Shown one piece after another: positions 1 to 64,000 of a stretch of DNA of 64,000 nucleotides. The notes below the pieces were generated by a model. The model worked only from the letters and a program-made list of their open reading frames with translations, was not told the DNA's origin and made no database searches. Source of the DNA: Parcubacteria group bacterium (GTDB lineage: Bacteria; Patescibacteriota; Minisyncoccia; Moranbacterales; UBA2206). Positions within the stretch are counted from its first letter, which is position 1; the number at the start of each line of letters is the position of its first letter. The position numbers and the translations under genes were made by a program. The stretch is taken from the NCBI GenBank assembly GCA_041664225.1, contig JBAYLE010000001.1, positions 4,939 to 68,938 on the forward strand, given 5' to 3'.

Positions 1-1323
1 AGAATTCCGGATGTTTTAGATACCTGGTTTGACAGCGGTTCGATGCCATACGCTCAAATGCATTACCCCTTTGAAAATCAGGAAAAATTCGAAAAAGGTT
101 TTCCGGCGGAATTTATCGCCGAAGGCGTCGATCAGACGCGCGCCTGGTTTTATTATCTGCATGTTATTGGAACGGCCATCAAGGATTCAAGAGCTTTTAA
201 CAATGTCATCGTGAACGGTATTGTTGTCGGTGAAGACGGCAAAAAATTAGCTAAACGTTTACAAAACTATCCAGATCCGATGGCGATGTTTGAAAAATAC
301 GGCGCGGATGCTTTGCGTTTTTATCTTATGTCCTCACCGGTTGTAGCGGCAGAAAATTTAAGTTTTAAAGAGTCAGACGTGGCTGACTTGGTGCGCGGCA
401 TGTTCCGAATGCTGTGGAATTCGTATTCGTTTTTCGTGTTGTATGCCAATATTGATAAGTTTCAAACTCAAAGCGAAAAGTTAAAAGTGAATAATCTTCT
501 CGACAAATGGATTATTTCTGAATTAAATTCATTGATAAAAGAAACAAATGTCGCTATGGAAAATTACGAGCTCAACAAGGCTTGTAGATTACTTCCAAAA
601 TTTATTGATAATCTTTCCAACTGGTACATCCGCCGCAGTCGAAAAAGATTTTGGAAAAGCGAAGATGACAATGATAAAAATGAAGCGTACCAAACTTTAT
701 ATACAGTTCTGCTGGAGCTGTCCAAATTAATGGCGCCATTTACACCTTTTGTCGCGGAAGAAATTTATAAAAATCTGACTGGCGAGGAATCAGTGCATTT
801 AGTGGATTTCCCAATGGCGAATGAAACATTAATTGATGAAAAATTAAATGAAGAAATGGAAACCGCGAGGAATATAATTACCCAAGCCTTGCAATTGCGC
901 GCCAAAGCGGGGATAAAAGTACGCCAGCCACTGTCGGAATTGCGGATTAAAAACTGCGAATTACGAAAAGAATTCGCTGATATTATAAAAGAGGAGGTTA
1001 ATGTTAAAGAAGTTATTGCTGATAAAAATAATGTTGAAGAAATTAAATTAAATACGGAAATTACTGAAGATTTGAGGCTCGAAGGCCAGGCTCGTGAAGT
1101 TATCCGCTTTGTTCAAGAAATGAGAAAAGAAGCTGGCTATGAGGTGGATAATCGCATCAAGGCGGCTTATTCTGGTGGGGACAAAATCTTTGCTAAGTTT
1201 GGAGATCTCATTCAAAGAGAGACACTTGCCACGGAATTTAGTTCTGGTAAGATAGAACAGGCTGATTTGGAAAAAGAATTCAGCTTGGATGGCGAAAGAA
1301 TAGAAATTTCGATAAAAAGATAA
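1..1323 (+). CDS. ileS: Isoleucyl-tRNA synthetase, C-terminal part (5' end lies outside the window)
   Basis: Frame 1 is open from nt 1 (RIPDVLDTWFDSGSMPY, a class I aaRS motif). KLAKRLQNYPDP matches the KMSKR-type motif of type-2 (eukaryote/archaeal-like) IleRS. The C-terminal anticodon-binding region is present. Confidence 0.85.
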   Translation, partial: RIPDVLDTWFDSGSMPYAQMHYPFENQEKFEKGFPAEFIAEGVDQTRAWFYYLHVIGTAIKDSRAFNNVIVNGIVVGEDGKKLAKRLQNYPDPMAMFEKYGADALRFYLMSSPVVAAENLSFKESDVADLVRGMFRMLWNSYSFFVLYANIDKFQTQSEKLKVNNLLDKWIISELNSLIKETNVAMENYELNKACRLLPKFIDNLSNWYIRRSRKRFWKSEDDNDKNEAYQTLYTVLLELSKLMAPFTPFVAEEIYKNLTGEESVHLVDFPMANETLIDEKLNEEMETARNIITQALQLRAKAGIKVRQPLSELRIKNCELRKEFADIIKEEVNVKEVIADKNNVEEIKLNTEITEDLRLEGQAREVIRFVQEMRKEAGYEVDNRIKAAYSGGDKIFAKFGDLIQRETLATEFSSGKIEQADLEKEFSLDGERIEISIKR

Positions 1324-1346
1324 AAAGGAAAAAGGAGGGAAAGTTC

Positions 1347-1643
1347 TTGAAATTAAAAAAGACGATGGGGGATATCAACGGGATAATCAAAAATAATCCT
1401 TTTGAGATCAAGACGTTAGTATTGGCTGTAGTCTTCGCGCTGACTGCAATTTGTTTGAATGTTTTTTTGCCTTCAGTTGTTGTGATCATTTTTCCAATTG
1501 TTGCTTTTGTAGCAGGGGCGGCTATTCCGTTTTTTTATCTATTATTGAAAGGCATTACGGAACACAAGAAAGATGAAAAACAACTAAGGAAGGAAACTGA
1601 ACTTAGAGAAAAGTCAGGATACAAAAGGAACGGAGCAAGTTAA
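1347..1643 (+). CDS. Small membrane protein (2 TM helices); TTG start with AGGAGG SD 8 nt upstream
   Basis: 98-aa ORF with two hydrophobic helices. GGAGGG at 1333-1339 precedes the TTG at 1347. A terminator follows. Confidence 0.5.
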   Translation: MKLKKTMGDINGIIKNNPFEIKTLVLAVVFALTAICLNVFLPSVVVIIFPIVAFVAGAAIPFFYLLLKGITEHKKDEKQLRKETELREKSGYKRNGAS

Positions 1644-1665
1644 AAGTAGAAATAAAAATGGGTTG

Positions 1666-1702
1666 AAGGCTGCGTTTTTTTTGCAGCCTTTTTTATTTTT
1701 TC
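1666..1702 (+). terminator. Rho-independent terminator (aaggctgc / gcagcctt stem plus T-run)
   Basis: An 8-bp perfect stem is followed by a T-run of more than 10 nt. Confidence 0.7.
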
Positions 1703-1733
1703 TTAAATTTAATAATTTCTGTATAATAAACAC

Positions 1734-2450
1734 ATGGACTACAAATATACCGGCATCATCCTGAATAAAAAAAATGTGGCCGAAACTGATCGTATTTATA
1801 CCATATATACCCAGGAAGCTGGAAAGATCAGAGTTTTGGGCAAGGGTGTTAGAAGGCCCAATGCTAAATTGGCTGGCAATCTCGAATCGCTAACTATGGC
1901 GGAAATTTTTGTCGCCAAAAGCCGGGGGATAGGTAAGATAACCGGCGCTATCGTTCTGGATAATTTTCTTGGAACAAAATCAAATCTAGACGCGCTAGGC
2001 AGGGTTGGAGATATTTTTAAAATTTTTGGGAAAATCATGGCTGAGCAAGAAAAGGATGAGCAGATTTTTGAAATTTTGGCGGGTTTTTTGACGAGTATGG
2101 ATAAATTGAGCGCGGAGGAAACTAGTGGTCGCAAAATGGATATTCTGTCCTTGGGTTTTTTGTTCAAGCTTCTGGGGGAAATGGGATATCGGCTGGAAGT
2201 GGGAAAATGCGTAAATTGTGGAGCTAAACTTCAACCGGAAAATAATTATTTTAGTCCGGCCAAGGGGGGCGTTTTGTGCGAAAGATGCCATACCGTAGAA
2301 AATAAAAGGCTTAAAATAAGCACTGAATCCATAAAACTAGTCAGAATTTTTATGAAGAATAAAATAGAAAATTTGGCGAAATTACAAGTGAGTCAAAAAG
2401 ATGTCAATAATCTCAAGGTTATCGTGCAAGAATCGATAAATTGGCTGTAG
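1734..2450 (+). CDS. recO: DNA repair protein RecO
   Basis: N-terminal OB-fold region plus a C-terminal zinc finger (CVNCGAKL...CERCH). TATAAT at 1722-1727 lies only 7 nt before the ATG, so the mRNA may be leaderless. Confidence 0.8.
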   Translation: MDYKYTGIILNKKNVAETDRIYTIYTQEAGKIRVLGKGVRRPNAKLAGNLESLTMAEIFVAKSRGIGKITGAIVLDNFLGTKSNLDALGRVGDIFKIFGKIMAEQEKDEQIFEILAGFLTSMDKLSAEETSGRKMDILSLGFLFKLLGEMGYRLEVGKCVNCGAKLQPENNYFSPAKGGVLCERCHTVENKRLKISTESIKLVRIFMKNKIENLAKLQVSQKDVNNLKVIVQESINWL

Positions 2451-2518
2451 GCTACTTTTCTTGCGGTTTGAAAAATAACGTCATTTCTGGTATTATTTAA
2501 TTGCAATAAAACAAAATT

Positions 2519-4420
2519 ATGTCGCTATCGGAAATAAAAAATAAACTATATTCAAAAGAAAAGGATGAAGACTTGTCACGACATAGTCAGAACGAGTTTG
2601 ATATCCAGGCTGCCATAAAAAAAGAGCAACCAGTCGTGTCCGGTGGCGATGTTTGGGAAGAAAGAAGTAGCGGATTGAGTAGCGAGCAAAAAAAAGCTTT
2701 TAAAATAGGCGCCTGGGCGGTTGTCGGAATTATTATTTTAACACTAGCGGTTTTTGGTATTTATAGATATATGCAATCTGCTTTCACGGAAGAGAGAGTG
2801 ATAACTAAAATTGATGGACCGGCTAGCGTTTCGAGCGGTGAGTTGCTGACATATGAAATTAGTTATACAAATAATAATCGAGTGGCACTTTCGGGCGCGA
2901 TTGTCCGGATTACTTATCCGGAAAGTTTCAAACCGGGGGAAAATACTAATTTTAAAATCGAAGGCCAAACAAGTGGAGTTTTCACAATCGGAGATATCTC
3001 CGGAAATAGCGGTGGCAAAGTTATTTTGAACGGAAATGTTTATAGCCCAAAAGGAACATTGATGTATATAAAAACCGATTTGATTTATACGCCTTCCAAC
3101 TTTAATAGCCAATTTGACTCCAAAAACCAGATGGGTGTTAATGTTAATACTTCACCCATCGATTTGGAAATTTTAGCGCCACAAAAAATATCTAGCGGAG
3201 ATTCAGTAGATTACCAAATAAACTATACCAATACTGGGAAGGAAGATTTTGATAATATTAAAGTGAGAGTTGAGTATCCGGATACTTTTATTTTTTCCCG
3301 AGCAAATCCGGCGGCTTCTGAAGAAAATAACATTTGGTATATTGGGCATCTGGCAGCCGGCCAATCAGGGAAAATTGTAGCCAGTGGCAGGCTTAATGGC
3401 GGCCGCGATGAAGTGAAAAATGTCAAAGCTTTTATTGGTACAAGCTACCAGACTCAGTTTGTCGGTTATAGCGAAGAACAGACTTCAACTGCGATGGTGG
3501 TACCGCCGATTGAAATTACCCAGTCGGTCAATGGTTTGAACGAGTATGTTACCAAATCTGGAGATAATCTGATGTTCCACATAACATACAAAAATAATGG
3601 GGATATAGACCTGAGAAATGTTGTTTTGAACGAGAAAATAGACAGTCCGATTCTGGATTATGCTTCGCTAACTCTGAAAAAGGGGGCGTTTGACCAAAAT
3701 AGCCATATGATTACATGGAAGGGCGTAGACGACCCGTCTTTAAAAAATTTGGCTGCTGGCCAGTCCGGGAAAGTCGAATTTTCTATCAAAGTCAAAAATG
3801 TGATACCGATAACGACCGCCAATGACAAAAATTATGTGATTTCGGCCACCGCCAAAATAGACAGTCCTGACATTCAGACTCCGATTAACTCCAATAAAAT
3901 TGTTTCCGGAAATAATATTGATATAAAGTTGAATTCAAAACTCGTATTTGACATGAAGGGATATTATAATGATTCGGCAATTTCTAATTCAGGGCCTATC
4001 CCTCCGAAAGTTGGCGTGGCAACCACTTATACTATCCACTGGAAAGCTATCAATGTCTCTAACGATATAAGCGACGCTAAGGTAAGCGCGACTCTGCCGA
4101 CGGGGGTAACGATGACGGGCAAAATTTCTCCAGATGACGGCAAATTAACCTATAATTCCAGAGACAACAGCGTGCTTTGGGATATCGGGAATATTCCAGC
4201 CGGAACAGGAATACTTAATGCTCCATTGGAAATTGCTTTTCAGGTGCAAGTGACGCCGGCGCTTAATCAACTTGATAATGAAGTGATTCTGGTCAACCCG
4301 GTGACTTTTTCCGCTAAAGATTTATTCACTGGCAATAATCTATCGGTATCTACGGAAAAGAAAAGCACTCTCTTGATTGAGGACGCAGGTATCGGCACAG
4401 GCTATAAGGTGGTTAATTAG
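2519..4420 (+). CDS. Large membrane-anchored surface protein with DUF11-like repeats
   Basis: One TM helix near aa 65-85, then repeated motifs of the form xxYxNxGxxxxxNVxxxxxxP (ISYTNNNRVALSGAIVRITYPESF, INYTNTGKEDFDNIKVRVEYPDTF, ITYKNNGDIDLRNVVLNEKI). These resemble DUF11 repeats of CPR/Gram-positive surface proteins. Confidence 0.55.
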   Translation: MSLSEIKNKLYSKEKDEDLSRHSQNEFDIQAAIKKEQPVVSGGDVWEERSSGLSSEQKKAFKIGAWAVVGIIILTLAVFGIYRYMQSAFTEERVITKIDGPASVSSGELLTYEISYTNNNRVALSGAIVRITYPESFKPGENTNFKIEGQTSGVFTIGDISGNSGGKVILNGNVYSPKGTLMYIKTDLIYTPSNFNSQFDSKNQMGVNVNTSPIDLEILAPQKISSGDSVDYQINYTNTGKEDFDNIKVRVEYPDTFIFSRANPAASEENNIWYIGHLAAGQSGKIVASGRLNGGRDEVKNVKAFIGTSYQTQFVGYSEEQTSTAMVVPPIEITQSVNGLNEYVTKSGDNLMFHITYKNNGDIDLRNVVLNEKIDSPILDYASLTLKKGAFDQNSHMITWKGVDDPSLKNLAAGQSGKVEFSIKVKNVIPITTANDKNYVISATAKIDSPDIQTPINSNKIVSGNNIDIKLNSKLVFDMKGYYNDSAISNSGPIPPKVGVATTYTIHWKAINVSNDISDAKVSATLPTGVTMTGKISPDDGKLTYNSRDNSVLWDIGNIPAGTGILNAPLEIAFQVQVTPALNQLDNEVILVNPVTFSAKDLFTGNNLSVSTEKKSTLLIEDAGIGTGYKVVN

Positions 4421-4425
4421 TAAAA

Positions 4426-5655
4426 ATGTTTGAATTAATCGCGAGAAAACCTGCCCGTCCGGCAGGCGGGGAAAAAACTAGGACTGGCAAAATAAAAACA
4501 AAAAACGGAGAAATATTCACTCCGTTTTTTATGCCTGACGCGACGCGTGGCTTTGTAAAGTCTTTAAGCAAAAATGATCTTGAAAAAATCGGAGTCAAGC
4601 CGATGGTGGTGAATACTTATCATTTATATTTGCAACCCGGAACTGAGCTCATTAAAAAAGCTGGAGGCATTCACAAATTTATGCACTGGGACGCGCCGCT
4701 GCTTTCTGATTCGGGAGGATATCAAATTTTTTCCTTGATTCACAAAAATCCGCAGAATGGGAAAATTACCGATGAAAAAGCGGTGTTTAAATCTCCTCTA
4801 GACGGTTCGATGCACGAGATAACTCCGGAAAAATCTATCCAAATCCAGTTTGACCTGGGCGTGGATATGATGGTGGTTTTGGATGATGTGCCGCCCAACA
4901 ATTATTCCAAAGAAAAAATCAAAGACGCTGTTGAGCGGACGATTAAGTGGGCGGAGCGATGTATGATTGAATATAAAAAACAGTTGAAAATTAGAAAAAT
5001 AAAAAAGGAAGAAAGGCCGCTGATTTTTTGTGTTATCCAGGGCGGAGCATATGCTGATTTAAGAAAAATGTGCGCGGATAAATTAATCAAGATTGGACTC
5101 TCCGCCAAAGGCGGACCAGCCGTAGGCTGGGATGGCTACGGTTTTGGTGCCAGGCACATTGACGCGGAAGGCAATTTAATGGAAGAAGTCGTACGCGAAA
5201 CTGCCGAACTGATTCCGGAAAATTCCTTGCGTTTTGCGTTGGGAGTCGGCACGCCGGAGGATATCGTGAAATTTGTTTCTTTAGGCTGGGATTGTTTCGA
5301 TTGCGTGATTCCGACGAGAGAGGGAAGACATGGCCGATTGTTTCTCTGGGAGAAACAATCGGAATTTCCAATTTCCAAATCCCAATTTCCAAATAAAATC
5401 CAATCCCGAGTACTCGGGACAAAATCCAAAATAAAAAAGTCATTTTACAAGACAATCAATATTAATAATGAATGTTTTAAAGATGATTTTTCGCCGGTTG
5501 ATATAAATTGCAGTTGCGAACTCTGCCGAAATCATACCCGCGCCTATCTCAAACATCTTTTTGCTACAGGCGATCCGCTGGCGATGCGCTTAGCTTCAAT
5601 GCACAATTTGAAATTCTATCTTGACCTTATGAAAAAATTGCGGGATAATGCCTAA
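4426..5655 (+). CDS. tgt: Queuine tRNA-ribosyltransferase, carrying a roughly 30-aa in-frame low-complexity insertion
   Basis: LQPGTELIKKAGGIHKFMHWDAPLLSDSGGYQIF, DCVIPTREGRHGRLF, and a Zn site CSCELCRNHTRAYLKHL. Extra segment WEKQSEFPISKSQFPNKIQSRVLGTKSKIKK lies between the GRHGRLF and CxC motifs. Confidence 0.85.
   Translation: MFELIARKPARPAGGEKTRTGKIKTKNGEIFTPFFMPDATRGFVKSLSKNDLEKIGVKPMVVNTYHLYLQPGTELIKKAGGIHKFMHWDAPLLSDSGGYQIFSLIHKNPQNGKITDEKAVFKSPLDGSMHEITPEKSIQIQFDLGVDMMVVLDDVPPNNYSKEKIKDAVERTIKWAERCMIEYKKQLKIRKIKKEERPLIFCVIQGGAYADLRKMCADKLIKIGLSAKGGPAVGWDGYGFGARHIDAEGNLMEEVVRETAELIPENSLRFALGVGTPEDIVKFVSLGWDCFDCVIPTREGRHGRLFLWEKQSEFPISKSQFPNKIQSRVLGTKSKIKKSFYKTININNECFKDDFSPVDINCSCELCRNHTRAYLKHLFATGDPLAMRLASMHNLKFYLDLMKKLRDNA
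5363..5440 (+). repeat. Low-complexity aatttccaa-type repeats plus the 16-bp perfect palindrome TCCCGAGTACTCGGGA (5404-5419), in frame inside tgt
   Basis: Direct reading of the sequence. The same palindrome recurs at 63415-63430. Confidence 0.7.
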
Positions 5656-5657
5656 CT

Positions 5658-6935
5658 ATGAAAAAGACAGAACTTCTTGCTCCCGCTGGGAGCCCGGAAA
5701 AATTGAAATATGCGATTCAATACGAGGCGGACGCGGTTTATTGCGGCCTACCCGATTTTTCTATGCGCCGGCGGATTAACAGTTTCTCGGAAAAAACGCT
5801 GGCTGAGGCGGTAAAATTTGCGCATGCGAGAAAAAAGAAAATTTATGTGACGGTAAATACTTATCCGCATAATGATCAATTTACTTTGATTGCTAAACAT
5901 CTGAAATTTTTGGCAAAAATAAAACCGGACGCGATCATTATTTCAGATCCCGGCGTTTTGGAATTGGCGAAAAAAAATGCGCCGGGAATTCCGGTTCATC
6001 TTTCTACGCAGGCTAACGCCATTAATTGGCAGGCGGTGAAATTTTGGGCTGCTCAGGGAGTAGAGAGAGTTATCTTGGCGCGTGAAGTTACCTTAGCGGA
6101 AATAAAAGAAATTCATGAGAAAGTTCCGGAGGTGGAACTGGAGTGTTTTGTGCATGGCGCGATGTGTATGAGTTATTCCGGTCGCTGTATTTTGAGCGCT
6201 TGGATGACGGGGCGCAGTGCCAATTTGGGGGATTGCGCGCAGCCGTGCCGGTGGAAATATGGTCGCGTAACGCATAATGTGGAACGTGAAACGCTATTGA
6301 TGAGTATCGAAGATGAAAAGAAAAAATTCGAAATTGATTTGGAGGAGGACAAAAATGGAACCTATTTTTTCAACAGTCAGGATATGAATTTATTGGAGCA
6401 TTTGGACAAGCTGAAAAAAGCGGGAATAATTTCTTTCAAAATCGAAGGCAGAAATAAAAGCGTATATTATGTCGCCACGGTTTGCCGAGCCTATCGCAAA
6501 GTGTTGGACGCGTTGGCGAAAAAAGTTGTGGCCAAGAAACTTAAAAAAATTATTGAGGATCAACAAAAAGAATTAGGGAAGCTTATGCATCGAGGATATA
6601 CCAATGGTTTTTTGTTTGGGCATGATCCGAAACATGATTTTAAAAAATCGCACAAAAAGTGTGATTACGAATTTGTCGGCGAAGTAGTTGAAAGTTGGGG
6701 AAAAACCCTGACTGTCCAGGTTCATAATGCAATCAATCTGAAAGATAAAATAGAAGTTATAGATCCGAACAAAAATACACCAATCAAGATTAAAAAAATT
6801 TTTAATCAGGACAAAAAAGAAGTAAAATCCGCTCATGGTGGCCATGACCAGCTGTATTTTTTCAAAATAGACAAGGAAAAAATAAAACAGGGGGCACTGC
6901 TGCGTAGGGTTGTAAAAATGATAAAAACGAGTTAA
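5658..6935 (+). CDS. Peptidase U32 family protein (PrtC/TrhP/RlhA-like)
   Basis: N-terminus MKKTELLAPAGSPEKLKYAIQYEADAVYCGLPDFSMRRR is typical of U32. The Cys-rich segment CMSYSGRCILSAWMTGRSANLGDCAQPC is present. Confidence 0.75.
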   Translation: MKKTELLAPAGSPEKLKYAIQYEADAVYCGLPDFSMRRRINSFSEKTLAEAVKFAHARKKKIYVTVNTYPHNDQFTLIAKHLKFLAKIKPDAIIISDPGVLELAKKNAPGIPVHLSTQANAINWQAVKFWAAQGVERVILAREVTLAEIKEIHEKVPEVELECFVHGAMCMSYSGRCILSAWMTGRSANLGDCAQPCRWKYGRVTHNVERETLLMSIEDEKKKFEIDLEEDKNGTYFFNSQDMNLLEHLDKLKKAGIISFKIEGRNKSVYYVATVCRAYRKVLDALAKKVVAKKLKKIIEDQQKELGKLMHRGYTNGFLFGHDPKHDFKKSHKKCDYEFVGEVVESWGKTLTVQVHNAINLKDKIEVIDPNKNTPIKIKKIFNQDKKEVKSAHGGHDQLYFFKIDKEKIKQGALLRRVVKMIKTS

Positions 6936-6956
6936 AATTGAATAAAATACAATATT

Positions 6957-8357
6957 ATGGCTACAAAAGAACTAAATTCTATGGAAAAAATCGTCTCTCT
7001 TTGTAAAAGGCGGGGGTTTGTGTTCCCGTCCTCGGAAATTTATGGGGGACTCGCGGCGATTTATGATTATGGCCATTACGGGACACTGCTCAAAAACAAC
7101 ATTTGTGATGAGTGGTGGAAGCATATGGTGCAATATCGAGACGACGTAGTGGGACTCGACAGCGCGATCTTCATGCATCCAACTACCTGGAAGGCTTCCG
7201 GGCACATCGACAGTTTTGACGATCCACAGATTGATTGTAAAAAATGCAAAGCCCGGATGCGTGCTGATCATGTGCTGGAACTCTTTGGAATTAGCGCCGA
7301 CAAACAGCCGCTGGATTTTATTAATATTGAACTAAAAAAACTGAGAGAATTGGGAAAATTAAAATGTCAGAGTTGTGGCTCGGCAGATTTGACCGAAGCC
7401 AAAAGATTTTCTTTGATGGTAAAATCTAATCTGGGTTCCCCCACTGATGCGCTTTCCGAGGAACATGTAGTGTATTTGCGTCCGGAAACTTGCGGAGGAA
7501 TATATCTCGAATACAAAAACACGCTGGATTCCACGCGCGTGAAACTGCCGTTCGGCATTGCCCAAGTCGGAAAAGCTTTTCGCAATGAAATCATCGCCCG
7601 CCAGTTTATTTTTCGCACGCGTGAATTTGAACAGATGGAGATGCAATATTTTTTGCATCCCAAGGATATGAATGAGAAATATGAAATGTGGAAAGACACA
7701 CGCTGGAGATGGTATTTAGAATATGGAATCGGAGAAAAAGATATCCGTTGGTATGAACATGAAAAATTGGCGCATTACGCTTCGCAAGCTTATGATGTGG
7801 AATATAATTTCAAGTCGCTGGGCGGATTCAAAGAAGTGGAGGGCATTCACGCGCGCGGTGACTGGGATCTTTCGCAACACTCGAAATTTTCCGGAGTTGA
7901 TCTCTCGTATCTTGACGAAAAGACCGGGGAAAAATTTATTCCGCACATTATGGAAACTTCGGTGGGGCTCAATAGACTATTTTTTATGTTTATTGACAAG
8001 GCCTATACGGAAGAAAAAACTGGTGGAGAAATCAGGACCATGCTCAAGCTGGACAAACGGCTGGCGCCGATCAAAGTCGCCATTTTCCCGCTGTTGCGCA
8101 ACAAGCCGGAATTGGTGGCCAAGGCCAGAGAAATTTACGAAAGTCTCAAACCACAGTTTATGTGCGAATTTGATGACAATGGAAATGTCGGTAAAAGATA
8201 CAGAAGGCAGGACGAAATCGGGACGCCATATTGCGTGACAGTGGATTTTGACACCCTAGAAGACAGTGCCGTTACTGTGCGCGACCGGGATACGATGCAA
8301 CAGGAGAGGGTAAAAATTGAAGAATTAAAAAATTATTTTAGTGAAAAATTAAACTAA
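6957..8357 (+). CDS. glyS: Glycyl-tRNA synthetase, archaeal/eukaryote-type homodimeric form
   Basis: EIYGGLAAIYDYGHYG, class II motifs (FRNEIIARQFIFRTREFEQMEMQYF), and a C-terminal anticodon-binding domain. Confidence 0.85.
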   Translation: MATKELNSMEKIVSLCKRRGFVFPSSEIYGGLAAIYDYGHYGTLLKNNICDEWWKHMVQYRDDVVGLDSAIFMHPTTWKASGHIDSFDDPQIDCKKCKARMRADHVLELFGISADKQPLDFINIELKKLRELGKLKCQSCGSADLTEAKRFSLMVKSNLGSPTDALSEEHVVYLRPETCGGIYLEYKNTLDSTRVKLPFGIAQVGKAFRNEIIARQFIFRTREFEQMEMQYFLHPKDMNEKYEMWKDTRWRWYLEYGIGEKDIRWYEHEKLAHYASQAYDVEYNFKSLGGFKEVEGIHARGDWDLSQHSKFSGVDLSYLDEKTGEKFIPHIMETSVGLNRLFFMFIDKAYTEEKTGGEIRTMLKLDKRLAPIKVAIFPLLRNKPELVAKAREIYESLKPQFMCEFDDNGNVGKRYRRQDEIGTPYCVTVDFDTLEDSAVTVRDRDTMQQERVKIEELKNYFSEKLN

Positions 8358-8358
8358 A

Positions 8359-9159
8359 ATGGATATCTTCGAACAATTAAAAAACACAGATCCTTACGCC
8401 CAGGAGGGAAAGGATATGGCTGATGCGGCTGTCGCTGAAATTAGGGAAAGGATAAAGGACCAAATCTTGTTCCTTAAAGAAAATTCACAGGATCCCAATA
8501 TAAAGAATCATTTGAAGATGGTAAACAAAGAAAACTGGGATGCTCTGCTAGGCGGCCTTTCAAATCAGGACATCATCGACTTCAACGAGGTTATCTTAAA
8601 AAGAAATTGGAAGCAATATTTAGAGAGGAATAAGGAAGAAATGCTAACAAAATATTATCAAGAAAAATTTGAAAACAAAAGTGACAAACTTCTGGCCAAA
8701 GACGCAACGATGTCAAATCCCGCAGATGAATTTCGTTTCTCTTTTAGGGCTATGATAAAACATTATGCCAGAAACTGCGAGATTGATGAAGAAACGAAAA
8801 AAAGGGAAAAAGAAAGAGATGAATTAAAAAAGACTTTTCAGAAAAAGTTGGAAGATATAAGAGGCGATCGGCCGCACGTAGTGGCCGTGATTGAAGAGCT
8901 AGACATGGATATGTTGCGCAAAGCTGATTACGAGGTGATTATAAATCTGGACAAACAGCATTTTCAAGGCTATGAAGAAAAGTTAAAAAACTATTTCAGC
9001 ATGAAAGTTGGCAGCACGAGGGAAGCGCGCCCGGAGGATATAAAAGCAGAGATCATAAGGGAAGATCCTCGATTTAAGTATTACTGCGCCCTGAGAACGG
9101 CGCTTGGGATGAAGGGTCCGTGCACTCCAGAAATTTTTTTAAACAATCAAAGAATATGA
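8359..9159 (+). CDS. Hypothetical charged, helical protein
   Basis: 266-aa K/E-rich ORF with host-like codon usage. No recognisable motif. Confidence 0.4.
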   Translation: MDIFEQLKNTDPYAQEGKDMADAAVAEIRERIKDQILFLKENSQDPNIKNHLKMVNKENWDALLGGLSNQDIIDFNEVILKRNWKQYLERNKEEMLTKYYQEKFENKSDKLLAKDATMSNPADEFRFSFRAMIKHYARNCEIDEETKKREKERDELKKTFQKKLEDIRGDRPHVVAVIEELDMDMLRKADYEVIINLDKQHFQGYEEKLKNYFSMKVGSTREARPEDIKAEIIREDPRFKYYCALRTALGMKGPCTPEIFLNNQRI

Positions 9160-10562
9160 AAATCAAAGTAATCGCAAAAGATAAATTTCAACAAACAAAA
9201 GACGTTACAAGAATAGCTTTCGATCCCACCATTGAGTATGGGAGACTTATCTTTGATGGAAAAAATTCAATTTTAGAAATAAAGTCACCAGAAAAAGGGA
9301 AGATAAATCGTCGAATTTTCATTATTTTGGCCAGACAGATGATTTTTTTCGCCAAAATGAATAGGGTCAAAAAAATATGTTTAGATTGGGACGACATAAA
9401 ATCTTTAAAATTAGGGATGACAGTGGAAGATATTGGCGAAATATTGGCGACTAATTTTGAGATGGCCAATTACGAGTTTGTTAGTCATAGGACCGTTCCC
9501 AAAAAGGGCTGGAATTTTGTTGAGGAAGTCAATTTGGTAGCTGACAATAAGATATGCAGAGCGATCAATAAATGCGTTGAGCGGGGCCAGTTAATTGGGC
9601 AAGAGGTTAATGTTTGCCGCGAATGGGCGAATATGCCGGGCGGTGAAGTTACGCCGACAACACTGGCGGAAGAGATAAGGGGCGCGATAAAAAATACTGG
9701 GATAAAGATGAAAGTCTTGGAGGAGAAAGAAATGGAAAAATTAGGCATGGGTGCGATTTTGGGAGTTTCCAAGGGCTCTCTGGAAAAAGCGAAATTCATA
9801 ATACTTGAATACGGTATGGGTTTGAAAACTAAACCGTTGGTCCTGATTGGTAAAGGGATAACCTTTGATTCAGGCGGATTGAGTTTGAAACCAGCAGACA
9901 GCATGTTGGAAATGAATATGGATATGTCTGGCGCCGCTGCAGTCGTCAGCTCATTGGTTGCGGCCGCAAAATTAGGGATCAAGAAAAAAGTGGTAGTGCT
10001 TATCCCTGCGGTGGAAAATATGTTGTCTGGGAATAGTTATCGTCCGGGAGATATTCTTAAGTCTATGTCTGGCCAAACGATAGAAGTTTTAAATACTGAC
10101 GCTGAGGGCCGGATAATCCTGGCCGACGCTCTTACTTATGCGGAAAAGTATCATCCCGGGTTGGTAATCGATGTGGCTACTTTAACCGGCGCGGCTCTGA
10201 TTGCTTTGGGCGAAAGAGCCTCTGCAATATTCACTAAAAATGAACAACTCAGTAAAAATATGATAGATCTTGGAGAAAAGAGCGGTGATTACGTCTGGCC
10301 GTTTCCGATGTGGGACGAATACGAGGCGGAAATCAAAGGAACTACTGGAGATATAGCTAATCTTAAAAATCAAGGCAATAGCCGTTATGGTGGAGCGATA
10401 ATTGGAGCGATGTTTCTCTATCAGTTTGCTAAAAAATTTCCTAAGTGGGCGCATATTGATATGGCTCCGAGACAAACCGCGGTCTTCGACGAGTTCCTCT
10501 CTAAGGGCGCTGCAGGCGCTCCTGTCAGGCTGCTGATTAAGTTAATAGAAAGTTTCAAATAA
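9156..10562 (+). CDS. pepA: Leucyl aminopeptidase (M17)
   Basis: NTDAEGRIILADAL signature, MDMSGAAAV, and DxK/D/E metal ligands. ATG at 9156 (MKIKVIAKDK) is preferred over the GTG at 9120. Confidence 0.8.
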   Translation: MKIKVIAKDKFQQTKDVTRIAFDPTIEYGRLIFDGKNSILEIKSPEKGKINRRIFIILARQMIFFAKMNRVKKICLDWDDIKSLKLGMTVEDIGEILATNFEMANYEFVSHRTVPKKGWNFVEEVNLVADNKICRAINKCVERGQLIGQEVNVCREWANMPGGEVTPTTLAEEIRGAIKNTGIKMKVLEEKEMEKLGMGAILGVSKGSLEKAKFIILEYGMGLKTKPLVLIGKGITFDSGGLSLKPADSMLEMNMDMSGAAAVVSSLVAAAKLGIKKKVVVLIPAVENMLSGNSYRPGDILKSMSGQTIEVLNTDAEGRIILADALTYAEKYHPGLVIDVATLTGAALIALGERASAIFTKNEQLSKNMIDLGEKSGDYVWPFPMWDEYEAEIKGTTGDIANLKNQGNSRYGGAIIGAMFLYQFAKKFPKWAHIDMAPRQTAVFDEFLSKGAAGAPVRLLIKLIESFK

Positions 10563-10564
10563 TT

Positions 10565-11833
10565 ATGAAATTCAAAAAAACTACCCTAAAAAATGGTTTG
10601 CGCATCTTGACCGTGCCAATGAAAAACACCCAGACAGTAACGGTGGTGGTTATGGTTGGCGCAGGAAGCCGATATGAGACCGAAAGGGAAGCGGGGATTT
10701 CGCATTTCATTGAGCATATGTTTTTCAAAGGAACAAAGAAAAGGCCCAGCTTGATGGCTATTTCAGAAGAACTGGATGCTGTGGGCGGTGATCATAACGC
10801 TTTTACCTCCAAAGACATGACTGCTTATTATGCTAAGGTTGATTCCCGGCATATAAATCTGGCTTTGGACATAACTTCAGACATTTATCTAAATTCATTG
10901 TTGGAAGAAAAAGAAATAAACAAAGAAAAGGGAACAATTCTGCAGGAAATAAATATGTACGAGGACTTGCCAATGCGCAGTGTCGGCGATATTTTTGAAA
11001 GAATTCTTTATAGACCGAATTCTTTGGGAAGAGATGTGCTGGGATATAAAAAAACGGTCAGCTCTTTTCACCGGCAAAACATGGAGGATTACATAAAAAA
11101 ACTATACTTAGCCAACAACACCATTGTTTGTGTAGCGGGAAATTTTGCGGATAAAAAAACAATAGCTCTGGTAAAAAAATATTTTTCCGGCATGCATAAG
11201 GGCAGAAAAGCTAGTTTTGCTAAAATAAGTGAAAATCAGAAAAAACCAAAACTGGAAATAAAATTTAAAAAGACTGATCAAACACATTTAGTTATTGGCA
11301 ACAGGGCTTATCATGAAAATCATGAAAATAGGTTCGCACTGGCGCTTATTTCTATTATTCTTGGCGGCAATGCTAGCAGTCGAATTTTTCTTGAGATCAG
11401 AGAAAAGAGAGGGTTAGCTTATCGTGTTTCAACAGGAGTCGAGGCTTATGAGGATTGCGGATATGTAGCAACGCAGGCGGGAGTGGATCATGGAAAACTC
11501 GAGGAGGCGGTTAAAGTAATTCTCGAAGAATATAAAAAAATTGCCACCAAAAAAGTTAGCATCAAGGAGCTGCAAAAAGCTAAGGACTTTATCAAGGGCA
11601 AAAGTGTTATGGGCCTGGAGGCTTCTGACGAGGTCGCTATGTTTTTTGTCGGTCAGGCTGCAAAAAACAAAAAAATTATGACGCCCAACGAAATTTTTGC
11701 TGAAATTGACAAAGTGACAGTTTCGGACATACTGAGAGTAGCTAAGGATATTTTCAAAGAAAAAACATTGAATCTGGCAGTGGTTGGACCGCATAAAAAC
11801 GGCAAAAAATTGGAAAAAATTCTAAAATTATGA
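10565..11833 (+). CDS. M16 family zinc peptidase (insulinase-like)
   Basis: Inverted zincin motif HFIEHMFFKGT (HxxEH) and a downstream E ligand. Confidence 0.75.
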   Translation: MKFKKTTLKNGLRILTVPMKNTQTVTVVVMVGAGSRYETEREAGISHFIEHMFFKGTKKRPSLMAISEELDAVGGDHNAFTSKDMTAYYAKVDSRHINLALDITSDIYLNSLLEEKEINKEKGTILQEINMYEDLPMRSVGDIFERILYRPNSLGRDVLGYKKTVSSFHRQNMEDYIKKLYLANNTIVCVAGNFADKKTIALVKKYFSGMHKGRKASFAKISENQKKPKLEIKFKKTDQTHLVIGNRAYHENHENRFALALISIILGGNASSRIFLEIREKRGLAYRVSTGVEAYEDCGYVATQAGVDHGKLEEAVKVILEEYKKIATKKVSIKELQKAKDFIKGKSVMGLEASDEVAMFFVGQAAKNKKIMTPNEIFAEIDKVTVSDILRVAKDIFKEKTLNLAVVGPHKNGKKLEKILKL

Positions 11834-12852
11834 GTAAGCAAGCAATTGATATTTCCACTGGCATTGTTTTCAGAACCGTTCTAATCTTGATCGGATTGTG
11901 GTTTTTGTATTTCATTCGTGATATAGTCGCGCTGCTTTTTATTTCTATAATTATGGTAGCTGCCATGGATCCGGTTATCTATCGTTTGCATCGCAGGAAG
12001 ATACCAAGATCAGTCGGAGTTTTTATTGTTTATTTTTGTCTCTTTGCATTAATGGGATTGGTTGGCTCGTTTTTGATTCCTTCGCTGGTTTCGCAAGTCA
12101 AGGAATTCACGCAAAAATTGCCGGAAATTATTTTAAGTCTCGAAAACTCATTCCAAGGCATTAACACTTTTTTTCAGGCTCAGCATATTGCTGTTAGCAC
12201 GCAGAGCTTGCTGGTGGATATGGGTAGATGGTTGGCTGGATCTTCGGGCGATGTCTTTTCAGCAACAGTGGGAATATTTTCCGGATTTGTTGCGGCGACC
12301 ATAGTCTTGGTGATGACTTTTTATATGGCAGTCAAAGAAGATGGCATAAAAAATTTCATTGTTTCCATCACGCCCGAAAAGCACAAAAATTACGCCGGCT
12401 CTTTAGTCTTGCGTATTCAGCGGAAAATCAGCCGTTGGGTTCTCGGACAACTTTCATTGATGCTTATTGTTTTCGCCATGGACTTTATCGGACTTTTGAT
12501 TTTGGGCATTCCTTATGCTCTTATCTTGGCGGTATTTGCCGGAATTATGGAAATTATTCCCTATGTTGGCCCGATTGTTTCAGTAATTCCCGCAGTAATT
12601 GTCGGCCTTACTGTTTCTCCTTTTTCGGGGTTGATGGTTTTGATACTTTTTGTTTTGGTCCAGCAATTTGAAGGACATATTATTATTCCGCAGGTTATGA
12701 AAAAAGCGGTTGGACTCCATCCAATCGCGGTGATCCTGGCTCTCCTAATCGGCTTGAAGCTTGGTGGAGTGCTCGGTGCGCTTTTGTCGATTCCAATCGC
12801 AACAGCCATCAGTGTCTTTGTTGGTGATATTTTTGAGAAGTCTGAGGCCTAG
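11830..12852 (+). CDS. AI-2E family transporter (UPF0118/PerM-like)
   Basis: Eight predicted TM helices. The N-terminal IRDIVALLFISIIMVAAMDPVIYRL pattern is typical of AI-2E. Confidence 0.7.
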   Translation: MSKQAIDISTGIVFRTVLILIGLWFLYFIRDIVALLFISIIMVAAMDPVIYRLHRRKIPRSVGVFIVYFCLFALMGLVGSFLIPSLVSQVKEFTQKLPEIILSLENSFQGINTFFQAQHIAVSTQSLLVDMGRWLAGSSGDVFSATVGIFSGFVAATIVLVMTFYMAVKEDGIKNFIVSITPEKHKNYAGSLVLRIQRKISRWVLGQLSLMLIVFAMDFIGLLILGIPYALILAVFAGIMEIIPYVGPIVSVIPAVIVGLTVSPFSGLMVLILFVLVQQFEGHIIIPQVMKKAVGLHPIAVILALLIGLKLGGVLGALLSIPIATAISVFVGDIFEKSEA

Positions 12853-12965
12853 TTTTTTTCGGATGCAAAAAACCCTTCTTTGCAGAACGGTTTTTTTATT
12901 GTCGAACGAAGCGAGAGAAATGAGCGTCCCTGACGGACATTTCAGAGCGAGTGATGACAACTGAT

Positions 12966-13436
12966 CTATTTTATAAAAAGTATAATTATTGCAATGAGAG
13001 AAATAATAATATCATTGGCGGCGTTGCGGAGGTTCCAGGCGCGTTCTGGTGCGTTGCGTGGATATTTATGGCACCACGAATGGAATGCGTAATATTTTTC
13101 CAAAAACGCAAAGCGATATTTCCAATAGATGAAAGTTATAAAATCCGGAAGGATAGAAAAAAAGACTCCGAGGAAAATATCTTTCATGACAAATGAGTTT
13201 GGCTTTCTGATTGCAAGATAAATAAGAATGACAATGATGCCGATGAAGAAATCCAAGGCGACTTTGTGCCAAGTATTTTTGAAAGCGACCTTGCTGTCAA
13301 AGCTTTCCACATATTCACCGTGGCGGAAAGTGTCCAAAACAAAATGCATGGCCAGGGAAAAGATGATTATGAGCCAAGGACTATGAATTTTTGCGCCGAT
13401 GGCGGCTCCAACAAGTTCGTGGGTTGCTAATATCAT
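12966..13436 (-). CDS. Membrane protein, possibly a membrane-bound metal-dependent hydrolase (DUF457/YdjM-like)
   Basis: N-terminal THELVGAAIG...HFVLD motif. Multiple His-bearing TM helices. Confidence 0.4.
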   Translation of the reverse strand: MILATHELVGAAIGAKIHSPWLIIIFSLAMHFVLDTFRHGEYVESFDSKVAFKNTWHKVALDFFIGIIVILIYLAIRKPNSFVMKDIFLGVFFSILPDFITFIYWKYRFAFLEKYYAFHSWCHKYPRNAPERAWNLRNAANDIIISLIAIIILFIK

Positions 13437-13479
13437 GCCAATATTTGAAAAAATATCCTATTTAAGCTAAGATTAATTC

Positions 13480-14151
13480 ATGGATATAGGTATATTATAC
13501 ATTGTAGCAACACCGATTGGCAATTTAGGCGATATCACTTTGCGGGCGGTAGAGACTCTTAAAAAGGTTGATTTGGTGGCGTGTGAGGACACGCGGGTGA
13601 CCAAAAAGCTCCTTGATCGTTATGAGATCAAAACCCGAGTTACGAGCTTTTTCCAGCACTCCAAAACGCCTAAAATAGCCAGTATTATTGGGGCTTTAAA
13701 AAGCGGGCAGAATGTGGCGCTGGTGACGGATGCCGGCACGCCGGGCATTTCCGACCCCGGGAACAAGTTAGTGGAGGCGGTAATTTTCAAAAATATTGCC
13801 GTGATTCCAATTCCGGGTGTTTCGGCGCTCACTGCGCTGATAAGTGTGGCCGGAATCGATATGCAAAAATTTGTCTTTCTTGGTTTTCCTCCGCACAAAA
13901 AAGGCCGGGAGACTTTTTTTAAAGAAGTTACATCTCTGAAATATCCGGTTGTCTATTATGAATCTCCGCACCGCGTGCTTAAAAATTTGGAACTTTTTAA
14001 AAGCCTCGGAGGCGACAAAAATATAATCCTCGGCCGGGAACTCACTAAAATGTTTGAAGAAACTGTGCGAGGTAATGTGGACGAGATTTTAAAATATTTT
14101 CAAGAAAATCCGGGTAAGGTTAAGGGTGAATTTACAATAATTGTCTATTGA
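13480..14151 (+). CDS. rsmI: 16S rRNA (cytidine1402-2'-O)-methyltransferase
   Basis: YIVATPIGNLGDITLRAVETLKKVDLVACEDTRVTKKLL is the tetrapyrrole-methylase fold typical of RsmI. Confidence 0.85.
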   Translation: MDIGILYIVATPIGNLGDITLRAVETLKKVDLVACEDTRVTKKLLDRYEIKTRVTSFFQHSKTPKIASIIGALKSGQNVALVTDAGTPGISDPGNKLVEAVIFKNIAVIPIPGVSALTALISVAGIDMQKFVFLGFPPHKKGRETFFKEVTSLKYPVVYYESPHRVLKNLELFKSLGGDKNIILGRELTKMFEETVRGNVDEILKYFQENPGKVKGEFTIIVY

Positions 14152-14152
14152 T

Positions 14153-14584
14153 ATGAAAAAAGAATTTGAAAAGTTTGTGATTAGCTTAGCAGCTATTATT
14201 ATCAGAAATAATAAATGTTTAATTTTAGAATATGCAAAATACTCAAAAATGTGGGGTCTGCCAGGAGGAAGAATTGATAAGGGAGAATTTGTAGCCGGAG
14301 AGTCTTTGAGGAGGGAATTAGAAGAAGAGCTTGGACTTTCTAATTTTAAAAATTTAGGCGTAGTTGATTATGATATTTCTTGGAATTCTGAAGATCATGC
14401 AAAATGCAATATAATTTTACTCATTGAAAATGATTCTGATGAAATTAAAATTAGTCCAGAGCATATTCAACTAAAATGGATTGGTGAAGATGAAATCAAC
14501 AACTATCAATTTCGGTGGGATAATATGGAAAGGGTTATAAAAAATGGTTTTAAATATCATAAATTATTAAATAATGAAAAATAA
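14153..14584 (+). CDS. Nudix hydrolase
   Basis: Nudix box GLPGGRIDKGEFVAGESLRRELEEELGL. The ORF-finder start at 14141 is TTG, whereas the ATG at 14153 sits 1 nt after the rsmI stop. The 3' end overlaps the metG start. Confidence 0.75.
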   Translation: MKKEFEKFVISLAAIIIRNNKCLILEYAKYSKMWGLPGGRIDKGEFVAGESLRRELEEELGLSNFKNLGVVDYDISWNSEDHAKCNIILLIENDSDEIKISPEHIQLKWIGEDEINNYQFRWDNMERVIKNGFKYHKLLNNEK

Positions 14585-16022
14585 ATTTTATATCACAACT
14601 GCCATAGATTATGTAAATGCCAAACCGCACGTGGGTCATGCCGTGGAAAAAATTCAAGCGGACGTCATTGCTCGCTGGCAAAGGAAAAAGTTAGGCAAGG
14701 ACAATGTTTATTTTTTGACCGGATCTGATGATAACAGCCTCAAAAATGTGCAAAGCGCAAAAAAGGCCGGCAAGTCAACCGAAGATTTTATTGCGGAAAA
14801 TGCAAGCAGTTTCCAAGCGCTGAAAGGATTGCTTAATTTATCATACGACCAATTTATCAGAACCGTAGAAAAGCGTCATTTTGATGGTGCTCAAAAATTT
14901 TGGTCTTCCTTTAAAAAAGAAGATATATACAAAAAGAACTACAAGGGTCTCTATTGTGTCGGATGCGAAGAGTTTAAGATGGAAAAAGATTTAGTGGATG
15001 GAAAGTGTCCTGATCATCTTACTGCGCCGGATGTTGTGGAGGAAGAAAATTATTTTTTCAAGCTATCAAATTACCAAAAACAACTCGAAGAACTTATTGA
15101 GAAAGATGTTGTCCTGGTTGTTCCGAATTACCGAAAAATGGAAGTCCTGAGTTTTATACGGCAAGGATTGGAAGATTTTTCAATTTCACGTTCGCAAGAA
15201 CGGGCTTGCAACTGGGGCGTTCCAGTGCCGGGTGATTCCTCTCAAATAATGTATGTTTGGGTGGACGCGCTGTCAAATTATATAACCGCTCTTGATTATG
15301 ACTCTGGCGGGGAATTATATAAGCAATATTGGGCGAATGAGGGAGAACGCGCGCATGTAATCGGCAAGGGAATCTTGCGTTTTCATGCGATTTTTTGGCC
15401 AGCCATGCTTCTTTCTGCCGGCATTCCGCTGCCAAAGAAAATTTTGTGCCATGAATACCTGACCATCAATAATCAAAAGATTTCAAAGACACTTGGTAAC
15501 ATCATTAATCCGGAGGATGTTGTAGAAAAATTTGGTACCGATGGTGCTCGTTATGTTTTGCTCTCGGCTCTTCCATACAAGAATGATGGGGATATTTCTT
15601 GGGAAAAAATGACAGAAAAATACAACGCTGATCTAGCCAATGGACTTGGGAACTTAGTAAGTAGAGTAGTTAAATTGGCGGAAAAAATAAATATTGAATT
15701 TACAAAAACTGAATTGGCACAGGCTCTTTTGGACAATGAAGAACAGGCGATACAAAAATTTCTTGAAGATTTTGATATTGAAAGAGCGTTGGTAATGATT
15801 TCCGCTCGGGTTCATGCGGCTAATAAATTCATTGAAGACAATAAGCCCTGGGAATTGGCGAAAACTAATGAAACCAAGTTCAATGTAGTGATGAAAAAAC
15901 TTACCGTTGATTTGTATGCAATTTCCGATTTGCTCGAACCTTTTATGCCTGAAACTTCGGAGAAAATAAAAAAAGCGCTGGAAACCAAAAAAGTTGAGCC
16001 GTTGTTTCAAAGAATAAAATAA
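14574..16022 (+). CDS. metG: Methionyl-tRNA synthetase (short form)
   Basis: HIGH-like PHVGHA, Zn knuckle CVGCEEF...CPDH, and KMSKS-like KISKTLGN. Confidence 0.85.
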   Translation: MKNKFYITTAIDYVNAKPHVGHAVEKIQADVIARWQRKKLGKDNVYFLTGSDDNSLKNVQSAKKAGKSTEDFIAENASSFQALKGLLNLSYDQFIRTVEKRHFDGAQKFWSSFKKEDIYKKNYKGLYCVGCEEFKMEKDLVDGKCPDHLTAPDVVEEENYFFKLSNYQKQLEELIEKDVVLVVPNYRKMEVLSFIRQGLEDFSISRSQERACNWGVPVPGDSSQIMYVWVDALSNYITALDYDSGGELYKQYWANEGERAHVIGKGILRFHAIFWPAMLLSAGIPLPKKILCHEYLTINNQKISKTLGNIINPEDVVEKFGTDGARYVLLSALPYKNDGDISWEKMTEKYNADLANGLGNLVSRVVKLAEKINIEFTKTELAQALLDNEEQAIQKFLEDFDIERALVMISARVHAANKFIEDNKPWELAKTNETKFNVVMKKLTVDLYAISDLLEPFMPETSEKIKKALETKKVEPLFQRIK

Positions 16023-16867
16023 TGCTATTTGATACCCACGCCCATGTAAATTTTGCCGCGTATAGGGATGACGCGGAGGAAGTGTTGAAACGAACTCTCG
16101 AAGGGGGCGTTTTTGTCGTGAATGTCGGGTCGCAATATTCAACGAGCAAACGCGCAGTAGAAATGGCGGAGAAATATCCCGAAGGAATTTATGCGGCAGT
16201 CGGTTTGCATCCAATTCATCTGGTTAAGCGAAAAATTAATCCGGATGATTCTGAATTAAATGAAAATGATTTTGAAACCACGGGTGAAGTTTTTGATTTT
16301 GAAAAATATTTGGAGCTCGCGAAAAATCCAAAAGTAGTGGCGATTGGCGAAATGGGCTTAGATTACCATCATTTCATGGAGGGCGACAATAAAGATGAAT
16401 TAAAAACCAAACAGAAGGAAACTTTTTTGCAGGGCATAAAACTGGCCAATGAAACTGAAAAACCAATTATGGTCCATTGTTGGGGAAACAGTTCCGAAGG
16501 AGATGCCTATGGCGACCTTCTGGAAATTCTCAAAAATAATCCCGTTGAAAAAAAGGGAATAATCCATAGTTTTATGGGCGGATATAAAACCGCGCGTAAA
16601 TTTACGGAACTGGGTTATAAAATCGGGCTTAATGGCATAGTAACATACGCTGAAGATTTTAATCGTTTGATTCGAGAAGTAGATTTGAAAGACATAGTAT
16701 TGGAAACGGATTGTCCATATTTGACTCCAGTGCCGCATAAAGGAGAAAGGAATGAACCGTTATATGTGAAATTGGTAGCTGAAAAAGTGGCTAAAATAAA
16801 GGAAATTTCGGTTGAAGAAGTGGGGGAAATTACTACAGGAAATGCAAGGGGAGCATTCGGCATCTGA
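16022..16867 (+). CDS. tatD: TatD family hydrolase
   Basis: MLFDTHAHVNF N-terminus, with His/Glu/Asp metal ligands conserved. Confidence 0.8.
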   Translation: MLFDTHAHVNFAAYRDDAEEVLKRTLEGGVFVVNVGSQYSTSKRAVEMAEKYPEGIYAAVGLHPIHLVKRKINPDDSELNENDFETTGEVFDFEKYLELAKNPKVVAIGEMGLDYHHFMEGDNKDELKTKQKETFLQGIKLANETEKPIMVHCWGNSSEGDAYGDLLEILKNNPVEKKGIIHSFMGGYKTARKFTELGYKIGLNGIVTYAEDFNRLIREVDLKDIVLETDCPYLTPVPHKGERNEPLYVKLVAEKVAKIKEISVEEVGEITTGNARGAFGI

Positions 16868-16968
16868 TAATTTTTGATAATCTTGACTTTTTTCGGTTTT
16901 CGAGAGAGAATAAATAGCGAGGATGTGAGCCCAATATTATTGAAAAAGGCTTGCAACTCGTGTTTTTT

Positions 16969-17190
16969 ATGGTTAATAAGGACCAAAATGAAAAGCCCTG
17001 GAGCGCTCTCGGATTCGCCTGGCAACTGGGATATTCGATAGTTATTCCAATTGTTGTTTTCGCGCTGATCGGAAGACTGCTCGACAAAAAACTGGATACC
17101 TCGCCATGGCTTCTGCTTTTGGGAATTCTGATTTCGATTATTGTGACGACGGTGTTAGTGTATCAAAAGACGATAAAAATAATGAAATAG
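16969..17190 (+). CDS. atpZ: ATP synthase protein I / AtpZ-like small membrane protein
   Basis: Two-TM-helix protein immediately upstream of atpB. ATG at 16969 (the ORF-finder start at 16951 is TTG). Confidence 0.55.
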   Translation: MVNKDQNEKPWSALGFAWQLGYSIVIPIVVFALIGRLLDKKLDTSPWLLLLGILISIIVTTVLVYQKTIKIMK

Positions 17191-17200
17191 TTTGTAATTT

Positions 17201-17953
17201 ATGGAAATTTCGCTTGCTGCTGAACCACTATTCCATATCGGGAATATGCCAATTACCAACACACTGGTAATGACTTTGCTTTTGAGTATTTTGATTATTA
17301 TTACTTCTTTAATTCTCAAGAATAAAATCAAGCTCGTGCCTAAAGGCTTTCAGAACATCGTCGAATCAGTTCTGGAAGCTCTTTTAAATTTGGTGGACAG
17401 CGTGACGCAGGACAGAAAGCAGAGCAATAAATTTTTTCCGTTGGTGGCGACTATTTTTATTTTTGTCATTCTTTCAAACTGGATCGAGCTTATCCCAGGG
17501 TTGGGGACGATCGGACTTCACGAAGTGGTGCACGGCAAGACTGTTCTGGTTCCGTTTCTCCGCAGTGTTTCAGCGGATTTGAATTTTACTTTGGCGCTGG
17601 CGCTTATTTCATTTTTTTCTATCCAATTTTTCGGGATCGCGGCCATTGGCGCGGTCAAATATGCTGGCAAGTTTTTTGTGAGCCCGCTCCACAAGCCCTA
17701 TTTCATCGGGACCTTCGTGGGCGCGCTTGAATTAATCGGCGAAACTGCTAAAATAATATCGTTCTCCTTCCGTTTATTCGGGAATATTTTCGCGGGAGAG
17801 GTGCTGCTGATCGTGATGTTGAATCTTGTCCCTTACATTGTGCCTCTGCCGTTTTTGTTTTTGGAACTGTTTGTCGGGTTCATCCAGGCGTTGGTATTTG
17901 CGATGTTGACGCTAGTGTTTCTCAAGATGGCAGTGACAGAGGCAGCGCACTAA
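17201..17953 (+). CDS. atpB: ATP synthase Fo subunit a
   Basis: RLFGNIFAGEVLL motif carrying the conserved Arg. Confidence 0.85.
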   Translation: MEISLAAEPLFHIGNMPITNTLVMTLLLSILIIITSLILKNKIKLVPKGFQNIVESVLEALLNLVDSVTQDRKQSNKFFPLVATIFIFVILSNWIELIPGLGTIGLHEVVHGKTVLVPFLRSVSADLNFTLALALISFFSIQFFGIAAIGAVKYAGKFFVSPLHKPYFIGTFVGALELIGETAKIISFSFRLFGNIFAGEVLLIVMLNLVPYIVPLPFLFLELFVGFIQALVFAMLTLVFLKMAVTEAAH

Positions 17954-18028
17954 GGTGATTAATTTATTTAATATATTTTTCTCCCGATGACCATGAAAAG
18001 TACGTGGGTTGGGCGAAAAGAAAAAAGT

Positions 18029-18256
18029 ATGGATGCAGAAGCAGCAAAATCAATCGGAGCGGCCATTGCTATGGGAGTCGGAGCCATTGGCCCGGGCCTA
18101 GGCATTGGCATCTTGGCTTCGAAAGCCATGGAGTCAATCGGGCGCAACCCGGAAGCAACTTCAAAAGTGCAAACCGCGATGATTCTCGCGATTGCCTTCA
18201 CCGAAGCTATCGCGATTTACGCGTTGGTCGTGGCCTTGATTATTAAGTTTGTTTAA
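18029..18256 (+). CDS. atpE: ATP synthase Fo subunit c
   Basis: GAIGPGLGIGILASKAMESIGRNPEA...AFTEAIAIYALVVAL (conserved acidic residue). ATG at 18029. Confidence 0.85.
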   Translation: MDAEAAKSIGAAIAMGVGAIGPGLGIGILASKAMESIGRNPEATSKVQTAMILAIAFTEAIAIYALVVALIIKFV

Positions 18257-18314
18257 TACTTTCTCTAAGGCTTGACTGATAAGTTGAGCTTTAGGATAAA
18301 CTATTAAAAAACAT

Positions 18315-18800
18315 ATGGAATTACTTACAAACCTAGGAATCAACGGAAAATTATTAATCGCGCAGATCATTAACTTTTTGATCTTGCTTTTTGTGCTGCA
18401 TCGTTTTGCATACAAACCTATTCTCAAGATGCTCAATGACAGGACGAATAAAATTGAAAGGGGTCTGAAAGACGCGGAAGAATCTCACAAAAAATTGGCG
18501 GAAATCGCGGAGAAAGAGAAAGAAATTCTGGTGAAAGCTCGCAAAGAAGCGCAGGAAATTCTCAAGAAAACTGAAGATATGGCCAAAAAATCCAAAGATG
18601 AAATGGCGCAGGAAGCTAAGACGCAGGCGGAAAAAATAATTTCTGACGCCAAGGCGAGCATCGAATCGGAAAAAACCAAAATGCTCCGCGAAGTTAAAGC
18701 GGAAGTAGCGGAGTTGGTGGTTATGGCGACAGAGAAAGTTATTGGTGAGAAAGTAAATTCAGCTAAGGATAAAGAATTAATTAAAGAAGCGATCAAATGA
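18315..18800 (+). CDS. atpF: ATP synthase Fo subunit b
   Basis: N-terminal TM helix followed by a long charged helix. Position in the operon fits. Confidence 0.75.
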   Translation: MELLTNLGINGKLLIAQIINFLILLFVLHRFAYKPILKMLNDRTNKIERGLKDAEESHKKLAEIAEKEKEILVKARKEAQEILKKTEDMAKKSKDEMAQEAKTQAEKIISDAKASIESEKTKMLREVKAEVAELVVMATEKVIGEKVNSAKDKELIKEAIK

Positions 18801-19198
18801 AAATAACAGCGATACAATACGCAAATACCCTGTATGAATTAACTGATGGAAAAACCAAGCAAGAGGTTGATGGTGTTGTCGCTGGTTTCTTGAAAGTCTT
18901 GCGGAAAAACAATCAGCTAAAAATGGCAGGAAAAATAATTGAAAAATTCAGTAATTTATATAATCAGAAAAATGGAATTGTGGAAGCGGAGGTTACGAGC
19001 CGGGAAGCGTTGAGCAAGGATGTAGGTAATAAATTACGTAATTATGTAAGTACCAAATACAAAGCAAAAGAAGTGGTGATAAAGAATAAAATTGATGAAG
19101 GCATAAAAGGCGGAATAATCATTAAGGTTGGAGATGAGATAGTTGATGCCAGTATTTCAGGAAAGTTAAGAAGTTTAAAAAGTTCTTTGGAAAAATAA
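18797..19198 (+). CDS. atpH: ATP synthase delta subunit (short OSCP)
   Basis: Operon position and OSCP-like N-terminal domain. Only 133 aa. Confidence 0.6.
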   Translation: MKITAIQYANTLYELTDGKTKQEVDGVVAGFLKVLRKNNQLKMAGKIIEKFSNLYNQKNGIVEAEVTSREALSKDVGNKLRNYVSTKYKAKEVVIKNKIDEGIKGGIIIKVGDEIVDASISGKLRSLKSSLEK

Positions 19199-19258
19199 AA
19201 AAGCCCGTGGTGCTCGTTGAGTATTTAAACTCATTGAGTCCGCTGACGGCTTATAAGG

Positions 19259-19471
19259 TCACGGTCTAATAAATTTTCTCAGGAATACTGCTCCATAGAC
19301 TATCCCCGTGATTCCAATTATTCCCCATATTACCTTTACATATCCGGGGCTTATATATGGGTTTACTGTCAAACTAAGGCATAGTATGCCCAAAATAATC
19401 GGGCAGAAAGAATATGCTATTCCAACTTTCCTTAGCCATTGCATAAGAGCCTCTAATGTTTTTTTCTCCAT
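19259..19471 (-). CDS. Small membrane protein (70 aa, 2 TM) antisense to the atp operon, with its own promoter and SD
   Basis: On the minus strand: TTGACA, 17 nt, TATACT, then AAGGGGG 5 nt before the ATG. K/R-rich termini with a hydrophobic core. Confidence 0.5.
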   Translation of the reverse strand: MEKKTLEALMQWLRKVGIAYSFCPIILGILCLSLTVNPYISPGYVKVIWGIIGITGIVYGAVFLRKFIRP

Positions 19472-19512
19472 TTGTCCCCCTTTTAGATTTTCGTTGAGAT
19501 CTAAGACTTTGT

Positions 19513-19541
19513 AGTATATATCAAAACGGGGAAGTTGTCAA
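19513..19541 (-). promoter_or_regulatory. Near-consensus sigma70 promoter (TTGACA-17-TATACT) driving the 70-aa antisense gene
   Basis: The reverse complement of 19513-19541 reads TTGACAacttccccgttttgataTATACT. Confidence 0.6.
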
Positions 19542-19547
19542 GGCTCC

Positions 19548-19629
19548 TACAAAATTACAAATAAAGTACAAATATACAAATGTGAATTAAAAAATATTTG
19601 TAAATTTGTAAAAGATTTGTAGATTTGTA
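19548..19629. repeat. Long imperfect inverted repeat: four TACAAA units, a 16-nt spacer, then four TTTGTA units (33-nt arms, 26/33 complementary)
   Basis: tacaaaattacaaataaagtacaaatatacaaa ... tttgtaaatttgtaaaagatttgtagatttgta, immediately upstream of atpA. Confidence 0.7.
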
Positions 19630-19660
19630 GGGATCTTAACTAAATTTATTTCACAATTCT

Positions 19661-21235
19661 ATGTCAAACAAGGATTACATTATCGACCAATTGAAAAAAC
19701 AAATTGAAGGCTTTGAGGCCAAGACGAAAACCGAAAAAGTCGGGGTCGTGTTGGAAGTGGGGGACGGCGTGGCGCGAATTTCGGGATTGTCGGACATTAT
19801 GGCTTCGGAGATGGTAGAGTTTATTCCATCACACGAAAAAGAAGCTAAGCCTCTCTCGACCGAAACGACCAAAAGAAGCTTAGCTTCTGAAAGCGTTTAC
19901 GGCGTTGCTCTTAACTTGGAAGAAGACAGAATTGGAGTCGTGGTTTTGGGCGACGACAAAGGCATCAAAGAAGGCGACACGGTCAAAGCCACAGGCAGAA
20001 TTCTTTCTGTGCCGGCCGGAGAGAATATGATCGGCCGAGTCATTGATCCGTTGGGACAAGCGATTGACGGCAAAGGCGAAATCAAGACGGAAAAATTTTA
20101 TCCGATTGAAAAAATCGCGCCGGGTGTTATTACCCGCCAATCAGTCAATCAGCCGGTGCAAACCGGCATCAAGGCCATTGACGCGGCGATTCCGATTGGA
20201 CGCGGGCAGCGCGAACTTATCATTGGCGATCGCCAGACTGGAAAAACCGCCGTGGCGATTGACACGATTATCAACCAAAGAGGCCAGGACATGATTTGCA
20301 TCTATGTTGCCATTGGCCAAAAAGAATCAAAAGTAGCGCGTATTGTGGCGGAACTTTCAAAAAGAGGCGCCATGGATTATACGATCGTGGTAGTGGCGGG
20401 TGCATCTGATCCAGCGGCGTTTTCCTATATCGCTCCGTATTCCGGTTGCGCGATTGGTGAATATTTTATGGATCAGGGCAAAGACGTATTGGTGATTTAT
20501 GATGATTTGTCCAAACACGCTTGGGCGTATCGCCAGATGTCGTTGATTTTGAAACGTCCGCCGGGACGCGAAGCCTATCCGGGAGATATTTTCTATCTGC
20601 ACTCACGTTTGCTTGAAAGAAGTGCGAAACTTAACAAGGATTTTGGCGGGGGATCACTCACAGCTCTCCCCATCATTGAAACACAAGCCGGTGATGTTTC
20701 GGCTTACATTCCGACTAATGTTATTTCCATCACCGATGGACAAATATATCTGGAAGCGGATTTATTTTACAAAGGTATCCGTCCGGCGTTGAATGTTGGA
20801 CTTTCAGTTTCCCGCGTAGGATCAGCCGCGCAGATCAAAGCGATGAAAAAAGTGGCGGGAAAATTACGTTTGGATTTGGCGCAGTTTCGGGAACTTGAAG
20901 CTTTCGCCCAATTTGGATCAGACCTTGATGAAAAAACCCGAATGCAAATTGAAAGAGGAAGGCGAACAGTAGAAATTCTGAAACAAGACCAATATTCACC
21001 GATGGCGGTCGAAAACCAAGTAGCGATTCTTTATGCTTTGACTCAAGGATTTATGGATGACGTGGCGGTGGAAAAAGTGAAAGCTTGGGAAAATGATTTT
21101 CAAAAATTCATGAAGACAGAAGGAAAAGTTGCACTGGCGGCTATCGCGGAAAAGAAAGAGTTGTCTGATGATGTGGTCGCAAAATTGGAAAAAGCTATCA
21201 AAGAGTTTAAAGAAATTTACCAAAACGGGAACTAA
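19661..21235 (+). CDS. atpA: ATP synthase F1 alpha subunit
   Basis: Walker A GDRQTGKT and alpha-type C-terminal domain. Confidence 0.9.
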
Positions 21236-21241
21236 AAGATT

Positions 21242-22201
21242 ATGGCTTCAAGCAAAGACATTAGGCGTCGAATAAAATCGATCAATAACACCAAAAAAAT
21301 AACCCGCGCGATGGAGATGGTTAGTGCTGCCAAAATGAGAAAAGCAGTAAATTCAGTGTTGGCAATCCGAGCTTATGCTCACAGCGCTTGGAGCGTGCTC
21401 ACCAATCTTGCTCGCGCTTTTTCTGAATACAACGTCGGGCTCTTAGAGAGGCGTCCAGTGAAGGCGGTGCTGATGGTTGTTGTCACATCCAACAAAGGAC
21501 TTTGCGGATCTTTCAATTCAAATATTTCCAAAAAGATTGTTGATCAGATAAAAAATCCGGCTAATTTGAAAATCAACCGGATTGGAAACAAAAGAATAGA
21601 ATCTCCAGTAACCGATGGCGAATTGAAAATTGATTTTATAACCATCGGTAAGAAAGGTGAAGCGTTGGTGCGAAAGCTCGGAAAAAATATTGTAGCTAGT
21701 TTTCCGGAGCTCACATATCTGCCTGGCATTGAAAGCGTGAGAGCCTTGGGTAAAATTGTGATGGATGAATACCTCGCGAAAAAATATGACAAGGTTGTAA
21801 TTGTTTATACTGATTATATTTCCACCATCAACCAGCAGACAAAAATTAGACAGCTTTTGCCGGTTTCAAAAATTGATCTCGAAAAACAAATCGCGGAAAT
21901 GGATCAGATGGCCAAAGAATATGGACTTACTCAGCCGAAAGTGGAATACAAAATTGAACCGAGTCCGGAAATTGTGATTACGCATATTCTGCCGAGACTA
22001 TTGGAAATGCAAGTGTATCACGCGATTTTGGAATCAAACGCGTCCAAGGAATCCGCGCGCATGATTGCGATGCGGAACGCGACCGACGCGGCCGGAGAAA
22101 TGTCAGACGAATTAACATTTGTATATAATCAGTTGCGGCAGATGAAGATCACGCAGGAGATTGCGGAGATTTCGGCTGGAAGGGCGGCGTTGGAAGGATA
22201 G
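21242..22201 (+). CDS. atpG: ATP synthase F1 gamma subunit
   Basis: N-terminus MASSKDIRRRIKSINNTKKITRAMEMVSAAKMRKA and C-terminal helix. Confidence 0.85.
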   Translation: MASSKDIRRRIKSINNTKKITRAMEMVSAAKMRKAVNSVLAIRAYAHSAWSVLTNLARAFSEYNVGLLERRPVKAVLMVVVTSNKGLCGSFNSNISKKIVDQIKNPANLKINRIGNKRIESPVTDGELKIDFITIGKKGEALVRKLGKNIVASFPELTYLPGIESVRALGKIVMDEYLAKKYDKVVIVYTDYISTINQQTKIRQLLPVSKIDLEKQIAEMDQMAKEYGLTQPKVEYKIEPSPEIVITHILPRLLEMQVYHAILESNASKESARMIAMRNATDAAGEMSDELTFVYNQLRQMKITQEIAEISAGRAALEG

Positions 22202-22202
22202 T

Positions 22203-22240
22203 TTTTTAAAAAAAATGCTGGGAATCAATAGACGCCCAGC
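22203..22240 (-). terminator. Rho-independent terminator for the 80-aa antisense gene (gctggg/cccagc stem followed by a T-run on the minus strand)
   Basis: Minus strand reads gctgggcgtctattgattcccagcattttttttaaaaaac. Confidence 0.55.
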
Positions 22241-22261
22241 GAGAGTCCGGAGTCTGATAGG

Positions 22262-22504
22262 CTAATGGCCGTCATCAGTTGCGAACTTCTTAATGTGTGT
22301 TAGTTTGAAAACCCTCATCATGGTATTGTGTGACAGCTGTTCCTTGGTTTCTTTTTTAATTCTCCCAAGGCTCTCCTTGTCAACATATATTATTTCGATA
22401 GGAGCATCCTTATCATCATTGCTTCTAATCTCGATAATATGTGTTGCTGAGCGTGGCAAGCACTCATATCTAATCCCATTCCATTGTACGCTTAACCAAA
22501 CCAT
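22262..22504 (-). CDS. Orphan 80-aa soluble protein antisense to the atp operon (MVWLSVQWNGIRYE...)
   Basis: Preferred start is the ATG preceded by AAAGGAGGTG. The longer ORF-finder start is a TTG lying inside the -10 box. K/E/D-rich composition, unlike the opposite-strand shadow ORF. Confidence 0.5.
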   Translation of the reverse strand: MVWLSVQWNGIRYECLPRSATHIIEIRSNDDKDAPIEIIYVDKESLGRIKKETKEQLSHNTMMRVFKLTHIKKFATDDGH

Positions 22505-22566
22505 CCTTATCCACCTCCTTTGTTTATCCTTGTTATCGCAAAATGTAGGATTTTTACTAACTCTCA

Positions 22567-22595
22567 ATTATACTCCAAACCATCCCAAAAGTCAA
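22567..22595 (-). promoter_or_regulatory. Consensus sigma70 promoter TTGACT-17-TATAAT for the 80-aa antisense gene
   Basis: Reverse complement reads TTGACTtttgggatggtttggagTATAAT. Confidence 0.65.
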
Positions 22596-22644
22596 GCGTT
22601 GAGTTGTGATCAGTAAATATTGCCTAAATTAAGCCAATATTTAG

Positions 22645-24099
<1,455 letters not shown>

Positions 24100-24130
24100 A
24101 TAAAATAATCAAATTAATTTATTAAAAGGT

Positions 24131-24586
24131 ATGATAAATTTATTTCTTGAAACCATATCTGCGGTTGTAGAGAATCTAGAACCTATATTAGTTTTACTAC
24201 TGCCAGTGTTGGTTATTGCGCTTGTATTTTTTTCATTCATTTCTAATTATTTGATTAATAAAATTACAAAGAATATATACAAAAATAATTTTTTATTTGA
24301 TTATTTAGCATGTATCATTTTCCTTGCTGTACTCGTAATTTTTAATAGTATACTGATTATTGTCGCAACTGATGATAATTTAAAAATTTCTTCGGTAATT
24401 ATTATACCAATCGTTTCTGCAATTATTTATTTAATTTTTAAATATTATATTTTAGTAAAAATTGGCAAAAAGACATTTTTAGATATGGCGATTAGCGCAC
24501 TGTTTGATTTCATAGCCATAGCAGCTGGCATTTATATTATAGGATTAATTTTTGATGCAGGAATGTCAGCGGGTGGTTTTGCTTAA
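24131..24586 (+). CDS. Ile/Leu-rich 4-TM membrane protein inserted between atpD and atpC; GC far below that of its neighbours
   Basis: 151-aa ORF, locally about 28% GC versus about 42% in the flanks. No intergenic space to atpC. Confidence 0.5.
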   Translation: MINLFLETISAVVENLEPILVLLLPVLVIALVFFSFISNYLINKITKNIYKNNFLFDYLACIIFLAVLVIFNSILIIVATDDNLKISSVIIIPIVSAIIYLIFKYYILVKIGKKTFLDMAISALFDFIAIAAGIYIIGLIFDAGMSAGGFA

Positions 24587-24593
24587 AAAATTT

Positions 24594-25040
24594 ATGGCAA
24601 ACATGAAAATTAATTTCAAAATTGTTACACCGGAAAAAACTGTTTTTGAGTCTGAAATTGATCAGGCGACTTTGCCAGTGGCGGACGGGGAAGTGACAAT
24701 TCTGCCGAATCATCGAAGTTATATCGCCGCGCTCAAAGCCGGAGAAATTTGCCTCAAAAAAGACGGCGAAGAAATTATTATGGCTACTTCTGGAGGATTT
24801 ATTGAATTTCATGACAATAGTTTGGTGGTGTTGGCTGACACAGCCGAACGCGCGGAAGAAATTGATTTGAAACGCGCGGAGGAGGCTAAAGTCAGAGCTG
24901 AAGAAGCGATGAAACAGAAAGAAAGCATGGACAACGCGGAATATGCGCGCGTGGCCGCGGCGATTGAAAAAGAAATGGCGCGCCTACGAGTAGGCAAAAA
25001 ACATCGCACAAAAAAGGGAATCAACATAAACAATGAATAA
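24594..25040 (+). CDS. atpC: ATP synthase F1 epsilon subunit
   Basis: MKINFKIVTPEKTVFESEIDQATLPV... followed by a C-terminal helical hairpin. Confidence 0.8.
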   Translation: MANMKINFKIVTPEKTVFESEIDQATLPVADGEVTILPNHRSYIAALKAGEICLKKDGEEIIMATSGGFIEFHDNSLVVLADTAERAEEIDLKRAEEAKVRAEEAMKQKESMDNAEYARVAAAIEKEMARLRVGKKHRTKKGININNE

Positions 25041-25043
25041 TTA

Positions 25044-26084
25044 ATGCCGCTATGGAAAATGGAAAATAAAATAAAATCACTCATTGATCTCAATAAAAAA
25101 CACTCAGAATTTTTTTGCAGCCAGAGATTGGAACGTGAATTGTATTTAGCTAAGCATCCGACAAAGGTTGTGGCCTTTAAATGTATGGATGGGCGGATCC
25201 ATATGCCCGCAGTAACACACACTCCCTTGGGAATAATCCGTCCTTACAGAAATATTGGTGGAAAATTTGATCTGGGCTGGCCACTTTTGAATAATTCTTT
25301 TGACAATCTGGTTATGAGCGCAGTTTTCAAAGGCAATCGGGTTTTGGTTTTGGTAACCTATCATTATTCTGAGGGTGACACTCATCAAGGTTGCGCCGGA
25401 TTTCAATATGATTGTGAGGCAGCCAAAGAGTTTACCGACAATTTCAAAAAACAAATCCAGAGAGTTTATGGAGAATCAAACCGGGTAGTTTGTCCGGTTT
25501 TGGTGGGGCTGGAAACTGATAAGGACACCCTGATCCTACATGGCGAAAACGGGGAAGTGTTAGATTTATCTAAAGTTGAAAATAAAGAGGAGGAAAATCT
25601 CAAAGAAAAATTAAGGAACCTGTATCCTAAAATGCCGGGTAGAGTTCTTCTTGATTTTTTGCCTCTGGTTCAGGGGAATATTGAGCACATCGCAGAAATG
25701 AAAGGCAAAAAACCCATAACCCAGCTTCAGCATGGTGAATGGATTTTGGCGGTGGGCAAGGGATTTGACTGGCTGCACACTCCGAATATGGCGTTGATTG
25801 TCGGACCGTATGATCCGAATATCGGCGAACCGATCAAGACCGCGGCCGGCATAATAAAATCGAATATGGATGCTGGCAGAATCGATAAGGGTTTTGTGGT
25901 TTTGTCTTCCGCAGTTTATGCCGATCCGGCTGAAGCAGTACGCAGTAAGGAACGAGCCATGTATTTGGGCAGGCTTACCAGAGAGATTATTGAAAAAAAT
26001 TTCCCAGAAATAGTTAGCTTGATGAATACTCTTACCGTGACGGTAGACGTGAACACGATGAAAATGGAAATCGTAGAACAATGA
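25044..26084 (+). CDS. Beta-carbonic-anhydrase-like protein (CxDxR ... HxxC) with a roughly 180-aa C-terminal extension
   Basis: FKCMDGRIH and YHYSEGDTHQGCAGF supply the Cys/Asp/Arg and His/Cys ligands in beta-CA order and spacing. Confidence 0.4.
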   Translation: MPLWKMENKIKSLIDLNKKHSEFFCSQRLERELYLAKHPTKVVAFKCMDGRIHMPAVTHTPLGIIRPYRNIGGKFDLGWPLLNNSFDNLVMSAVFKGNRVLVLVTYHYSEGDTHQGCAGFQYDCEAAKEFTDNFKKQIQRVYGESNRVVCPVLVGLETDKDTLILHGENGEVLDLSKVENKEEENLKEKLRNLYPKMPGRVLLDFLPLVQGNIEHIAEMKGKKPITQLQHGEWILAVGKGFDWLHTPNMALIVGPYDPNIGEPIKTAAGIIKSNMDAGRIDKGFVVLSSAVYADPAEAVRSKERAMYLGRLTREIIEKNFPEIVSLMNTLTVTVDVNTMKMEIVEQ

Positions 26085-26114
26085 ACAATTCGATCAATTT
26101 TGATATATGGCTGC

Positions 26115-26144
26115 AAGTTCATGTTCTTTGAACTTATTTTTTTT
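26115..26144 (+). terminator. Rho-independent terminator (aagttca/tgaactt stem plus T9)
   Basis: aagttcatgttctttgaacttatttttttt. Confidence 0.65.
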
Positions 26145-26180
26145 ATGCTATAATAAAGGCATAAATTTTAAGTCATAAAT

Positions 26181-27128
26181 ATGGAGCAAAATATACCTAC
26201 TCCAGGCGGGAACAATCGAAAAATAATTTTTATTGTCGTTGGAGTTCTGGTTTTGGCGTTGGCAGTACTAACGGTTTTGAAAAACATGGGCCAAAGCGGG
26301 ACCTCTAGTCTTCCAAGCGGGTCGCTGTCGGGGAATAGCGTGTCTTTTGACAGTCCGGCTCCGAGCATGAAAAGTTCAGGCATGGCCGTCCAAAGAGAAA
26401 CAGCAGCGCCGGTTGCGACAGATGAAAGCGCCGCGGAGATTACGGACAAAAAAATTATCAAAAATGGAAATTTGAGTCTGAAAGTCAACAGCGTTGATGA
26501 CGCAAGCCGCAGAATTTCTGATATCACGAAAACCAATGGCGGAGAAGTTTCTTCGTCCAATTTTTATCAGACGGCAAAAAATGTTAAAAGCGGGACAATC
26601 ACAGTGAAGGTTCCGGTGGCTAATTTTGAAAAAGCTTTCGCGGATTTGAAAAAAGTTGCGACGCTGGTTGTCCAGGAATCAACAACTGGCCAGGATGTGA
26701 CGGAACAATACACAGATTTGCAGGCGCAACTTCGCAATAAGCAAGCGGAAGAACAGTCATTCGCGAAAATTTTGGAGCGATCCGGCACGATTGATGAAAT
26801 TTTGAAAGTAACGCGCGAACTCTCGCGCGTGCGGGGAGAAATCGAAAGACTACAAGGAAGGATTAAATTTATGGATTTGCAGACGGACATGTCAAGCATC
26901 ACGGTAAGTTTGTCGGAAGATGAAAGTATAACTTTTGCCGATTCTTGGCGTCCGTGGCAAGTGGTCAAGGAAACTTTCAATTCGCTGGTAAAAGATGTCC
27001 AGAAATTCATCAATTTTCTGATCGTACTGATTATTCAGGTCATTCCGGTGCTGGTGCTGTATCTTCTGATTTTCTATGTAATTTATAGGATTGGGAAGAA
27101 GGTTTATTTGAAGGTTAAAAACAGATAG
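26181..27128 (+). CDS. DUF4349-like protein with N- and C-terminal TM helices
   Basis: N-terminal TM helix, a Ser-rich linker, a conserved core with a coiled coil, and a C-terminal TM helix. Confidence 0.5.
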   Translation: MEQNIPTPGGNNRKIIFIVVGVLVLALAVLTVLKNMGQSGTSSLPSGSLSGNSVSFDSPAPSMKSSGMAVQRETAAPVATDESAAEITDKKIIKNGNLSLKVNSVDDASRRISDITKTNGGEVSSSNFYQTAKNVKSGTITVKVPVANFEKAFADLKKVATLVVQESTTGQDVTEQYTDLQAQLRNKQAEEQSFAKILERSGTIDEILKVTRELSRVRGEIERLQGRIKFMDLQTDMSSITVSLSEDESITFADSWRPWQVVKETFNSLVKDVQKFINFLIVLIIQVIPVLVLYLLIFYVIYRIGKKVYLKVKNR

Positions 27129-27135
27129 TTTGTCC

Positions 27136-27533
27136 TTACTTTTTCTTTCCGCAAGAAAAAGTAACAAAAAGAACTCTCAGCCGGACAAAATTTCCGACAA
27201 AATTTTTCACTTGCTCGCTAAAATTTATAGGCTCGTGGCGAGCCGGGATAAATTTTTTAACGCTCGCTCCGTTCAAATTTTGGGGAAATTTTGTGGGCTG
27301 AATAATCCTTTTGTTTCTTTAAAAACGCACTTCGCTATGTGCGGTTTTTTATTTTAAAAATTACCGCCGTAACGAAAAAAATGCAGGAAATTGAGTGGAG
27401 CGAACGTTAAGAAATTTTTAGGTCCGCCTCGGGGCAACCAAAAATTTTAGTGAGCGCAGTACTAATTTCCCATTTTTTAGTCTGGCGGCCGCTTTCTTTT
27501 CCGCCACTTTTCTTTTCGGCAAAAGAAAAGTGG
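27136..27533 (+). other. Highly structured 470-bp non-coding region with four strong hairpins and dispersed inverted repeats
   Basis: A 12-bp perfect stem at 27136-27164; ggctcgtggcgagcc at 27230-27244; a stem plus T-run at 27326-27355; a 13-bp perfect stem at 27504-27533. The repeat TTAACG(C/T)TCGCTCC appears at 27258 and, inverted, at 27393. Confidence 0.5.
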
Positions 27534-27599
27534 CAAATCAGTAATCTACTTGAAAATTAGGTAGAAATGGGGTAAAGTAGGGGAGTAAAAGAAAACTTT

Positions 27600-30449
27600 A
27601 TGGAAAACTACGATCCGAAGCTTATTGAGCCAAAATGGCAGGAATTTTGGCTTAAAGAAGGCATTTATAAAAACTACGAGAAATCTAAGAAGTTCTATGC
27701 TCTGGATATGTTTCCGTATATTTCCGGTTCGGGTATTCATGTAGGGCATCCAAAAGGGTATATTGCGACCGATGTGGTGTCGAGGTTCAAGATGCTTCAA
27801 GGATACAGCGTGCTTCATCCGATGGGCTGGGACGCTTTTGGGCTGCCAGCAGAAAATTATGCCATTAAAAATAAGATCAATCCCAACATTTTTGTGAAGG
27901 AAAATATTATCAGGTTCAAAAAACAGCTGGAGATGTTTGGCTTCACTTACGATTGGGACAGGGAATTCAGCACAACTGATCCGAATTACTATAAATGGAC
28001 GCAATGGATATTTCTGAAATTATTCGAGAAAGGTTTGGCGTATGAGTCCAATGAGCCGGTTAACTGGTGTTCGAGTTGCAAAACTGTATTGGCCAATGAA
28101 GATTTGGAGAAAGGATTGTGCGAGCGCTGCGGCACGCAAGTGGTGCAGAAAAAAATGAGGCAATGGGTTCTTAAAATGACTGATTACGCCGATCGCCTGC
28201 TTTATGATCTGGATACGGAGGGTCTCGATTGGGAGGAACAAATTCTTGAGCAACAAAGAAATTGGATCGGAAGAAGCGAAGGAGCGGAAATAGAATTCCA
28301 AATTTCAAATTCAGAATTTAAAATTAAAGTTTATACAACCAGAGTCGATACTATTTTCGGCTGCACTTATTGCGTTATCGCGCCGGAACACGAAACAGTC
28401 CAAAAGCTGAAAAATAAAATAGAAAACTGGGATGAGGTTGAAAAATATTTAATCGAATCACAAAACAAAACAGAATTGGAAAGAATGGAATTGAAAGACA
28501 AGACGGGGGTCGAACTAAAGGGAATCAAGCTTATTAATCCATTCAACGGAGAATCAGTTCCATTGTTTGCTGCGGATTATGTTTTAGCGCACTATGGAAC
28601 CGGCGCGGTGATGGCTGTGCCGGCGCACGATGAAAGAGATTTTGAATTCGCGAAGAAATATAATTTACCGATTAAAAATGTTATCGGGCCATGTTTTTGT
28701 CAGCAAACTGAACCAGGCAAAATCAAAGAGAAAGAGCCATTTGAAGAGAGAGATGCTGTGCTAGCGATTGTTAAACATCAGGATAAAGATGAATATTTGG
28801 GGCTAAAATGGAAACAAGTGGATTGGAAAACTTTCATAACTGGTGGTCCAGAAGAAGGTCAAACTGCCGAAGAAGCAGCCAGGATGGAGGTTCTTGAGGA
28901 AACCGGATATAAGAACTTGAAATTGATCAAAGAATTGCCGATGGTGCATAGTAAATTTTATCATGTGCCGAAGAAATTAAATCGGCTTGCTCATTTTCGT
29001 GTTTTTTACTTTGAGTTGGAAAATGACGAGCATCAGGAAATTTCAGAAATTGATAAGAAAAGGCATGAAGTCGTTTGGGTGACGAAGGAAAAAGTGGAAA
29101 CTTTTTTAACGCCGGAATCACAAATATATACCTGGCAGACATTACTGGGAAAAGAAAAACCGTATGTTGACGATGGTGTCTTAGCAAATTCTGACAAATA
29201 TTCCAGCATGACCTCCGAGGAAGCACGTGAAAAAATGACCGAGTGGCTGGAAAAAGAAAAAATTGGCGAGAAAAAAATAAATTACAAAATGCGCGACTGG
29301 GTTTTTTCGCGCCAACGTTATTGGGGTGAGCCGATTCCGATCGTGCATTGCGAAAAATGCGGAGCGGTTGCGATTTCGGAAAAAGAATTGCCGTTAAAAT
29401 TGCCCGAAGTCGAAAATTATGAGCCGACCGGAACCGAAGAGGGTCCATTGGCCAACATAACTGAGTGGGTAAATACGACTTGCCCAAAATGCGGCGGACC
29501 GGGGAAGCGTGAAACAAACACGATGCCGCAATGGGCGGGATCCAGCTGGTATTATCTTCGCTATATTGATCCAAAAAATAATGAAGCCCTGGTTGAAAAA
29601 AATAAAGAAAAAGATTGGATGCCAGTGGATCTTTATGTCGGTGGTGCAGAACACGCCACTCGTCATTTGCTGTATGCCAGATTTTGGCACAAATTTCTGT
29701 ATGATATCAAAGTTGTTTCTACGAAGGAGCCCTTCAAAAAACTGGTTCACGTCGGACTGGTTGATGGAGAAGACGGCAGAAAAATGAGTAAGCGCTGGGG
29801 GAACGTAGTAAATCCTGATGATGTTATAAATGAATTTGGGGTTGATTCGTTGCGTCTTTATGAAATGTTTATGGGGCCTTTCAGTCAGAATATTGCCTGG
29901 AGCACGGATGGCGTAAAAGGAGTGAGAAGGTTTTTGGAAAAAGTTTGGAAGTTACAAAAAAAAGTTATTGATCAAGTTGTAGAAAATAAAAAACTTGAAT
30001 CACTGTTGCATAAAACTATCAAGAAAGTCACGGAGGATATAAAAAATTTTCGTTTCAATACTGCCATTAGCGCGATGATGATTCTGGTAAATGAATTAGA
30101 AAAAGGGAAAAATATTTTAAGCACCAATTACAAATTGCTAATCACTATTTTGAGTCCTTTTGCTCCACACATTGCTGAAGAACTTTGGGAAAAGTTGGGG
30201 CATAAAGATAGCATATTTTTGCAATCTTGGCCAGAGTATGATCCGGAACTAATCAGAGATGAAAAAATAACGTTGGTCTTGCAAATAAATGGCAAAGTGC
30301 GTGATTCAATCGAAGTGGATGCTGGGATTTCAGAAAAGGAGGCAAAAGAGCTGGCGATGCAAAGCGAAAAAATAAAAACTTGGGTTTCAGGCAAAGAAAT
30401 CAAAAAAGTTATTTTTGTCAAAGGCAAACTTATAAATATTGTCATCTAA
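27600..30449 (+). CDS. leuS: Leucyl-tRNA synthetase carrying a Nudix-like domain insertion after the CP1 editing domain
   Basis: HVGHPKGY, editing-domain motifs (GTGAVMAVPAHDERDFEFAKKYNLPI), and KMSKRWGN. The roughly 160-aa insert contains AVLAIV...GGPEEGQTAEEAARMEVLEETGY. Confidence 0.9.
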   Translation: MENYDPKLIEPKWQEFWLKEGIYKNYEKSKKFYALDMFPYISGSGIHVGHPKGYIATDVVSRFKMLQGYSVLHPMGWDAFGLPAENYAIKNKINPNIFVKENIIRFKKQLEMFGFTYDWDREFSTTDPNYYKWTQWIFLKLFEKGLAYESNEPVNWCSSCKTVLANEDLEKGLCERCGTQVVQKKMRQWVLKMTDYADRLLYDLDTEGLDWEEQILEQQRNWIGRSEGAEIEFQISNSEFKIKVYTTRVDTIFGCTYCVIAPEHETVQKLKNKIENWDEVEKYLIESQNKTELERMELKDKTGVELKGIKLINPFNGESVPLFAADYVLAHYGTGAVMAVPAHDERDFEFAKKYNLPIKNVIGPCFCQQTEPGKIKEKEPFEERDAVLAIVKHQDKDEYLGLKWKQVDWKTFITGGPEEGQTAEEAARMEVLEETGYKNLKLIKELPMVHSKFYHVPKKLNRLAHFRVFYFELENDEHQEISEIDKKRHEVVWVTKEKVETFLTPESQIYTWQTLLGKEKPYVDDGVLANSDKYSSMTSEEAREKMTEWLEKEKIGEKKINYKMRDWVFSRQRYWGEPIPIVHCEKCGAVAISEKELPLKLPEVENYEPTGTEEGPLANITEWVNTTCPKCGGPGKRETNTMPQWAGSSWYYLRYIDPKNNEALVEKNKEKDWMPVDLYVGGAEHATRHLLYARFWHKFLYDIKVVSTKEPFKKLVHVGLVDGEDGRKMSKRWGNVVNPDDVINEFGVDSLRLYEMFMGPFSQNIAWSTDGVKGVRRFLEKVWKLQKKVIDQVVENKKLESLLHKTIKKVTEDIKNFRFNTAISAMMILVNELEKGKNILSTNYKLLITILSPFAPHIAEELWEKLGHKDSIFLQSWPEYDPELIRDEKITLVLQINGKVRDSIEVDAGISEKEAKELAMQSEKIKTWVSGKEIKKVIFVKGKLINIVI
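28692..29175 (+). other. Nudix-like domain inserted within leuS
   Basis: Sits between the conserved IKNVIG and KINYKMRDWVFSRQRYWG blocks, which are about 55 aa apart in E. coli LeuRS. Confidence 0.6.
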
Positions 30450-30452
30450 AAA

Positions 30453-31709
30453 ATGTTTGAGAAAATGTTCTCCACACCTTCAAATCTTGACGAATGGAAG
30501 AAAAAAAATAATAGTCCAAAGGAGGAAACAAAAAATGCTGGCTCGAGCCGTTCTGTTGAAGATATCAGAAAAGAGAAAGAAAAAATGATTGCCAGGAATA
30601 AAGAGCTTCGGGAAACCGTCTATAGCCGCAATTTTGAAGGCGCAGAAAAGATTACTCGGAGAGATTTTTTGAAGGTGGGAGGCGCCTTGGCTGTTCTGTG
30701 GGCTATTGGAAAATATGGAAATTTAGAAAAAGCCATCAGTGCTTTAGCAGGAGAAAAAAGCGCAGTAGATATTGCTTATAACTCAGAAAGTAAAAAGGAG
30801 AATGAAAAAATCAATCTGGAAACGGCCGAGCCTAAAAAAGAACAGATTGGAGAAAAAGTAAAGGAAGCTGATGTGAATGTTTCGAAAAATTACGAAAGCA
30901 ATGTTCATAAAAAAGAAAAGATTGAATTCAGTCTGGATAGGCCTGTCAGGGTGGGGATAGAAGATTATAATTCCGCGAAAGAATATTGGCGTCAGGAATA
31001 TAAAAATGGAGAACTTAGACCGGATCTTGATAATGCACTTGAGCGGATGAGGCCATACCTCAGTGATCTAAAAACGATTTTCAGCGATTTGGGTGAATAC
31101 GAGGATTTGGTCTATGTCGCCATTCCTGAATCAAGTGGCAGAAAAGGCAAGAAAAGTCCGGCTGGAGCCATTGGTTTGTACCAATTGTTGCCAAAAACGG
31201 CAAAAAAATTGGGGTTTAAGAAGGGGTCATTAAAAAATCCGCTAAAAAATGCCATGGCTGCAACTAAAAACTTTAAACAGCTGCTCCATGTCTCAAAAGA
31301 CAGAAACATTGCTCTTTCTGGTCATAATATCGGGAAAATGTGGGAATATCCGAAGTTAGGTAAAGAGAATTCTTCGTATAAAGATTATTTGGCCTTCATG
31401 TCGGAAGAAGGCGAAAAAACAAGAAAACAGATAGAAAATGATGAATATATACTACAAAAGATTGGCAAAAAAGACACGCTTAGCAAGTTAGCTAGACTAT
31501 ACAAAATCGATAAGGATGATCTGAAATCAGCAAATAATATAAAAGATGATTCAATTGAGGCTGGAGAAATTATAAAAATTCCCCTAGTAAACAGAGAGCA
31601 GCGCGAGCATGTTTTTCAAATGGAAATAGCGGGCTACAAAGAAAATTTTAATTTTGTTCCTCGAGTTAACGCCGTCATTGAAGTAATTAAGGATGAAAAA
31701 TTAGCCTAA
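30453..31709 (+). CDS. Lytic transglycosylase (SLT domain) with a C-terminal LysM domain
   Basis: ES...SGRKGKKSPAGAIGLYQLLPKTA matches the SLT catalytic motif. C-terminal DTLSKLARLYKIDKDDLKSANNI...GEIIKIP is LysM-like. An internal RRDFLKVGG segment resembles a Tat-type signal. Confidence 0.65.
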   Translation: MFEKMFSTPSNLDEWKKKNNSPKEETKNAGSSRSVEDIRKEKEKMIARNKELRETVYSRNFEGAEKITRRDFLKVGGALAVLWAIGKYGNLEKAISALAGEKSAVDIAYNSESKKENEKINLETAEPKKEQIGEKVKEADVNVSKNYESNVHKKEKIEFSLDRPVRVGIEDYNSAKEYWRQEYKNGELRPDLDNALERMRPYLSDLKTIFSDLGEYEDLVYVAIPESSGRKGKKSPAGAIGLYQLLPKTAKKLGFKKGSLKNPLKNAMAATKNFKQLLHVSKDRNIALSGHNIGKMWEYPKLGKENSSYKDYLAFMSEEGEKTRKQIENDEYILQKIGKKDTLSKLARLYKIDKDDLKSANNIKDDSIEAGEIIKIPLVNREQREHVFQMEIAGYKENFNFVPRVNAVIEVIKDEKLA

Positions 31710-31724
31710 AAAATCCAATCGCAT

Positions 31725-32405
31725 ATGCAAATCGTGATTCTGGCATCGGGCAAGGGAAAAAGAATGGGAGAGCTCACCAAAACCGTTCCCAAGCCGATGC
31801 TAAAAATTAAAGGCAAGCCGATCTTAGAACATAAGCTCAATGCTTTGCCCAGAGAAATTAAGGAAGTTATTTTTGTGATTGGCTACCGCGGAGAACAAAT
31901 CATGGAATATTTTAAAAAATGCTGGAATGGGATGAAGATTACATATGTTGTGCAAAAGAATCTTAACGGTACAGGTGCGGCGGTGCATCTGGTGAAAAGT
32001 TTTGTGGGTGAAAGATTTTTAGTGATGATGGGAGATGACCTATACCATAAAAAAGACATAAAAAAAATGCTGCAACATAACTTGGCAATCCTGGGTCACG
32101 AAGTCGAAGATACAAGCCTTTTCGGAATAATCAAAACTGATAATCGGAAAAACATGATCGAAGTAATTGAAAAGCCCAAAAAATCTAAAGATAGACTGGC
32201 AAATGCGGGGCTGTATATGATGAATAGAAAATTTTTTGATTATGAACTGGTTCAAATAGCCAGCGGGGAATATGGATTGCCACAGACCCTGGCGAGTATG
32301 ACCAGGGACCATAAGATAAGGGTTGAAAAGGCGACTCTTTGGCATCCGATTGGAAATATTGATGATTTGAAAAAGGCGGAAGAGATAATCCATAAATTTG
32401 TGTAA
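31725..32405 (+). CDS. Sugar-phosphate nucleotidyltransferase
   Basis: N-terminus MQIVILASGKGKRMGELTKTVPKPML is the NTP-transferase signature. Confidence 0.75.
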   Translation: MQIVILASGKGKRMGELTKTVPKPMLKIKGKPILEHKLNALPREIKEVIFVIGYRGEQIMEYFKKCWNGMKITYVVQKNLNGTGAAVHLVKSFVGERFLVMMGDDLYHKKDIKKMLQHNLAILGHEVEDTSLFGIIKTDNRKNMIEVIEKPKKSKDRLANAGLYMMNRKFFDYELVQIASGEYGLPQTLASMTRDHKIRVEKATLWHPIGNIDDLKKAEEIIHKFV

Positions 32406-33407
32406 ATGAGAAAAAAAAACGTTGTTACGATCGGGGGAGGAACAGGAAGTTTTGTACTTTTGACTGGCCTCAAAAAATATCCAATCAATATTTCCGCTGT
32501 TGTTTCTATGGCAGATGACGGCGGATCAACCGGAATTTTACGCGACGAATTGGGCGTTTTGCCTCCTGGCGATGTGCGCCAGTGTCTAGTGGCACTTTCT
32601 GATTCTCCTGAAATACTGCGTAAACTCATGAATTACCGTTTTGAAAACGGAGGCTTAAAAGGGCATAGTTTCGGAAATATTTTTCTATCAGCTTTGGAGA
32701 AAATAAGCGGCGGTTTTGCAAAAGGCGTGGAGGAAGCAGCTAAGATTTTGGATGTAAAGGGGGAAGTTATTCCAGTAAGCAATGATGACATGCGGCTATC
32801 AGTAATTTTGAATAATGGGAATATTTTAGAGGGGGAGAGCCAGCTGGATCATAATGAAAAAGTGAGAAGAATTGGAGTAAAAAATATAAAATTAAAAAAA
32901 CAAGTAAAAGCAAATCAGAAAGCTCTGAAAAAAATCAAGGATTCAGATTTTATTTTTATTGGTCCAGGGGATCATTTTGGTTCAATCATGCCAAATCTGT
33001 TGATAAAAGAGATCAGCCAAGCTATAAAAAATTCGAGAGCCAGGGTAGTATATAATTGCAAGCTTACAAACAAAAAAGGCCAAACGGAAAACTTTGACTT
33101 GGATGATTATGTCAGTGATATCGAAAAACATATTGGCAAAGACCGGGTTGATTTTGTGACATACAATATTGCTAAGCCGCCGAGAGAGTTGATGGAAAAA
33201 TATAAAAAGCGTGAAGGAAAGAATGTCCTGGTCGGTTTTGAGGAAAGCAAAAATCCAAAAAGGAAATTCAAACTGATCAGAGCCGACTTATTGACCAAAT
33301 CTGTTATGAAATCTGAAAAAGGAGATGCTAACAGTGAAAAACGATCCTTTATTCGCCACGACGGTAAAAAGCTAGCGAAAGTTTTAATGAGGATTCTAAA
33401 GAAATAA
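32406..33407 (+). CDS. yvcK: YvcK/CofD-like gluconeogenesis factor family protein (UPF0052)
   Basis: VVTIGGGTGSFVLLTGLKKY...SMADDGGSTGILR. Confidence 0.75.
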   Translation: MRKKNVVTIGGGTGSFVLLTGLKKYPINISAVVSMADDGGSTGILRDELGVLPPGDVRQCLVALSDSPEILRKLMNYRFENGGLKGHSFGNIFLSALEKISGGFAKGVEEAAKILDVKGEVIPVSNDDMRLSVILNNGNILEGESQLDHNEKVRRIGVKNIKLKKQVKANQKALKKIKDSDFIFIGPGDHFGSIMPNLLIKEISQAIKNSRARVVYNCKLTNKKGQTENFDLDDYVSDIEKHIGKDRVDFVTYNIAKPPRELMEKYKKREGKNVLVGFEESKNPKRKFKLIRADLLTKSVMKSEKGDANSEKRSFIRHDGKKLAKVLMRILKK

Positions 33408-33408
33408 T

Positions 33409-34056
33409 ATGAAAATATTGGTTGATTTCGATGATGTTCTTTTGAATACGAACAGATTTCGCAAAAATTATAAAAAAATCTATGCCGCATACGGGATTGA
33501 CCCAGAGGTTTTTGAACAGTATTATAAAAAGTCGGTAACATACGAAAAAAGCATCACAGTGTATGATCCGGAAAAGCATTTAAAAGAAATAAAGCGAGGC
33601 GAAAATATAAAAATTTCTAAACTCAGAAAATCAATTTATAATTTTGCTGAGAATTCAAAGAAATATGTTTTTAAGGATGTTAAAAAATTTCTAGCTAAAT
33701 TTAAAAAAGACGATATAATCATTATCACTCATTCGAAAAGCAAATTTCAAAAAGTTAAGTTAAAAAACAGCGGTTTGAAAAAACTTGTAAAAAAAATCAT
33801 CCAGACCGGTAAGCTGAAGGCATATACTGTGAAAAAATTAGCAACACAGAAAATCATTAAAAATGGAGAAGCAGCCTATTTTTTAGATGACAGGGTGGAT
33901 CAGATAAATGAAGTTAAAAAAATTAATCCTAGCGTTATAACTGTGTTGATCAGAAGAAGGGAGGGCAGGTTCCAAGATAAAAAAACAAAATTTTGTGATT
34001 TTGAGGCAAAAAACTTAAAGGAGGCTTATCAAATAATAAAACAAAAATGCCAGTAA
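33409..34056 (+). CDS. HAD-superfamily hydrolase-like protein
   Basis: DxD motif in MKILVDFDDVLLNT, with a downstream K and D. Confidence 0.45.
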   Translation: MKILVDFDDVLLNTNRFRKNYKKIYAAYGIDPEVFEQYYKKSVTYEKSITVYDPEKHLKEIKRGENIKISKLRKSIYNFAENSKKYVFKDVKKFLAKFKKDDIIIITHSKSKFQKVKLKNSGLKKLVKKIIQTGKLKAYTVKKLATQKIIKNGEAAYFLDDRVDQINEVKKINPSVITVLIRRREGRFQDKKTKFCDFEAKNLKEAYQIIKQKCQ

Positions 34057-35507
34057 ATATTTCCGAAAAAAACCAAAAAGAAAATACCCAGGAAAAAAAG
34101 TTTCTGACCCTCTCTGAATTCCGCCATGAATTAGGAATTCCGCTTATTCTAGCCAAAAAATTGGTTGTCTGGGGTGAGGTCGAGGCGGAGAAAGCCTTCG
34201 ACGGAAGTCTGCGGATTGCGACTTCGGAGGTGGCGGTTGCCCGGGAACTGATTGCCAATCCTTGGAAAAAAACCAGCCTTTTTGTCAAGGCGCTGGGCCC
34301 TGGGTTGATTACGGGCGCCTCGGATGATGATCCGGGCGGCATTGGAACATATTCTTCAGTCGGGGCGAAATTTGGGTTTGCCATTCTCTGGATGGCAGCC
34401 TGGCTTTTACCAATAATGCTGGCTGTTCAGGAGGTGTGCGCGCGCATCGGTATTGTTACGAATAAGGGTCTGGCTGGAGTGCTCAAGGAGCATTATCGTA
34501 AAAAAATAGTAGGCGTAGTTGTTTTGCTTTTGATTATTGCTAATATTGCCAACATCGGAGCGGATCTGGGCGCGATGGCTGCTTCGAGCGCCATGCTTTG
34601 GCATATCAATTTTTATTTCGCTGTTATCGTCTTCGCGCTAGTGATTATCGCAATGGAAATTTTTGTCGGTTATCATGTTTACGTGAAATTTCTCAAGTGG
34701 CTTACCATTTCCGTATTTGCTTATATCATCACTGGATTTATGATTCATCCGGACTGGGTGGAAGTTTTTAAATATTCCTTTATCCCCAAAATCTATTTTA
34801 ATAAGGAATATCTATTCGCGATAATCGCGGTTTTTGGGACAACCATTACGCCATATCTTTTTTTCTGGCAAGCCTCTGAAGAAGTGGAAGAATGTGAGCG
34901 GGAAGGGATTTTCAGAAAATATCTGGTGCATCATCGCATCCATCGCATGCGCACGGATGTTAGCACTGGAATGCTGTTGGCTAACGTGGTTTTCTTTTTT
35001 ATCGTGGTTACGACGGCGCAAGTGCTTTTCAAAAATGGCATTACCAATATTGATTCAGCCGAGCAGGCAGCCATGGCGTTGCGTCCGTTTGCTGGTGAAT
35101 ATGCTTTTCTTTTTTTCACGCTGGGGATTATCGGTACCGGCCTTTTGGCAGTTCCGGTTTTAGCCGCGTCGGGAGCCTACGCGTTGAGCGAACTTATGAA
35201 ATGGCACGAGAGTCTCGAACTGAAATTTTCCCAAGCTAAGGGGTTTTATCTGGTAATCGCTTTTTCCATTCTGGTCGGACTTTTTCTTAATTTTTTTCAC
35301 ATTAATCCTATACTGGCTTTGTATTATTCGGCATTTCTTAATGGAATCATTGCCCTGCCATTGCTTGTTGTTATAATGGTAGTCGGCAATGACCCGAAAA
35401 TTATGGGTCGGGAAACTCATCCTGGATGGGTAAAATTTTTCGGTTGGCTTGCTATTGGGTTTATGTCAGTCGCGATTGTGGTTTCAATTATTTTTAATTT
35501 AATTTAA
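34047..35507 (+). CDS. mntH: Nramp-family divalent metal transporter with an N-terminal excisionase/MerR-type HTH-like extension
   Basis: GPGLITGASDDDPGGIGTYS (DPGN motif) and 11 TM helices. The first roughly 55 aa (LTLSEFRHELGIPLILAKKLVVWGEVEAEKAFDGSLRIATSEVAVAREL) look like an HTH_17 domain. Confidence 0.75.
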   Translation: MPVNISEKNQKENTQEKKFLTLSEFRHELGIPLILAKKLVVWGEVEAEKAFDGSLRIATSEVAVARELIANPWKKTSLFVKALGPGLITGASDDDPGGIGTYSSVGAKFGFAILWMAAWLLPIMLAVQEVCARIGIVTNKGLAGVLKEHYRKKIVGVVVLLLIIANIANIGADLGAMAASSAMLWHINFYFAVIVFALVIIAMEIFVGYHVYVKFLKWLTISVFAYIITGFMIHPDWVEVFKYSFIPKIYFNKEYLFAIIAVFGTTITPYLFFWQASEEVEECEREGIFRKYLVHHRIHRMRTDVSTGMLLANVVFFFIVVTTAQVLFKNGITNIDSAEQAAMALRPFAGEYAFLFFTLGIIGTGLLAVPVLAASGAYALSELMKWHESLELKFSQAKGFYLVIAFSILVGLFLNFFHINPILALYYSAFLNGIIALPLLVVIMVVGNDPKIMGRETHPGWVKFFGWLAIGFMSVAIVVSIIFNLI

Positions 35508-35513
35508 TTTTTT

Positions 35514-37343
35514 ATGTGTGGAATTGTTGGGTATATTGGAAAACAAAAAGCGGCGCCCATTCTGGTCGATGGACTCAAACGGCTTGAATATCGGGGCTAT
35601 GATTCTTCAGGAATCGCTGTTCTTGATGATCAGCGACATGTTTTTTTAGCAAAAGCTATGGGCAAAATAGCTGAGTTGGAAAAAAAGATTGGTGGTGAGA
35701 AAATAGACGGCAATATCGGCATCGCGCATACGCGCTGGGCTACGCATGGCGCTCCGTCAGAAATAAACGCGCATCCCCACTGCGATTGTAAGGGAAAAAT
35801 ATGGCTGGTCCATAATGGCATAATCGAAAACTATCAGCAGATAAAAAAGCGCTTATTGGAAAAAAAGCATATTTTTAAATCCGAAACTGACACGGAGGTA
35901 CTGGCTCATTTAATCGAGGAGATGTATGACGGAAATTTGACGGAAGCTGTTGAAAAATCTTTGAAAATAGTAAAAGGCACATATGGCATTGTTGTTTTTC
36001 ATTCAGATGAGCCAGGCAAAATTATTGCTGCCAAAAAAGGCTCGCCCCTTATTATCGGCTTGGGAGAGAATGAAACCATCATTGCTTCTGATGTTTCTGC
36101 AATTTTGAGGTACACAAAACAAGTTATTTATCTGGATGACGGGGAAATGGCGGAAATTTCTAAGGAAGGGATGAAGATTTTTGATGCTGATAACGCAGAA
36201 ATAAATAAAGATATAAATGAGGTTGAATGGAATTTGGATCAGGCCGAAAAAGGAGGGTACCCGCATTTTTTGATCAAGGAAATTTTTGAACAGCCAGAAA
36301 CGATAGCCAACAGTGTCAGGGGGCGGTTAATTTATGAAGATGGTAATGCTAGATTGGGAGGCATTAGCTTAGTAGCCGATAAAATCAGAAACATAGATAG
36401 GATTATCATAGTCGCGTGCGGAACAGCGAGATGTGCTGCTTTAGTGGGCGAGTACATGCTGGAAGAATATGCCGGAATACCGACAGAAGTCGATTATGCT
36501 CATGAGTTCAGATACAGAAAGCAAGTTTTGGATAATAAAACTGCCGTGATCGTTATGAGTCAATCAGGCGAAACGGCTGATACCCTGGCGGCCGTTAAGG
36601 AATCCAAAGAAAAGGGGATTTTGACTTTAGGAATCGTGAACGCAGTTGGATCTTCAATTGCTCGAGGAACGGATGCTGGGGTCTATAATCATGTCGGTCC
36701 GGAAATTTCCGTAGCTTCAACTAAAGCGTTTACATCGCAGATTGCTATTTTATCACTCCTAACTCTTTTTATGGGAAGGCAAAGAGATATGTCTCTCGTG
36801 ACTGGGCAAAGGATCGTTAAAGAAATTCTAGAGTTACCGGATAAAATAAAGAAAATCCTAGAAACAAGCGATCAGATAAAAAATATTGCTGAAAAATATA
36901 GCAAATATACTAGCTTTGCCTATCTGGGAAGAAAATATAATCACCCGATGGCCTTTGAGGGCGCGATCAAGTTAAAGGAGCTTTCATATATCCATGCGGA
37001 GGGTTTTGCGGCGGGGGAAATGAAGCACGGACCGATCGCTATGATTGACGAAAATTTTCCTTCTTTTTATTTCGCTCCTCAAGATAGTGTTTATGAAAAG
37101 AACATCAGCAATATGCAGGAGATCAAGGCGCGCGGAGGAAAAATTATTGTCGTCGCGACTGAGGGAGATGAAAAAATAAGAGAGGTCGCTGATGACGTGA
37201 TTTATATTCCAAAAACCCTGGAAATGCTCACGCCGATTTTGTCAGCTGTTCCAGCCCAGCTTTTCGCATATCATATGGCAGTTTTGAAGGGACTGGACGT
37301 GGACAAGCCGAGAAATCTGGCTAAATCTGTGACTGTAGAATAG
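35514..37343 (+). CDS. glmS: Glutamine--fructose-6-phosphate aminotransferase
   Basis: MCGIVGYIG N-terminal nucleophile. Two SIS domains and a C-terminal VE. Confidence 0.9.
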   Translation: MCGIVGYIGKQKAAPILVDGLKRLEYRGYDSSGIAVLDDQRHVFLAKAMGKIAELEKKIGGEKIDGNIGIAHTRWATHGAPSEINAHPHCDCKGKIWLVHNGIIENYQQIKKRLLEKKHIFKSETDTEVLAHLIEEMYDGNLTEAVEKSLKIVKGTYGIVVFHSDEPGKIIAAKKGSPLIIGLGENETIIASDVSAILRYTKQVIYLDDGEMAEISKEGMKIFDADNAEINKDINEVEWNLDQAEKGGYPHFLIKEIFEQPETIANSVRGRLIYEDGNARLGGISLVADKIRNIDRIIIVACGTARCAALVGEYMLEEYAGIPTEVDYAHEFRYRKQVLDNKTAVIVMSQSGETADTLAAVKESKEKGILTLGIVNAVGSSIARGTDAGVYNHVGPEISVASTKAFTSQIAILSLLTLFMGRQRDMSLVTGQRIVKEILELPDKIKKILETSDQIKNIAEKYSKYTSFAYLGRKYNHPMAFEGAIKLKELSYIHAEGFAAGEMKHGPIAMIDENFPSFYFAPQDSVYEKNISNMQEIKARGGKIIVVATEGDEKIREVADDVIYIPKTLEMLTPILSAVPAQLFAYHMAVLKGLDVDKPRNLAKSVTVE

Positions 37344-37349
37344 AATTTT

Positions 37350-38372
37350 ATGAATATTAAAAAAATTGAAGAAAAATTGAAGGAACTGGGTCAGCCGAAT
37401 TTTCGGCTGAAGCAAATTAAGAAAGCCGTTTTTGAGGACGGCGCCTCTTCGTTTTTAGAAATCACAACACTTGCCAAAGATTTACGAGAAAAGCTGGATA
37501 AGGAAATGAAAATTCTTTCATTCGAAGTTGAAAAAGTTTTAGTTGCGAAAGACGGGCAATCAGTAAAGGCTTTGCTAAAATTGCACGATGGAAAAAATAT
37601 TGAAACTGTTTTAATTTCTCCGAAGACCAATGATTGGTCAGTGTGTATTTCCTGCCAGGTCGGCTGTCCGATGAATTGCCGATTTTGTGCAACTGGAAAG
37701 ATGGGCTTCGTCAGAAATTTAACGGCCGAAGAAATAACGGACCAAGTTTTGTTTTGGAAGCAATACATTAAATCGCAGAGTGCAAAATTAACGGACGTCG
37801 TTTATATGGGGATGGGAGAGCCATTTTTAAATTGGGCTCAGGTGAATGAAAGTTTGAAAAACTTAATTGATCCGGAATTGTTTGGTTTTGGCTCAAGAAG
37901 TATTTCAGTTTCGACCGCCGGCATCCCAGAAGGCATTGCCAAATTTGCCGAAGAATTTCCGCAGGTTAATTTGGCAATTTCATTGCATTTTGCAGATGAT
38001 CAGAAGAGAAGTGAATTTATGCCGATCAACAAAAAATATAATTTAGAAGATTTGAAAAAAGCACTGCAAGAATATTTTCGAAAAACGAACCGCAAGGTTT
38101 TCATTGAATATATTCTTTTAGGCAACATCAATGACAGTCGCGAAGACGCGGACAAATTGTCCAGATTTGTAAAATCAATTGGCAAATTACAATTGCTACA
38201 CGTGAACCTGATTCGCTATAATTCGACCGGATCAGAATTAGCGGCTTCTTCCAAGGATCAGGCGGTTAGATTCAAGGATTATCTTCTTGAAAATCATATC
38301 CCTATTACCATCAGAAAAAGTTTGGGCGAAGAAATACAAGGGGCTTGTGGGCAACTAGCCGGAAAAGGATAA
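37350..38372 (+). CDS. rlmN: 23S rRNA/tRNA adenine C2-methyltransferase (radical SAM)
   Basis: CISCQVGCPMNCRFCATG and a C-terminal GxxIxAACGQL. Confidence 0.85.
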   Translation: MNIKKIEEKLKELGQPNFRLKQIKKAVFEDGASSFLEITTLAKDLREKLDKEMKILSFEVEKVLVAKDGQSVKALLKLHDGKNIETVLISPKTNDWSVCISCQVGCPMNCRFCATGKMGFVRNLTAEEITDQVLFWKQYIKSQSAKLTDVVYMGMGEPFLNWAQVNESLKNLIDPELFGFGSRSISVSTAGIPEGIAKFAEEFPQVNLAISLHFADDQKRSEFMPINKKYNLEDLKKALQEYFRKTNRKVFIEYILLGNINDSREDADKLSRFVKSIGKLQLLHVNLIRYNSTGSELAASSKDQAVRFKDYLLENHIPITIRKSLGEEIQGACGQLAGKG

Positions 38373-38603
38373 AAGCTTAAATACTTGCTTTTTCTATTAA
38401 TTTAAACTATATTGGCAACAGGAAAGGAGGGCTGGACATGGGTAGGTCTGGCTTTGTTTTTTTAACAATTTGCTGAAAATTCACTAGGAAAGGAAGGTAA
38501 TGCGGTTGCCGACTAATGGCAGGAGTAACTTTGGTTTAAAAAAGGAAGTGAGAAAAAAGAAAGAAAAATTCAGAAGAAAAATAAAAGAAAGGGGACAGAA
38601 AAA

Positions 38604-39242
38604 ATGCCAAAGACAATAAAGATAAGAAAAGCCATAATCAGTGTTTCCAAGAAGAAGGGCATTGTCGGAATTGCGAAGTTTCTTGAAGAAGCAGGAGCGG
38701 AAATCCTTTCGACAGGAGGGACAGCCAGAGTTTTACGGGATGCGGGAATTTCAGTCAAAGACGTAGCGGAACATACCGGTTCGCCCGAGATGCTCGACGG
38801 CAGAGTGAAGACTCTGCATCCAAAAGTCCATGGAGGGCTGCTTTCAAGAAGAGACAATCCGAAGGACATGGAGGAGATTAAGAAGTACGGAATTGAGCTG
38901 ATAGATTTGGTCATTGTTAATCTGTATCCTTTTGAGGAGACCATAGCGAAACCAGGCGTTACTTTTGCGGAAGCCATCGAGAATATCGATATCGGTGGAC
39001 CCGCTATGCTGCGTTCGGCGTCCAAGAATTTTTGGGACGTTATCGCCATTGTTGATCCGGCAGACTATGAACGGATCATGTTCGAATGGACGACCAACAA
39101 CGACATCTCTTACAAAACCAGGATGGAGCTGGCGCAAAAAGTATTTGCACACACATCCAGGTATGACGGCTTAATCGCGGATTATCTCTCAAGAGCAATC
39201 GCGAAACTGGGCAAACTGGAAGGAGGTTGTCTTGCAGATTAA
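38604..39242 (+). CDS. purH: PurH N-terminal part (IMP cyclohydrolase / MGS-like domain)
   Basis: [36 protein letters not shown]...LHPKVHGG. Ends at the interdomain linker. Confidence 0.7.
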
Positions 39243-40521
39243 GACAATGTATAAAACCCTGATGGATGACCATTTCCCCAGCACGATCGTCATCAGTTTC
39301 GACGGAAAATCTTTGGTTTACAAAAAAAGAACCTGGAAGATTCCGGATGAAAAAACTGGCGAGCTGATTGAAAAGGGGTTGCGTTATGGCGAAAACCCCG
39401 GCCAGGAAGCGGCGCTGTATGAGCTCCTAAGCGGAAACTTGATACTTGGTGACTGTGCGTTTATCACTCCCAAGAACGGTTTAGTGAGCGCTATTACTGA
39501 TGAAGACATGATCCAGGCCGGAAAACATCCGGGGAAAACAAATTTGACGGACATTGACAACGGATTGAATATCATGAAGTTTCTGATGGACAGGCCGGCG
39601 GCGGCCATTATGAAACACAACAACCCGTGCGGAGTCGCGGAAAACGAGACGCTGCTTGGTGCTTATGATAAAGCGAATATGGCGGACCGCATTGCGGCTT
39701 TCGGAGGCTGTCTGGTTGTTAACAGGGCGATGGATAAACAAACAGCAGAATTTGTGAGCCGGAACTATTTGGAGGTTGTCTGCGCTCCGGATTTTGAAGA
39801 GGGATCAATTGAGATTCTGTCAAAACGCAAAAATCTCAGGATTGTAAAGATTCCGGGAATTTGTAAGCTCGAAAAATATCAGGACCTGCGTTTTTTGGAT
39901 TTCAAATCTCTTATCGATGGTGGCTTCATCGTGCAACAGTCACCGATCAATAAGATAAGAACCAAGGAAGATTTCCTGCCTGCAAAAACAACTTATAAGG
40001 AAAAGGAATACGCTATCGAAAGGCAGCCGACCGATAGAGAATTGGAGGACATGCTTTTTGGATGGAATGTGGAGCAGGGGATCACATCCAATTCAGTCAT
40101 TTATGTGAAAGACGGCGCTACCGTTGGTATCGGCACCGGTGAACAAGACAGAGTAGGCGTGGCCGAGATCGCGGTCATAAAAGCTTATACAAAATATGCG
40201 GACGCCATATGTTTCAGAATTCATGGCATGTCGTATAAGAAGTATGAGCTTAAAGTCAAACGGGGAGAAGGAGATGCGGCATCATTAGGAGAGATAGACA
40301 GAGTGACAAAAATGCAAAAGGGTGGACTAATCCGCTCTATAATGATCTCTGATGCTTTCTTTCCGTTCAGGGATGGAGTCGATGTCGGCATCAAGGAGGG
40401 GATTTCCGGCATAGTAAATCCCGGTGGGTCAGAAAGGGATTTTGAATCCATTGTCGCCTGCAACGAAGCGGAACCGAAGGTAACGATGGTGTTTACGGGG
40501 CAAAGGGCCTTCAAACACTAA
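39232..40521 (+). CDS. purH: PurH C-terminal part (AICAR transformylase domain), +1 frame, TTG start preceded by GGAAGGAGG
   Basis: [14 protein letters not shown]...[18 protein letters not shown]. Overlaps the upstream ORF by 11 nt. Confidence 0.65.
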
Positions 40522-40548
40522 AACAAAAGTACTTTTTTACGAACACGT

Positions 40549-40578
40549 GGGGCGAGGTTTTATATCTCGCCCTTTTTA
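40549..40578 (+). terminator. Rho-independent terminator (ggggcgag/ctcgccc stem plus T5)
   Basis: ggggcgaggttttatatctcgccctttttat. Confidence 0.7.
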
Positions 40579-40589
40579 TATCTCCAAAG

Positions 40590-40598
40590 TTATCCACA
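40590..40598 (+). promoter_or_regulatory. Perfect DnaA-box 9-mer TTATCCACA (within the longer AAAGTTATCCACAG), 19 nt upstream of a -35
   Basis: Exact match to the E. coli R1/R4-type consensus. Confidence 0.45.
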
Positions 40599-40616
40599 GT
40601 TTCAATTTTTACCTTA

Positions 40617-40645
40617 TTGACGGGAAAATTTTAAATTTGTATAAT
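40617..40645 (+). promoter_or_regulatory. Consensus sigma70 promoter TTGACG-17-TATAAT
   Basis: ttgacgggaaaattttaaatttgtataat. Confidence 0.65.
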
Positions 40646-40780
40646 AAGAGCAAGTAGTTTAACAATGTAAACCAGTACAGATCAATGTATCTGTACCCGG
40701 TTCTCCCAAAAAGGAGGCTGCCTATGGGACTTGTTTGAGAGTTTCTGAAAAGCATTTTTTAATCTCAAGAGGGAGTTTTT

Positions 40781-41272
40781 ATGAAGAAGGAATTCACACT
40801 TCTCATTGTTGTTTCATTGATTCTCGGACTCGTGGGTTTTTCAACCGCCTTTGCAACAACTCCGTCGACCGAAAACCAGAATCCATTTTCCCAGCAGATA
40901 ATGACGGCATATGAAGGCGTGACAAAAGCAGCAATCAACGGACAGACCATCGACACTGCATATTCGATAAGCGCAGGCAAGGTGGAGGCACAGAAGATCG
41001 AGGTTCAAAAAACGGGTAAGGCAGAAACAAAAGCACCTTTGGAAATCGTGGCGGCTGAACATGTACCGAAATATACCCTGAATAGAAGTGAAGGTACCGC
41101 GGCCGAGGCAAATTACATTGTGATAAAATCCGAGATGGATATTGGCGGAATGGGCGGAATCGCTCTCATTGCGTGGCAAAACGGAGGTGGTCCCACTGTA
41201 GGAACGGCGCAGATGGCAATCGCAATCAGAAATACATGGGCCCACACTGACGCCGGATTTGTACTCGTTTAA
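40781..41272 (+). CDS. Secreted protein of unknown function (signal peptide; Gly/Ala-rich C-terminal part)
   Basis: Lipoprotein-like signal MKKEFTLLIVVSLILGLVGFSTAFA. GGGAGT SD. GC-richer codon usage. Confidence 0.5.
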   Translation: MKKEFTLLIVVSLILGLVGFSTAFATTPSTENQNPFSQQIMTAYEGVTKAAINGQTIDTAYSISAGKVEAQKIEVQKTGKAETKAPLEIVAAEHVPKYTLNRSEGTAAEANYIVIKSEMDIGGMGGIALIAWQNGGGPTVGTAQMAIAIRNTWAHTDAGFVLV

Positions 41273-41357
41273 TACGATATGGCTGCAAAAGTAAATAAGT
41301 TAATCACTCTCGATTTGGATGTTTAACACATCATCCTCCTCGTTCTCACTTTTTAAA

Positions 41358-41404
41358 GCCTCTGGTTTTGCTTAACAGCGATCTTCACCAGAGGCTTTTT
41401 TATT
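41358..41404 (+). terminator. Rho-independent terminator (gcctctgg/ccagaggc stem, long loop, T9)
   Basis: gcctctggttttgcttaacagcgatcttcaccagaggcttttttattt. Confidence 0.55.
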
Positions 41405-41534
41405 TATTAAATTTCTTATAAAATTAGTTAAATTAAGGACCAAAGCGGATAGTTTATTGTCTGTTTGGGTGAGTGAATTTGGGGCTGGCGGAGGAGAGGA
41501 TTTTGGATTATACTAATTGGACTGAAAAGAAAAT

Positions 41535-43379
41535 ATGAAAAAAATATTAGATTCAGTCAATTTTCCCCAGGATATAAGAAATATTTCAGAGGACAAGTTG
41601 CCGCAACTTTGCTCGGAGGTGCGGGATTTTTTAATTGATAGTATTTCACGAACCGGCGGTCATTTTGGATCAAATCTGGGCGTGGTTGAGCTAACGGTCG
41701 CAATTCACCGGGTTTTTGATACCCCCAGAGACTTGCTGATTTGGGATGTAGGGCACCAAGCTTATCCGCACAAAATTTTGACTGGTCGCAAAGATCGGAT
41801 GGATACTATCAGAAAAAAAGGAGGACTGGCGCCTTTCCCCAAAAGAGAAGAGAGCGAATATGATCCTTTGAGCGTTGGTCATTCGGGCACCTCGATCAGT
41901 GCGGCCACAGGGATGGCGATTGCCAATAGAAATAAAAAAAATGCGCCACAGGTAGTGGCCGTGATTGGGGACGGGGCTCTCACGGGCGGAATGGCTTTTG
42001 AAGCGCTTGATCATGCGGGAGATGTCGGAGCGAATATCCTTGTGATTCTTAATGATAACAAGATGTCGATTTCGCCTAATGTGGGCAGTATGGGTAAGTA
42101 TCTAACGCGTCTGATTTCATCGCCAACGTATGTGCAATTGCGCGAGAGGGGAAGGGAAATACTCAGCAGTGTTCCGACCATCAAGAAACTTATACGCCGG
42201 GCCGAAGTCCAAACGAAAGGGATCATCACACCCGGAACGCTTTTTGAAGAATTAGGTTTTGATTATTATGGACCGATTGATGGGCATGATGTCAAGACAC
42301 TAGTGGAAGTTCTCACAAATCTCAAAAAAATCAAAGGTCCGAGATTTTTACACGTTATAACTACGAAAGGAAAGGGGTATGTGCCGGCGGAAGTCGATGA
42401 ATTTTCTTTGCATGCAGTAAAACCTTTTGACCCGGTTACAGGCAAAAAAAATGAAAACCAGAAAAAGGGCATAACTTTTACCAATGTTTTTTCTGATTGG
42501 ATATGCGATGCGGCAGAAAAAGATGTTCGGTTGCATGCTATTACACCGGCAATGTGTGACGGATCGGGGCTAGTTGAATTTAGCAAAAAATTTCCCAAGC
42601 GTTATCATGACGTTGGCATTGCCGAACAACACGCGGTAACTTTTGCGGCGGGTCTGGCTTGCGAGAGGAAAAAACCGGTGGTGGCAATTTATTCCACGTT
42701 TTTACAGCGGGCTTATGACCAACTGATCCATGATGTGGCGCTGCAAAATTTGAGCGTGCTTTTTGCCATTGATCGGGCCGGAGTGGTGGGGCAAGACGGC
42801 GCGACGCACGCCGGAAACTTGGATCTTTCGTTTATGCGGGCGGTTCCTAATTTAGTCATCATGGCGCCGGCAAATGAGAATGAATGTTATTCAATGTTAG
42901 AGGCGGGATACAAATATGATGGTCCAGTGGCGGTGAGATATCCAAGAGGCGGCAGCGGTGAAGAATATGACAAAAATAAATGCGAACCGATAGAAATTGG
43001 GAAAGCCAAGATAATCAGAGAGGGAGAAAAGGTTGCGATTTTGGCTTTTGGAACGATGGTGGGCAAAACAAAAAAAGCGGCTGAAAAATTAAACGCCACT
43101 TTGGTGAATATGCGATTTGTAAAACCACTGGACGAAGACCTTTTACGAGAGCTTGCGAAATCGCACGAATATTTTGTGACGGTTGAAGATAATGTTGTCG
43201 CCGGCGGTGCGGGCAGTGCGGTCAATGAATTTGTTTTCAGTGCCGGGCTAAAAGTGGCCGTGAAAAATATCGGACTTCCGGATAAATTTCTGGAACATGG
43301 GACGCGTGAAGAAATCCTGTCCGAATTTGGGCTGGACGAAGATAGTATCCTAAAGATAGTTTCTGATTTTGCTAAATAA
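41535..43379 (+). CDS. dxs: 1-deoxy-D-xylulose-5-phosphate synthase
   Basis: GGHFGSNLGVVELTVAIHRVFD, a TPP-binding GDG, and a transketolase-like C-terminal domain. Confidence 0.8.
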   Translation: MKKILDSVNFPQDIRNISEDKLPQLCSEVRDFLIDSISRTGGHFGSNLGVVELTVAIHRVFDTPRDLLIWDVGHQAYPHKILTGRKDRMDTIRKKGGLAPFPKREESEYDPLSVGHSGTSISAATGMAIANRNKKNAPQVVAVIGDGALTGGMAFEALDHAGDVGANILVILNDNKMSISPNVGSMGKYLTRLISSPTYVQLRERGREILSSVPTIKKLIRRAEVQTKGIITPGTLFEELGFDYYGPIDGHDVKTLVEVLTNLKKIKGPRFLHVITTKGKGYVPAEVDEFSLHAVKPFDPVTGKKNENQKKGITFTNVFSDWICDAAEKDVRLHAITPAMCDGSGLVEFSKKFPKRYHDVGIAEQHAVTFAAGLACERKKPVVAIYSTFLQRAYDQLIHDVALQNLSVLFAIDRAGVVGQDGATHAGNLDLSFMRAVPNLVIMAPANENECYSMLEAGYKYDGPVAVRYPRGGSGEEYDKNKCEPIEIGKAKIIREGEKVAILAFGTMVGKTKKAAEKLNATLVNMRFVKPLDEDLLRELAKSHEYFVTVEDNVVAGGAGSAVNEFVFSAGLKVAVKNIGLPDKFLEHGTREEILSEFGLDEDSILKIVSDFAK

Positions 43380-44976
43380 GACTCTTTACCATATAAGTAT
43401 TCTTCAATTTATATCCAAGTTTGCGGTAGTAATTTCGAACACCCACGCCCGATATTACTACAATTTTGTTTAGGCCGAATTCTTTTTTGGCGATGCGCTC
43501 CGCTTCTTGCATCAGTTTTTTGCCGAGGCCGATATGCTGAGGTGATTTTTTATCCTGTTTATTTATCTCTGTCATTTTTCCGTAAGTGTGCACCTCGCGA
43601 ACAAGGGCGACACTTGGAAGCTCGGCTTCCAAGCTGGGAATGCGCAGACGCAAAAGGGCAAATAATTTTTTCTTGTCCGGCGAAACATACTGCAAGAATA
43701 TTTCCTGGCCATCTGAAGCGGGATAATCAATCCGGTCTAAAATTATTTTTTCATTTATTTTATAATCCGCTCCGACTTCCCGGCAGCGGATACAAGGGCA
43801 GTTGGATTTTCCGGCGATCATTTGGCGGAGATTAGAAAGTGTCGGTCCAGCTACTATGGAAGTGGCGGGCACGTCGCGTACCAGTCGTGAAATTCTCATG
43901 TAGGGCGGAATAATTTTGTTTTTCACTTGCAAAATAAATTTTTCAAATTGCTTGTCGGTCAGCGGTTTATAAGATCCTTTTTTCCAAAAATTATAGAGCG
44001 CGCTGTTTCTGACCACGACTGTCGGATAAATTTTTAGCATATCCGGCTGAAAGTCTGGATTGGAAAATAATTCCCGAAACATTTTGTGGTCTTTTTTTAA
44101 ATTTGATCCCGGAAGGCCGGGCATAATGTGATAATTAATTTTAAATCCAGCGTCTTTCAGTAATTTCGTGGCCTCAATAGTTTTTTGGACGCCGTGCCCG
44201 CGCTTGTTGATTTTCAACACATCATCAAAAATACTTTGCACCCCAAGTTCTACACGGGTCGCGCCCAATTTTCTGAAATTCAAAATTTCTTCTTCATCGA
44301 TATAATCCGGTCTAGTTTCCAGTGTCAAACCGACAATTCGATGTCTGGCCTTTTCGTTTATTTTTTGTTCACTTAATAAATAATTAACTTTGAACTTTGC
44401 ATTTTTAACTTTTAACTTCCTGGGGTAGTCATTACACGCGCGAAAACATTCAGTGATGAATTTTAGCTGATAAGATTTTGGTAAATAGGAAAATGTTCCG
44501 CCCATAACAATCAGCTCGATTTTGTCTGTTTTGTGGCCATTGAGTTCAAGCGAGCGCAGGCGATTCCAAGCTTGAAGATACGGATTGAATTTGGAAGCGA
44601 TGGCTCGCATTACTGCTGGTTCATTGGATAGATAGCTCTTAGGCATGTCTTTTTCAGTGGGGCAATAGAGGCACTTTCCTGGACAAGGATAGGCCTTGGT
44701 CAGCACGGCGACAATAGCGACGCCGGATTGGGTGCGGATTTTACGACTTTGGAGCACTTCCTCAAACTTGATATTCCGCTCTATTTTCCCAGCCTTGATC
44801 ATTTTTTCATAATGCTCTCGTAAATCAGCGTTGGTCGGCAGGGGAAGCTGTAGCACGCCTGAAATTTCTTTCTTTAAACTTAAAAAAACTTCCGAGTTTT
44901 TTGGGACTTTATTAGTTGCTAGTTTTATGAAATTATCGTAGGCTATGTTCATGGAAAAAGAAACTATTGAAAACAT
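43372..44976 (-). CDS. elp3: Elp3-family radical-SAM/GNAT protein (tRNA U34 carboxymethyluridine synthase homolog)
   Basis: Radical SAM Cys cluster (CPGKCLYCP) and C-terminal GNAT domain (QHIGLGKKLMQEAERIAKKEFGL). The start may instead be the ATG at 44952. Confidence 0.75.
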   Translation of the reverse strand: MFSIVSFSMNIAYDNFIKLATNKVPKNSEVFLSLKKEISGVLQLPLPTNADLREHYEKMIKAGKIERNIKFEEVLQSRKIRTQSGVAIVAVLTKAYPCPGKCLYCPTEKDMPKSYLSNEPAVMRAIASKFNPYLQAWNRLRSLELNGHKTDKIELIVMGGTFSYLPKSYQLKFITECFRACNDYPRKLKVKNAKFKVNYLLSEQKINEKARHRIVGLTLETRPDYIDEEEILNFRKLGATRVELGVQSIFDDVLKINKRGHGVQKTIEATKLLKDAGFKINYHIMPGLPGSNLKKDHKMFRELFSNPDFQPDMLKIYPTVVVRNSALYNFWKKGSYKPLTDKQFEKFILQVKNKIIPPYMRISRLVRDVPATSIVAGPTLSNLRQMIAGKSNCPCIRCREVGADYKINEKIILDRIDYPASDGQEIFLQYVSPDKKKLFALLRLRIPSLEAELPSVALVREVHTYGKMTEINKQDKKSPQHIGLGKKLMQEAERIAKKEFGLNKIVVISGVGVRNYYRKLGYKLKNTYMVKSLI

Positions 44977-45646
44977 ATTGAAGGAGACTGAAACTGGCTA
45001 TGATCTGATGGCGGATAAATTTTCGGAAACTCGGAATTTTTTTTGGCGCGGAATGGAATTTATCGGAGATTATGCCAAAACGGACGATAAGATTCTTGAT
45101 TTTGGTTGTGGTAATGGCCGGTTGTTAGAGCTATTTCAAGACAAAAAAATTGATTATACTGGTGTGGATGTTTCCCAAAAACTCCTTGATTTAGCCAAAA
45201 ACAAATATCCGGCAGAAAGTATAAGCTTTTTGAAAATCGATCCTAGCCAACAAAGCTTACCATTTGAAGATGATTTTTTCAATAGCTCGTACTCGATCGC
45301 GGTTTTTCATCATTTGCCTGCGGAGCACGCGGAAAAAATGGTCCAGGAACTGCATCGGATCACTAAGCCCGGAGGTTATATAATTGTCACCGCTTGGAAT
45401 CTGTGGCAGAAACAATATCTCAAAAACATTTTGAAAAATTGGCTGGAAAAAATATCTGGAAAATCCAATTTGGATTGGAATGATTGTTATATCACTTTTA
45501 AGAATAATCAGGGTGAGACTTTCCATCGCTATCACCATGCTTTCACAGGAGGGGAGCTGGAAAAAATGTTCGAAAAAGCCGGCTTTAAAACGAAAAAATG
45601 CCAAATTGTCAGTGGTAAAAACATAGTTTTTATCGGTAAAAAGTGA
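44945..45646 (+). CDS. Class I SAM-dependent methyltransferase (Trm9/UbiE-like)
   Basis: Motif I ILDFGCGNGRLLELF. Divergent from elp3 with overlapping start codons. Confidence 0.7.
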   Translation: MFMEKETIENILKETETGYDLMADKFSETRNFFWRGMEFIGDYAKTDDKILDFGCGNGRLLELFQDKKIDYTGVDVSQKLLDLAKNKYPAESISFLKIDPSQQSLPFEDDFFNSSYSIAVFHHLPAEHAEKMVQELHRITKPGGYIIVTAWNLWQKQYLKNILKNWLEKISGKSNLDWNDCYITFKNNQGETFHRYHHAFTGGELEKMFEKAGFKTKKCQIVSGKNIVFIGKK

Positions 45647-45655
45647 ATTAAAAAG

Positions 45656-45664
45656 TTATCCACA
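45656..45664 (+). promoter_or_regulatory. Perfect DnaA-box 9-mer TTATCCACA, 10 nt upstream of the lexA -35
   Basis: aaaagttatccacaagc. Confidence 0.45.
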
Positions 45665-45673
45665 AGCGGGGAT

Positions 45674-45731
45674 TTGACAAGTATTTGTATAGTGATATAC
45701 TATCAGTATAATTAATAAATTATATCACTAT
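45674..45731 (+). promoter_or_regulatory. lexA promoter (TTGACA ... TATAAT) overlapped by palindromes that could be a LexA operator
   Basis: ATAGTGATATA at 45689-45699 and its reverse complement TATATCACTAT at 45721-45731. The inner palindrome TGATAtacTATCA lies at 45693-45705. Confidence 0.45.
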
Positions 45732-46398
45732 GGAATCATTAACATCGAAACAAAATACTGTCCTGGAAACCATTCGCGAAATTATTAACACAGGCAAAGA
45801 AAATCCAACCGCTTATCGTGTGCATAAACATCTGGAAGAAAGAGGGGTAGAGGTAGGCAGTCTCAAAGGCACAGTCCAGGTGATTGAGGCGCTGGAGAAA
45901 AAGGACCTGCTCAAGAGAGATAAAAGTAAAAAAATCTATCTGGTGGAAAATGAGAATTACGCCGATTTGGGTAATATTTTTTCTATTCCGATGTATGGGC
46001 TGGCTTCTTGCGGTGAGGCGCTGGCATATGCTGACGATACTAATGTTGATGGCTATCTGCAAATTTCCAAAAGTCTTTTTCGCCAAAACGACCCGGCGCA
46101 GTTGTTTGCGGTCAAAGCCTTGGGGGACTCCATGGATAAAGAAGAAATCAATGATGGAGATTATGTGGTTTTTGAAAAGTGCGAACAGGGAAATGATTTT
46201 GAGGGCAAAATTGTAGTTGCAGTTATTAATGGCATGGCGACAATCAAGCGGTATAAAAAATTGAAGCATGGCATCATCGGATTGTTCCCGCACTCAAGCA
46301 ACAAGATACATCAGCCGATCTATCTGGACGAATCGGACTCAATTCTCATTGCTGGCGTCTTCCGAAAAGTCTTGCCAGTGGCGTATGTGAGTTTATAA
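45730..46398 (+). CDS. lexA: LexA repressor (S24 peptidase)
   Basis: N-terminal winged HTH, an AxG cleavage-site region, and the Ser-Lys dyad (GDSM ... KRYKK). Confidence 0.8.
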   Translation: MESLTSKQNTVLETIREIINTGKENPTAYRVHKHLEERGVEVGSLKGTVQVIEALEKKDLLKRDKSKKIYLVENENYADLGNIFSIPMYGLASCGEALAYADDTNVDGYLQISKSLFRQNDPAQLFAVKALGDSMDKEEINDGDYVVFEKCEQGNDFEGKIVVAVINGMATIKRYKKLKHGIIGLFPHSSNKIHQPIYLDESDSILIAGVFRKVLPVAYVSL

Positions 46399-46402
46399 AA
46401 TC

Positions 46403-46411
46403 TGTGGATAA
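46403..46411 (-). promoter_or_regulatory. Perfect DnaA-box 9-mer (reverse orientation) about 50 nt upstream of the nrdR promoter
   Basis: Forward strand reads ctgtggataacttt, which is the reverse complement of AAAGTTATCCACAG. Confidence 0.45.
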
Positions 46412-46461
46412 CTTTTGAAAATCTGAAAAAAATCTAGGAAAATCCGCCGGTTTGCAACATC

Positions 46462-46489
46462 TTGGCGGATTTTTCAATTGTGGTATAAT
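46462..46489 (+). promoter_or_regulatory. Promoter with an extended -10 (TTGGCG-16-TGgTATAAT) for the nrdR-nrdD operon
   Basis: ttggcggatttttcaattgtggtataat. Confidence 0.5.
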
Positions 46490-46578
46490 GACATTAATAT
46501 ATACAATATGTAGTATAAAAAGTTTATCCCGGCACAAATTTTTCTTAAGTTCTGGGATAATATTTTTGAGAAAAATCC

Positions 46579-47031
46579 ATGAATTGTCCTTTTTGCAATA
46601 ATAGCGAAACCAAAGTAGTTGATTCGCGAGATACCAATGAAGGCAAAATTACACGCCGAAGACGCGAATGTATCGAGTGCAATGCCCGATTCAGCACCTA
46701 TGAAGAAGTAGAACTTTTACGTTTGGCAGTTTTGAAGAAGAACGGCGAAAAAGTTGATTATGATAAAAGCAAGGTAGAGACCGGAGTCAGGCGAGCCTTA
46801 GTCAAACGACCGGTGACGCAGGAGCGGGTGGCTAAACTCTTGGGAGACATTGAGTATGAGATCCATGCCCTTGAAAAACCGGAAGTAACGACGCGGGAAA
46901 TCGGCAAGATTGTTCTCAAAAAGCTGAAAGAACTGGACGAGGTGGCGTATGTGAGGTTTGCCAGTGTGTACAAATCATTCGGAAGCGTAGAAAGTTTCAA
47001 AAAAGAACTGGATATGCTGGAAGATAAATAA
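46579..47031 (+). CDS. nrdR: Transcriptional repressor NrdR
   Basis: Zn ribbon MNCPFCNNSETKVVDSR...CIECNARF followed by an ATP-cone. Confidence 0.9.
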   Translation: MNCPFCNNSETKVVDSRDTNEGKITRRRRECIECNARFSTYEEVELLRLAVLKKNGEKVDYDKSKVETGVRRALVKRPVTQERVAKLLGDIEYEIHALEKPEVTTREIGKIVLKKLKELDEVAYVRFASVYKSFGSVESFKKELDMLEDK

Positions 47032-47090
47032 AGTTAAATTAATATTTTTTTTAATACTTTAATTAGTTTCATCGGAGAGGGGGTCTCTGA

Positions 47091-49286
47091 ATGAATGGAA
47101 AGATTATGGCGAAAACAAAAACGAAAAAAAGGGGAGTAAAAAAAGAAACACAAGAAAAGAAAAGCGTGAAAAAGGTTTCCGCAAAAAGGGAAACAAAAAA
47201 AACAGAGGAAAACAGGGTTACTAAGGTTATCAAGCGAAGCGGAAACGTGGTCAATCTTGATCCGGCGAAAATTGTTAAAGCAGTGAGCAAGGCCTTTTTA
47301 GCAACCGGCGAAGGCAGTCTCAAGGATGCGGAGAAAGTTTCCCAGAAAGTCGTTCAGCTTTTGAATAAAAATTACAAAAAGGGCTATCTTCCGGAAATTG
47401 AAGAAATCCAGGACCTCGTGGAAAGAGTTTTAATGATCTTGGATTTTGAAGAAACCGCCAAATCCTATATCTTGTACCGTGAACAGCATCGAAAAATTCG
47501 TGAAACAGAGGAGTCGCTGAAAGAAGCCGTTGACTTGGTGGATAAATATATCCAGGAAATTGACTGGAAGGTCAAAGAGAACGCCAATATGGCATATTCA
47601 CTGCAAGGACTTAACAATTATATTTCTTCCATCGTCAGCTCGAAGTATTGGATGAATCGCGTTTATACGAAAGAGATCCGCGAGGCGCACGAAGGCGGTG
47701 ATTTTCATATCCATGATTTGCAATTGGTAGCGGCTTATTGTTGCGGTTGGGATCTGCAAGATCTTATCCGCCGCGGATTTACCGGCGTTCCGGGCAAAGT
47801 CGCTTGCAAACCAGCCAAACATCTGGGATCAATTTTGGGGCAGATGGTTAATTTTATTTATACGCTTCAGGGAGAAGTGGCTGGCGCGCAGGCTTTCTCC
47901 AATTTCGATACCCTGCTGGCGCCATTTGTCCGGTGCGATAATTTGACTTACGAAAAAGTAAAACAAGAAATTCAGTCATTTGTTTTTAACATGAATGTTT
48001 CCACGCGCGTCGGATTTCAAACCCCTTTTTCCAACATCACCATGGACATCACCGCACCCAAAACTTTGGCAAAAGAAGCGGTGATTATCGGCGGCGTGCC
48101 GCAAAAAGAAACTTACGCGGACTTTCAGGAAGAAATGAATATGATCAATCGGGCTTTTGCCGAAGTTATGACGGAAGGCGACGCCAGCGGAAGAATTTTT
48201 ACTTTTCCGATTCCGACTTATAATATCGACAAAAACTTCAATTGGGCGGATGAAAAATTCAATGCTATCTGGGAGATGACGGCTAAATATGGCATTCCGT
48301 ATTTTGCCAACTTTATCAATTCCGATATGGATCCGGACGACGCGCGCAGTATGTGCTGTCGGCTGCGTCTGGATAATCGCGAGCTGCATAAGCGGGGCGG
48401 TGGACTCTTTGGCGCAAATCCCCTGACTGGATCAATTGGAGTCGTTACGATCAATATGCCGCGATTGGGATACGTAGCTAAGAATAAAAAAGATTTTTTT
48501 CAGCGCCTGGATAAGCTTATGGATATCGCCAAGGAAAGCCTGGAGGTTAAAAGAAAAATGGTGGAAAATATGACAGAGAAAGGTCTTTATCCATACACCA
48601 AAGTTTATTTAGATTCCATTAAGATGCGGCGCGGAGAATATTGGGCCAATCATTTTTCTACGATAGGCTTGATCGGGATGAATGAAGCTTTAATAAATTT
48701 GCTCGGAAAAGATATTTCTACCAAAGAAGGGCAAAAGTTCGCGGAAGAGGTGTTGGTGCATATGCGGGATCGAATGGTTAAATATCAAAAAGAGATGGGC
48801 AATATGTACAATCTTGAAGCTACGCCAGGAGAAGGGATTACACATCGTTTGGCGGGTATTGATAGAAAGAAATTTTCAGACATGGTTTTTGCCAACGACA
48901 AGGCGGTCAAAGCGGAAGGCGCAATCCCATATTACACAAATTCTTCCCAATTGCCGGTTTATTTTACGGATGATATTTTTGGTGCCCTTGATCTGCAGGA
49001 AAAATTGCAGACTAAATATACCGGAGGAACCGTGTTGCATGGATTTCTGGGAGAGCGCTTGTGGGATATCGAAACTACAAAGAATCTGGTCAGAAAAATC
49101 GCTGAAAATTATTCGTTGCCCTATTTTACTCTGACACCCACTTTCAGTATTTGCCCGGTACACGGTTATTTAAAAGGGGAGCACACGACTTGTCCCAAGT
49201 GCGTAATCGAACAAAAAACTGAAGTTTTTTTGAAGGTAGGAGAGGAAGAGCTTAGGGAAAAACAAGAAAAAATAATAAAAAAATAA
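47091..49286 (+). CDS. nrdD: Anaerobic (class III) ribonucleoside-triphosphate reductase with a degenerate C-terminal glycyl-radical tail
   Basis: ATP-cone, NrdD core, and the first Zn cluster FSICPVHGYLKGEHTTCPKC. After that the tail (KTEVFLKVGEEEL) lacks the RVxGY motif. The N-terminal extension is Lys-rich. Confidence 0.8.
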   Translation: MNGKIMAKTKTKKRGVKKETQEKKSVKKVSAKRETKKTEENRVTKVIKRSGNVVNLDPAKIVKAVSKAFLATGEGSLKDAEKVSQKVVQLLNKNYKKGYLPEIEEIQDLVERVLMILDFEETAKSYILYREQHRKIRETEESLKEAVDLVDKYIQEIDWKVKENANMAYSLQGLNNYISSIVSSKYWMNRVYTKEIREAHEGGDFHIHDLQLVAAYCCGWDLQDLIRRGFTGVPGKVACKPAKHLGSILGQMVNFIYTLQGEVAGAQAFSNFDTLLAPFVRCDNLTYEKVKQEIQSFVFNMNVSTRVGFQTPFSNITMDITAPKTLAKEAVIIGGVPQKETYADFQEEMNMINRAFAEVMTEGDASGRIFTFPIPTYNIDKNFNWADEKFNAIWEMTAKYGIPYFANFINSDMDPDDARSMCCRLRLDNRELHKRGGGLFGANPLTGSIGVVTINMPRLGYVAKNKKDFFQRLDKLMDIAKESLEVKRKMVENMTEKGLYPYTKVYLDSIKMRRGEYWANHFSTIGLIGMNEALINLLGKDISTKEGQKFAEEVLVHMRDRMVKYQKEMGNMYNLEATPGEGITHRLAGIDRKKFSDMVFANDKAVKAEGAIPYYTNSSQLPVYFTDDIFGALDLQEKLQTKYTGGTVLHGFLGERLWDIETTKNLVRKIAENYSLPYFTLTPTFSICPVHGYLKGEHTTCPKCVIEQKTEVFLKVGEEELREKQEKIIKK

Positions 49287-49310
49287 AAATAATAATTAAC
49301 CAAAAAAACT

Positions 49311-49610
49311 ATGAAAAAGCTTGTGTGCCACGATTGCGGCAAAACATTGGAAAAGGGGAGCGAATATGTCCTGTATGAAGTGGTATCAGACAAATTTATC
49401 AAATGTAAAGAGTGCTATAAAAAAGACCCGGTGTTGAAAAATTTCAAAAAAGCCGAAGTTTATTCCCGCGTAGTTGGTTATATACGCCCTGTGGAGCAAT
49501 GGAATGGCGCCAAGCAGGCCGAATTCGGCGACAGAAAAGAATATTGTGTGGGTTGTGCTCCCAAGAAGAAGACGATGAAAAAGATAGCCAAAAGGAAAGG
49601 AGAAAAATAG
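49311..49610 (+). CDS. Stand-alone Zn-ribbon plus glycyl-radical domain protein matching the NrdD C-terminus
   Basis: CHDC...CKEC Zn ribbon followed by AEVYSRVVGYIRPVEQWNGAKQAEFGDRKEY, which is the NrdD glycyl-radical signature. Confidence 0.75.
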   Translation: MKKLVCHDCGKTLEKGSEYVLYEVVSDKFIKCKECYKKDPVLKNFKKAEVYSRVVGYIRPVEQWNGAKQAEFGDRKEYCVGCAPKKKTMKKIAKRKGEK

Positions 49611-49682
49611 GGCATTTATAAAAAGATAGCGGGGCGACTTTGATTTTTAAAATCAGGTCGCCCTGATTATTAAAAATTAGTT

Positions 49683-50375
49683 ATGATACTCGGAGGATAT
49701 CAAAAGTTAACTTTAATAGACTATCCCGGTAAGATAGCAGCCACAGTTTTTACTGTCGGTTGCAGTTTTCGCTGTCCGTTTTGCCATAATCCGGAATTGG
49801 TCAATCTGCGTTTGGCGCATGATGAGAAATCAGAAAAAGAATTTTTTGAATTTCTGAAAAAGCGCAAGGGAAAAATCGAAGGAGTCTGCATTACCGGCGG
49901 CGAACCGACTATACAGCCGGACCTGATCGATTTTATCAAAAAAATAAGAAAGTTGGGATTTTTGGTGAAACTAGATACTAATGGCAGTCGTCCGGATGTT
50001 TTGAAAAAACTGTTGGACGCAAAGCTTCTTGATTTTGTGGCGATGGATATAAAAAACAGTCTGAAAAGATATAACAAAACAATCGGGAATAAGGTCGACA
50101 CGGACCGGATCAAGTTGAGTGTTGATCTGATCAAAAATAGCCGGTTGCCATATGAGTTCAGAACCACAGTTGTTCCCGGAATTCACACCGAAAAAGATTT
50201 CGAAGAAATTACCAAATGGATCAAGGGTGCCAAAAGTTATTATCTCCAGGAGTATCGCGAAATAAAAATCTTAGATCCTAAATTAAAGAAGAAAACTAAA
50301 GGCAAAAAAATAGATCTGGAAAAAATTAAGAAAAAAATAGAAAATAATTTTGATAAAATGGGAATACGCAGATGA
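49683..50375 (+). CDS. nrdG: Class III RNR activating enzyme (radical SAM)
   Basis: CSFRCPFCHNPEL. Confidence 0.85.
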   Translation: MILGGYQKLTLIDYPGKIAATVFTVGCSFRCPFCHNPELVNLRLAHDEKSEKEFFEFLKKRKGKIEGVCITGGEPTIQPDLIDFIKKIRKLGFLVKLDTNGSRPDVLKKLLDAKLLDFVAMDIKNSLKRYNKTIGNKVDTDRIKLSVDLIKNSRLPYEFRTTVVPGIHTEKDFEEITKWIKGAKSYYLQEYREIKILDPKLKKKTKGKKIDLEKIKKKIENNFDKMGIRR

Positions 50376-50593
50376 GAATTTATGTAAAAGTTTCGCCTCG
50401 TTCTTCTAAAAACGAAGTCACTCGAGTTTCCGAGGGAGAATATAAGGTGAAACTGACTGCTCCGCCAGTTGACGGACAAGCCAATGATATGCTAATCAAA
50501 ATTTTGGCTGAATACTTTGACGTCGCCAAGAGTTGCGTAAAAATAGTCGGTGGCAAGTCAGCGAAAACAAAAATAATAGAAGTATCTGGGTGA
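50372..50593 (+). CDS. DUF167/YggU family protein
   Basis: MRIYVKVSPRSSKNEV...LTAPPVDGQAN. Confidence 0.7.
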   Translation: MRIYVKVSPRSSKNEVTRVSEGEYKVKLTAPPVDGQANDMLIKILAEYFDVAKSCVKIVGGKSAKTKIIEVSG

Positions 50594-52143
50594 ATAAATC
50601 GAAAATTTTTCTCATTTTGTCGTTGAGTTTTATTGGGGGGATTTTTTTACGGTCATTTTTTGATATCAATGTTTACATTGTTTATTTTTTAGCAATTCTG
50701 GCTGTAATAGTCGTCAGTGTTTTTTACCCCCACACCAATTCCAAAGATCCAAAAAAAGCTTCTGATAAAAATACAGGCAATATCAGTGATGAAATTGGTG
50801 TGGGGGTGAATAAAAATAAAATAATTTTAGTTTCGGGATGCGCAATCCTGTTTTTTGTTTTTGGTATTTGGCTGGTGGGAGAAAAACTTTCGGAAACAAA
50901 AAATATAAATCAGAAAGTGAGAGTCTTTTCAGGCGAAGCCTTGATTGCCAAAGAACCCGTTATAAAAGACAATTACCAGCAAATTGTGGTGGAAATATTA
51001 CTTAAAAGCGAAGCTCCTAAGTCGAAAGTTTTGATAAATGTCGGAAAATATCCGGAATATTTTTATGGCGATAAAATAAAGCTTGGTTGCAATTTGGAGA
51101 TGCCGCAAAATTACGAGGATGGTTTTGACTATCGGATGTATCTGGCCAAGGATAGAATTTTTTATGTTTGCAAAAGCGCAAAATTAGAGCTAATAGAGCA
51201 TGACCAGGGTAATAAACTTTATGCTGGAATTTTAAAACTAAAAAATAATTTTAATAAAAATATCAACCAGCTGATTCCATTTCCCGAATCTGGACTGATG
51301 AGCGGGCTGATTTTGGGCGGCAGTTCCGGGTTGCCAAAAGAGTTGCAAAACAATTTTTCGCGTACGGGGCTTACGCACATCGTGGCTGTTTCCGGGTATA
51401 ATGTTACGATTCTAGCGGAATATCTGATCTGGTTTTTTATTTTTATCGGGCTATGGAGAAAACAGGCTTTCTGGTTTGCCATCTCGGGAATTTTTCTTTT
51501 TGTCCTGATGACCGGCCTGCCATCTTCGGCGGTGCGGGCGGGAGTGATGGGTTCGCTTTTGCTTTGGGCGATGAAAAACGGGCGGCTGGCTAATTCGCGA
51601 AATGCGATTGTTTTTGCGGCAGCGGTGATGTTGGTTTTGAATCCATTGGCACTGCGCTGGGATATCGGATTTCAGCTTTCATTTCTAGCGACGCTCGGAA
51701 TAATTTATTTGTTTCCACTGTTTGAAGAAAAATTAAACAGAAATGGCAAAATGTTCTGGCTGTGGGAAATTCTATTTTTGTCTCTCTCTGCGCAAATTTT
51801 TGTGCTACCAATAATTTTGTATAATTTCCATAATTTATCACTTATTGCTCTTTTAGCTAATATTTTGATTTTGCCGATCATTCCACTGACGATGCTATTG
51901 GGATTTCTCATGGCAATGACTAATTTTATTTTTGCGCCTCTGGCAACGGTGCTGGCTTGGTTGACATTCTTGCCGCTCAAATACGAAACGACAGTTGTCA
52001 ACATTTTGGCTAGCTTTAATTTTTCCGCGGTAGAAATTAAAAATTTTCCATGGTGGGGAGTTGCGGTTTGGTATATAATAATCTTACTTTCTTTGTTCGC
52101 AAAGAAAGTAACAAAGAAACTCTCGAGCAGGCTCATAAATTGA
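50590..52143 (+). CDS. comEC: ComEC/Rec2 competence channel, membrane domain only
   Basis: GLTHIVAVSGYNVTILAEY and more than 10 TM helices. GTG at 50590 overlaps the yggU stop. The alternative TTG start at 50533 is the one listed by the ORF finder. Confidence 0.7.
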   Translation: MNKSKIFLILSLSFIGGIFLRSFFDINVYIVYFLAILAVIVVSVFYPHTNSKDPKKASDKNTGNISDEIGVGVNKNKIILVSGCAILFFVFGIWLVGEKLSETKNINQKVRVFSGEALIAKEPVIKDNYQQIVVEILLKSEAPKSKVLINVGKYPEYFYGDKIKLGCNLEMPQNYEDGFDYRMYLAKDRIFYVCKSAKLELIEHDQGNKLYAGILKLKNNFNKNINQLIPFPESGLMSGLILGGSSGLPKELQNNFSRTGLTHIVAVSGYNVTILAEYLIWFFIFIGLWRKQAFWFAISGIFLFVLMTGLPSSAVRAGVMGSLLLWAMKNGRLANSRNAIVFAAAVMLVLNPLALRWDIGFQLSFLATLGIIYLFPLFEEKLNRNGKMFWLWEILFLSLSAQIFVLPIILYNFHNLSLIALLANILILPIIPLTMLLGFLMAMTNFIFAPLATVLAWLTFLPLKYETTVVNILASFNFSAVEIKNFPWWGVAVWYIIILLSLFAKKVTKKLSSRLIN

Positions 52144-52344
52144 CAAATTCTCGTCTCGCTGGCTAAAAGTTCACGGCTGCTTCCGAGGCGGAATCAAGGA
52201 ACTTTTTTAACGCCAGCTTCGCCGGAATTTGTGACAATTTATTTCGCAATGCTCGAAAAATTATGTCTAACTTTTTTAAACACTCAAGAACCTCAATTTG
52301 TAATAGTAAATTAGCTAGGTTGGATATAGTCTAAATTTTTAAAA

Positions 52345-53208
52345 ATGCGCAATAGAAAAACAACTTACATATTTCTTTTGGCTTTATTGGTTTTGGCGTC
52401 AATTTTGGCCGGAGTTATTTTTGTCCAAAAATCGCGAGAGTTGAAAATAATTTTTTTGGATGTCGGGCAGGGTGACGCGATTTTGATCGAACAAGGCTCA
52501 AAGCAAATTCTGATTGACGGCGGGCCGAGCGGGCAAGCGCTTTTGGAAAAATTAGGCAAACTTGTTCCCTTTTGGGATAGAAACATTGAAATGATCATCG
52601 TGACTCATCCGGATGCTGATCACATCACTGGTTTGGTGGATGTGATGCAAAATTATAATATTGGAATAGTCATGCAGACCAATGGCACAAGCGATTCGCA
52701 AATTTTCAAAAAATTTGAAGATTTGATCCGAATGAAAAAAATCGAAACGATCGAAGCGCAAAGAGGAGAAAAAATAAACTTAGCGGAAAATACCGAGATA
52801 GAAATTTTAAATCCTAGTCTGGAAACTCCGATTAGCGCTGAGGACACAAACGCAAGCAGCGTAGTTGCTCGTTTAATTTTTGGAGAGAATACATTTTTAT
52901 TCACAGGCGATTTGCCGGTTGAGCAAGAAGCAGAGCTGATAAATAAAAATATAAATTTAGCCGCGAAGGTGCTTAAGATTGCCCATCATGGCTCAAAATA
53001 TTCCACCAGCAGAGAATTTTTGCAGGCTGTTAATTCGGAGGACGCGGTAATTTCTGTTGGTAAAAATAATCGCTATGGCCATCCGGCGGCTGAAACGATC
53101 GAAAGGCTCAAAAATAAAAGCATAAGAATTTTGAGGACTGATGAGATGGGGGACATTGAATACGCGTGTGCGAATCCTGTTGCAAAATGCACTGTTGTTG
53201 CCAACTGA
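52345..53208 (+). CDS. ComEC C-terminal metallo-beta-lactamase domain as a separate ORF
   Basis: IFLDVGQGDAILIE and HPDADHITG. Confidence 0.75.
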   Translation: MRNRKTTYIFLLALLVLASILAGVIFVQKSRELKIIFLDVGQGDAILIEQGSKQILIDGGPSGQALLEKLGKLVPFWDRNIEMIIVTHPDADHITGLVDVMQNYNIGIVMQTNGTSDSQIFKKFEDLIRMKKIETIEAQRGEKINLAENTEIEILNPSLETPISAEDTNASSVVARLIFGENTFLFTGDLPVEQEAELINKNINLAAKVLKIAHHGSKYSTSREFLQAVNSEDAVISVGKNNRYGHPAAETIERLKNKSIRILRTDEMGDIEYACANPVAKCTVVAN

Positions 53209-53281
53209 TTTTTTTTGTGATAGCATAATTTGTGTAATACCTCGCGAGGGGTTTTTAATTAATATTTTTTAAAGTAAAAAT

Positions 53282-54361
53282 ATGAAATACGAAAAAGATT
53301 TTCCGGTTTTCAAGACTAAAGTCGAAGGGCTGGATAAAAAATTTGATTTATCAGATTTGAGCGGGAGACAGGAATATTTTCAGGCTAAGGCTGGAGATGA
53401 AATTGCCAAGTTAAAGAAATTTTTTGATGAAGGCAACACTTTCATTGCTTATCTTTTAGGCAAGAAAAACGCAGGCAAGGGGACTTATACAAAGTTACTG
53501 ATGGAAATATTTGGCAAGGATAAAATCGCGCACATTTCAGTGGGTGATGTTGTCAGAGATATCCACGCGGCCATGGAAGATCCGGAGGAAAAGAAAGCCC
53601 TGATAGAATATATGAATAAAAATTATAGAGGCTATATTTCTGTCGAGAATGGCATTAACGCGCTTTTGGACAGGGATCAAAAAACGCTTTTGCCCAATGA
53701 ATTCATAATGGCCTTAGTAAAAAGGGAAATCAGCAAGGCTGGCAAAAAAGCAGTCTTTCTTGACGGATTTCCGAGAAATTTGGATCAAGTTTCTTATGCT
53801 TTGTTTTTCAAAGAGCTGGTTGATTTCAGAGAAGACCCGGATATTTTTGTGGCTATTGATATTCCAGAGGCGGTTATTGATGAACGCATGAAGTTCAGAG
53901 TTGTTTGTCCAATTTGCCATACTCCGAGAAATTTAAAACTTTTTTCGACCAAGGAAGTTGGTTATGATGAAACTGCCAAGAAATTTTTTCTAAAATGTGA
54001 CAACCCGGAATGCAAGGGGGCTGCGATGAGCGGCAAAGAAGGTGATAATATGGGCATTGAATCAATTCGCGACAGGCTCGAGCTGGATGAAAAATTGATT
54101 AATAAAATTTTCACATTGCACGGAGTTTCAAAGATTCTGCTTAGAAATGCTGTTCCTGTGGCTGTAGCTAAGGATACGGTTGATGAATATGAAATCACTC
54201 CGGCTTACAGTTATGAATATGATGAAAATGCAAAGACAGTGAAGACCATTGAATCCCCATTTGCGGTGAAAGATGATGAGGGCGTGGAAGTGTATAGTCT
54301 TTTAGCGCCTCCGGTTGTTGTTTCGTTTGTAAAACAATTGGCCAAGGCATTGGGACTGTAG
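53282..54361 (+). CDS. Adenylate-kinase-family protein with N- and C-terminal extensions
   Basis: P-loop GKKNAGKGT. NMP-binding ISVGDVVRD. LDGFPRN. Zn-LID VCPICH...C..PEC. Confidence 0.55.
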   Translation: MKYEKDFPVFKTKVEGLDKKFDLSDLSGRQEYFQAKAGDEIAKLKKFFDEGNTFIAYLLGKKNAGKGTYTKLLMEIFGKDKIAHISVGDVVRDIHAAMEDPEEKKALIEYMNKNYRGYISVENGINALLDRDQKTLLPNEFIMALVKREISKAGKKAVFLDGFPRNLDQVSYALFFKELVDFREDPDIFVAIDIPEAVIDERMKFRVVCPICHTPRNLKLFSTKEVGYDETAKKFFLKCDNPECKGAAMSGKEGDNMGIESIRDRLELDEKLINKIFTLHGVSKILLRNAVPVAVAKDTVDEYEITPAYSYEYDENAKTVKTIESPFAVKDDEGVEVYSLLAPPVVVSFVKQLAKALGL

Positions 54362-54392
54362 GTTCTGGCGAAATCATGGAATAAATATCGGC

Positions 54393-54401
54393 TTATCCAC
54401 A
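54393..54401 (+). promoter_or_regulatory. Perfect DnaA-box 9-mer TTATCCACA
   Basis: cggcttatccacaatc. Confidence 0.35.
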
Positions 54402-54414
54402 ATCTGTTCTCGAC

Positions 54415-54448
54415 AAAAAATCCTCTTCTTCAGAGGATTTTTCTTTTT
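54415..54448. terminator. Bidirectional rho-independent terminator (A6 aaatcctct/agaggattt T-run) serving the + strand kinase gene and rpmB on the - strand
   Basis: aaaaaatcctcttcttcagaggatttttcttttt. Confidence 0.7.
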
Positions 54449-54459
54449 ACGGAAGATTG

Positions 54460-54627
54460 TTATTTGGACATCGTTTTGACACAGCGGGTGCAGACCTTCT
54501 TTTTCACGCCATCAACCTTTTTGGTTTGCAGATTAATACTGAATTTTCGAAGAGATTTAACATTGGAATGGCTGACCTTGTGTCCGGACTGCGCGCCGCG
54601 GCCGCAAATAGAACATACTTTACTCAT
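54460..54627 (-). CDS. rpmB: 50S ribosomal protein L28 (55 aa; absent from the supplied ORF list because it is under 60 aa)
   Basis: The reverse complement translates to MSKVCSICGRGAQSGHKVSHSNVKSLRKFSINLQTKKVDGVKKKVCTRCVKTMSK. This matches the L28 pattern MSKVCxxCG...SHSNxKTKRRFxxNLQ. Confidence 0.75.
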   Translation of the reverse strand: MSKVCSICGRGAQSGHKVSHSNVKSLRKFSINLQTKKVDGVKKKVCTRCVKTMSK

Positions 54628-54715
54628 AATGAATGTTGATTTATAGTTGCTTAGTGACAGAGTTTAGGTTATCATAGGAACAAAGTTTTGGCAAATAAAT
54701 AACTAGGCGAAAATC

Positions 54716-55408
54716 ATGCAAGAAGCAATTCTAATTATATTTTACGTAATCATTCTTCTTTATTCGGTCATAATCCACGAAGTGGCGCATGGCGTCATGG
54801 CTTTATGGCTAGGGGACCCCACGGCCAAATATGCCGGCCGCTTGACGGCCAATCCATTAAAGCATATTGATCCGTGGATGACGATTATGGCGCCGATTTT
54901 ACTGTTAGTTATGAGTGGCGGGCGTTTTGCGTTCGGAGGGGCCAAGCCAGTGCCGTATAATCCATATAATTTGAAAAATCAAAAATGGGGTCCAACACTC
55001 GTGGCTTTTGCCGGACCGCTTACAAATATTTTAATTGCTGTGGTTTTTGCGATCGCGGCCAGATTGATCAGTTTGCCGATGGCGGCGAAAATAGACATAA
55101 TTTCCAATTTCAATGATTGGGGCGCAATCGCCCAAGTAATTTCAGGATCGGCTCCCTCGATTATGTTTGAACTTTGCGTCATGGTAATTTTTTGGAATGT
55201 CTTGCTGGCCTTTTTCAATTTAATACCGATTCCGCCCTTAGATGGTTCCAAACTGCTATTTGCCGTTTTGCCGATCAAAATTGAGACGATGGCTATTCTT
55301 GAGCAATTTGGCTTTGTTATTTTACTTCTTGCGATTGTCTTTTTTTCCGGTCCATTGGGATATTTCTTGAATTTTATGCTCAATCTCTTTTTGGGTATTA
55401 CAATATGA
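54716..55408 (+). CDS. M50 family site-2 protease-like membrane metalloprotease
   Basis: HEVAHG (HExxH) within a TM helix, plus a downstream D. Confidence 0.7.
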   Translation: MQEAILIIFYVIILLYSVIIHEVAHGVMALWLGDPTAKYAGRLTANPLKHIDPWMTIMAPILLLVMSGGRFAFGGAKPVPYNPYNLKNQKWGPTLVAFAGPLTNILIAVVFAIAARLISLPMAAKIDIISNFNDWGAIAQVISGSAPSIMFELCVMVIFWNVLLAFFNLIPIPPLDGSKLLFAVLPIKIETMAILEQFGFVILLLAIVFFSGPLGYFLNFMLNLFLGITI

Positions 55409-55530
55409 TAAGGGGCAGTATTGACACTTGTTAGAATATCGTATATTATTATTTTGCTAGTAAGTAACCACTAATTGATAACTAATTAAGGCGAATTAAA
55501 GCTAATTAAAATTAGCACAAAGGAAGTTGC

Positions 55531-55560
55531 AATTCGCTCGCAATTAGCGAATTTTTATTT
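55531..55560 (+). promoter_or_regulatory. Perfect 8-bp hairpin plus U-run placed between an AGGAAG SD-like element and the rpsL AUG
   Basis: aattcgctcgcaattagcgaatttttatttt, with the ATG at 55562. Confidence 0.5.
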
Positions 55561-55561
55561 T

Positions 55562-55981
55562 ATGCCGACAATCAATCAACTTAAGAGAAAATCAAGAAAA
55601 TCAACCGGGAAAAAGAGCAAGTCCCCGGCTTTTAAGCATGTTTTCAATACTTTGAAAAATAGGCCGACGAAATCAGACGGACCGTTCAAACGCGGAGTTT
55701 GTTTGAAAGTAAGCACAACGACTCCGAAGAAACCGAACTCGGCGCTACGAAAAATTGCGAGGGTACGACTTACAAATGGTATGGAGGTAACCGCATACAT
55801 TCCAGGTATTGGCCATAATTTACAAGAGCACTCCATTGTTATGATCAGGGGCGGGAGAGTAAAGGATCTTCCGGGTGTGCGTTACCACGTTGTCCGCGGC
55901 GTTCTTGACAGTGCGGGGGTTGCCAATCGAAAACGCGGCCGCAGCAAGTATGGGGCTAAGCGGGAAAAAGCTAAAGAATAA
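55562..55981 (+). CDS. rpsL: 30S ribosomal protein S12 (with a short N-terminal insertion)
   Basis: PTINQL...[31 protein letters not shown]...[13 protein letters not shown]. Confidence 0.9.
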
Positions 55982-56007
55982 TAAAGAGTTAAAGATTTTA
56001 TAAAATT

Positions 56008-56475
56008 ATGCCACGTAGAAAAAGAATTTATAAGAAAAACATCAAAGCTGATCCGAAATATAACAATGTTTTGGTTGGAAAATTTGTCGGAAACATCATG
56101 CAAGCCGGAAAGAGATCAGTTGCGGAAAAAATCATGTATGATGCTTTTGATATTATTCACGAAAGAACCAAAAAAGGCGGACTGAATATTTTTGAGCAAG
56201 CGTTGAAAAATGTCGCTCCCTTGGTTGAACTCAAATCCAGACGAGTGGGCGGAGCGAACTATCAGGTGCCAGTTCCGGTCTCCGGCGAAAGAAGGACAAC
56301 CCTGGCAATCCGTTGGATCAAAGCGGCAGTTAGAGGAAAAAAAGGCAAGAGAATGGCTGAAAAATTAGCAGATGAATTTTTAGATGCTTCAAATAAGACT
56401 GGTGGAGCAATTAAGAAAAGGGATGATGTCCACAGGATGGCTGAAGCCAATAAGGCCTTTGCTCACTTTGCGTAG
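56008..56475 (+). CDS. rpsG: 30S ribosomal protein S7
   Basis: MPRRKRIYKKNIKADPKYNN... Confidence 0.9.
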   Translation: MPRRKRIYKKNIKADPKYNNVLVGKFVGNIMQAGKRSVAEKIMYDAFDIIHERTKKGGLNIFEQALKNVAPLVELKSRRVGGANYQVPVPVSGERRTTLAIRWIKAAVRGKKGKRMAEKLADEFLDASNKTGGAIKKRDDVHRMAEANKAFAHFA

Positions 56476-56536
56476 AAATTAATTTTTTTTAAGACATTAG
56501 GACCTTTGGGGCCCATTGATCTGGTTTTTAAATTTT

Positions 56537-58627
56537 ATGGCTCGTCAGTATCCAATCGAAAAATATAGAAATATCGGGATTATTGCCCATATTGATGCCG
56601 GTAAAACAACAACTACCGAGCGTGTTTTGTTTTACACCGGAATCACGCACAAGATCGGAGAGGTGCATGAAGGCGCGGCGACGATGGATTGGATGGAGCA
56701 AGAAAAAGAACGTGGCATCACTATCACCTCTGCCGCTACAACTTGCTTTTGGAAAGAACATCAGATCAATATTATAGATACTCCGGGGCACGTGGATTTC
56801 ACGGTGGAAGTAGAAAGATCCATGCGCGTGCTGGACGGCGGTGTGGTGGTGTTTGATGGCAAGGAAGGCGTGGAACCGCAATCAGAAACTGTGTGGCGCC
56901 AAGCGGACAAATATAACGTGCCCAGAATTTGTTTTATTAACAAAATCGACAAAGAAGGCGCAGACTTTTTCTTTTCTTTAAAAACTATTTGGGATCGCTT
57001 GACTCCTAATGCGGTGGCGGCGCAAATTCCGATCGGTGAACGTGGCGATTTTATCGGTGTCGTTGATCTTTTGACTATGAAAGCATTCACTTTCGAAGGT
57101 GAAATGGGTATTGAAGTGGTTGAAGGTGAAATTCCCGCTGATTTGGTAGAAAAAGCCAAGGAATGGCGAGAAAAATTAGTTGAAAAAATCGCTGAAAATG
57201 ATGATAAATTGGCGGACAAATATTTAAACGGAGAAGAAATCAGCGTCCCGGAACTGAAAGCTGCGTTGCGCCGGGAGGTTATTGATGTAAAAGTTATTCC
57301 GGTTTTCACTGGCACCGCTCTTCGCAATAAGGGCGTGCAATTAATTTTGGATGCAGTAGTTGATTATCTGCCCTCGCCGCTGGACGTTCCAGCCATCAAG
57401 GGGCATGATGTCAATGACGCAACCAGAGAAATTGCGGTTAGTCCAAGAGACGATGCTCCGTTTGCTGCTTTGGCTTTCAAGGTAGCTACGGATCCGTTTG
57501 TGGGCCAACTGACTTTTTTTCGTGTATATTCCGGAACAATCAAAGCCGGATCATATGTTTTGAATGCGGGCAAAGGCGAAAAAGAAAGAGTGGGCAGAAT
57601 CTTACGCATGCATGCCAATCACCGCGAAGAAGTTGATGAACTATATTCCGGCGGTATTGGCGCTTTAGTGGGCATGAAAGCCACGACGACCGGCGATACG
57701 CTTTGTGATTTGGAACATCCTGTCCTTTTGGAGTCAATCACGTTTCCTGAACCGGTAATTTCTATTGCGATTGAGCCGAAAACTAAAGCTGATCAGGAAA
57801 AAATGGGCTTGGCCTTGCGCCGTTTGGCGGAAGAAGATCCGACTTTCAAAATGCGCACGGACGAAGAAACCGGGCAGACAATTATTTCCGGCATGGGCGA
57901 ATTACATCTGGATATTATCGTTGACCGTATGAAACGAGAATTTAAAGTGGAGGCCAACATTGGCCAGCCGCAAGTGGCTTATCGGGAAACGATCAAATCT
58001 CCGGCACAGGCGGAAGGCAAATATATCAAGCAATCCGGTGGACGTGGACAATATGGACATTGTTGGATCAAGGTTGAACCGCAAGAGCCTGGCAAGGGGT
58101 TTGAGTTTATCAGTGAAATCAAAGGCGGAGCTATTCCACAAGAATATATTACCCCGATCGGTAAGGGTGTGAAAGACGCGATGGACAGCGGTGTATTGGC
58201 CGGCTATCCCTTGGTGGATGTTAAAGCGACAGTTTATGACGGATCTTTCCATGAGGTGGACTCGTCCGAGGCTGCTTTTCGTATTGCCGGTTCAATGGCG
58301 ACCAAAGAAGCGGTCAGACGCGCTAATCCAGTGATTCTGGAACCGATCATGAAAGTTAATGTGATTACGCCGGAAAACTTTATGGGCGATGTTGTCGGCG
58401 ATATTAATTCCAAGCGGGGAATTATCAAAGAAATGAATGACAGAGGGGAAGGAATGGCGCGCGTGAAGGTGATCGATGCCGAAGCCCCGCTTTCTTCGAT
58501 GTTTGGATACGCGACCCAATTGCGGTCAATGAGCCAAGGCAGGGCCAACTATTCCATGGAATTTTCCCATTACGCCGAAGTGCCGAAAAACATTGCGGAA
58601 GAAATCATCGGCGGAGGAAAAAAATAA
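56537..58627 (+). CDS. fusA: Elongation factor G
   Basis: [17 protein letters not shown] and NKIDK. Confidence 0.9.
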
Positions 58628-58700
58628 GACTTGTAACGCTTTTAATAAAAAATCCCGGCTTTAAGGGTCGGGGTTTTTATTTTCATGGTATAATTATTTT

Positions 58701-59351
58701 ATGAAAAAGATTCTTCCAAAAAAAGAATATGAGATTTTAAAAAAAATAAATACGCCGGTCAAAATTCAGAATTTTTTGGACACGATGCCGATGAATTTTG
58801 AAGAAGAGGGTGACACCTGTTTTTCTCCCATGACAGTTTTAGAAAAAAATTCCTGCCATTGTATTGAGGGTGCCATATTAGCCGCCCTGGCGCTTCGTGT
58901 TCATGGTTATCCACCGCTACTTTTGGATTTAACGGCCGATAAGACTGACTATGATCACGTGGTTACCGTATTTAAAATCGATGGTAAGTGGGGCGCCCTA
59001 TCCAAAACCAACCATTCAGTTTTGCGTTACCGTGAACCAGTCTATGGTTCTGTCCGGGAACTGGTCATGAGCTATTTTCATGATTACGTGAATATTAATA
59101 CGAGCAAAAAAACTTTGCGCAGTTTCGCGCGGCCGGTTAATCTGAAGCGTTTTGATTCTTTGGGTTGGATGACTACCAAAGAAGAAATTTTTTATATCCC
59201 GGCACATCTGGCGGATATTAAACATCATAAAATTTTGAATCGAAAACAAATTCTCAATCTGCGTCCGGCTGATGCGATTGAAATCAAAGTGGGCAGCATT
59301 CAGGAATGGCAAGATTCGCAGGGCAATGCGCCTAAATATCCTTCCTGCTGA
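58701..59351 (+). CDS. Transglutaminase-like / papain-like cysteine peptidase-fold protein
   Basis: NSCHCIEGAILAALALRVHGYP (Cys nucleophile context as in the TGase core) followed by DYDHVVTVFKIDGKWG (His). TATAAT lies 7 nt upstream of the ATG. Confidence 0.45.
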   Translation: MKKILPKKEYEILKKINTPVKIQNFLDTMPMNFEEEGDTCFSPMTVLEKNSCHCIEGAILAALALRVHGYPPLLLDLTADKTDYDHVVTVFKIDGKWGALSKTNHSVLRYREPVYGSVRELVMSYFHDYVNINTSKKTLRSFARPVNLKRFDSLGWMTTKEEIFYIPAHLADIKHHKILNRKQILNLRPADAIEIKVGSIQEWQDSQGNAPKYPSC

Positions 59352-59380
59352 AATAATTTTTTGTTTGATAAATTTCTTAA

Positions 59381-59421
59381 AAAGATAAAAAATAAATCCC
59401 CGCTGTGCCTTGCGGGGATTT
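59381..59421 (-). terminator. Rho-independent terminator for the 407-aa minus-strand gene (aaatccccgc/gcggggattt stem, T-run on the minus strand)
   Basis: Forward strand reads aaaagataaaaaataaatccccgctgtgccttgcggggattt. Confidence 0.65.
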
Positions 59422-59426
59422 GGTGG

Positions 59427-60650
59427 TCACAGTATGACCGTTTTCGCGCCGAGAGGAAGAGTTCCAGGAAGGAGCTTTTCCTTGTGCACAATTGATGGTT
59501 TTACCCGGACGCATTTTGGAGCTTCCAATATGCGTCCTTGGCCGGGTCTTTTGCGAAAAGTTCCGCTGCGGAAGTGGAAACACTTCTCGCCACCGCCACC
59601 TTTTCGGCTATGGCGGATCATTTCTGCCAGCTGTCTGTCTCTCCTGTCCAGATAATTGGTGAGATCGAGGACAAAAAGTTGTGAACTATGGGTAATTGCT
59701 TTTTTATTATTGATTTTGTCTCCAATGATTGACTTCCATTTTTCCGGTCTTGAGTAATGAAGTGATGGAAGAGTGTTGAGATATTGGCAGAAGCTGATTG
59801 CCAAATGTCTGGCTTTTTCAAGGATGGAATATCTCATAAATTTATCCTCGGTGTCTGTGGAACTAGCTGCCAAATCTATCCCTCGTTCAGCACCGAAGAC
59901 TTCCAAGCGTTGATGGAAATCTTTGAAACTTTCCGTAAGAGGCGTATCAACCGGAGTGCTGCTTTGATCCGATTTTTCAAAAACCGTAAAGAATGAGTCC
60001 ATATATGCTATTCCCATGGTGTTAATCTTATGAAACAATTTTTCCATATATGGATATCCACGCTTTCTGATCATCTTTGGAATCACTCCCATGTCTTCCT
60101 TGGAAAGCATCCGGTATTCATCTAACTTTTTCGAAAATGCCGAGATACTTATAAAATCATTTCCTTCCAGATCCGGAATACAATCGCTGATATTACTAAC
60201 CAGTAGAAAATCAAATTCATTTCCTTTTTCATCAGTAAGTGGCTCTCCCAATTCGATGCCGAACGAGCGCAATGGCCAGTCGATATCTTCCCAATCTGTC
60301 CCCTTGAGCGATGTCGCGCTCAGAATCGTCTGGAGGTCGGCGGGGACATGGAAGACTCTTCTGGAATGTCTGGTCCAGGCGAAGAGATCCGGAGGCAATG
60401 ATCCCAGATGCAATAATTCTGACCAAGTGCCGATCGAGCCGGAAAAACGATCTTGATCAAAAGGTCCATTGAGGCTTTGCATAAGATGGTCTCGAAACTC
60501 TGGTGCGTGAAGCAAGGGGCCCTCAATGGCGCGAGGAATCTTATTCTTGAATTGTGGAAAAGCTTCCCAATAGGTTCTGAGAATAAAACAAAAATCTTCC
60601 CAAAGCCTTAACGCTTGCTCTAGACGAAGAACATGTTTGCCTTGTGGCAT
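59427..60650 (-). CDS. Hypothetical 407-aa protein, GC-richer than its surroundings; no recognisable motif
   Basis: Long ORF with protein-like composition. About 45% GC versus about 40% in the flanks. CTG/CCG codons are used, unlike the host genes. Confidence 0.5.
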   Translation of the reverse strand: MPQGKHVLRLEQALRLWEDFCFILRTYWEAFPQFKNKIPRAIEGPLLHAPEFRDHLMQSLNGPFDQDRFSGSIGTWSELLHLGSLPPDLFAWTRHSRRVFHVPADLQTILSATSLKGTDWEDIDWPLRSFGIELGEPLTDEKGNEFDFLLVSNISDCIPDLEGNDFISISAFSKKLDEYRMLSKEDMGVIPKMIRKRGYPYMEKLFHKINTMGIAYMDSFFTVFEKSDQSSTPVDTPLTESFKDFHQRLEVFGAERGIDLAASSTDTEDKFMRYSILEKARHLAISFCQYLNTLPSLHYSRPEKWKSIIGDKINNKKAITHSSQLFVLDLTNYLDRRDRQLAEMIRHSRKGGGGEKCFHFRSGTFRKRPGQGRILEAPKCVRVKPSIVHKEKLLPGTLPLGAKTVIL

Positions 60651-60821
60651 AAGTTATCCTTTCCTGCGGCTGTATTTTTAAAGAAAAACAACTGATGAAA
60701 GAGTATAACTCCAATTTGGTAATTTGTCAATATCCATCAAAAATACTTGCATCTTTTGTAAGATTTTGCTAGAAATATGATAGTACAAAAAAGAATAATT
60801 TTTTGGAAAGGGGGGTGTTTT

Positions 60822-61196
60822 ATGTCAGAAGCCATCACATTCAACGCCAAAAACATTAGAGCACAGGATTTAGGTGAGTTGCTTAGCGCTTCAATGATGA
60901 TGTTGACGGGATTAGCCTGGAGAACAACTGTTGTTACGGATGAGCTGGTGGCCGAGATAGATCGCATGAGAAACTCAGTTGTACGCAAAATGAATCCGCG
61001 GATCTGGGAAAAATATCCCGGCGTCTGGTTCACCGCCAAAGTGACGACTGCCGAAGTGGATGCGCAAGAGATCATTTTTATTATGCTGGATGATGATTTG
61101 TCATCATCGGCAGCGAACAGATCTTTCTCAATGATGGAAACGATGGAACAACCCGAAGAAGATCCTTTTTATGTCAGTATCGTTTCCTTGAATTGA
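60822..61196 (+). CDS. Hypothetical 125-aa protein (start preceded by AAAGGGGGGTG)
   Basis: ORF with a strong SD, divergent from the 407-aa gene. Confidence 0.45.
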   Translation: MSEAITFNAKNIRAQDLGELLSASMMMLTGLAWRTTVVTDELVAEIDRMRNSVVRKMNPRIWEKYPGVWFTAKVTTAEVDAQEIIFIMLDDDLSSSAANRSFSMMETMEQPEEDPFYVSIVSLN

Positions 61197-61213
61197 GGGA
61201 GTATGCTGATGAG

Positions 61214-61254
61214 CTAGCCGGGCTAGTTTATAACCCGGCTAGTTTTTTTATTTT
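61214..61254 (+). terminator. Rho-independent terminator (ctagccggg/cccggctag stem plus T7)
   Basis: ctagccgggctagtttataacccggctagttttttt. Confidence 0.65.
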
Positions 61255-61277
61255 CTGATTCGGGTAGAGACGGGCGA

Positions 61278-61306
61278 TTGACAGAGTCTTTAAAATGAAT
61301 TAAAAT
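61278..61306 (+). promoter_or_regulatory. Sigma70 promoter TTGACA-17-TAAAAT for the 92-aa ORF
   Basis: ttgacagagtctttaaaatgaattaaaat. Confidence 0.55.
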
Positions 61307-61338
61307 TTATTCATAACATCAAAGATAAGCATATTTTT

Positions 61339-61617
61339 ATGTTTGATAAAAAACTCAAAGAGGCGCTGGAGCTTTTGGGCGGGAAAGCGATTTTGAATGA
61401 CGAGCAACAGTATTATGTCGTGATGACTTTAAAAGAATTTAAGAAAATGAAACAGGATGGCGTTGAGGGCTTGACAAAGCAGGAATTGGTTGATAAGATT
61501 AACAACGATATCGCCATTTGGAAAGTTTCTCAGGAGGATGAAGAAATGGCCATAAAGATGGAAGAATTGGAAGAGAGCGAGCCGGAAGAAATCCATTACG
61601 AAAAACCGGTGGCTTGA
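61339..61617 (+). CDS. Hypothetical acidic 92-aa protein
   Basis: ORF with its own promoter. E/D-rich C-terminus. Confidence 0.4.
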   Translation: MFDKKLKEALELLGGKAILNDEQQYYVVMTLKEFKKMKQDGVEGLTKQELVDKINNDIAIWKVSQEDEEMAIKMEELEESEPEEIHYEKPVA

Positions 61618-61618
61618 C

Positions 61619-61627
61619 TTATCCACA
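61619..61627 (+). promoter_or_regulatory. Perfect DnaA-box 9-mer TTATCCACA, 13 nt upstream of the tuf -35
   Basis: gacttatccacaggag. Confidence 0.4.
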
Positions 61628-61639
61628 GGAGTTCAGTAC

Positions 61640-61668
61640 TTGCCAAGATTTGGAATACATAGTACAAT
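61640..61668 (+). promoter_or_regulatory. Sigma70 promoter TTGCCA-17-TACAAT for tuf
   Basis: ttgccaagatttggaatacatagtacaat. Confidence 0.55.
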
Positions 61669-61774
61669 AATTTTTGTAATATAAAGTAATTAAATAATCT
61701 ATTAAAATTCGCAAATTTGCGGGTTCGGTGTTTTTTAATTCCGACGCTAACTTGCGAAAATAAAGCAAAAAAAT

Positions 61775-62968
61775 ATGGCAGCAGAACAATTTCAAAGAAC
61801 CAAGCCGCATGTAAACGTAGGAACCATTGGACATGTTGACCATGGAAAAACTACCTTAACTGCAGCGATTCTCCATGTCCTTGCGTTTAAGGGACAAGCC
61901 AAAGAGAAGGGAATCGATGAAATCGACAAAGCCCCGGAAGAAAGAGAGCGCGGTATTACCATCGCGACCGCTCACTGTGAATACGAGTCTGACAAAAGAC
62001 ATTATGCTCACGTAGATTGTCCGGGACACGCTGATTATATCAAAAACATGATTACGGGTGCCGCTCAGATGGATGGCGCTATTCTTGTGGTAGCCGCGAC
62101 TGACGGTCCGATGCCACAGACCCGCGAACATATCCTGTTGGCAAAATATGTAAATGTACCGGAAATCGTAGTCTTTTTGAATAAGGTGGATATGGTGGAT
62201 GATCCAGAGCTGATTGATCTGGTAGAAGCGGAAGTTCGTGAACTTTTGACTAAATACGAATTTGATGGTGACAACGCGCGGATTATCCGTGGTTCAGCGC
62301 TGAAAGCTTTGGAGGCTAAATCAGTTGATGATGAAGCAGCGAAGCCAGTTTGGGAATTAATTAAAGCGTTGGATGAAAAAATCCCGGAACCGATGCGTGA
62401 AATCGACAAGCCATTTTTGATGCCGATCGAAGACATTTTTTCAATCGAAGGCCGCGGAACAGTAGTAACAGGCAGAATTGAACGCGGTCAAATTAGTGTC
62501 AATGAAGAAGTTGAAATCGTGGGTATCCGCCCGACAACCAAAACAACTGTGACCGGAATTGAAATGTTCAATAAATCTCTGGATAAAGGGATGGCTGGGG
62601 ATAATGCCGGTGTCTTGCTTCGTGGTACCAAGAAAGAAGATGTTGAAAGAGGCCAAGTTTTGGCAAAACCGGGAACAATTACTCCGCACACCGAATTTGA
62701 AGGTGAGGTTTACATTTTGACCAAAGAAGAAGGCGGAAGGCATACCCCTTTCTTTAAGGGCTACAAACCTCAATTTTATGTTCGAACTACGGATGTAACT
62801 GGTGAAGTTATTTTACCGGAAGGAACTGAAATGGTAATGCCGGGAGACACCATCAATCTTGCTGTCAAACTAATGGCTCCTGTGGCTATGGAAGAAGGAA
62901 TGAGATTTGCAATTCGCGAAGGCGGCCGCACAGTGGGTGCTGGTGTTGCAACCAAAATCATAAAATAA
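61775..62968 (+). CDS. tuf: Elongation factor Tu
   Basis: [22 protein letters not shown] and NKVD. Confidence 0.95.
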
Positions 62969-63060
62969 GTTTTCTCTTTGAGCCCGCTATGCTTGACAAA
63001 GCGGGCTTTATAGAGTAAATTTTATAAAGTAAGTTCAAGAGGAAAACTCGTTAAAAACCA

Positions 63061-63387
63061 ATGATTAAAAAGGAAGAAGAAGCAAAATCAAGAATAAGGA
63101 TCAAGATCAAGGCGTACGACCATAAGATTATTGATCAATCGGCCAAGCAAATCGTAGATACGGCGGAAAGATCGGGAGCAGCTATCACTGGTCCAGTGCC
63201 TTTACCAACTGAAATTAGGAAGTTTACCGTCAATAAATCTACTTTTGTGCACAAAGACGCGCGCGACCAATATGAAATGAGAATGCACAAAAGATTAATC
63301 GACATATGGAATCCGACTCCGAAGACGATTGATAGTTTAACTAATCTTGATTTACCGGCCGGAGTGGATATAGAAATAAAGATGTAA
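63061..63387 (+). CDS. rpsJ: 30S ribosomal protein S10
   Basis: [40 protein letters not shown]. Confidence 0.9.
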
Positions 63388-63414
63388 TTAACGAGACACT
63401 AGTTAAAGTCCTGA

Positions 63415-63430
63415 TCCCGAGTACTCGGGA
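63415..63430. repeat. Second copy of the 16-bp perfect palindrome TCCCGAGTACTCGGGA, in the rpsJ-rplC spacer
   Basis: Identical to 5404-5419, and the preceding A is shared too. Confidence 0.7.
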
Positions 63431-63473
63431 GGGATACTCAACTAGCCAGAAAAAAACACTCATAAAGAGTGGA

Positions 63474-63504
63474 CTGGCGTGTGAGAACACCAGTTTTTTG
63501 TTTG
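63474..63504 (+). terminator. Weak hairpin plus T6 in the rpsJ-rplC spacer (possible attenuator)
   Basis: ctggcgtgtgagaacaccagttttttgtttg. Confidence 0.3.
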
Positions 63505-63511
63505 TAAAATC

Positions 63512-64000
63512 ATGGAGAAGTTTATACTTGGTAAAAAATTAGGCATGACCACCATTTATGGTGATGAAAAAGAAGCACAGCACGTGACGCTTGTTGAATG
63601 TGGCGCGGCAGTTTCTTTGGTCCGGACTGTTGAAAAAGATGGATATGGTGCAGTGCAATTGGAAATGCAAAAGACAAAGAAACGCAAGATAGCTAAAGAA
63701 TTTAGAGTTGAAAATACAGAACTAAAAATAGGTGACAAGGTGGGTGTGGATATTTTTGTAATTGGGGATGTTGTTAGAATGAGCGGCATAACCAAGGCCA
63801 AGGGTTTCCAGGGCGGTGTGAAAAGACATGGCTTTGCCGGTTCGTGTAAAACGCATGGACACAAGCATGATTTGCGGGCACCTGGTTCTATCGGCGCGAC
63901 TACTCCGCAGCATGTGGTTAAGGGAAAGCGAATGGCTGGCAGAATGGGCGGAGTCCGGGCAACTAGTCAAAATTTGAAAGTGGTTTATTTGGATAAAGAA
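63512..64000 (+). CDS. rplC: 50S ribosomal protein L3 (3' end lies outside the window)
   Basis: MEKFILGKKLGMTTIYGDE ... GFQGGVKRHGFAG ... MAGRMGG. Confidence 0.9.
   Translation, partial: MEKFILGKKLGMTTIYGDEKEAQHVTLVECGAAVSLVRTVEKDGYGAVQLEMQKTKKRKIAKEFRVENTELKIGDKVGVDIFVIGDVVRMSGITKAKGFQGGVKRHGFAGSCKTHGHKHDLRAPGSIGATTPQHVVKGKRMAGRMGGVRATSQNLKVVYLDKE

Follow-up and report, generated by a model that had tools for sequence, protein, structure and literature searches.

A putative moron-like expression cassette, antisense to the ATP synthase operon, at a clade-specific hotspot in Moranbacteria

Since the genomes of Patescibacteria are tiny, insertions of gene size within the ATP synthase operon are not expected to be tolerated. 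In the stretch of DNA analysed here (64 kb; hereafter the window), where the atp operon lies together with MetRS and TatD on a Moranbacteria chromosome, atpH and atpA are separated by a gap of 462 nt, and an earlier sequence-only reading had described in this gap a promoter and an ORF for a 70-aa membrane protein on the opposite strand, as the second antisense cassette of the same operon. The question raised by this locus is whether the unit is a genuine gene and, if so, why it is located between two ATP synthase genes. The answer that we consider probable, based on sequence comparison with related genomes, is a moron-like autonomous expression cassette that sits in a clade-specific hotspot and carries an orphan two-helix membrane protein as its cargo. 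At two or three of its junctions, the atp operon of one Moranbacteria clade carries small genes that vary between strains and apparently drive their own expression, in head-on orientation to the operon. If our interpretation is right, the locus offers a concrete place to follow the gain and exchange of orphan small proteins, membrane proteins in many cases, a promoter-leader module that is portable and probably functional in these uncultivated organisms, and a natural example of head-on transcription within an essential operon.

Anatomy of the antisense unit

The features in and around the gap are listed in Table 1. On the minus strand, the promoter and the ORF were found where the sequence-only reading had placed them, and the translation of the ORF matched the earlier one exactly; the AAGGGGG before the ATG is also present, although its distance from the start codon had been given as 5 nt and is one nucleotide shorter. 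The proposal of an independent antisense unit with a canonical promoter, a Shine-Dalgarno sequence and an ORF for a two-helix hydrophobic protein was in this respect supported. As a cassette pointing against the atp operon, it would consist of the promoter, a leader of ~35 nt with a stem-loop, the Shine-Dalgarno sequence, the ORF, and a hairpin followed by a T-run. This T-run, complementary to the region of the atpH stop, overlaps that stop, and hairpin and T-run together should end antisense transcription at this codon. Folded as minus-strand RNA, the terminator-like hairpin is weak (-14.7 kcal/mol, z -1.45), and it was not called by a simple terminator scan; the plus-strand RNA of the same region is at -22.9 kcal/mol (z -2.2), with no U-tract after it. 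A search of Rfam across 16-26 kb of the window gave no match at E up to 1, and no promoter-like site above 8 of 12 matches was found on the plus strand upstream of atpA. The plus-strand GC skew goes negative over the 70-aa ORF, as expected for a minus-strand gene, and the GC content of the ORF is 38%, compared with 34% in atpH, 46% in atpA and 41% in the window.

Table 1. Features of the atpH-atpA junction and of the second antisense unit (coordinates of the window)
Feature	Position	Strand	Remarks
atpH, F1 delta subunit, 133 aa	18797..19198	+	Upstream flank; TIGR01145, 76.4 bits against a cutoff of 57.5; Pfam OSCP recorded on contig L001, which is identical to the window
17-nt core GTTCTTTGGAAAAATAA	19182..19198	+	Last codons and stop of atpH; repeated at cassette junctions of relatives
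Terminator-like region	19191..19250	-	Hairpin 19203-19250, then TTTTTTATTTTT at 19202-19191
70-aa ORF	19259..19471	-	Orphan small membrane protein (predicted), two predicted helices
Shine-Dalgarno-like AAGGGGG	19476..19482	-	4 nt (ACAA) upstream of the ATG at 19471-19469
Leader stem-loop TTAGAT / ATCTAA	19483..19504	-	Conserved loop motif CAACGA; from alignment and single-sequence folds
Sigma-70-type promoter TTGACA-17-TATACT	19513..19541	-	11 of 12 consensus matches; -35 TTGACA at 19541-19536, -10 TATACT at 19518-19513, spacer 17 nt
Palindromic element, TACAAAT repeats (CCTAC...GTAGG), 86 nt	19546..19631	.	Between the cassette promoter and atpA
atpA, F1 alpha subunit	19661..21235	+	Downstream flank; TIGR00962, 798 bits, above cutoff
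Second antisense unit, atpG-atpD junction, promoter	22595-22567	-	
Second antisense unit, atpG-atpD junction, ORF	22504-22262	-	

We also evaluated how far the unit goes beyond chance. Only nine sites, the promoter among them, reach 11 or more of the 12 consensus matches on the two strands of the window (128 kb); seven of the nine are intergenic, and the near-consensus promoters include sites directly upstream of long ORFs. Within the 8.4-kb atp region it is one of the two best sites, the other one lying upstream of the second antisense ORF. An ATG-initiated ORF of at least 70 aa appeared anywhere in the 462-nt gap in ~3.5% of shuffles, and the frame from the ATG next to the Shine-Dalgarno sequence stayed open for 70 codons in only ~0.4-0.5% of simulations; for this cassette and those of the relatives, the chance of the open frame was 0.04-2.4% per cassette. 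By codon score, frame 0 of the 70-aa ORF was the best of the six frames, and among 70-codon windows of real genes read off-frame, just 0.2% reached its score, while among the real-gene windows themselves it is low, at the 2nd percentile.

Constant flanks and variable ORFs in related genomes

In genomes L003, L007 and L004 and in the P0016 contig (AtpH identity to the window 72%, 69%, 52% and 74%, respectively), atpH and atpA are spaced by 5-28 nt, and these relatives have the same atp gene order with no antisense unit at the junction. An insertion was found at the same place in all nine of the closer relatives (AtpH 77-88%) as well as in L015 (74%). The inserts consist mostly of minus-strand small ORFs of 40-113 aa that are mutually unrelated: a 113-aa minus-strand ORF in the P0005 and P0006 contigs (AtpH 88% and 85%); four minus-strand ORFs (61, 47, 85 and 72 aa), a partial copy of atpH and a plus-strand ORF of 203 aa in L008 (84%); a minus-strand ORF of 92 aa, a plus-strand gene for a 434-aa AAA_14/DUF4143 protein, a partial copy of atpH and a minus-strand ORF of 90 aa in L002 and L012 (83%); ORFs of 83 aa in L009 and 95 aa in L010 and L011 (83%); and ORFs of 97 aa in L016 (80%), 53 and 40 aa in the P0018 contig (77%) and 71 aa in L015. 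The P0005, P0006, P0016 and P0018 contigs were compared from gene tables, not DNA. By this comparison, the 462-nt gap is an insertion confined to one small clade of Moranbacteria, at a junction that was ancestrally tight. How closely related genomes differ is best seen between L009 and L010/L011, which encode the same AtpH protein and are 99.7% identical in DNA up to the core, after which unrelated ORFs follow; the breakpoint between L009 and L010 coincides with the 17-nt core. The cargos of the relatives include soluble proteins and proteins with a signal peptide, and several others are small membrane proteins; among the junction genes of L002, PADLOC reported a PDC-S01 defence candidate. All-against-all comparison of the cargo proteins (BLASTP, and Smith-Waterman with shuffles) yielded nothing convincing, the best pairs being the 71-aa protein of L015 with the 85-aa protein of L008 (z 3.8) and the 70-aa protein of the window with the 97-aa protein of L016 (z 2.4; shared GIIGIT motif).

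While the ORFs differ, the sequences around them are conserved. In five other genomes the promoter has the same location and orientation, with 80-90% identity, and across genomes the promoter, leader hairpin and terminator are 80-94% identical, which equals or exceeds the conservation of the atp genes. Homologues of the promoter lie upstream of unrelated ORFs in L008 (three copies), L009, L012 and L015. When the window was compared with L008, positions 19492-19615 matched L008 3918-4040 with 90% identity and the terminator side (19181-19253) matched L008 3097-3169 with 94.5% identity, the flanking atp genes being at 80-87%, whereas the 238 nt between the conserved blocks (19254-19491) had no match in the 748 nt between them in L008. 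Copies of promoter and leader could be aligned over eight cassettes, with an invariant CA.CG core in the leader. By single-sequence folding, a leader hairpin is clear in five of the eight, its arms differing in sequence, and RNAalifold gave no consensus structure for the cassette leaders because of the indels among them. Most units have a TTGACA-17-TATAC[A/T]T promoter of their own; one unit of L008 (61 aa) is without a -35 element and directly follows the preceding ORF. The cassettes of the relatives carry GGAGG 4-9 nt upstream of the ATG, every cassette thus having GGAGG or GGGGG, and the ORFs fill the interval from promoter to terminator.

The sequence-only reading had held that the promoter match would be a coincidence of AT-rich DNA if the ORF was not conserved in any relative and gave no antisense transcript. 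The 70-aa ORF was indeed found in no relative, but the rule does not hold for this locus: since relatives keep promoter and leader and use them before unrelated ORFs, the promoter is probably real and the ORF a swappable cargo. Promoter, leader and terminator would form a conserved chassis, into which interchangeable ORFs are placed.

The other antisense cassette that had been reported for this operon is present at the atpG-atpD junction (Table 1). Its promoter block is 96% identical to that of L012 and 95% identical to that of L007, and the antisense ORFs that follow are variable, with 80, 57 and 137 aa. This junction has the same design, namely a conserved promoter block with a variable antisense ORF.

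The 70-aa protein and competing explanations

Two hydrophobic segments were predicted by hydropathy, at about residues 16-38 and 44-65, and the AlphaFold single-sequence model is a helix-loop-helix with helices at 3-35 and 42-68 (mean pLDDT 77.6), in agreement with the two transmembrane segments proposed earlier. As a predicted two-helix hairpin in the membrane with positive charge at both ends, the protein is expected to have these ends on the cytoplasmic side. The ORF is known from one organism, the second contig (L001) being 100% identical in DNA. A word-indexed search of 5.8 billion proteins matched only the protein itself, and a full HMMER scan of 1.84 billion representatives returned the protein itself and two marginal matches (E about 1e-4) to short stretches of a 735-aa and a 391-aa protein, which we took as matches of hydrophobic composition. 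No family or toxin match was obtained in Pfam, NCBIfam, PHROGs or PADLOC, no match by tblastn and blastn against phage and plasmid collections, and none by tblastn against all fetched relative loci and the window itself. Foldseek of the model against the PDB retrieved only generic helical hairpins, with every E >1. A paralog of subunit c was rejected, as the protein has no similarity to the window's own subunit c, and it did not match Pfam ATPase_gene1 (the operon's own ATPase_gene1 ORF sits at 16951-17190). The 70-aa protein is a plausible gene product; nothing links it to toxicity or to ATP synthase, and caution is advised on its function.

Several other explanations of the unit were weighed. 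That a chance ORF lies next to a chance promoter match in AT-rich intergenic DNA could be argued from the shuffles of the gap, ~3.5% of which contain an ORF of this length, and from the lack of homologues; however, five other genomes conserve and reuse the promoter, near-consensus sites like it number just nine in 128 kb, the Shine-Dalgarno sequence is correctly positioned, the frame is open at a probability of ~0.4%, and its codon score is the best of six, which makes chance highly improbable. No better is the case for a lineage-specific accessory or assembly subunit of ATP synthase, similar to the small membrane proteins AtpI or AtpZ. Its location inside the atp operon, its two-helix hairpin and its subunit-c-like size would fit such a role, but the gene is encoded on the other strand behind a promoter of its own, it is absent from all relatives, the closest of which carry unrelated ORFs, and it resembles neither subunit c nor ATPase_gene1; we regard this role as very unlikely. 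The sequence-only reading had likened the protein to membrane-active small toxins, a link based only on size and hydrophobicity. As a type I toxin, the protein would damage the membrane, and an antisense RNA, possibly atp read-through, would restrain its translation. The small hydrophobic protein with charged ends and the strong promoter agree with this, as do the small membrane proteins among the other cargos of the slot, and as no U-tract follows the plus-strand hairpin behind atpH, read-through atp transcripts are conceivable, which would be fully complementary to the ORF mRNA. Known type I toxins (the Hok, Ldr, Ibs, TisB and Fst families), however, usually have a single helix and less than 60 aa, compared with two helices and 70 aa here, and no toxin family of the four collections was matched. 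Nor did the plus strand within 19199-19545 show a promoter-like site of 9 or more of 12 matches that could drive a dedicated antisense RNA, and although the leader stem-loop precedes the Shine-Dalgarno sequence, no obvious structure sequesters it. As soluble and secreted proteins are encoded in sister cassettes with the same chassis, the chassis is not toxin-specific, and a toxin seems to us improbable.

The remaining explanation is that the antisense promoter or its transcript is the conserved function and the ORF incidental, with converging transcription or the divergent AT-rich block tuning atpAGDC or uncoupling it from atpBEFH. The conservation pattern, in which the chassis is kept and the cargo is not, is equally expected if antisense transcription or regulation of atpA is what is conserved: promoter and leader are 80-96% conserved in front of unrelated ORFs, and the arrangement is repeated at two atp junctions. 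In addition, since there is no good plus-strand promoter before atpA, atp RNA polymerase probably crosses the cassette head-on. What decides against it, in our judgement, is that every cassette keeps a Shine-Dalgarno sequence, an ATG and an ORF spanning the unit, a pattern that would very rarely arise by chance; that the terminator of each unit is placed to halt antisense transcription before atpH, so that any antisense effect would be confined to the cassette; and that relatives without the insertion share the atp gene order and do without such a unit. We therefore hold a purely regulatory function to be unlikely. For the moron-like cassette that we favor, the promoter probably fires and the ORF is probably translated, as judged from their sequence, and the unit is likely to be dispensable. 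The 70-aa gene would be a strain-specific accessory gene, located between atpH and atpA because this site is a hotspot of recombination or insertion and not because the protein works with ATP synthase.

Known systems and a possible route of cassette capture

The closest analogy is with the 'morons' of phages (concept of Hendrix and colleagues, as summarised in PMC2920897). Like a moron, the unit appears to be one gene equipped with a promoter and a terminator of its own (on sequence evidence, the minus-strand hairpin being weak) and inserted where relatives have two adjoining genes; the hotspot holds different units in different genomes, the cargo is often of unknown function or related to defence, and expression is presumably independent of the surrounding operon. 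Unlike a moron, it is located in an essential housekeeping operon of a bacterial chromosome and not in a phage or prophage, it is antisense to that operon, its promoter, leader and terminator are common to units with unrelated ORFs, and in relatives there are tandem arrays in which every unit closes with a copied atpH 3' end. Phage collections gave no match, and two degenerate promoter/leader patterns had no exact match in IMG/VR. The cassette may thus be said to work like a moron, by analogy, without being one in the strict sense. Hotspots of horizontal gene transfer, or 'islets', likewise show variable accessory genes between the same two core genes, as here with the PDC-S01 candidate of L002, but in the present case the hotspot is inside an operon and not between operons, and the inserted units are only 0.3-0.7 kb with a common expression chassis.

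The 17-nt core may have a part in the exchange of units. It occurs once in the window, three times in L008 and twice in L012, and in L010 and L016 it is located away from the atpH end. In L008, a tandem array is made of three units, each terminated by the core after an AT-rich module, as a 98-nt repeat with 91% identity; only one unit is present in the window, and tandem arrays occur in relatives only. These arrays resemble integrons or attC clusters without integrase: small ORFs of the same orientation stand in tandem at a fixed site, the repeated junction sequence is the core after an AT-rich palindromic module, hairpins border each ORF, and the cargo is mostly orphan small proteins with rapid turnover between strains. 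However, the units have promoters of their own, whereas integron cassettes are normally promoterless and expressed from a common Pc; the 3' hairpins differ between cassettes and, with their T-runs, look more like intrinsic terminators than attC sites; and a protein-coding gene supplies the 'attachment' sequence with its 3' end. No integrase or recombinase was found in L012 among the called genes up to 8 kb away on each side, nor in the other loci; the flanks of the window are syntenic with those of L012 and the other loci. Given the lack of an integrase in these flanks and the separate promoters of the units, we did not adopt the integron reading.

A more speculative proposal, which we put forward tentatively and think rather doubtful, is that the atpH 3' end is the attachment site of an undescribed patescibacterial cassette-capture system. 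Small units, in which core, terminator, ORF, leader, promoter and palindromic module are joined into a circle, would be inserted through recombination of core with core, with the help of a recombinase encoded elsewhere or of a host enzyme. In this manner integron-like tandem arrays could be built inside the essential atp operon, and the common promoter-leader chassis would make each captured ORF expressible. If the exchange is site-specific, this would be a new kind of cassette system; our search of the literature on the ATP synthase operon of Moranbacteria and on small or hypervariable proteins of Patescibacteria found nothing relevant.

The 86-nt TACAAAT palindrome between the cassette promoter and atpA resembles a small mobile palindromic element of the MITE, REP or Correia type. 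It is an inverted repeat with a predicted hairpin of -36 kcal/mol (z -8), and it forms the sole TACAAA cluster in the 64-kb window. Six copies were found in five genomes, at four different positions of the atp operon, and the copies in L015 and L016 are flanked by the direct repeat TTAAGAAAGT.

The antisense cassette and its 70-aa ORF

The plus strand, which holds nearly all long ORFs of the window, carries the atp genes in the order ATPase_gene1 ORF (16951-17190), atpB, atpE, atpF, atpH, a gap, atpA, atpG, a second gap, atpD, a 151-aa ORF and atpC. In the first gap, flanked by atpH and atpA (both exceeding NCBIfam cutoffs), a sequence-only reading had placed a promoter and a 70-aa ORF at 19259-19541, and all of these elements were found on the minus strand (see the table). 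The claimed SD, AAGGGGG, was also present, but its distance to the ATG is 4 nt and not 5, the sole correction needed. The T-run beyond the ORF is complementary to the final codons of atpH and its stop. A second antisense cassette, likewise claimed for this operon, was located between atpG and atpD.

Coordinates and contents of the cassettes, related palindromes and atpH-atpA insertions (L and P designations are relatives' atp loci; percentages, AtpH identity to the window)
Locus	Feature	Position	Strand	Detail
Window	Promoter -35, TTGACA	19541-19536	minus	sequence read
Window	Promoter -10, TATACT	19518-19513	minus	17-nt spacer after -35; sequence read
Window	Leader, ~35 nt		minus	between -10 and SD
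Window	SD, AAGGGGG	19482-19476	minus	then ACAA and ATG at 19471
Window	ORF, 70 codons	19471-19259	minus
Window	Imperfect hairpin	19250-19203	minus reading	9 nt beyond ORF stop
Window	T-run TTTTTTATTTTT	19202-19191	minus	directly after hairpin
Window	Second cassette, atpG-atpD	22202-22674	minus	promoter 22595-22567, ORF 22504-22262
Window	151-aa multi-helix ORF, atpD-atpC	24131-24586	plus	very low GC, 22-28%
L008	Related palindrome	3973-4040		same location as window copy
L007	Related palindromes	3210-3295 and 3930-4015		either side of atpG-atpD insertion
L015	Related palindrome	~3331-3415		directly after atpH
L016	Related palindrome	~866-950		directly after atpH
P0005, P0006 (88%, 85%)	113-aa ORF		minus
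L008 (84%)	ORFs of 61, 47, 85 and 72 aa		minus	also 132-nt atpH 3' duplicate
L008 (84%)	203-aa ORF		plus
L002/L012 (83%)	92-aa signal-peptide ORF; 90-aa ORF		minus	also 158-nt atpH 3' duplicate
L002/L012 (83%)	434-aa AAA_14/DUF4143 ATPase	6890-8194 (L002); 8890-10194 (L012)	plus
L009 (83%)	118-aa ORF; 83-aa ORF		plus; minus
L010/L011 (83%)	118-aa ORF as in L009, then 95-aa ORF		minus (95-aa ORF)
L016 (80%)	97-aa ORF
P0018 (77%)	53-aa and 40-aa ORFs
L015 (74%)	71-aa two-helix ORF

When both strands of the 64-kb window were scanned, just nine sites matched the sigma-70 consensus at 11/12 or better, seven of them intergenic; some near-consensus sites lie directly upstream of long ORFs, and the best two in the 8.4-kb atp region are those preceding the two antisense ORFs. 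An ATG-initiated ORF of at least 70 aa anywhere in the gap was not rare (~3.5% of shuffles), and in only 0.4-0.5% of simulations did the frame from the SD-proximal ATG run uninterrupted over 70 codons. When the 33 long ORFs of the window served to train a codon log-odds score, the 70-aa ORF scored highest in its own frame (0.05, the other five frames giving -0.16 to -1.2), a value reached by only 0.2% of off-frame windows and low for a true gene (2nd percentile). Plus-strand GC skew was negative across both antisense ORFs, as expected for opposite-strand genes.

Hydropathy analysis of the 70-aa protein showed two hydrophobic stretches (~16-38 and ~44-65) joined by a short NPYISPGY loop, with basic N- and C-termini, and a single-sequence AlphaFold model placed helices at 3-35 and 42-68 (mean pLDDT 77.6), consistent with the two membrane helices first proposed. 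No homologs were found in a 5.8-billion-protein index, and when 1.84 billion representatives were scanned in full with HMMER, only two marginal matches (E ~1e-4) were returned, both stretches of far longer proteins. Pfam, NCBIfam, PHROGs, PADLOC and phage or plasmid DNA collections gave zero matches, and Foldseek retrieved generic helical hairpins only. One further contig encodes the protein, its DNA being 100% identical. As an orphan gene for a predicted two-helix membrane protein, the ORF is plausible but unproven. The suggested likeness to type I toxins proved confined to size and hydrophobicity. The protein showed no similarity to the operon's own subunit c, and an ATP-synthase accessory role was excluded because the ORF is not conserved.

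A conserved chassis around variable cargo

The source organism is a Moranbacteria/Parcubacteria-group bacterium, and atpH loci of relatives were compared over a range of AtpH identity. The more distant relatives L003 (72%), L007 (69%), L004 (52%) and the P0016 contig (74%) have an atpH-atpA spacing of 5-28 nt, and all relatives of 77-88% identity, plus L015, carry an insertion there, with contents never alike. A search for homologs of the ORF beside the atp genes of relatives had been suggested; the ORF itself was absent, and the same junction held unrelated antisense ORFs. The small cargo proteins, as we call the swappable products, had no family matches, nor did they significantly resemble one another or the 70-aa protein; small membrane or secreted proteins make up about half of them. 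The 434-aa ATPase matched PDC-S01, a phage-defence candidate in PADLOC (E 1.6e-118), so accessory or defence genes of larger size can also be accommodated in the hotspot. Directly upstream of atpH, two relatives carry small ORFs of GIY-YIG and DUF559 (endonuclease-like) type (L016 43-324; P0018 contig 223-525), as mobile-looking additional insertions in the operon.

The surroundings of the cargo, its chassis, were conserved. Window 19492-19615 (leader hairpin, promoter and most of a palindrome) was 90% identical to L008 3918-4040, and window 19181-19253 (atpH end and terminator hairpin) 94.5% identical to L008 3097-3169, compared with 80-87% for the atp genes; similarity was undetectable in the interval between these blocks, which comprises 238 nt in the window (SD and ORF) and 748 nt in L008 (two other ORFs). 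By nhmmer and alignment, copies of the promoter-leader, which occurs once in the 64-kb window, were found ahead of unrelated ORFs in L008 (two full, one without the -35), L009, L012 (two) and L015, in the form TTGACA-N17-TATAC[A/T]T, ACAGAGTC, a stem-loop (loop CAACGA), then GGAGG. The hairpin was clear in five of eight leaders with differing arms (AGAT/ATCT, GAAT/ATTT, AGATTTT/AAAATCT); RNAalifold derived no consensus structure from the gapped leader alignment, and the leader had no Rfam match. Judged by this conservation, the cassette promoter is real in a comparative sense, and the comparison argues that the cassette is an interchangeable expression unit in a clade-specific hotspot splitting the atp operon.

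Arrays, palindromes and known systems

In L008 the units, read on the minus strand, run promoter and leader, ORF, terminator, TTTTT-CCAAAGAAC, an AT-rich palindromic module and the next promoter, CCAAAGAAC being the atpH end in reverse complement. The 17-nt core GTTCTTTGGAAAAATAA, formed by the final atpH codons and stop, has one copy in the window, three in L008 and two in L012; in L010 and L016 it lies at a distance from the atpH end. AtpH is identical in L009 and L010/L011, and their DNA is 99.7% identical up to a sharp breakpoint that coincides with the core, past which lie the unrelated 83-aa and 95-aa ORFs. Longer atpH 3' duplicates are kept in L002/L012 and L008 at the array end nearer atpA. 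Such a pattern would be expected if recombination within the core repeatedly added new units at the 3' end of atpH, and strains exchanging homologous DNA unequally would give it as well; we consider the site-specific reading rather unlikely. No recombinase gene was found in any flank examined, in the window or the relatives' loci. If cassette exchange proved site-specific, its significance would be greater.

Integron arrays are similarly tandem, single-site and orphan-rich, but the units here carry promoters, and the flanks examined hold no integrase. A moron is a gene that brings a promoter and a terminator of its own and is inserted between genes adjacent in relatives, and moron hotspots hold different morons in different genomes (PMC2920897). 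The phage moron is the closest functional analogy, three of its four defining features being present or plausible; the cassette does not reside in a phage, and therefore works like a moron without being filed as one. It combines traits of known kinds: morons, hotspot islets and cassette arrays.

Between promoter and atpA, window 19546-19631 forms an 86-nt palindrome of TACAAAT repeats (hairpin -36 kcal/mol, z -8), the sole such cluster in the window. This TACAAA(T) family (~86 nt, ends CCTAC...GTAGG) occupies four different atp-operon junctions in five genomes. In L015 and L016 the direct repeat TTAAGAAAGT borders the element on both sides and may represent a duplicated target. In its behaviour the palindrome resembles a small mobile palindromic element travelling with atp-operon insertions. 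AtpA of the window, L008, L009 and L012 has a variable in-frame insertion of 12-23 aa after 'EMVEF', missing from L003, L004 and L007; its DNA in the window (~19826-19895) forms a palindrome whose stem has 20 pairs (hairpin 19843-19885), resembling Rickettsia in-frame palindromic elements.

Probable read-through and other insertions

The hairpin after atpH is stronger in plus-strand RNA (-22.9 kcal/mol). Because it has no U-tract there, and no plus-strand promoter-like site upstream of atpA exceeded 8/12, atpA is probably transcribed by read-through across the cassette, which would meet the strong promoter head-on and yield RNA complementary to the ORF mRNA. AtpH (18797-19198) is short, at 133 aa, a length common to all relatives, and lacks the usual N-terminal part, since its alignment covered just positions 53-178 of the delta-subunit model's 179.

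The atpG-atpD cassette comprises TTGACT-17-TATAAT, AAGGAGGTG, an 80-aa soluble ORF, then a hairpin and T-run. Its block 22558-22674, which takes in the promoter and the region upstream of atpD, shares 96% identity with L012 and 95% with L007, exceeding the conservation of the atp genes, and the antisense ORFs there are unrelated (57 aa in L012, 137 aa in L007). A HIT-family gene also lies at this junction in L012. The 151-aa ORF had no family match and, because atpD adjoins atpC in L012, looks like a third, co-oriented operon insertion. Elsewhere, the 1.1-kb gap 60650-61775 holds two further near-consensus promoters, at 61278 (plus) and 60730 (minus): one, TTGACA-17-TAAAAT, is followed by an SD and an 80-aa ORF, and the other, TTGACA-17-TATACT, has the cassette promoter's hexamers and precedes a 407-aa minus-strand gene.

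Follow-up and report, generated by a model that had tools for sequence, protein, structure and literature searches.

Genomes of CPR/Patescibacteria are small, streamlined, and rich in orphan genes. In replacement-type flexible genomic islands and islets, variable genes are swapped between conserved flanks by homologous recombination. In integron cassettes, an ORF that usually lacks a promoter is followed at its 3′-end by an attC site, and an integron integrase or an array lies nearby. Phage operons may contain morons, independent transcription units that are inserted between adjacent genes and spread horizontally among phages (PMC3594210). Here, we analyze a gap in the ATP synthase (atp) operon of an uncultured Candidatus Moranbacteria bacterium (CPR), in which a backward orphan gene lies between two ATP synthase genes. 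The window is the whole stretch of DNA that was analyzed, 64 kb in length. We propose that the gap is a moron-like, self-contained, and insulated antisense expression cassette, with a lineage-specific orphan gene as its cargo, in a slot of the atp operon that is used recurrently; judging from sequence comparison, we put the probability of this reading at roughly 0.6. The original prediction, in which an antisense mini-gene is nested between atpG and atpD, is confirmed in its sequence features and partly supported in its interpretation. Within an incomplete coverage of the literature, we came across no account of such an arrangement: atp operons of Moranbacteria are not treated, and nothing relevant was seen for Patescibacteria or atp operons with regard to antisense or internal promoters.

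Results

The atpG-atpD gap (22202-22674) reads as a complete antisense transcription unit (Table 1), with the expected promoter, SD, 80-aa ORF, and terminator all recovered on the minus strand at the coordinates predicted for them. The 11/12 promoter site at 22595-22567 is the top-ranked promoter-like match in 16000-27000, which bears out the earlier view that these signals are stronger than the forward promoter matches near the atp genes. The SD, AAAGGAGGTG at 22521-22512 of the minus strand, lies 7 nt ahead of the ATG at 22504. The distance from the end of the -10 element to the ATG is 62 nt, and the corresponding span in the cassettes of relatives is 46 to 75 nt. Transcription from this promoter would be convergent with atpG, as had been proposed, but would not pass through the 5′ region of atpD, because the promoter fires away from that gene (predicted start ~22560, with atpD beginning at 22675). 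The terminator hairpin has a predicted folding energy of -14.8 kcal/mol (z -2.3). Since there is no U-run after the hairpin on the plus strand, the terminator is expected to act on the minus strand only; its end at 22208 is 6 nt from the atpG stop codon, which ends at 22201.

Table 1. Coordinates of the atpG-atpD cassette, its flanking genes, and the second cassette of the operon
Feature	Position in window	Strand	Description
Second antisense cassette, atpH-atpA gap	19199-19660	-	Same design; sequence differs from first
atpG (F1 gamma subunit)	21242-22201	+	Upstream flank, convergent with cassette (tail-to-tail)
Variable cargo segment	22202-22558	-	5′ UTR, ORF, and terminator; no nucleotide homologue in any relative
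Predicted intrinsic terminator	22208-22240	-	Hairpin 22240-22217, then U-run AUUUUUUUU at 22216-22208
80-aa orphan ORF, stop included	22262-22504	-	MVWLSVQWNG...DDGH; stop codon 22264-22262
Inferred 5′ UTR	22505-22560	-	Start inferred near 22560
Conserved ~105-nt module	22559-22663	.	Antisense promoter plus leader hairpin; adjoins atpD
Sigma-70-type promoter	22567-22595	-	TTGACT-17-TATAAT, 11/12 match; predicted to drive cassette
Conserved sense-strand leader hairpin	22597-22660	+	Ends 14 nt before atpD ATG
atpD (F1 beta subunit)	22675-24099	+	Downstream flank, divergent from cassette promoter (head-to-head)

The combination of these signals is rare. Among 568 ORF candidates in the window (ATG-started, at least 60 aa, six frames), a GGAGG/AGGAG SD precedes five, and SD, promoter (threshold at least 10/12), and terminator occur together at one, the 80-aa ORF. 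The window has nine 11/12 promoter matches, of which seven are intergenic, compared with an intergenic share of the window of ~10%, so that such matches look functional in this genome; the seven include that at 22595, which automatic scoring had placed inside a gene on account of an ORF in the gap. The GC content of the gap is 0.37, against 0.44 in the flanks, and both GC skew and AT skew change sign within it, as expected for coding on the minus strand.

The ORF itself has host-like coding statistics. Under a 3-periodic Markov model trained on the 50 long genes of the window, it scores +0.080 nats per codon and is the sole positive frame of six; the score exceeds those of all 108 shadow ORFs (maximum 0.068) and falls within the lowest 15% of true-gene fragments. 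The encoded protein is hydrophilic, and its sequence contains no signal peptide or TM segment, which predicts a cytoplasmic location. It had been described as K/E/D-rich, but with 8 K, 5 R, 6 D, and 6 E and a net charge of about +1 (hand count) it is not markedly so. A word-indexed search of 5.8 billion clusters returned the ORF itself alone. It occurs on three contigs that match the window (L001-L003), and all four copies are identical across the cassette. Three further matches from an exhaustive HMMER search (E-values of 1e-5 to 1e-26) were rejected as repeat-amplified noise. These are eukaryote-type proteins built of near-identical tandem repeats, for which the score was summed over 7 to 13 copies; one repeat unit aligned to the 80-aa ORF gives 31.6 bits with 14 of 41 identities, a score that by our arithmetic falls well short of significance for a library of 2.4e11 residues.

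Profile and structure searches, which had been suggested as a check on the protein, yielded no family and no fold match. Pfam, PHROGs, and PADLOC gave no match, and NCBIfam gave a single one, to an antitoxin family, with 12.4 bits where the cutoff is 57. A single-sequence AlphaFold2 model has low confidence (pLDDT 55.6) and a β4-α2 topology, and with this model Foldseek found no fold match in the PDB (best E-value 0.53). The protein does not look like an ATP synthase subunit or assembly factor, being absent from all relatives' loci and without a Pfam match, and the operon has its own ATPase_gene1 (AtpI-like) gene upstream of atpB. Our best guess is that it is an accessory, strain-specific small protein rather than an ATP synthase subunit or a regulator. 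Taken alone it is an ordinary orphan, and it is the slot that carries the interest.

A toxin-antitoxin, addiction, or phage-defense element might lodge in an essential operon, and a toxin/antitoxin-like character was part of the original prediction. The gene is small and self-contained, its predicted promoter is strong, and its locus is one that is hard to lose. The weak antitoxin match and the presence of a small hydrophobic protein encoded by the other antisense ORF of the operon (see below) could be read in the same way. We nevertheless regard this explanation as scarcely probable. The 12.4 bits are far under the NCBIfam cutoff, and neither PADLOC, Pfam, nor PHROGs recognizes the protein. 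A type II system would consist of two co-transcribed genes with family domains, and here a single ORF without a partner gene was found. A type I toxin would be unlike this hydrophilic 80-aa protein, and no second promoter for an antisense RNA is seen, the cassette containing no plus-strand promoter of at least 10/12. Moreover, the cargos that occupy the same slot elsewhere are a mixture of membrane, lipoprotein-like, and soluble proteins, not one toxin-antitoxin family.

The atp operon of the window has the order atpB-E-F-H-A-G-D-C and is set among tRNA synthetase and other housekeeping genes. It had been taken to be tightly packed outside the atpG-atpD gap, which it is not, because there are two more inserts. 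The atpD-atpC gap contains a 151-aa sense ORF with 23% GC, and the 462-bp atpH-atpA gap contains a second antisense ORF, arranged as in the first cassette. Its promoter, TTGACA-17-TATACT (11/12), is at 19541-19513 of the minus strand and is followed by an SD-like AAGGGGG and a 70-aa ORF (19471-19259, minus strand) that would encode a small hydrophobic, two-TM-like protein; the coding score of this ORF, -0.030, is ambiguous. A leader hairpin at 19533-19641 (-36.1 kcal/mol, z -6.5) adjoins the antisense -35 element and ends ~20 nt before the atpA ATG. An Rfam search of 18900-25200 returned as its sole match a chance snoRNA inside atpG (24.9 bits against a cutoff of 49).

The part of the first cassette that recurs in relatives is the module of antisense promoter and leader hairpin. 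Using nhmmer, we found 11 forward-strand copies from 10 sources, all in atp gaps. The module lies next to atpD in the window and in L013, L093, L123, L006, L092, L020, L101, and L119, and upstream of atpA in L119 and L007, so that L119 has it at two junctions. Neither the rest of the 64-kb window nor the 1.47 Mb of loci covered (~6 kb on either side of atpG) yielded a further copy, and a covariance-model search added none to those from nhmmer. The window and L013 copies share 89% identity over 109 nt in a blastn alignment, and in the comparison with L013 the module is conserved at 85%, the atpD coding sequence at ~80%, and atpG at 63%. We considered a recombination tract as the source of the high module identity and found none; since atpD is ~80% identical throughout, purifying selection is the simpler reading.

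In the promoter alignment across gaps, similarity extends beyond the hexamers, and in the 11 copies the minus strand is invariant at TTGAC within the -35 and at T1, A2, and T6 within the -10, which are the sigma-70-critical positions. The rest of the module consists of a ~50-nt palindrome. The leader hairpin folds better on the plus strand (-17.9 kcal/mol, z -4.4) than on the minus strand (-11.7 kcal/mol, z -1.8). Across 10 sequences, 94.4% of cells are paired, against 35 to 47% in slid controls, and four pairs show compensatory changes. Counted by hand, G-U cells number 21 and A/C cells 5, which favors a hairpin in the sense transcript. In L085, which has sense-strand cargo, atpD is preceded by a heptamer-repeat palindrome that resembles the one in the atpH-atpA cassette. 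The promoter motif, TTGACTTTT-N7-TTTGGAGTATAAT, is also present without the hairpin on seven contigs of a viral collection, in at least two of which it sits upstream of SD-linked ORFs, suggesting that it is a more general strong-promoter form. Some of the similarity among promoters may thus be due to this form and not to shared ancestry. Inside the module, we found no forward promoter for atpD, as no -35/-10 pair is conserved on the plus strand; a -10-like TAGAAT box on the plus strand is missing its critical final T in the window, L013, and L123.

Comparison with relatives, retrieved by atpG at graded similarity and covered for ~6 kb on either side of it, points clearly to the atpG-atpD junction as an insertion hotspot in Moranbacteria relatives. 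The junction is bimodal in length, with ~40 loci at 0 to 117 bp and ~40 at 170 to 2270 bp. Among Moranbacteria-like loci, it exceeds 150 bp in 58%, compared with 18% for atpH-atpA, 11% for atpA-atpG, and 5% for atpD-atpC, and in distant bacteria the figure for atpG-atpD is 13%. Some relatives have a contiguous atpG-atpD junction, a point that the original prediction had proposed to check; in L016, with 87% atpG identity, it is 30 bp. In the closest relative, L084 (94% atpG identity), the flanks align at 80 to 88%, but the 419-bp gap is unrelated and contains a sense-strand 121-aa membrane ORF. None of the relatives' loci encodes the 80-aa, 70-aa, or 151-aa ORF. An absent ORF together with a spacer conserved as noncoding DNA had been named as grounds for abandoning the original prediction. 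Here the result is mixed: the ORF is absent elsewhere, but the spacer has been deleted or has given way to other genes, with only the module conserved.

The occupied gaps share a composition and a promoter orientation rather than a sequence. Gap GC is lower than flank GC in all cases, and the gap ORFs are mutually unrelated; they include CYTH, DUF559, 23S_rRNA_IVP, and NUDIX genes and one ORF with a weak PQ-loop match below Pfam's cutoff. Minus-strand promoters of at least 10/12 are present in 22 of 41 occupied gaps (at least 11/12 in 14), mostly 50 to 200 bp from atpD, compared with plus-strand promoters of at least 10/12 near atpD in 6 of 41. A minus-strand promoter of at least 10/12 accompanies 12 of the 16 gaps in which the best ORF is antisense and none of the 17 in which it is sense. 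The strand of gap ORFs was assigned with a pooled coding model, a per-locus model being too insensitive, as it missed the window's own ORF.

The cassettes attached to the module have a common grammar. Downstream of the promoter, 10 of 11 copies have a 46- to 75-nt leader, then a strong SD with its ATG, an ORF (56 to 173 aa) that is unrelated from copy to copy, and a predicted intrinsic terminator, the terminators ranging from -12.7 to -29.7 kcal/mol. In the eleventh copy, L007, GGAGA...ATG can be read by eye in the sequence. The predicted products are small membrane, lipoprotein-like, or soluble proteins, several with a signal peptide/lipobox-like motif or multiple TM segments. NCBIfam gave no significant match to ten cargos, and the L092 cargo, like that of the window, is an orphan.

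This regularity bears on whether the gap is instead a nonfunctional remnant, in which inserted DNA is decaying and a chance ORF happens to lie beside a promoter conserved for another reason. The orphan status of the 80-aa ORF, its low-confidence structure model, the GC deficit of the gap, and the lack of variation among the four identical copies of the locus would all be compatible with decay. We consider it quite improbable, given the convergence of SD, promoter, and terminator on one ORF candidate in 568, a coding score above every shadow ORF in the only positive frame, and the recurrence of the same grammar at nearly all module copies.

Exchange of the cargo is seen most directly in L006 and L092, which are close relatives. 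The 5′ end of atpD, the hairpin, and the -35 element are 92% identical in the two loci, and homology stops within the promoter spacer, so that the -10, UTR, and ORF are unrelated; from ~20 nt past the stop codons, the terminator is 98.7% identical. This has the form of a clean cargo swap. On a tree of atpG and atpD, module-bearing loci are scattered and sister taxa differ, as in the contrasts between the window and L084, L006 and the empty L005, and L093 and the empty L100. Together, the alignments indicate that block replacement of the cargo segment, with the flanks on either side conserved, has occurred in different lineages.

A clean swap between conserved ends could also be the work of a mobile element for which the long palindrome is a recombination site, like an integron attC or the end of a hairpin-recognizing transposase. 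In both cassettes of the window, a long imperfect palindrome marks the boundary on the promoter side, and L119 has the module at two junctions. The same slot also harbors DUF559 and 23S_rRNA_IVP genes, which are linked to intervening sequences. We find this explanation highly improbable for several reasons. No integrase, transposase, or recombinase domain was found among the called genes within 10 kb on either side, and neither target-site duplications nor terminal inverted repeats were found at the cassettes. The palindrome is conserved in sequence, and its G-U cells outnumber its A/C cells, which points to a hairpin formed by RNA of the sense strand. Finally, there is a single copy of the module in 64 kb of this genome.

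Discussion

The reading that we favor, an insulated antisense cassette with exchangeable cargo, accounts for the layout of the gap as follows. The promoter would transcribe the cargo only. The one-way terminator would keep the antisense RNA out of atpG and let sense read-through from atpG pass, and in the interrupted operon the leader hairpin would protect or define the 5′-end of the atpD-atpC mRNA. Exchange of the cargo would take place by homologous recombination, with the conserved flanks serving as arms. Several results count against this model. The orphan status of the ORF, the identity of its four copies, its low rank among true-gene fragments, and the low-confidence structure model weaken the case for a protein under selection, and neither a recombinase nor a target-site duplication accounts for the entry of cargo. 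Moreover, since no forward atpD promoter was found, strong convergent transcription should interfere with the expression of atpD.

The lack of a visible forward atpD promoter can also be turned into an argument that antisense transcription is itself the selected function, tuning the ratio of upstream to downstream atp products, and that the ORF is incidental. Tuning might operate through transcriptional interference, or through cleavage of a sense/antisense duplex with the leader hairpin stabilizing the atpD-atpC fragment; a translatable ORF would merely keep the antisense RNA stable, leaving its sequence free to turn over. Such a role would explain why promoter and hairpin are conserved and the ORFs are not, and why both antisense cargos tested are orphans. 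It would also fit the folding of the hairpin in the sense RNA and the position of the module, which adjoins only atpD or atpA, the genes of the two large F1 subunits. We think it unlikely, because about half of the relatives have a 20- to 60-bp junction with no antisense promoter and sister taxa differ, which means that the atp operon does not need one, and because other gaps have sense-strand cargo without an antisense promoter. In addition, the terminator blocks overlap with the atpG coding sequence, and the strong SDs of the cargos, their signal peptide/lipobox-like and multi-TM features, and the host-like coding statistics of the window's ORF suggest real proteins. The original proposal of a toxin/antitoxin-like or regulatory element hitchhiking in an essential operon therefore survives in part: hitchhiking fits the data, a toxin-antitoxin does not, and a regulatory role is disfavored.

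More broadly, and more tentatively, we speculate that Moranbacteria, and perhaps other Patescibacteria, maintain a dedicated, insulated expression slot in the ATP synthase operon, composed of a backward promoter and a protective leader hairpin, in which orphan small genes are repeatedly swapped or born with no recognizable recombinase. We hold this to be possible, with the odds somewhat against it. If it is true, strain-specific small proteins would have their cradle or showcase in this slot, at a locus that the cell cannot lose. The case described here is one of a core bioenergetic operon recurrently interrupted by antisense cassettes, whose control elements are kept and whose coding content is replaced in each lineage. 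If confirmed, it would offer a defined and recognizable locus for the acquisition, exchange, or birth of orphan small proteins in uncultured bacteria, and a natural example of an essential operon that tolerates a strong convergent promoter by means of a one-way terminator and a leader hairpin. Its hypervariability could also make it a marker by which Moranbacteria strains are tracked in metagenomes.

Each known system that the cassette resembles differs from it in some central feature. Like integron cassettes, it has a single ORF, a cargo that is diverse and mostly orphan, and an imperfect palindrome at one boundary. Unlike them, it is accompanied by neither an integrase nor an array, and it does not show attC core sites in the proper order; its palindrome, which is conserved in sequence, marks the 5′ (promoter) boundary, and every cassette has its own promoter and terminator. 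The leader hairpin recalls the stabilizing stem-loops of polycistronic mRNAs, as generally understood, in being conserved just upstream of a cistron, with compensatory changes and sense-strand G-U pairs. This likeness is one of structure alone, and the hairpin differs in being physically coupled to a backward-facing promoter. With cis-antisense RNAs or "excludons", again as generally understood, the cassette shares a strong promoter on the strand opposite an operon, but its predicted transcript ends before either flanking coding sequence and carries an SD-linked ORF. Overlap between the cassette transcript and a read-through atpG-atpD RNA is possible.

The comparison with replacement islets is closer. 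Conserved flanks around an unrelated center, as in L006 and L092, and a patchy distribution among sister lineages are common to both. The slot differs in that it holds one small gene (~0.3 to 0.9 kb), is placed inside an operon, and has flanks that include regulatory elements (the promoter module and terminator) and not housekeeping genes alone.

With the phage moron, the cassette shares its own predicted promoter and terminator, a position between genes that are adjacent in relatives (30 bp in L016 and less than 120 bp in ~40 loci), and an atypical base composition (GC 0.37 vs. 0.44 in the flanks). Its cargo, too, has no relation to the operon around it and varies from one relative to another. 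A blastn search of a phage collection with the gap gave no match, nor did PHROGs. Unlike a moron, the cassette resides in a bacterial chromosome, within an essential housekeeping operon and antisense to it, and its promoter end is a module conserved across lineages and tied to the leader hairpin of the downstream host gene. Because it lacks the phage setting of a moron, we describe the cassette as working like one rather than filing it among them.

Additional inserts and neighbours of the atp operon

The antisense cassette between atpG and atpD is not the only insert in the atp operon. A second antisense cassette occupies the atpH|atpA gap, with its promoter, an SD-like AAGGGGG, an ORF and a hairpin. 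The coding score of this ORF (in nats per codon, from a 3-periodic Markov model trained on the window's 50 long genes; shadow-ORF maximum 0.068) was −0.030, which is ambiguous. The hairpin is made up of TACAAAT-type heptamer repeats, and the atpA ATG lies ~20 nt past its end. The third insert, on the sense strand in the atpD|atpC gap, has a GC content of 23% versus ~45% in its flanks and a coding score of +0.078. Its ORF gave no significant family match (the top hit, to BrkB, scored 15 bits where the cutoff is 33.7), and a homologue was absent from the relatives' loci. The first gene after atpC encodes a protein matching CsoSCA_cat, the carboxysome-shell carbonic anhydrase catalytic domain, at 26 bits (cutoff 21.5), an unusual atp-operon neighbour in a CPR bacterium.

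Features of the atp-operon inserts, the gene that follows the operon and the additional hairpins in relatives
Feature	Location	Coordinates	Strand	Remarks
Second antisense cassette	atpH|atpA gap	19199-19660	-	promoter, SD-like site, ORF, hairpin
Promoter TTGACA-17-TATACT	atpH|atpA cassette	19541-19513	-	
70-aa ORF	atpH|atpA cassette	19471-19259	-	two predicted TM segments
109-nt hairpin	upstream of atpA	19533-19641		-36.1 kcal/mol, z -6.5
Third insert, 151-aa multi-TM ORF	atpD|atpC gap	24131-24586	sense	
346-aa protein gene	first after atpC	25044-26084		CsoSCA_cat match
Additional GC-rich hairpin, ~33 nt	relative L119	~7577-7609		position approximate, inferred from module alignment
Additional GC-rich hairpin, ~33 nt	relative L101	~7688-7720		position approximate, inferred from module alignment

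This genome has few consensus Shine-Dalgarno sites; across the whole window, GGAGG or AGGAG stands at −5 to −18 in just 5 of 568 ATG-started ORF candidates, and none was found by eye for atpD. Strong sites precede the ORFs of nearly all inserted cassettes, in the window and in relatives alike. Gene orientation in the window favours the plus strand by 53:4.

Among relatives, the atpG|atpD gaps of four loci (L085, L004, L087 and L086) open with short degenerate tandem repeats of ~7 nt, of the types TAAGAAT, TACGAAT and ACAGATT, which lie in the ~40 nt that follow the atpG stop codon and are similar in style to the TACAAAT repeats of the hairpin in the window's atpH|atpA gap. In two copies of the ~105-nt module (antisense promoter plus leader hairpin), one in L119 and one in L101, an extra GC-rich hairpin, exemplified by CCCCGTAAAATAACTTCGTTATCACGGGG, adjoins the upstream side of the antisense −35 and separates the promoter from the leader hairpin.

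The atpD coding sequence

Over 20 kb, the window and L001, an independent ENA assembly, differ at a single position, a T to A at 23418 that replaces Tyr248 (TAT) of atpD by a stop codon (TAA). At codon 248 the gene caller broke atpD into pieces of 247 and 217 aa. Either the assembly is in error here or the beta subunit carries a genuine nonsense variant. Two stretches of the window's atpD (22759-22858 and 22959-23058) have 41-60% nucleotide identity to every relative, including the closest (L084, 94% in atpG). The beta subunit is 474 aa in the window versus 462 aa in L084, and a reading of the two translations side by side seemingly shows extra residues in the former. The low identity and the apparent extra residues point to loops particular to this lineage in a protein that is highly conserved.

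The promoter motif in viral contigs

Exact copies of the 22-base promoter motif, TTGACTTTT-N7-TTTGGAGTATAAT, were also present on 7 contigs of the IMG/VR viral collection (L164-L170), representing ~5 distinct sequences, since by their flanks L164 matches L167 and L165 matches L166. These contigs have neither the hairpin nor atp genes. At least two of the viral-collection copies lie upstream of SD-linked ORFs. The occurrence of the motif suggests that this strong-promoter form may be common to these bacteria and viral elements.

Follow-up and report, generated by a model that had tools for sequence, protein, structure and literature searches.

In a stretch of DNA of 64,000 nucleotides (the window), taken from a MAG of Candidatus Moranbacteria (Patescibacteria/CPR) with a tiny genome, the 9-mer TTATCCACA occurs between genes as lone copies, and the best explanation for these intergenic boxes in this lineage is that they are held by selection. 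They are probably isolated, single, high-affinity DnaA boxes serving as promoter-proximal regulatory sites, conserved at lexA, nrdR and tuf. Retention of the box at lexA, nrdR-nrdDG and tuf in dozens of relatives indicates that the element is genuinely regulatory and belongs to a known kind.

Five exact copies are present in the window, at 40590-40598 (+), 45656-45664 (+), 46403-46411 (-), 54393-54401 (+) and 61619-61627 (+), that is one per 13 kb with 0.7-8 kb between boxes. This reproduces the sites listed in an earlier note on this DNA, whose chance figure of about 0.8 was of the right order of magnitude: dinucleotide-preserving shuffles gave a mean of 0.51 and a maximum of 3, and none of 100 reached five. 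A crude gene call assigns 93.5% of the window to ORFs, and the remaining non-coding DNA (~4.1 kb) holds all five sites, as previously claimed, where 0.025-0.05 would be expected under a Markov model. The 23 one-mismatch variants are all coding and occur at about the chance rate (about 15 expected). The longer form AAAGTTATCCACA(G/A) is indeed common to three sites. That each box lies just upstream of a -35 element was found to be true of sites 1, 2, 3 and 5 and not of site 4 (54393), after which no promoter was found. The features are, in order along the window:

40586..40599, + strand: site 1, an extended box (AAAG-TTATCCACA-G) that follows the purH terminator, 18 nt 5' of the hyp163 -35
40617..40645, + strand: promoter-like TTGACG-17-TATAAT (11/12) of hyp163, which encodes a secreted protein with a signal peptide (40781-41272)
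45652..45665, + strand: site 2, extended box AAAG-TTATCCACA-A, 9 nt 5' of the lexA -35
45674..45701, + strand: lexA promoter TTGACA-16-TATACT (11/12, TG-extended)
45691..45707, + strand: palindrome AGTGATATACTATCAGT across the lexA -10, a putative LexA operator separate from the box
45730-46398: lexA CDS
46402..46415, - strand: site 3, extended box (AAAG-TTATCCACA-G on the minus strand), 5 nt past the lexA stop and 50 nt 5' of the nrdR -35
46439..46473, + strand: hairpin AAAATCCGCC...GGCGGATTTT, lexA terminator/insulator, whose 3' arm includes the nrdR -35
46462..46489, + strand: nrdR promoter TTGGCG-16-TATAAT with TG extension
46499..46516, + strand: NrdR-box-like palindrome ATATACAATATGTAGTAT, just 3' of the nrdR -10
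46579-47031, 47091-49286 and 49683-50375: operon of nrdR, nrdD (plus a fragment, 49311-49610) and nrdG
54393..54401, + strand: site 4, box C-TTATCCACA-A, in the spacer of two convergent genes and before their shared terminator
54416..54442, no strand assigned: bidirectional terminator hairpin AAAAATCCTCT-TCTTC-AGAGGATTTTT, common to the adk-like gene and rpmB
54460-54627, - strand: rpmB, ribosomal protein L28, 55 aa (PF00830, E = 4e-14)
61618..61628, + strand: site 5, box C-TTATCCACA-G, 2 nt past the hyp92 stop and 12 nt 5' of the tuf -35
61640..61668, + strand: tuf promoter TTGCCA-17-TACAAT
61775-62968: tuf CDS

The stringent DnaA-box consensus is TT[A/T]TNCACA, which the five window sites and 108 intergenic sites in relatives match at 9/9 positions. 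The conserved unit, A[G/C]TTATCCACA[G], is short (about 12 nt), with A at -2 in 93%, G/C at -1 in 98% and G at +1 in 71% of cases, and columns past -4 and +2 at background level (85 aligned sites). These flanks agree with those of the E. coli oriC boxes R1 (ttgTTATCCACAggg) and R4 (gagTTATCCACAgta), taken from NC_000913.3; a G at -1 is likewise present in R2 and R3. The 9-mer is asymmetric, without internal symmetry, and no second box was found within 30 nt of any site, all offsets being checked. Since a monomeric binder would give an asymmetric single site, the shape of the box agrees with DnaA, of which domain IV and its box are conserved among bacterial phyla. From the identity with the universal DnaA box, we infer that DnaA may bind these sites and affect transcription.

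The comparison set covered 1.4 Mb in 108 related loci. There, intergenic DNA yielded 108 copies of TTATCCACA where 1.2-2.5 were expected, and coding DNA 38 where 9-15 were expected, counts that represent non-independent events; the intergenic enrichment is at least 40-fold, and the 9-mer ranks top among intergenic 9-mers when low-complexity ones are excluded. The massive intergenic enrichment that the earlier note had anticipated is therefore present both in the window and in relatives, and the alternative it had raised, a longer dispersed repeat, came out against, with conservation ending about 2 nt beyond the 9-mer. Conservation at individual genes was also borne out. An exact box lies upstream of lexA (within 300 nt) in 40 of 58 related loci, with a one-mismatch box in 5 more, and upstream of tuf in 22 of 38, with a one-mismatch box in 4 more, and all 24 nrdR loci carry it; around these boxes the sequence has turned over. 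Outside these three upstream regions, 20 of 697 intergenic regions (about 3%) have a box, about 1 being expected. Because rpsL, atp and the other promoters examined are without it, TTATCCACA is not a general promoter element.

At lexA, the box mostly stands 8-10 nt upstream of the -35, or 6-7 nt where it is inverted (L019, L051, L052, L054 and L055). The palindrome AGTGATA-N3-TATCACT overlaps the lexA -10 in most loci and is likely the LexA operator. An identity of the box itself with the LexA operator (SOS box) was rejected, since the box is asymmetric and 5' of the -35 and the promoter has its own palindrome at -10. At nrdR, the box is usually inverted, with its orientation reversed once (L022), and it travels with nrdR where other genes part nrdR from lexA. 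Its distances to the -35 (28, 38-40, 47-52 and 60-61 nt) follow steps of about 11 bp (resultant 0.87 for a period of 11 bp), and they do so over at least three hairpins of unrelated sequence; this helical-phase evidence draws on perhaps 4-6 independent spacing classes. Downstream of the nrdR -10, ACACTATATATAGT is conserved in relatives at the palindrome ATATACAATATGTAGTAT, which we take to be NrdR-box-like from the NrdR-box consensus; given this separate palindrome, the box was rejected as an NrdR operator. At tuf, the spacing between box and -35 varies from 7 to 20 nt.

Sites 1 and 4 are recent, lineage-specific gains. The box at the hyp163 promoter is absent from the more distant homologous locus L113, the single readable one, and conservation of site 4, which has an adenylate-kinase-like gene (stop at 54361) on one side and the minus-strand rpmB on the other, is only sporadic. 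Both may contribute to regulation, or may merely bind DnaA. The rpmB gene (54460-54627) had been overlooked in the earlier reading of this region. Overall, the earlier interpretation is partly supported: enrichment, conservation and the distinction from oriC stand, a promoter at site 4 does not, and two of the five sites are lineage-specific.

With regard to mechanism, a DnaA monomer would hold the box via domain IV and would modulate RNA polymerase at the adjoining promoter, so that the SOS repressor, dNTP synthesis and EF-Tu supply would respond to the level or nucleotide state of DnaA. The lexA box would lie roughly at -53 to -45 from the start site, beside the presumed LexA-operator palindrome on the -10, and at nrdR-nrdD-nrdG the inverted box would stand one to four helical turns 5' of the -35, beside the putative NrdR box. 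At nrdR, a DnaA-ATP oligomer that spread from the 5' (TT) end of the box, in the way seen at E. coli oriC, would extend towards the promoter, an orientation that would fit repression when DnaA-ATP is high, as in the case of E. coli nrdAB. The orientation at lexA and tuf would make such an oligomer grow away from the promoter, which suits a fixed-position contact. The orientation flips at lexA and nrdR and the variable tuf spacing argue against a single rigid contact between protein and polymerase. Regulation of nrdAB by DnaA is known in E. coli, and it has been proposed for RNR genes in B. subtilis and Caulobacter (review PMC8203912). Against a regulatory role for the boxes stand the facts that every site is a lone box, that site 4 has no promoter and that site 1 is not conserved. 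Of the 32 perfect single boxes in E. coli, DnaA binds only 13 in vivo, its preference being for box pairs 2-3 bp apart (PMC11317965).

Other explanations have to be weighed. That the sites reflect chance or composition, fragments of a repeat or mobile element, a DNA-uptake sequence or a replication origin is very improbable; beyond the fact that they are short and were first spotted by eye, nothing else speaks for it. Chance is opposed by the shuffles and by the enrichment in relatives, and a dispersed repeat, REP or MITE was rejected on the grounds that, from about 2 nt outwards, the flanks of the different sites show no relation to one another. DNA uptake sequences occur roughly once per kb, in coding and intergenic DNA alike, and in terminators they often form inverted pairs; such an identity was rejected for a 9-mer that is found about once per 13 kb in the window, strictly in intergenic DNA there, and never paired. 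The window is not oriC, as the earlier note had proposed from the dispersion of the boxes, because no three boxes lie within 600 bp (one mismatch allowed, save chance coding hits), GC skew is positive throughout with no switch, and dnaA is absent. The window and 111 Moranbacteria-related loci contained neither dnaA nor oriC, and the matches of a DnaA search that started from B. subtilis were all from Bacilli. That no dnaA or oriC of the clade was seen would also be in line with recognition of A[G/C]TTATCCACAG by another protein, either a clade-specific transcription factor or a stand-alone protein like DnaA domain IV, the identity with the DnaA box being then coincidental or derived. The near invariance of the ~12-nt motif and the lack of intergenic one-mismatch variants in the window, a stricter pattern than DnaA usage in model bacteria, would fit such a protein, as would the observation that lone boxes in E. 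coli are often not bound by DnaA (PMC11317965). Nevertheless, we consider it unlikely: a coincidental 9/9 match to a universal consensus with R1/R4-type flanks is hard to accept, domain IV and its box are shared across bacterial phyla, most bacterial transcription factors use palindromes or direct repeats rather than an asymmetric site, and a box before ribonucleotide reductase genes is a known arrangement of DnaA targets (PMC8203912).

Alternatively, the boxes might bind DnaA mainly to hold or titrate the initiator, as a distributed datA-like reservoir that helps to time replication in a genome without other control systems, with promoter effects secondary or absent. Lone perfect boxes with best-binding flanks are what a titration site needs, and with 5 in 64 kb they are about 10 times as dense as in E. 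coli, which has 32 in 4.6 Mb (PMC11317965). The position of site 4 between convergent genes, the gain and loss of boxes between close relatives and the boxes in about 3% of unrelated intergenic regions point in the same direction. Titration needs no fixed position, however, and the lexA box keeps its distance from the -35, just as the nrdR box keeps its helical phase with the -35 in 24/24 loci despite unrelated spacers. Moreover, three promoters retain the box while LexA identities fall from about 90% to 64%, and most intergenic regions have none. A role confined mainly to titration thus appears improbable, and regulation from promoter-proximal DnaA boxes remains the reading that we favor.

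A broader proposal can be made only tentatively, and we regard it as rather doubtful: that DnaA of Moranbacteria, whose genomes measure roughly 1 Mb and encode few regulators, is a global transcription factor acting through lone, perfect, extended boxes (AGTTATCCACAG) at a set position about 50 bp upstream of transcription starts, with lexA, nrdR-nrdDG and tuf as core regulon and the boxes doubling as a distributed titration system. If so, replication-initiation potential would directly set the SOS repressor level, dNTP synthesis and translation capacity, and several dozen boxes per genome, as estimated from their density, would also titrate DnaA and help to time initiation. Such single-box action would depart from the rule of paired or clustered boxes of E. 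coli and B. subtilis.

In comparison with known systems, the boxes share with R1 and R4 of E. coli oriC the same 9-mer, G at -1 and G at +1, and with R4 also A at -2 (AGTTATCCACAG), but they are dispersed single copies adjoining promoters, without low-affinity array, DNA-unwinding element or skew switch. As proposed for datA/DARS and initiator titration in E. coli, high-affinity boxes outside oriC could sequester DnaA; those loci are multi-box with IHF or Fis sites, whereas the present boxes are single and mostly tied to promoters. In the B. subtilis DnaA regulon (Goranov 2005, Ishikawa 2007, Breier & Grossman 2009, Smith & Grossman 2015, Washington 2017; as cited in PMC8203912), DnaA is a replication-responsive transcription factor at intergenic regions outside oriC, as proposed here, but through multi-box clusters at a handful of loci rather than lone perfect boxes at a fixed promoter position, and with a much lower density per genome length. 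Another known system is E. coli nrdAB, a ribonucleotide reductase operon with a DnaA-box consensus upstream of its -35, which DnaA activates or represses (Tuggle & Fuchs 1986, Augustin 1994, Olliver 2010; as cited in PMC8203912), and where the presumed logic is likewise to tie dNTP supply to initiator status. That operon is of class Ia, with a pair of boxes plus an ATP-DnaA site; here the operon is the anaerobic class III nrdR-nrdD-nrdG, led by its own repressor gene, and one lone perfect box stands inverted 28-61 nt from the -35 with a terminator-like hairpin between. Finally, E. coli uvrB and recN, co-regulated by DnaA and LexA (Wurihan 2018, as cited in PMC8203912), combine a DnaA box and a LexA operator (putative in our case) in one promoter region, linking initiation to SOS. 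In Moranbacteria it is lexA itself that would be targeted, so that the whole regulon would be affected via the repressor level, with the box 5' of the -35, the LexA palindrome on the -10 and this arrangement conserved across a phylum-level lineage.

The perfect DnaA-box 9-mer TTATCCACA was found five times in the window, at every position claimed for it in the earlier note, while dinucleotide-preserving shuffles of the window held 0.51 copies on average and never reached five. Open reading frames (ORFs) from a crude greedy gene call cover 93.5% of the window (about 40% G+C), and all five copies lie in the ~4.1 kb of non-ORF DNA, where a Markov model expects 0.025-0.05; they are thus intergenic, as had been proposed. 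The other 9-mers that top the intergenic frequency list of the window are all A/T-rich. This signal is confined to the perfect 9-mer, and the one-mismatch variants are unremarkable (23 in the window, all coding, about the chance rate with about 15 expected). The extended AAAGTTATCCACA is common to three of the five sites. Gene names for the flanks come from NCBIfam and Pfam.

Perfect DnaA boxes of the window, numbered along it, and the features beside them
40590-40598, plus strand: site 1, exact TTATCCACA, after the terminator of the split purH and 18 nt upstream of the hyp163 -35
Upstream of 40781-41272, plus strand: promoter TTGACG-17-TATAAT of hyp163, a signal-peptide protein gene
45656-45664, plus strand: site 2, exact TTATCCACA, 9 nt upstream of the lexA promoter TTGACA-16-TATACT
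46403-46411, minus strand: site 3, exact TTATCCACA, 5 nt past the lexA stop and 50 nt upstream of the -35 (TTGGCG) of nrdR-nrdD-nrdG
54393-54401, plus strand: site 4, exact TTATCCACA, flanked by the stop of an adenylate-kinase-like gene (54361) and by a hairpin at 54416-54442
54460-54627, minus strand: rpmB, 55 aa, ribosomal protein L28 (PF00830)
61619-61627, plus strand: site 5, exact TTATCCACA, 2 nt past the stop of a 92-aa ORF and 12 nt upstream of the tuf promoter TTGCCA-17-TACAAT

The earlier note had placed all of the boxes just upstream of a -35 element. This is true of sites 1, 2, 3 and 5 and not of all five, because no promoter was found 3' of site 4; the hairpin at 54416-54442 is a terminator common to the adenylate-kinase-like gene and the minus-strand rpmB. 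The latter gene, in an almost wholly plus-strand window, was missed at the 60-aa ORF cut-off, and the plus-strand ORFs overlying it are spurious. A non-coding RNA downstream of site 4 was considered and rejected, as there is no meaningful Rfam match and the conserved stretch is rpmB itself. Another terminator hairpin lies between site 3 and the nrdR promoter, its 3' arm containing the nrdR -35.

Related loci (handles beginning with L) were collected in two sets. Searching with the window LexA against one genome per species gave 62 loci. Nearly all belong to Candidatus Moranbacteria/Moraniibacteriota (Parcubacteria, Patescibacteria/CPR), their LexA being 90% to 63% identical to the query; apart from these there are a Saccharibacteria outlier (L060, 37%) and one partial match over query residues 2-72 only. 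A metagenome scan with the 92-aa protein encoded upstream of tuf gave 46 further loci, and the window and both sets together amount to 1.41 Mb. Counting both strands of this total, the 160 kb of intergenic DNA contain 108 copies of the 9-mer where order 0-3 Markov models predict 1.2-2.5, and the 1.25 Mb of ORFs contain 38 where 9-15 are predicted, several of these 'coding' matches being the nrdR-upstream box under a spurious ORF. The marked intergenic preference seen in the window is also that of the 1.41 Mb, in line with the intergenic placement first proposed. In the relatives' loci TGTGGATAA is the commonest intergenic 9-mer outside low-complexity ones, and with the lexA, nrdR and tuf upstream regions excluded the 9-mer still occurs in 20 of 697 intergenic regions, where about 1 is expected. 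It is absent from the Saccharibacteria locus (20.6 kb).

When 85 intergenic sites were aligned on the box, position -2 was A in 93%, position -1 was G in 82% and C in 16% and never A or T, and position +1 was G in 71% and T in 1%; columns beyond these near flanks were at background. This makes the element about 12 nt long, A[G/C]TTATCCACA[G] (the extended form A[G/C]TTATCCACAG), and not a piece of a longer repeat. The sites are single, since all offsets within 30 nt were searched and gave no further box in either orientation. The double DnaA box, with copies 2-3 bp apart as in E. coli ChIP-seq, was accordingly rejected for want of a partner at any offset.

At lexA, 40 of the 58 loci with enough upstream sequence carry an exact box within 300 nt of the gene and 5 more a one-mismatch box, and in several of the remaining loci a box stands farther upstream, ahead of an inserted ORF. 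The layout is constant: box, 8-10 nt that are usually G-rich, then TTGACA or TTGCAG fused to GTGATA. The box is inverted, 6-7 nt from the -35, in L051, L052, L054 and L055, and likewise, as a one-mismatch copy, in L019. About 6-7 nt beyond the fused GTGATA, a palindrome AGTGATAgAATATCACT overlaps the -10; with one mismatch it is found at 45691-45707 in the window, as the sole such site in the 64 kb, and is the obvious candidate for a LexA operator. Box and palindrome are thus distinct elements; being asymmetric and upstream of the -35, the box was rejected as the operator itself. The putative operator is of the form AGTGATA-N3-TATCACT, with a further half-site fused to the -35 (TTGACAGTGATA; window 45674-45707 and the lexA promoters of L003-L061), and is unlike the SOS boxes of E. 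coli (CTGT-N8-ACAG) and Gram-positives (CGAAC-N4-GTTCG).

About 2 kb upstream of lexA in L025-L027, L032 and L056, an inverted box comes right after the uvrB stop, 7 nt upstream of a promoter TTGCAA-16-TAGAAT, behind which come a small ORF and the gene of a cysteine-rich, membrane-anchored protein of ~345 aa. In this subclade the regulon may thus have a further conserved member. The ~345-aa gene that follows a box upstream of lexA in several loci was considered as recA and rejected, its product being membrane-anchored and not RecA.

The box is most constant at nrdR, where it precedes the conserved promoter TTGG(C/T)N-N16-TGnTATAAT in 24 of 24 nrdR-containing loci, inverted in 23 and direct in one. 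One to five genes separate lexA from nrdR in L001, L003, L004, L006, L009, L010, L017, L059 and L061, and the box remains with nrdR; it is thus part of the nrdR control region and not of the lexA end. Its distance to the -35 is 28 (three loci), 38-40 (eight), 47-52 (nine) or 60-61 (three), values that differ by about 11 bp from class to class (a period of 11 gives a mean resultant of 0.87), and the intervening spacers include at least three unrelated hairpins. A face-of-helix contact with the promoter complex would predict such a helical phase, kept despite spacer turnover; this evidence is suggestive, since the independent events are few. The nrdR promoter is followed by an NrdR-type palindrome ACACTATATATAGT; directly downstream of the -10, in the window (46499-46516) and in the 24 loci, it is of the NrdR-box-like ATACACTATATATAGTAT type, so the operon appears to be NrdR-autoregulated.

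The conserved tuf promoter is separated from the gene before it by an exact box in 22 of 38 distinct loci, always in the tuf direction and 7 to 20 nt from the -35, and four further loci have a one-mismatch box. Conservation among relatives thus holds for nrdR, lexA and tuf and fails for the other two sites. In L113, the only readable more distant hyp163 locus (37% protein identity), the promoter and a conserved leader are retained and the box is absent, and a box near the spacer corresponding to ndk/adk-rpmB is found only in L013, L016 and L101. From this distribution, sites 1 and 4 look like recent gains.

Both leaders have features of their own. The tuf leader (window 61700-61760 and L066-L105) carries a hairpin TTCG(C/T)AAA...TT(G/A)CGAA ~60-75 nt upstream of the start codon in 20 of 20 aligned loci, with compensatory changes at one pair and a second, variable hairpin next to it. 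The ~135-nt hyp163 leader (window 40646-40780; L113 1700-1858), conserved at 37% protein identity as tttaacaatgtaaacc...cagatcaatgyatctg...ccaaaaaggagg, contains a hairpin, has no Rfam match and may act in cis as a regulatory RNA. The rpsL-rpsG-fusA-tuf-rpsJ region often has leader RNAs in other bacteria; although the 64-kb window includes this region, neither tRNA genes nor Rfam families at gathering score were found in it. Three genes are split into adjacent ORFs: purH (38604-40521; IMP cyclohydrolase and AICAR transformylase parts with an 11-nt overlap), comEC (50533-53208; membrane and metallo-beta-lactamase parts) and nrdD (47091-49610; the C-terminal fragment a separate 99-aa ORF). Since related loci show the nrdD and comEC splits too, these are not assembly errors. 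Moreover, the leucyl-tRNA synthetase (27600-30449) has a NUDIX match (PF00293, E = 3e-11) at residues 406-503, just past the editing domain, an insertion unusual for this enzyme.

Taken as sequence evidence, the 9/9 consensus match, the R1/R4-type flanks, the asymmetry, the single copies and the known association of DnaA boxes with ribonucleotide reductase promoters in E. coli lead us to infer that the element is a binding site for monomeric DnaA domain IV, whose base-contacting residues in the E. coli domain IV-DNA crystal structure are R399, P423, D433, H434, T435 and H439. The fixed or phased distance to three promoters, together with retention over deep divergence, suggests a transcriptional role. 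The sites would thus be promoter-proximal DnaA boxes through which DnaA probably modulates lexA, nrdR-nrdDG and tuf. A non-DnaA factor of the same specificity would require a large coincidence. A titration or reservoir role is compatible with site 4, the gain and loss of boxes and their high density, but it leaves the fixed geometry at lexA and nrdR unexplained.

Chance is excluded by the shuffle and enrichment tests, and the dispersed repeat, named beforehand as a possible refutation, by flank conservation. An uptake sequence was rejected on density, and a sigma-factor element on variable distance and orientation. An origin was rejected as well, in agreement with the earlier note: no clusters turned up even with relaxed boxes, and GC skew is positive throughout the window without change. 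By tblastn with B. subtilis DnaA, dnaA had no match in the window or the compared loci, and it is absent from the ~6 kb flank beyond the window; a protein-database search seeded with the same DnaA returned only Bacillaceae, and no Moranbacteria DnaA, among its best 120.

If the boxes are indeed bound by DnaA, their orientation can be compared with that at oriC, where the low-affinity sites run outward from R1 and R4 on the 5' (TT) side. On this model, the inverted nrdR box would nucleate a DnaA-ATP oligomer growing in the direction of the nrdR promoter, an arrangement suited to repression at high DnaA-ATP, as for E. coli nrdAB. At lexA and tuf the oligomer would leave the promoter behind, an arrangement suited to a positional contact.

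CPR (Candidate Phyla Radiation) bacteria are not culturable on their own and have genes for very few regulators, and to our knowledge almost nothing is known of their transcriptional regulation. Here, a DnaA box is under strong selection, lineage-wide, at the promoters of three central functions, and one 1-kb stretch offers three readable cis-elements, namely the DnaA box, the putative LexA operator and the putative NrdR box. The 12-mer could aid in finding promoters and DnaA regulons in CPR metagenome bins. Should DnaA bind, replication-transcription coupling would survive, or even be elaborated, in minimal genomes.

It is well established that DnaA can serve as a transcription factor at DnaA boxes, with ribonucleotide reductase as a classic target. 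Full-text literature searches found no paper tying DnaA boxes to Patescibacteria/CPR promoters. Four things are new: the lineage; the target genes, namely lexA itself, tuf and a class III nrd operon with nrdR at its head; the design of a lone perfect box with conserved flanks; and the strength of the comparative signal. DnaA boxes at ribonucleotide reductase promoters are known in E. coli and have been proposed in B. subtilis and Caulobacter (PMC8203912); if DnaA binds, lexA and tuf would join the known target classes. The flanks of the Moranbacteria box are those of the strongest known DnaA boxes: in E. coli oriC (NC_000913.3), R1 is ccttgTTATCCACAgggca and R4 is cagagTTATCCACAgtaga, and R2 and R3 likewise have G at -1, with A or G at +1. 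Of the 32 perfect single boxes in E. coli, DnaA occupies only 13 in vivo, with a preference for pairs (PMC11317965). The lone-box design of the Moranbacteria either works differently or reflects a higher-affinity interaction and, provided that DnaA binds, would offer a natural system where single boxes suffice, without pairs or clusters.
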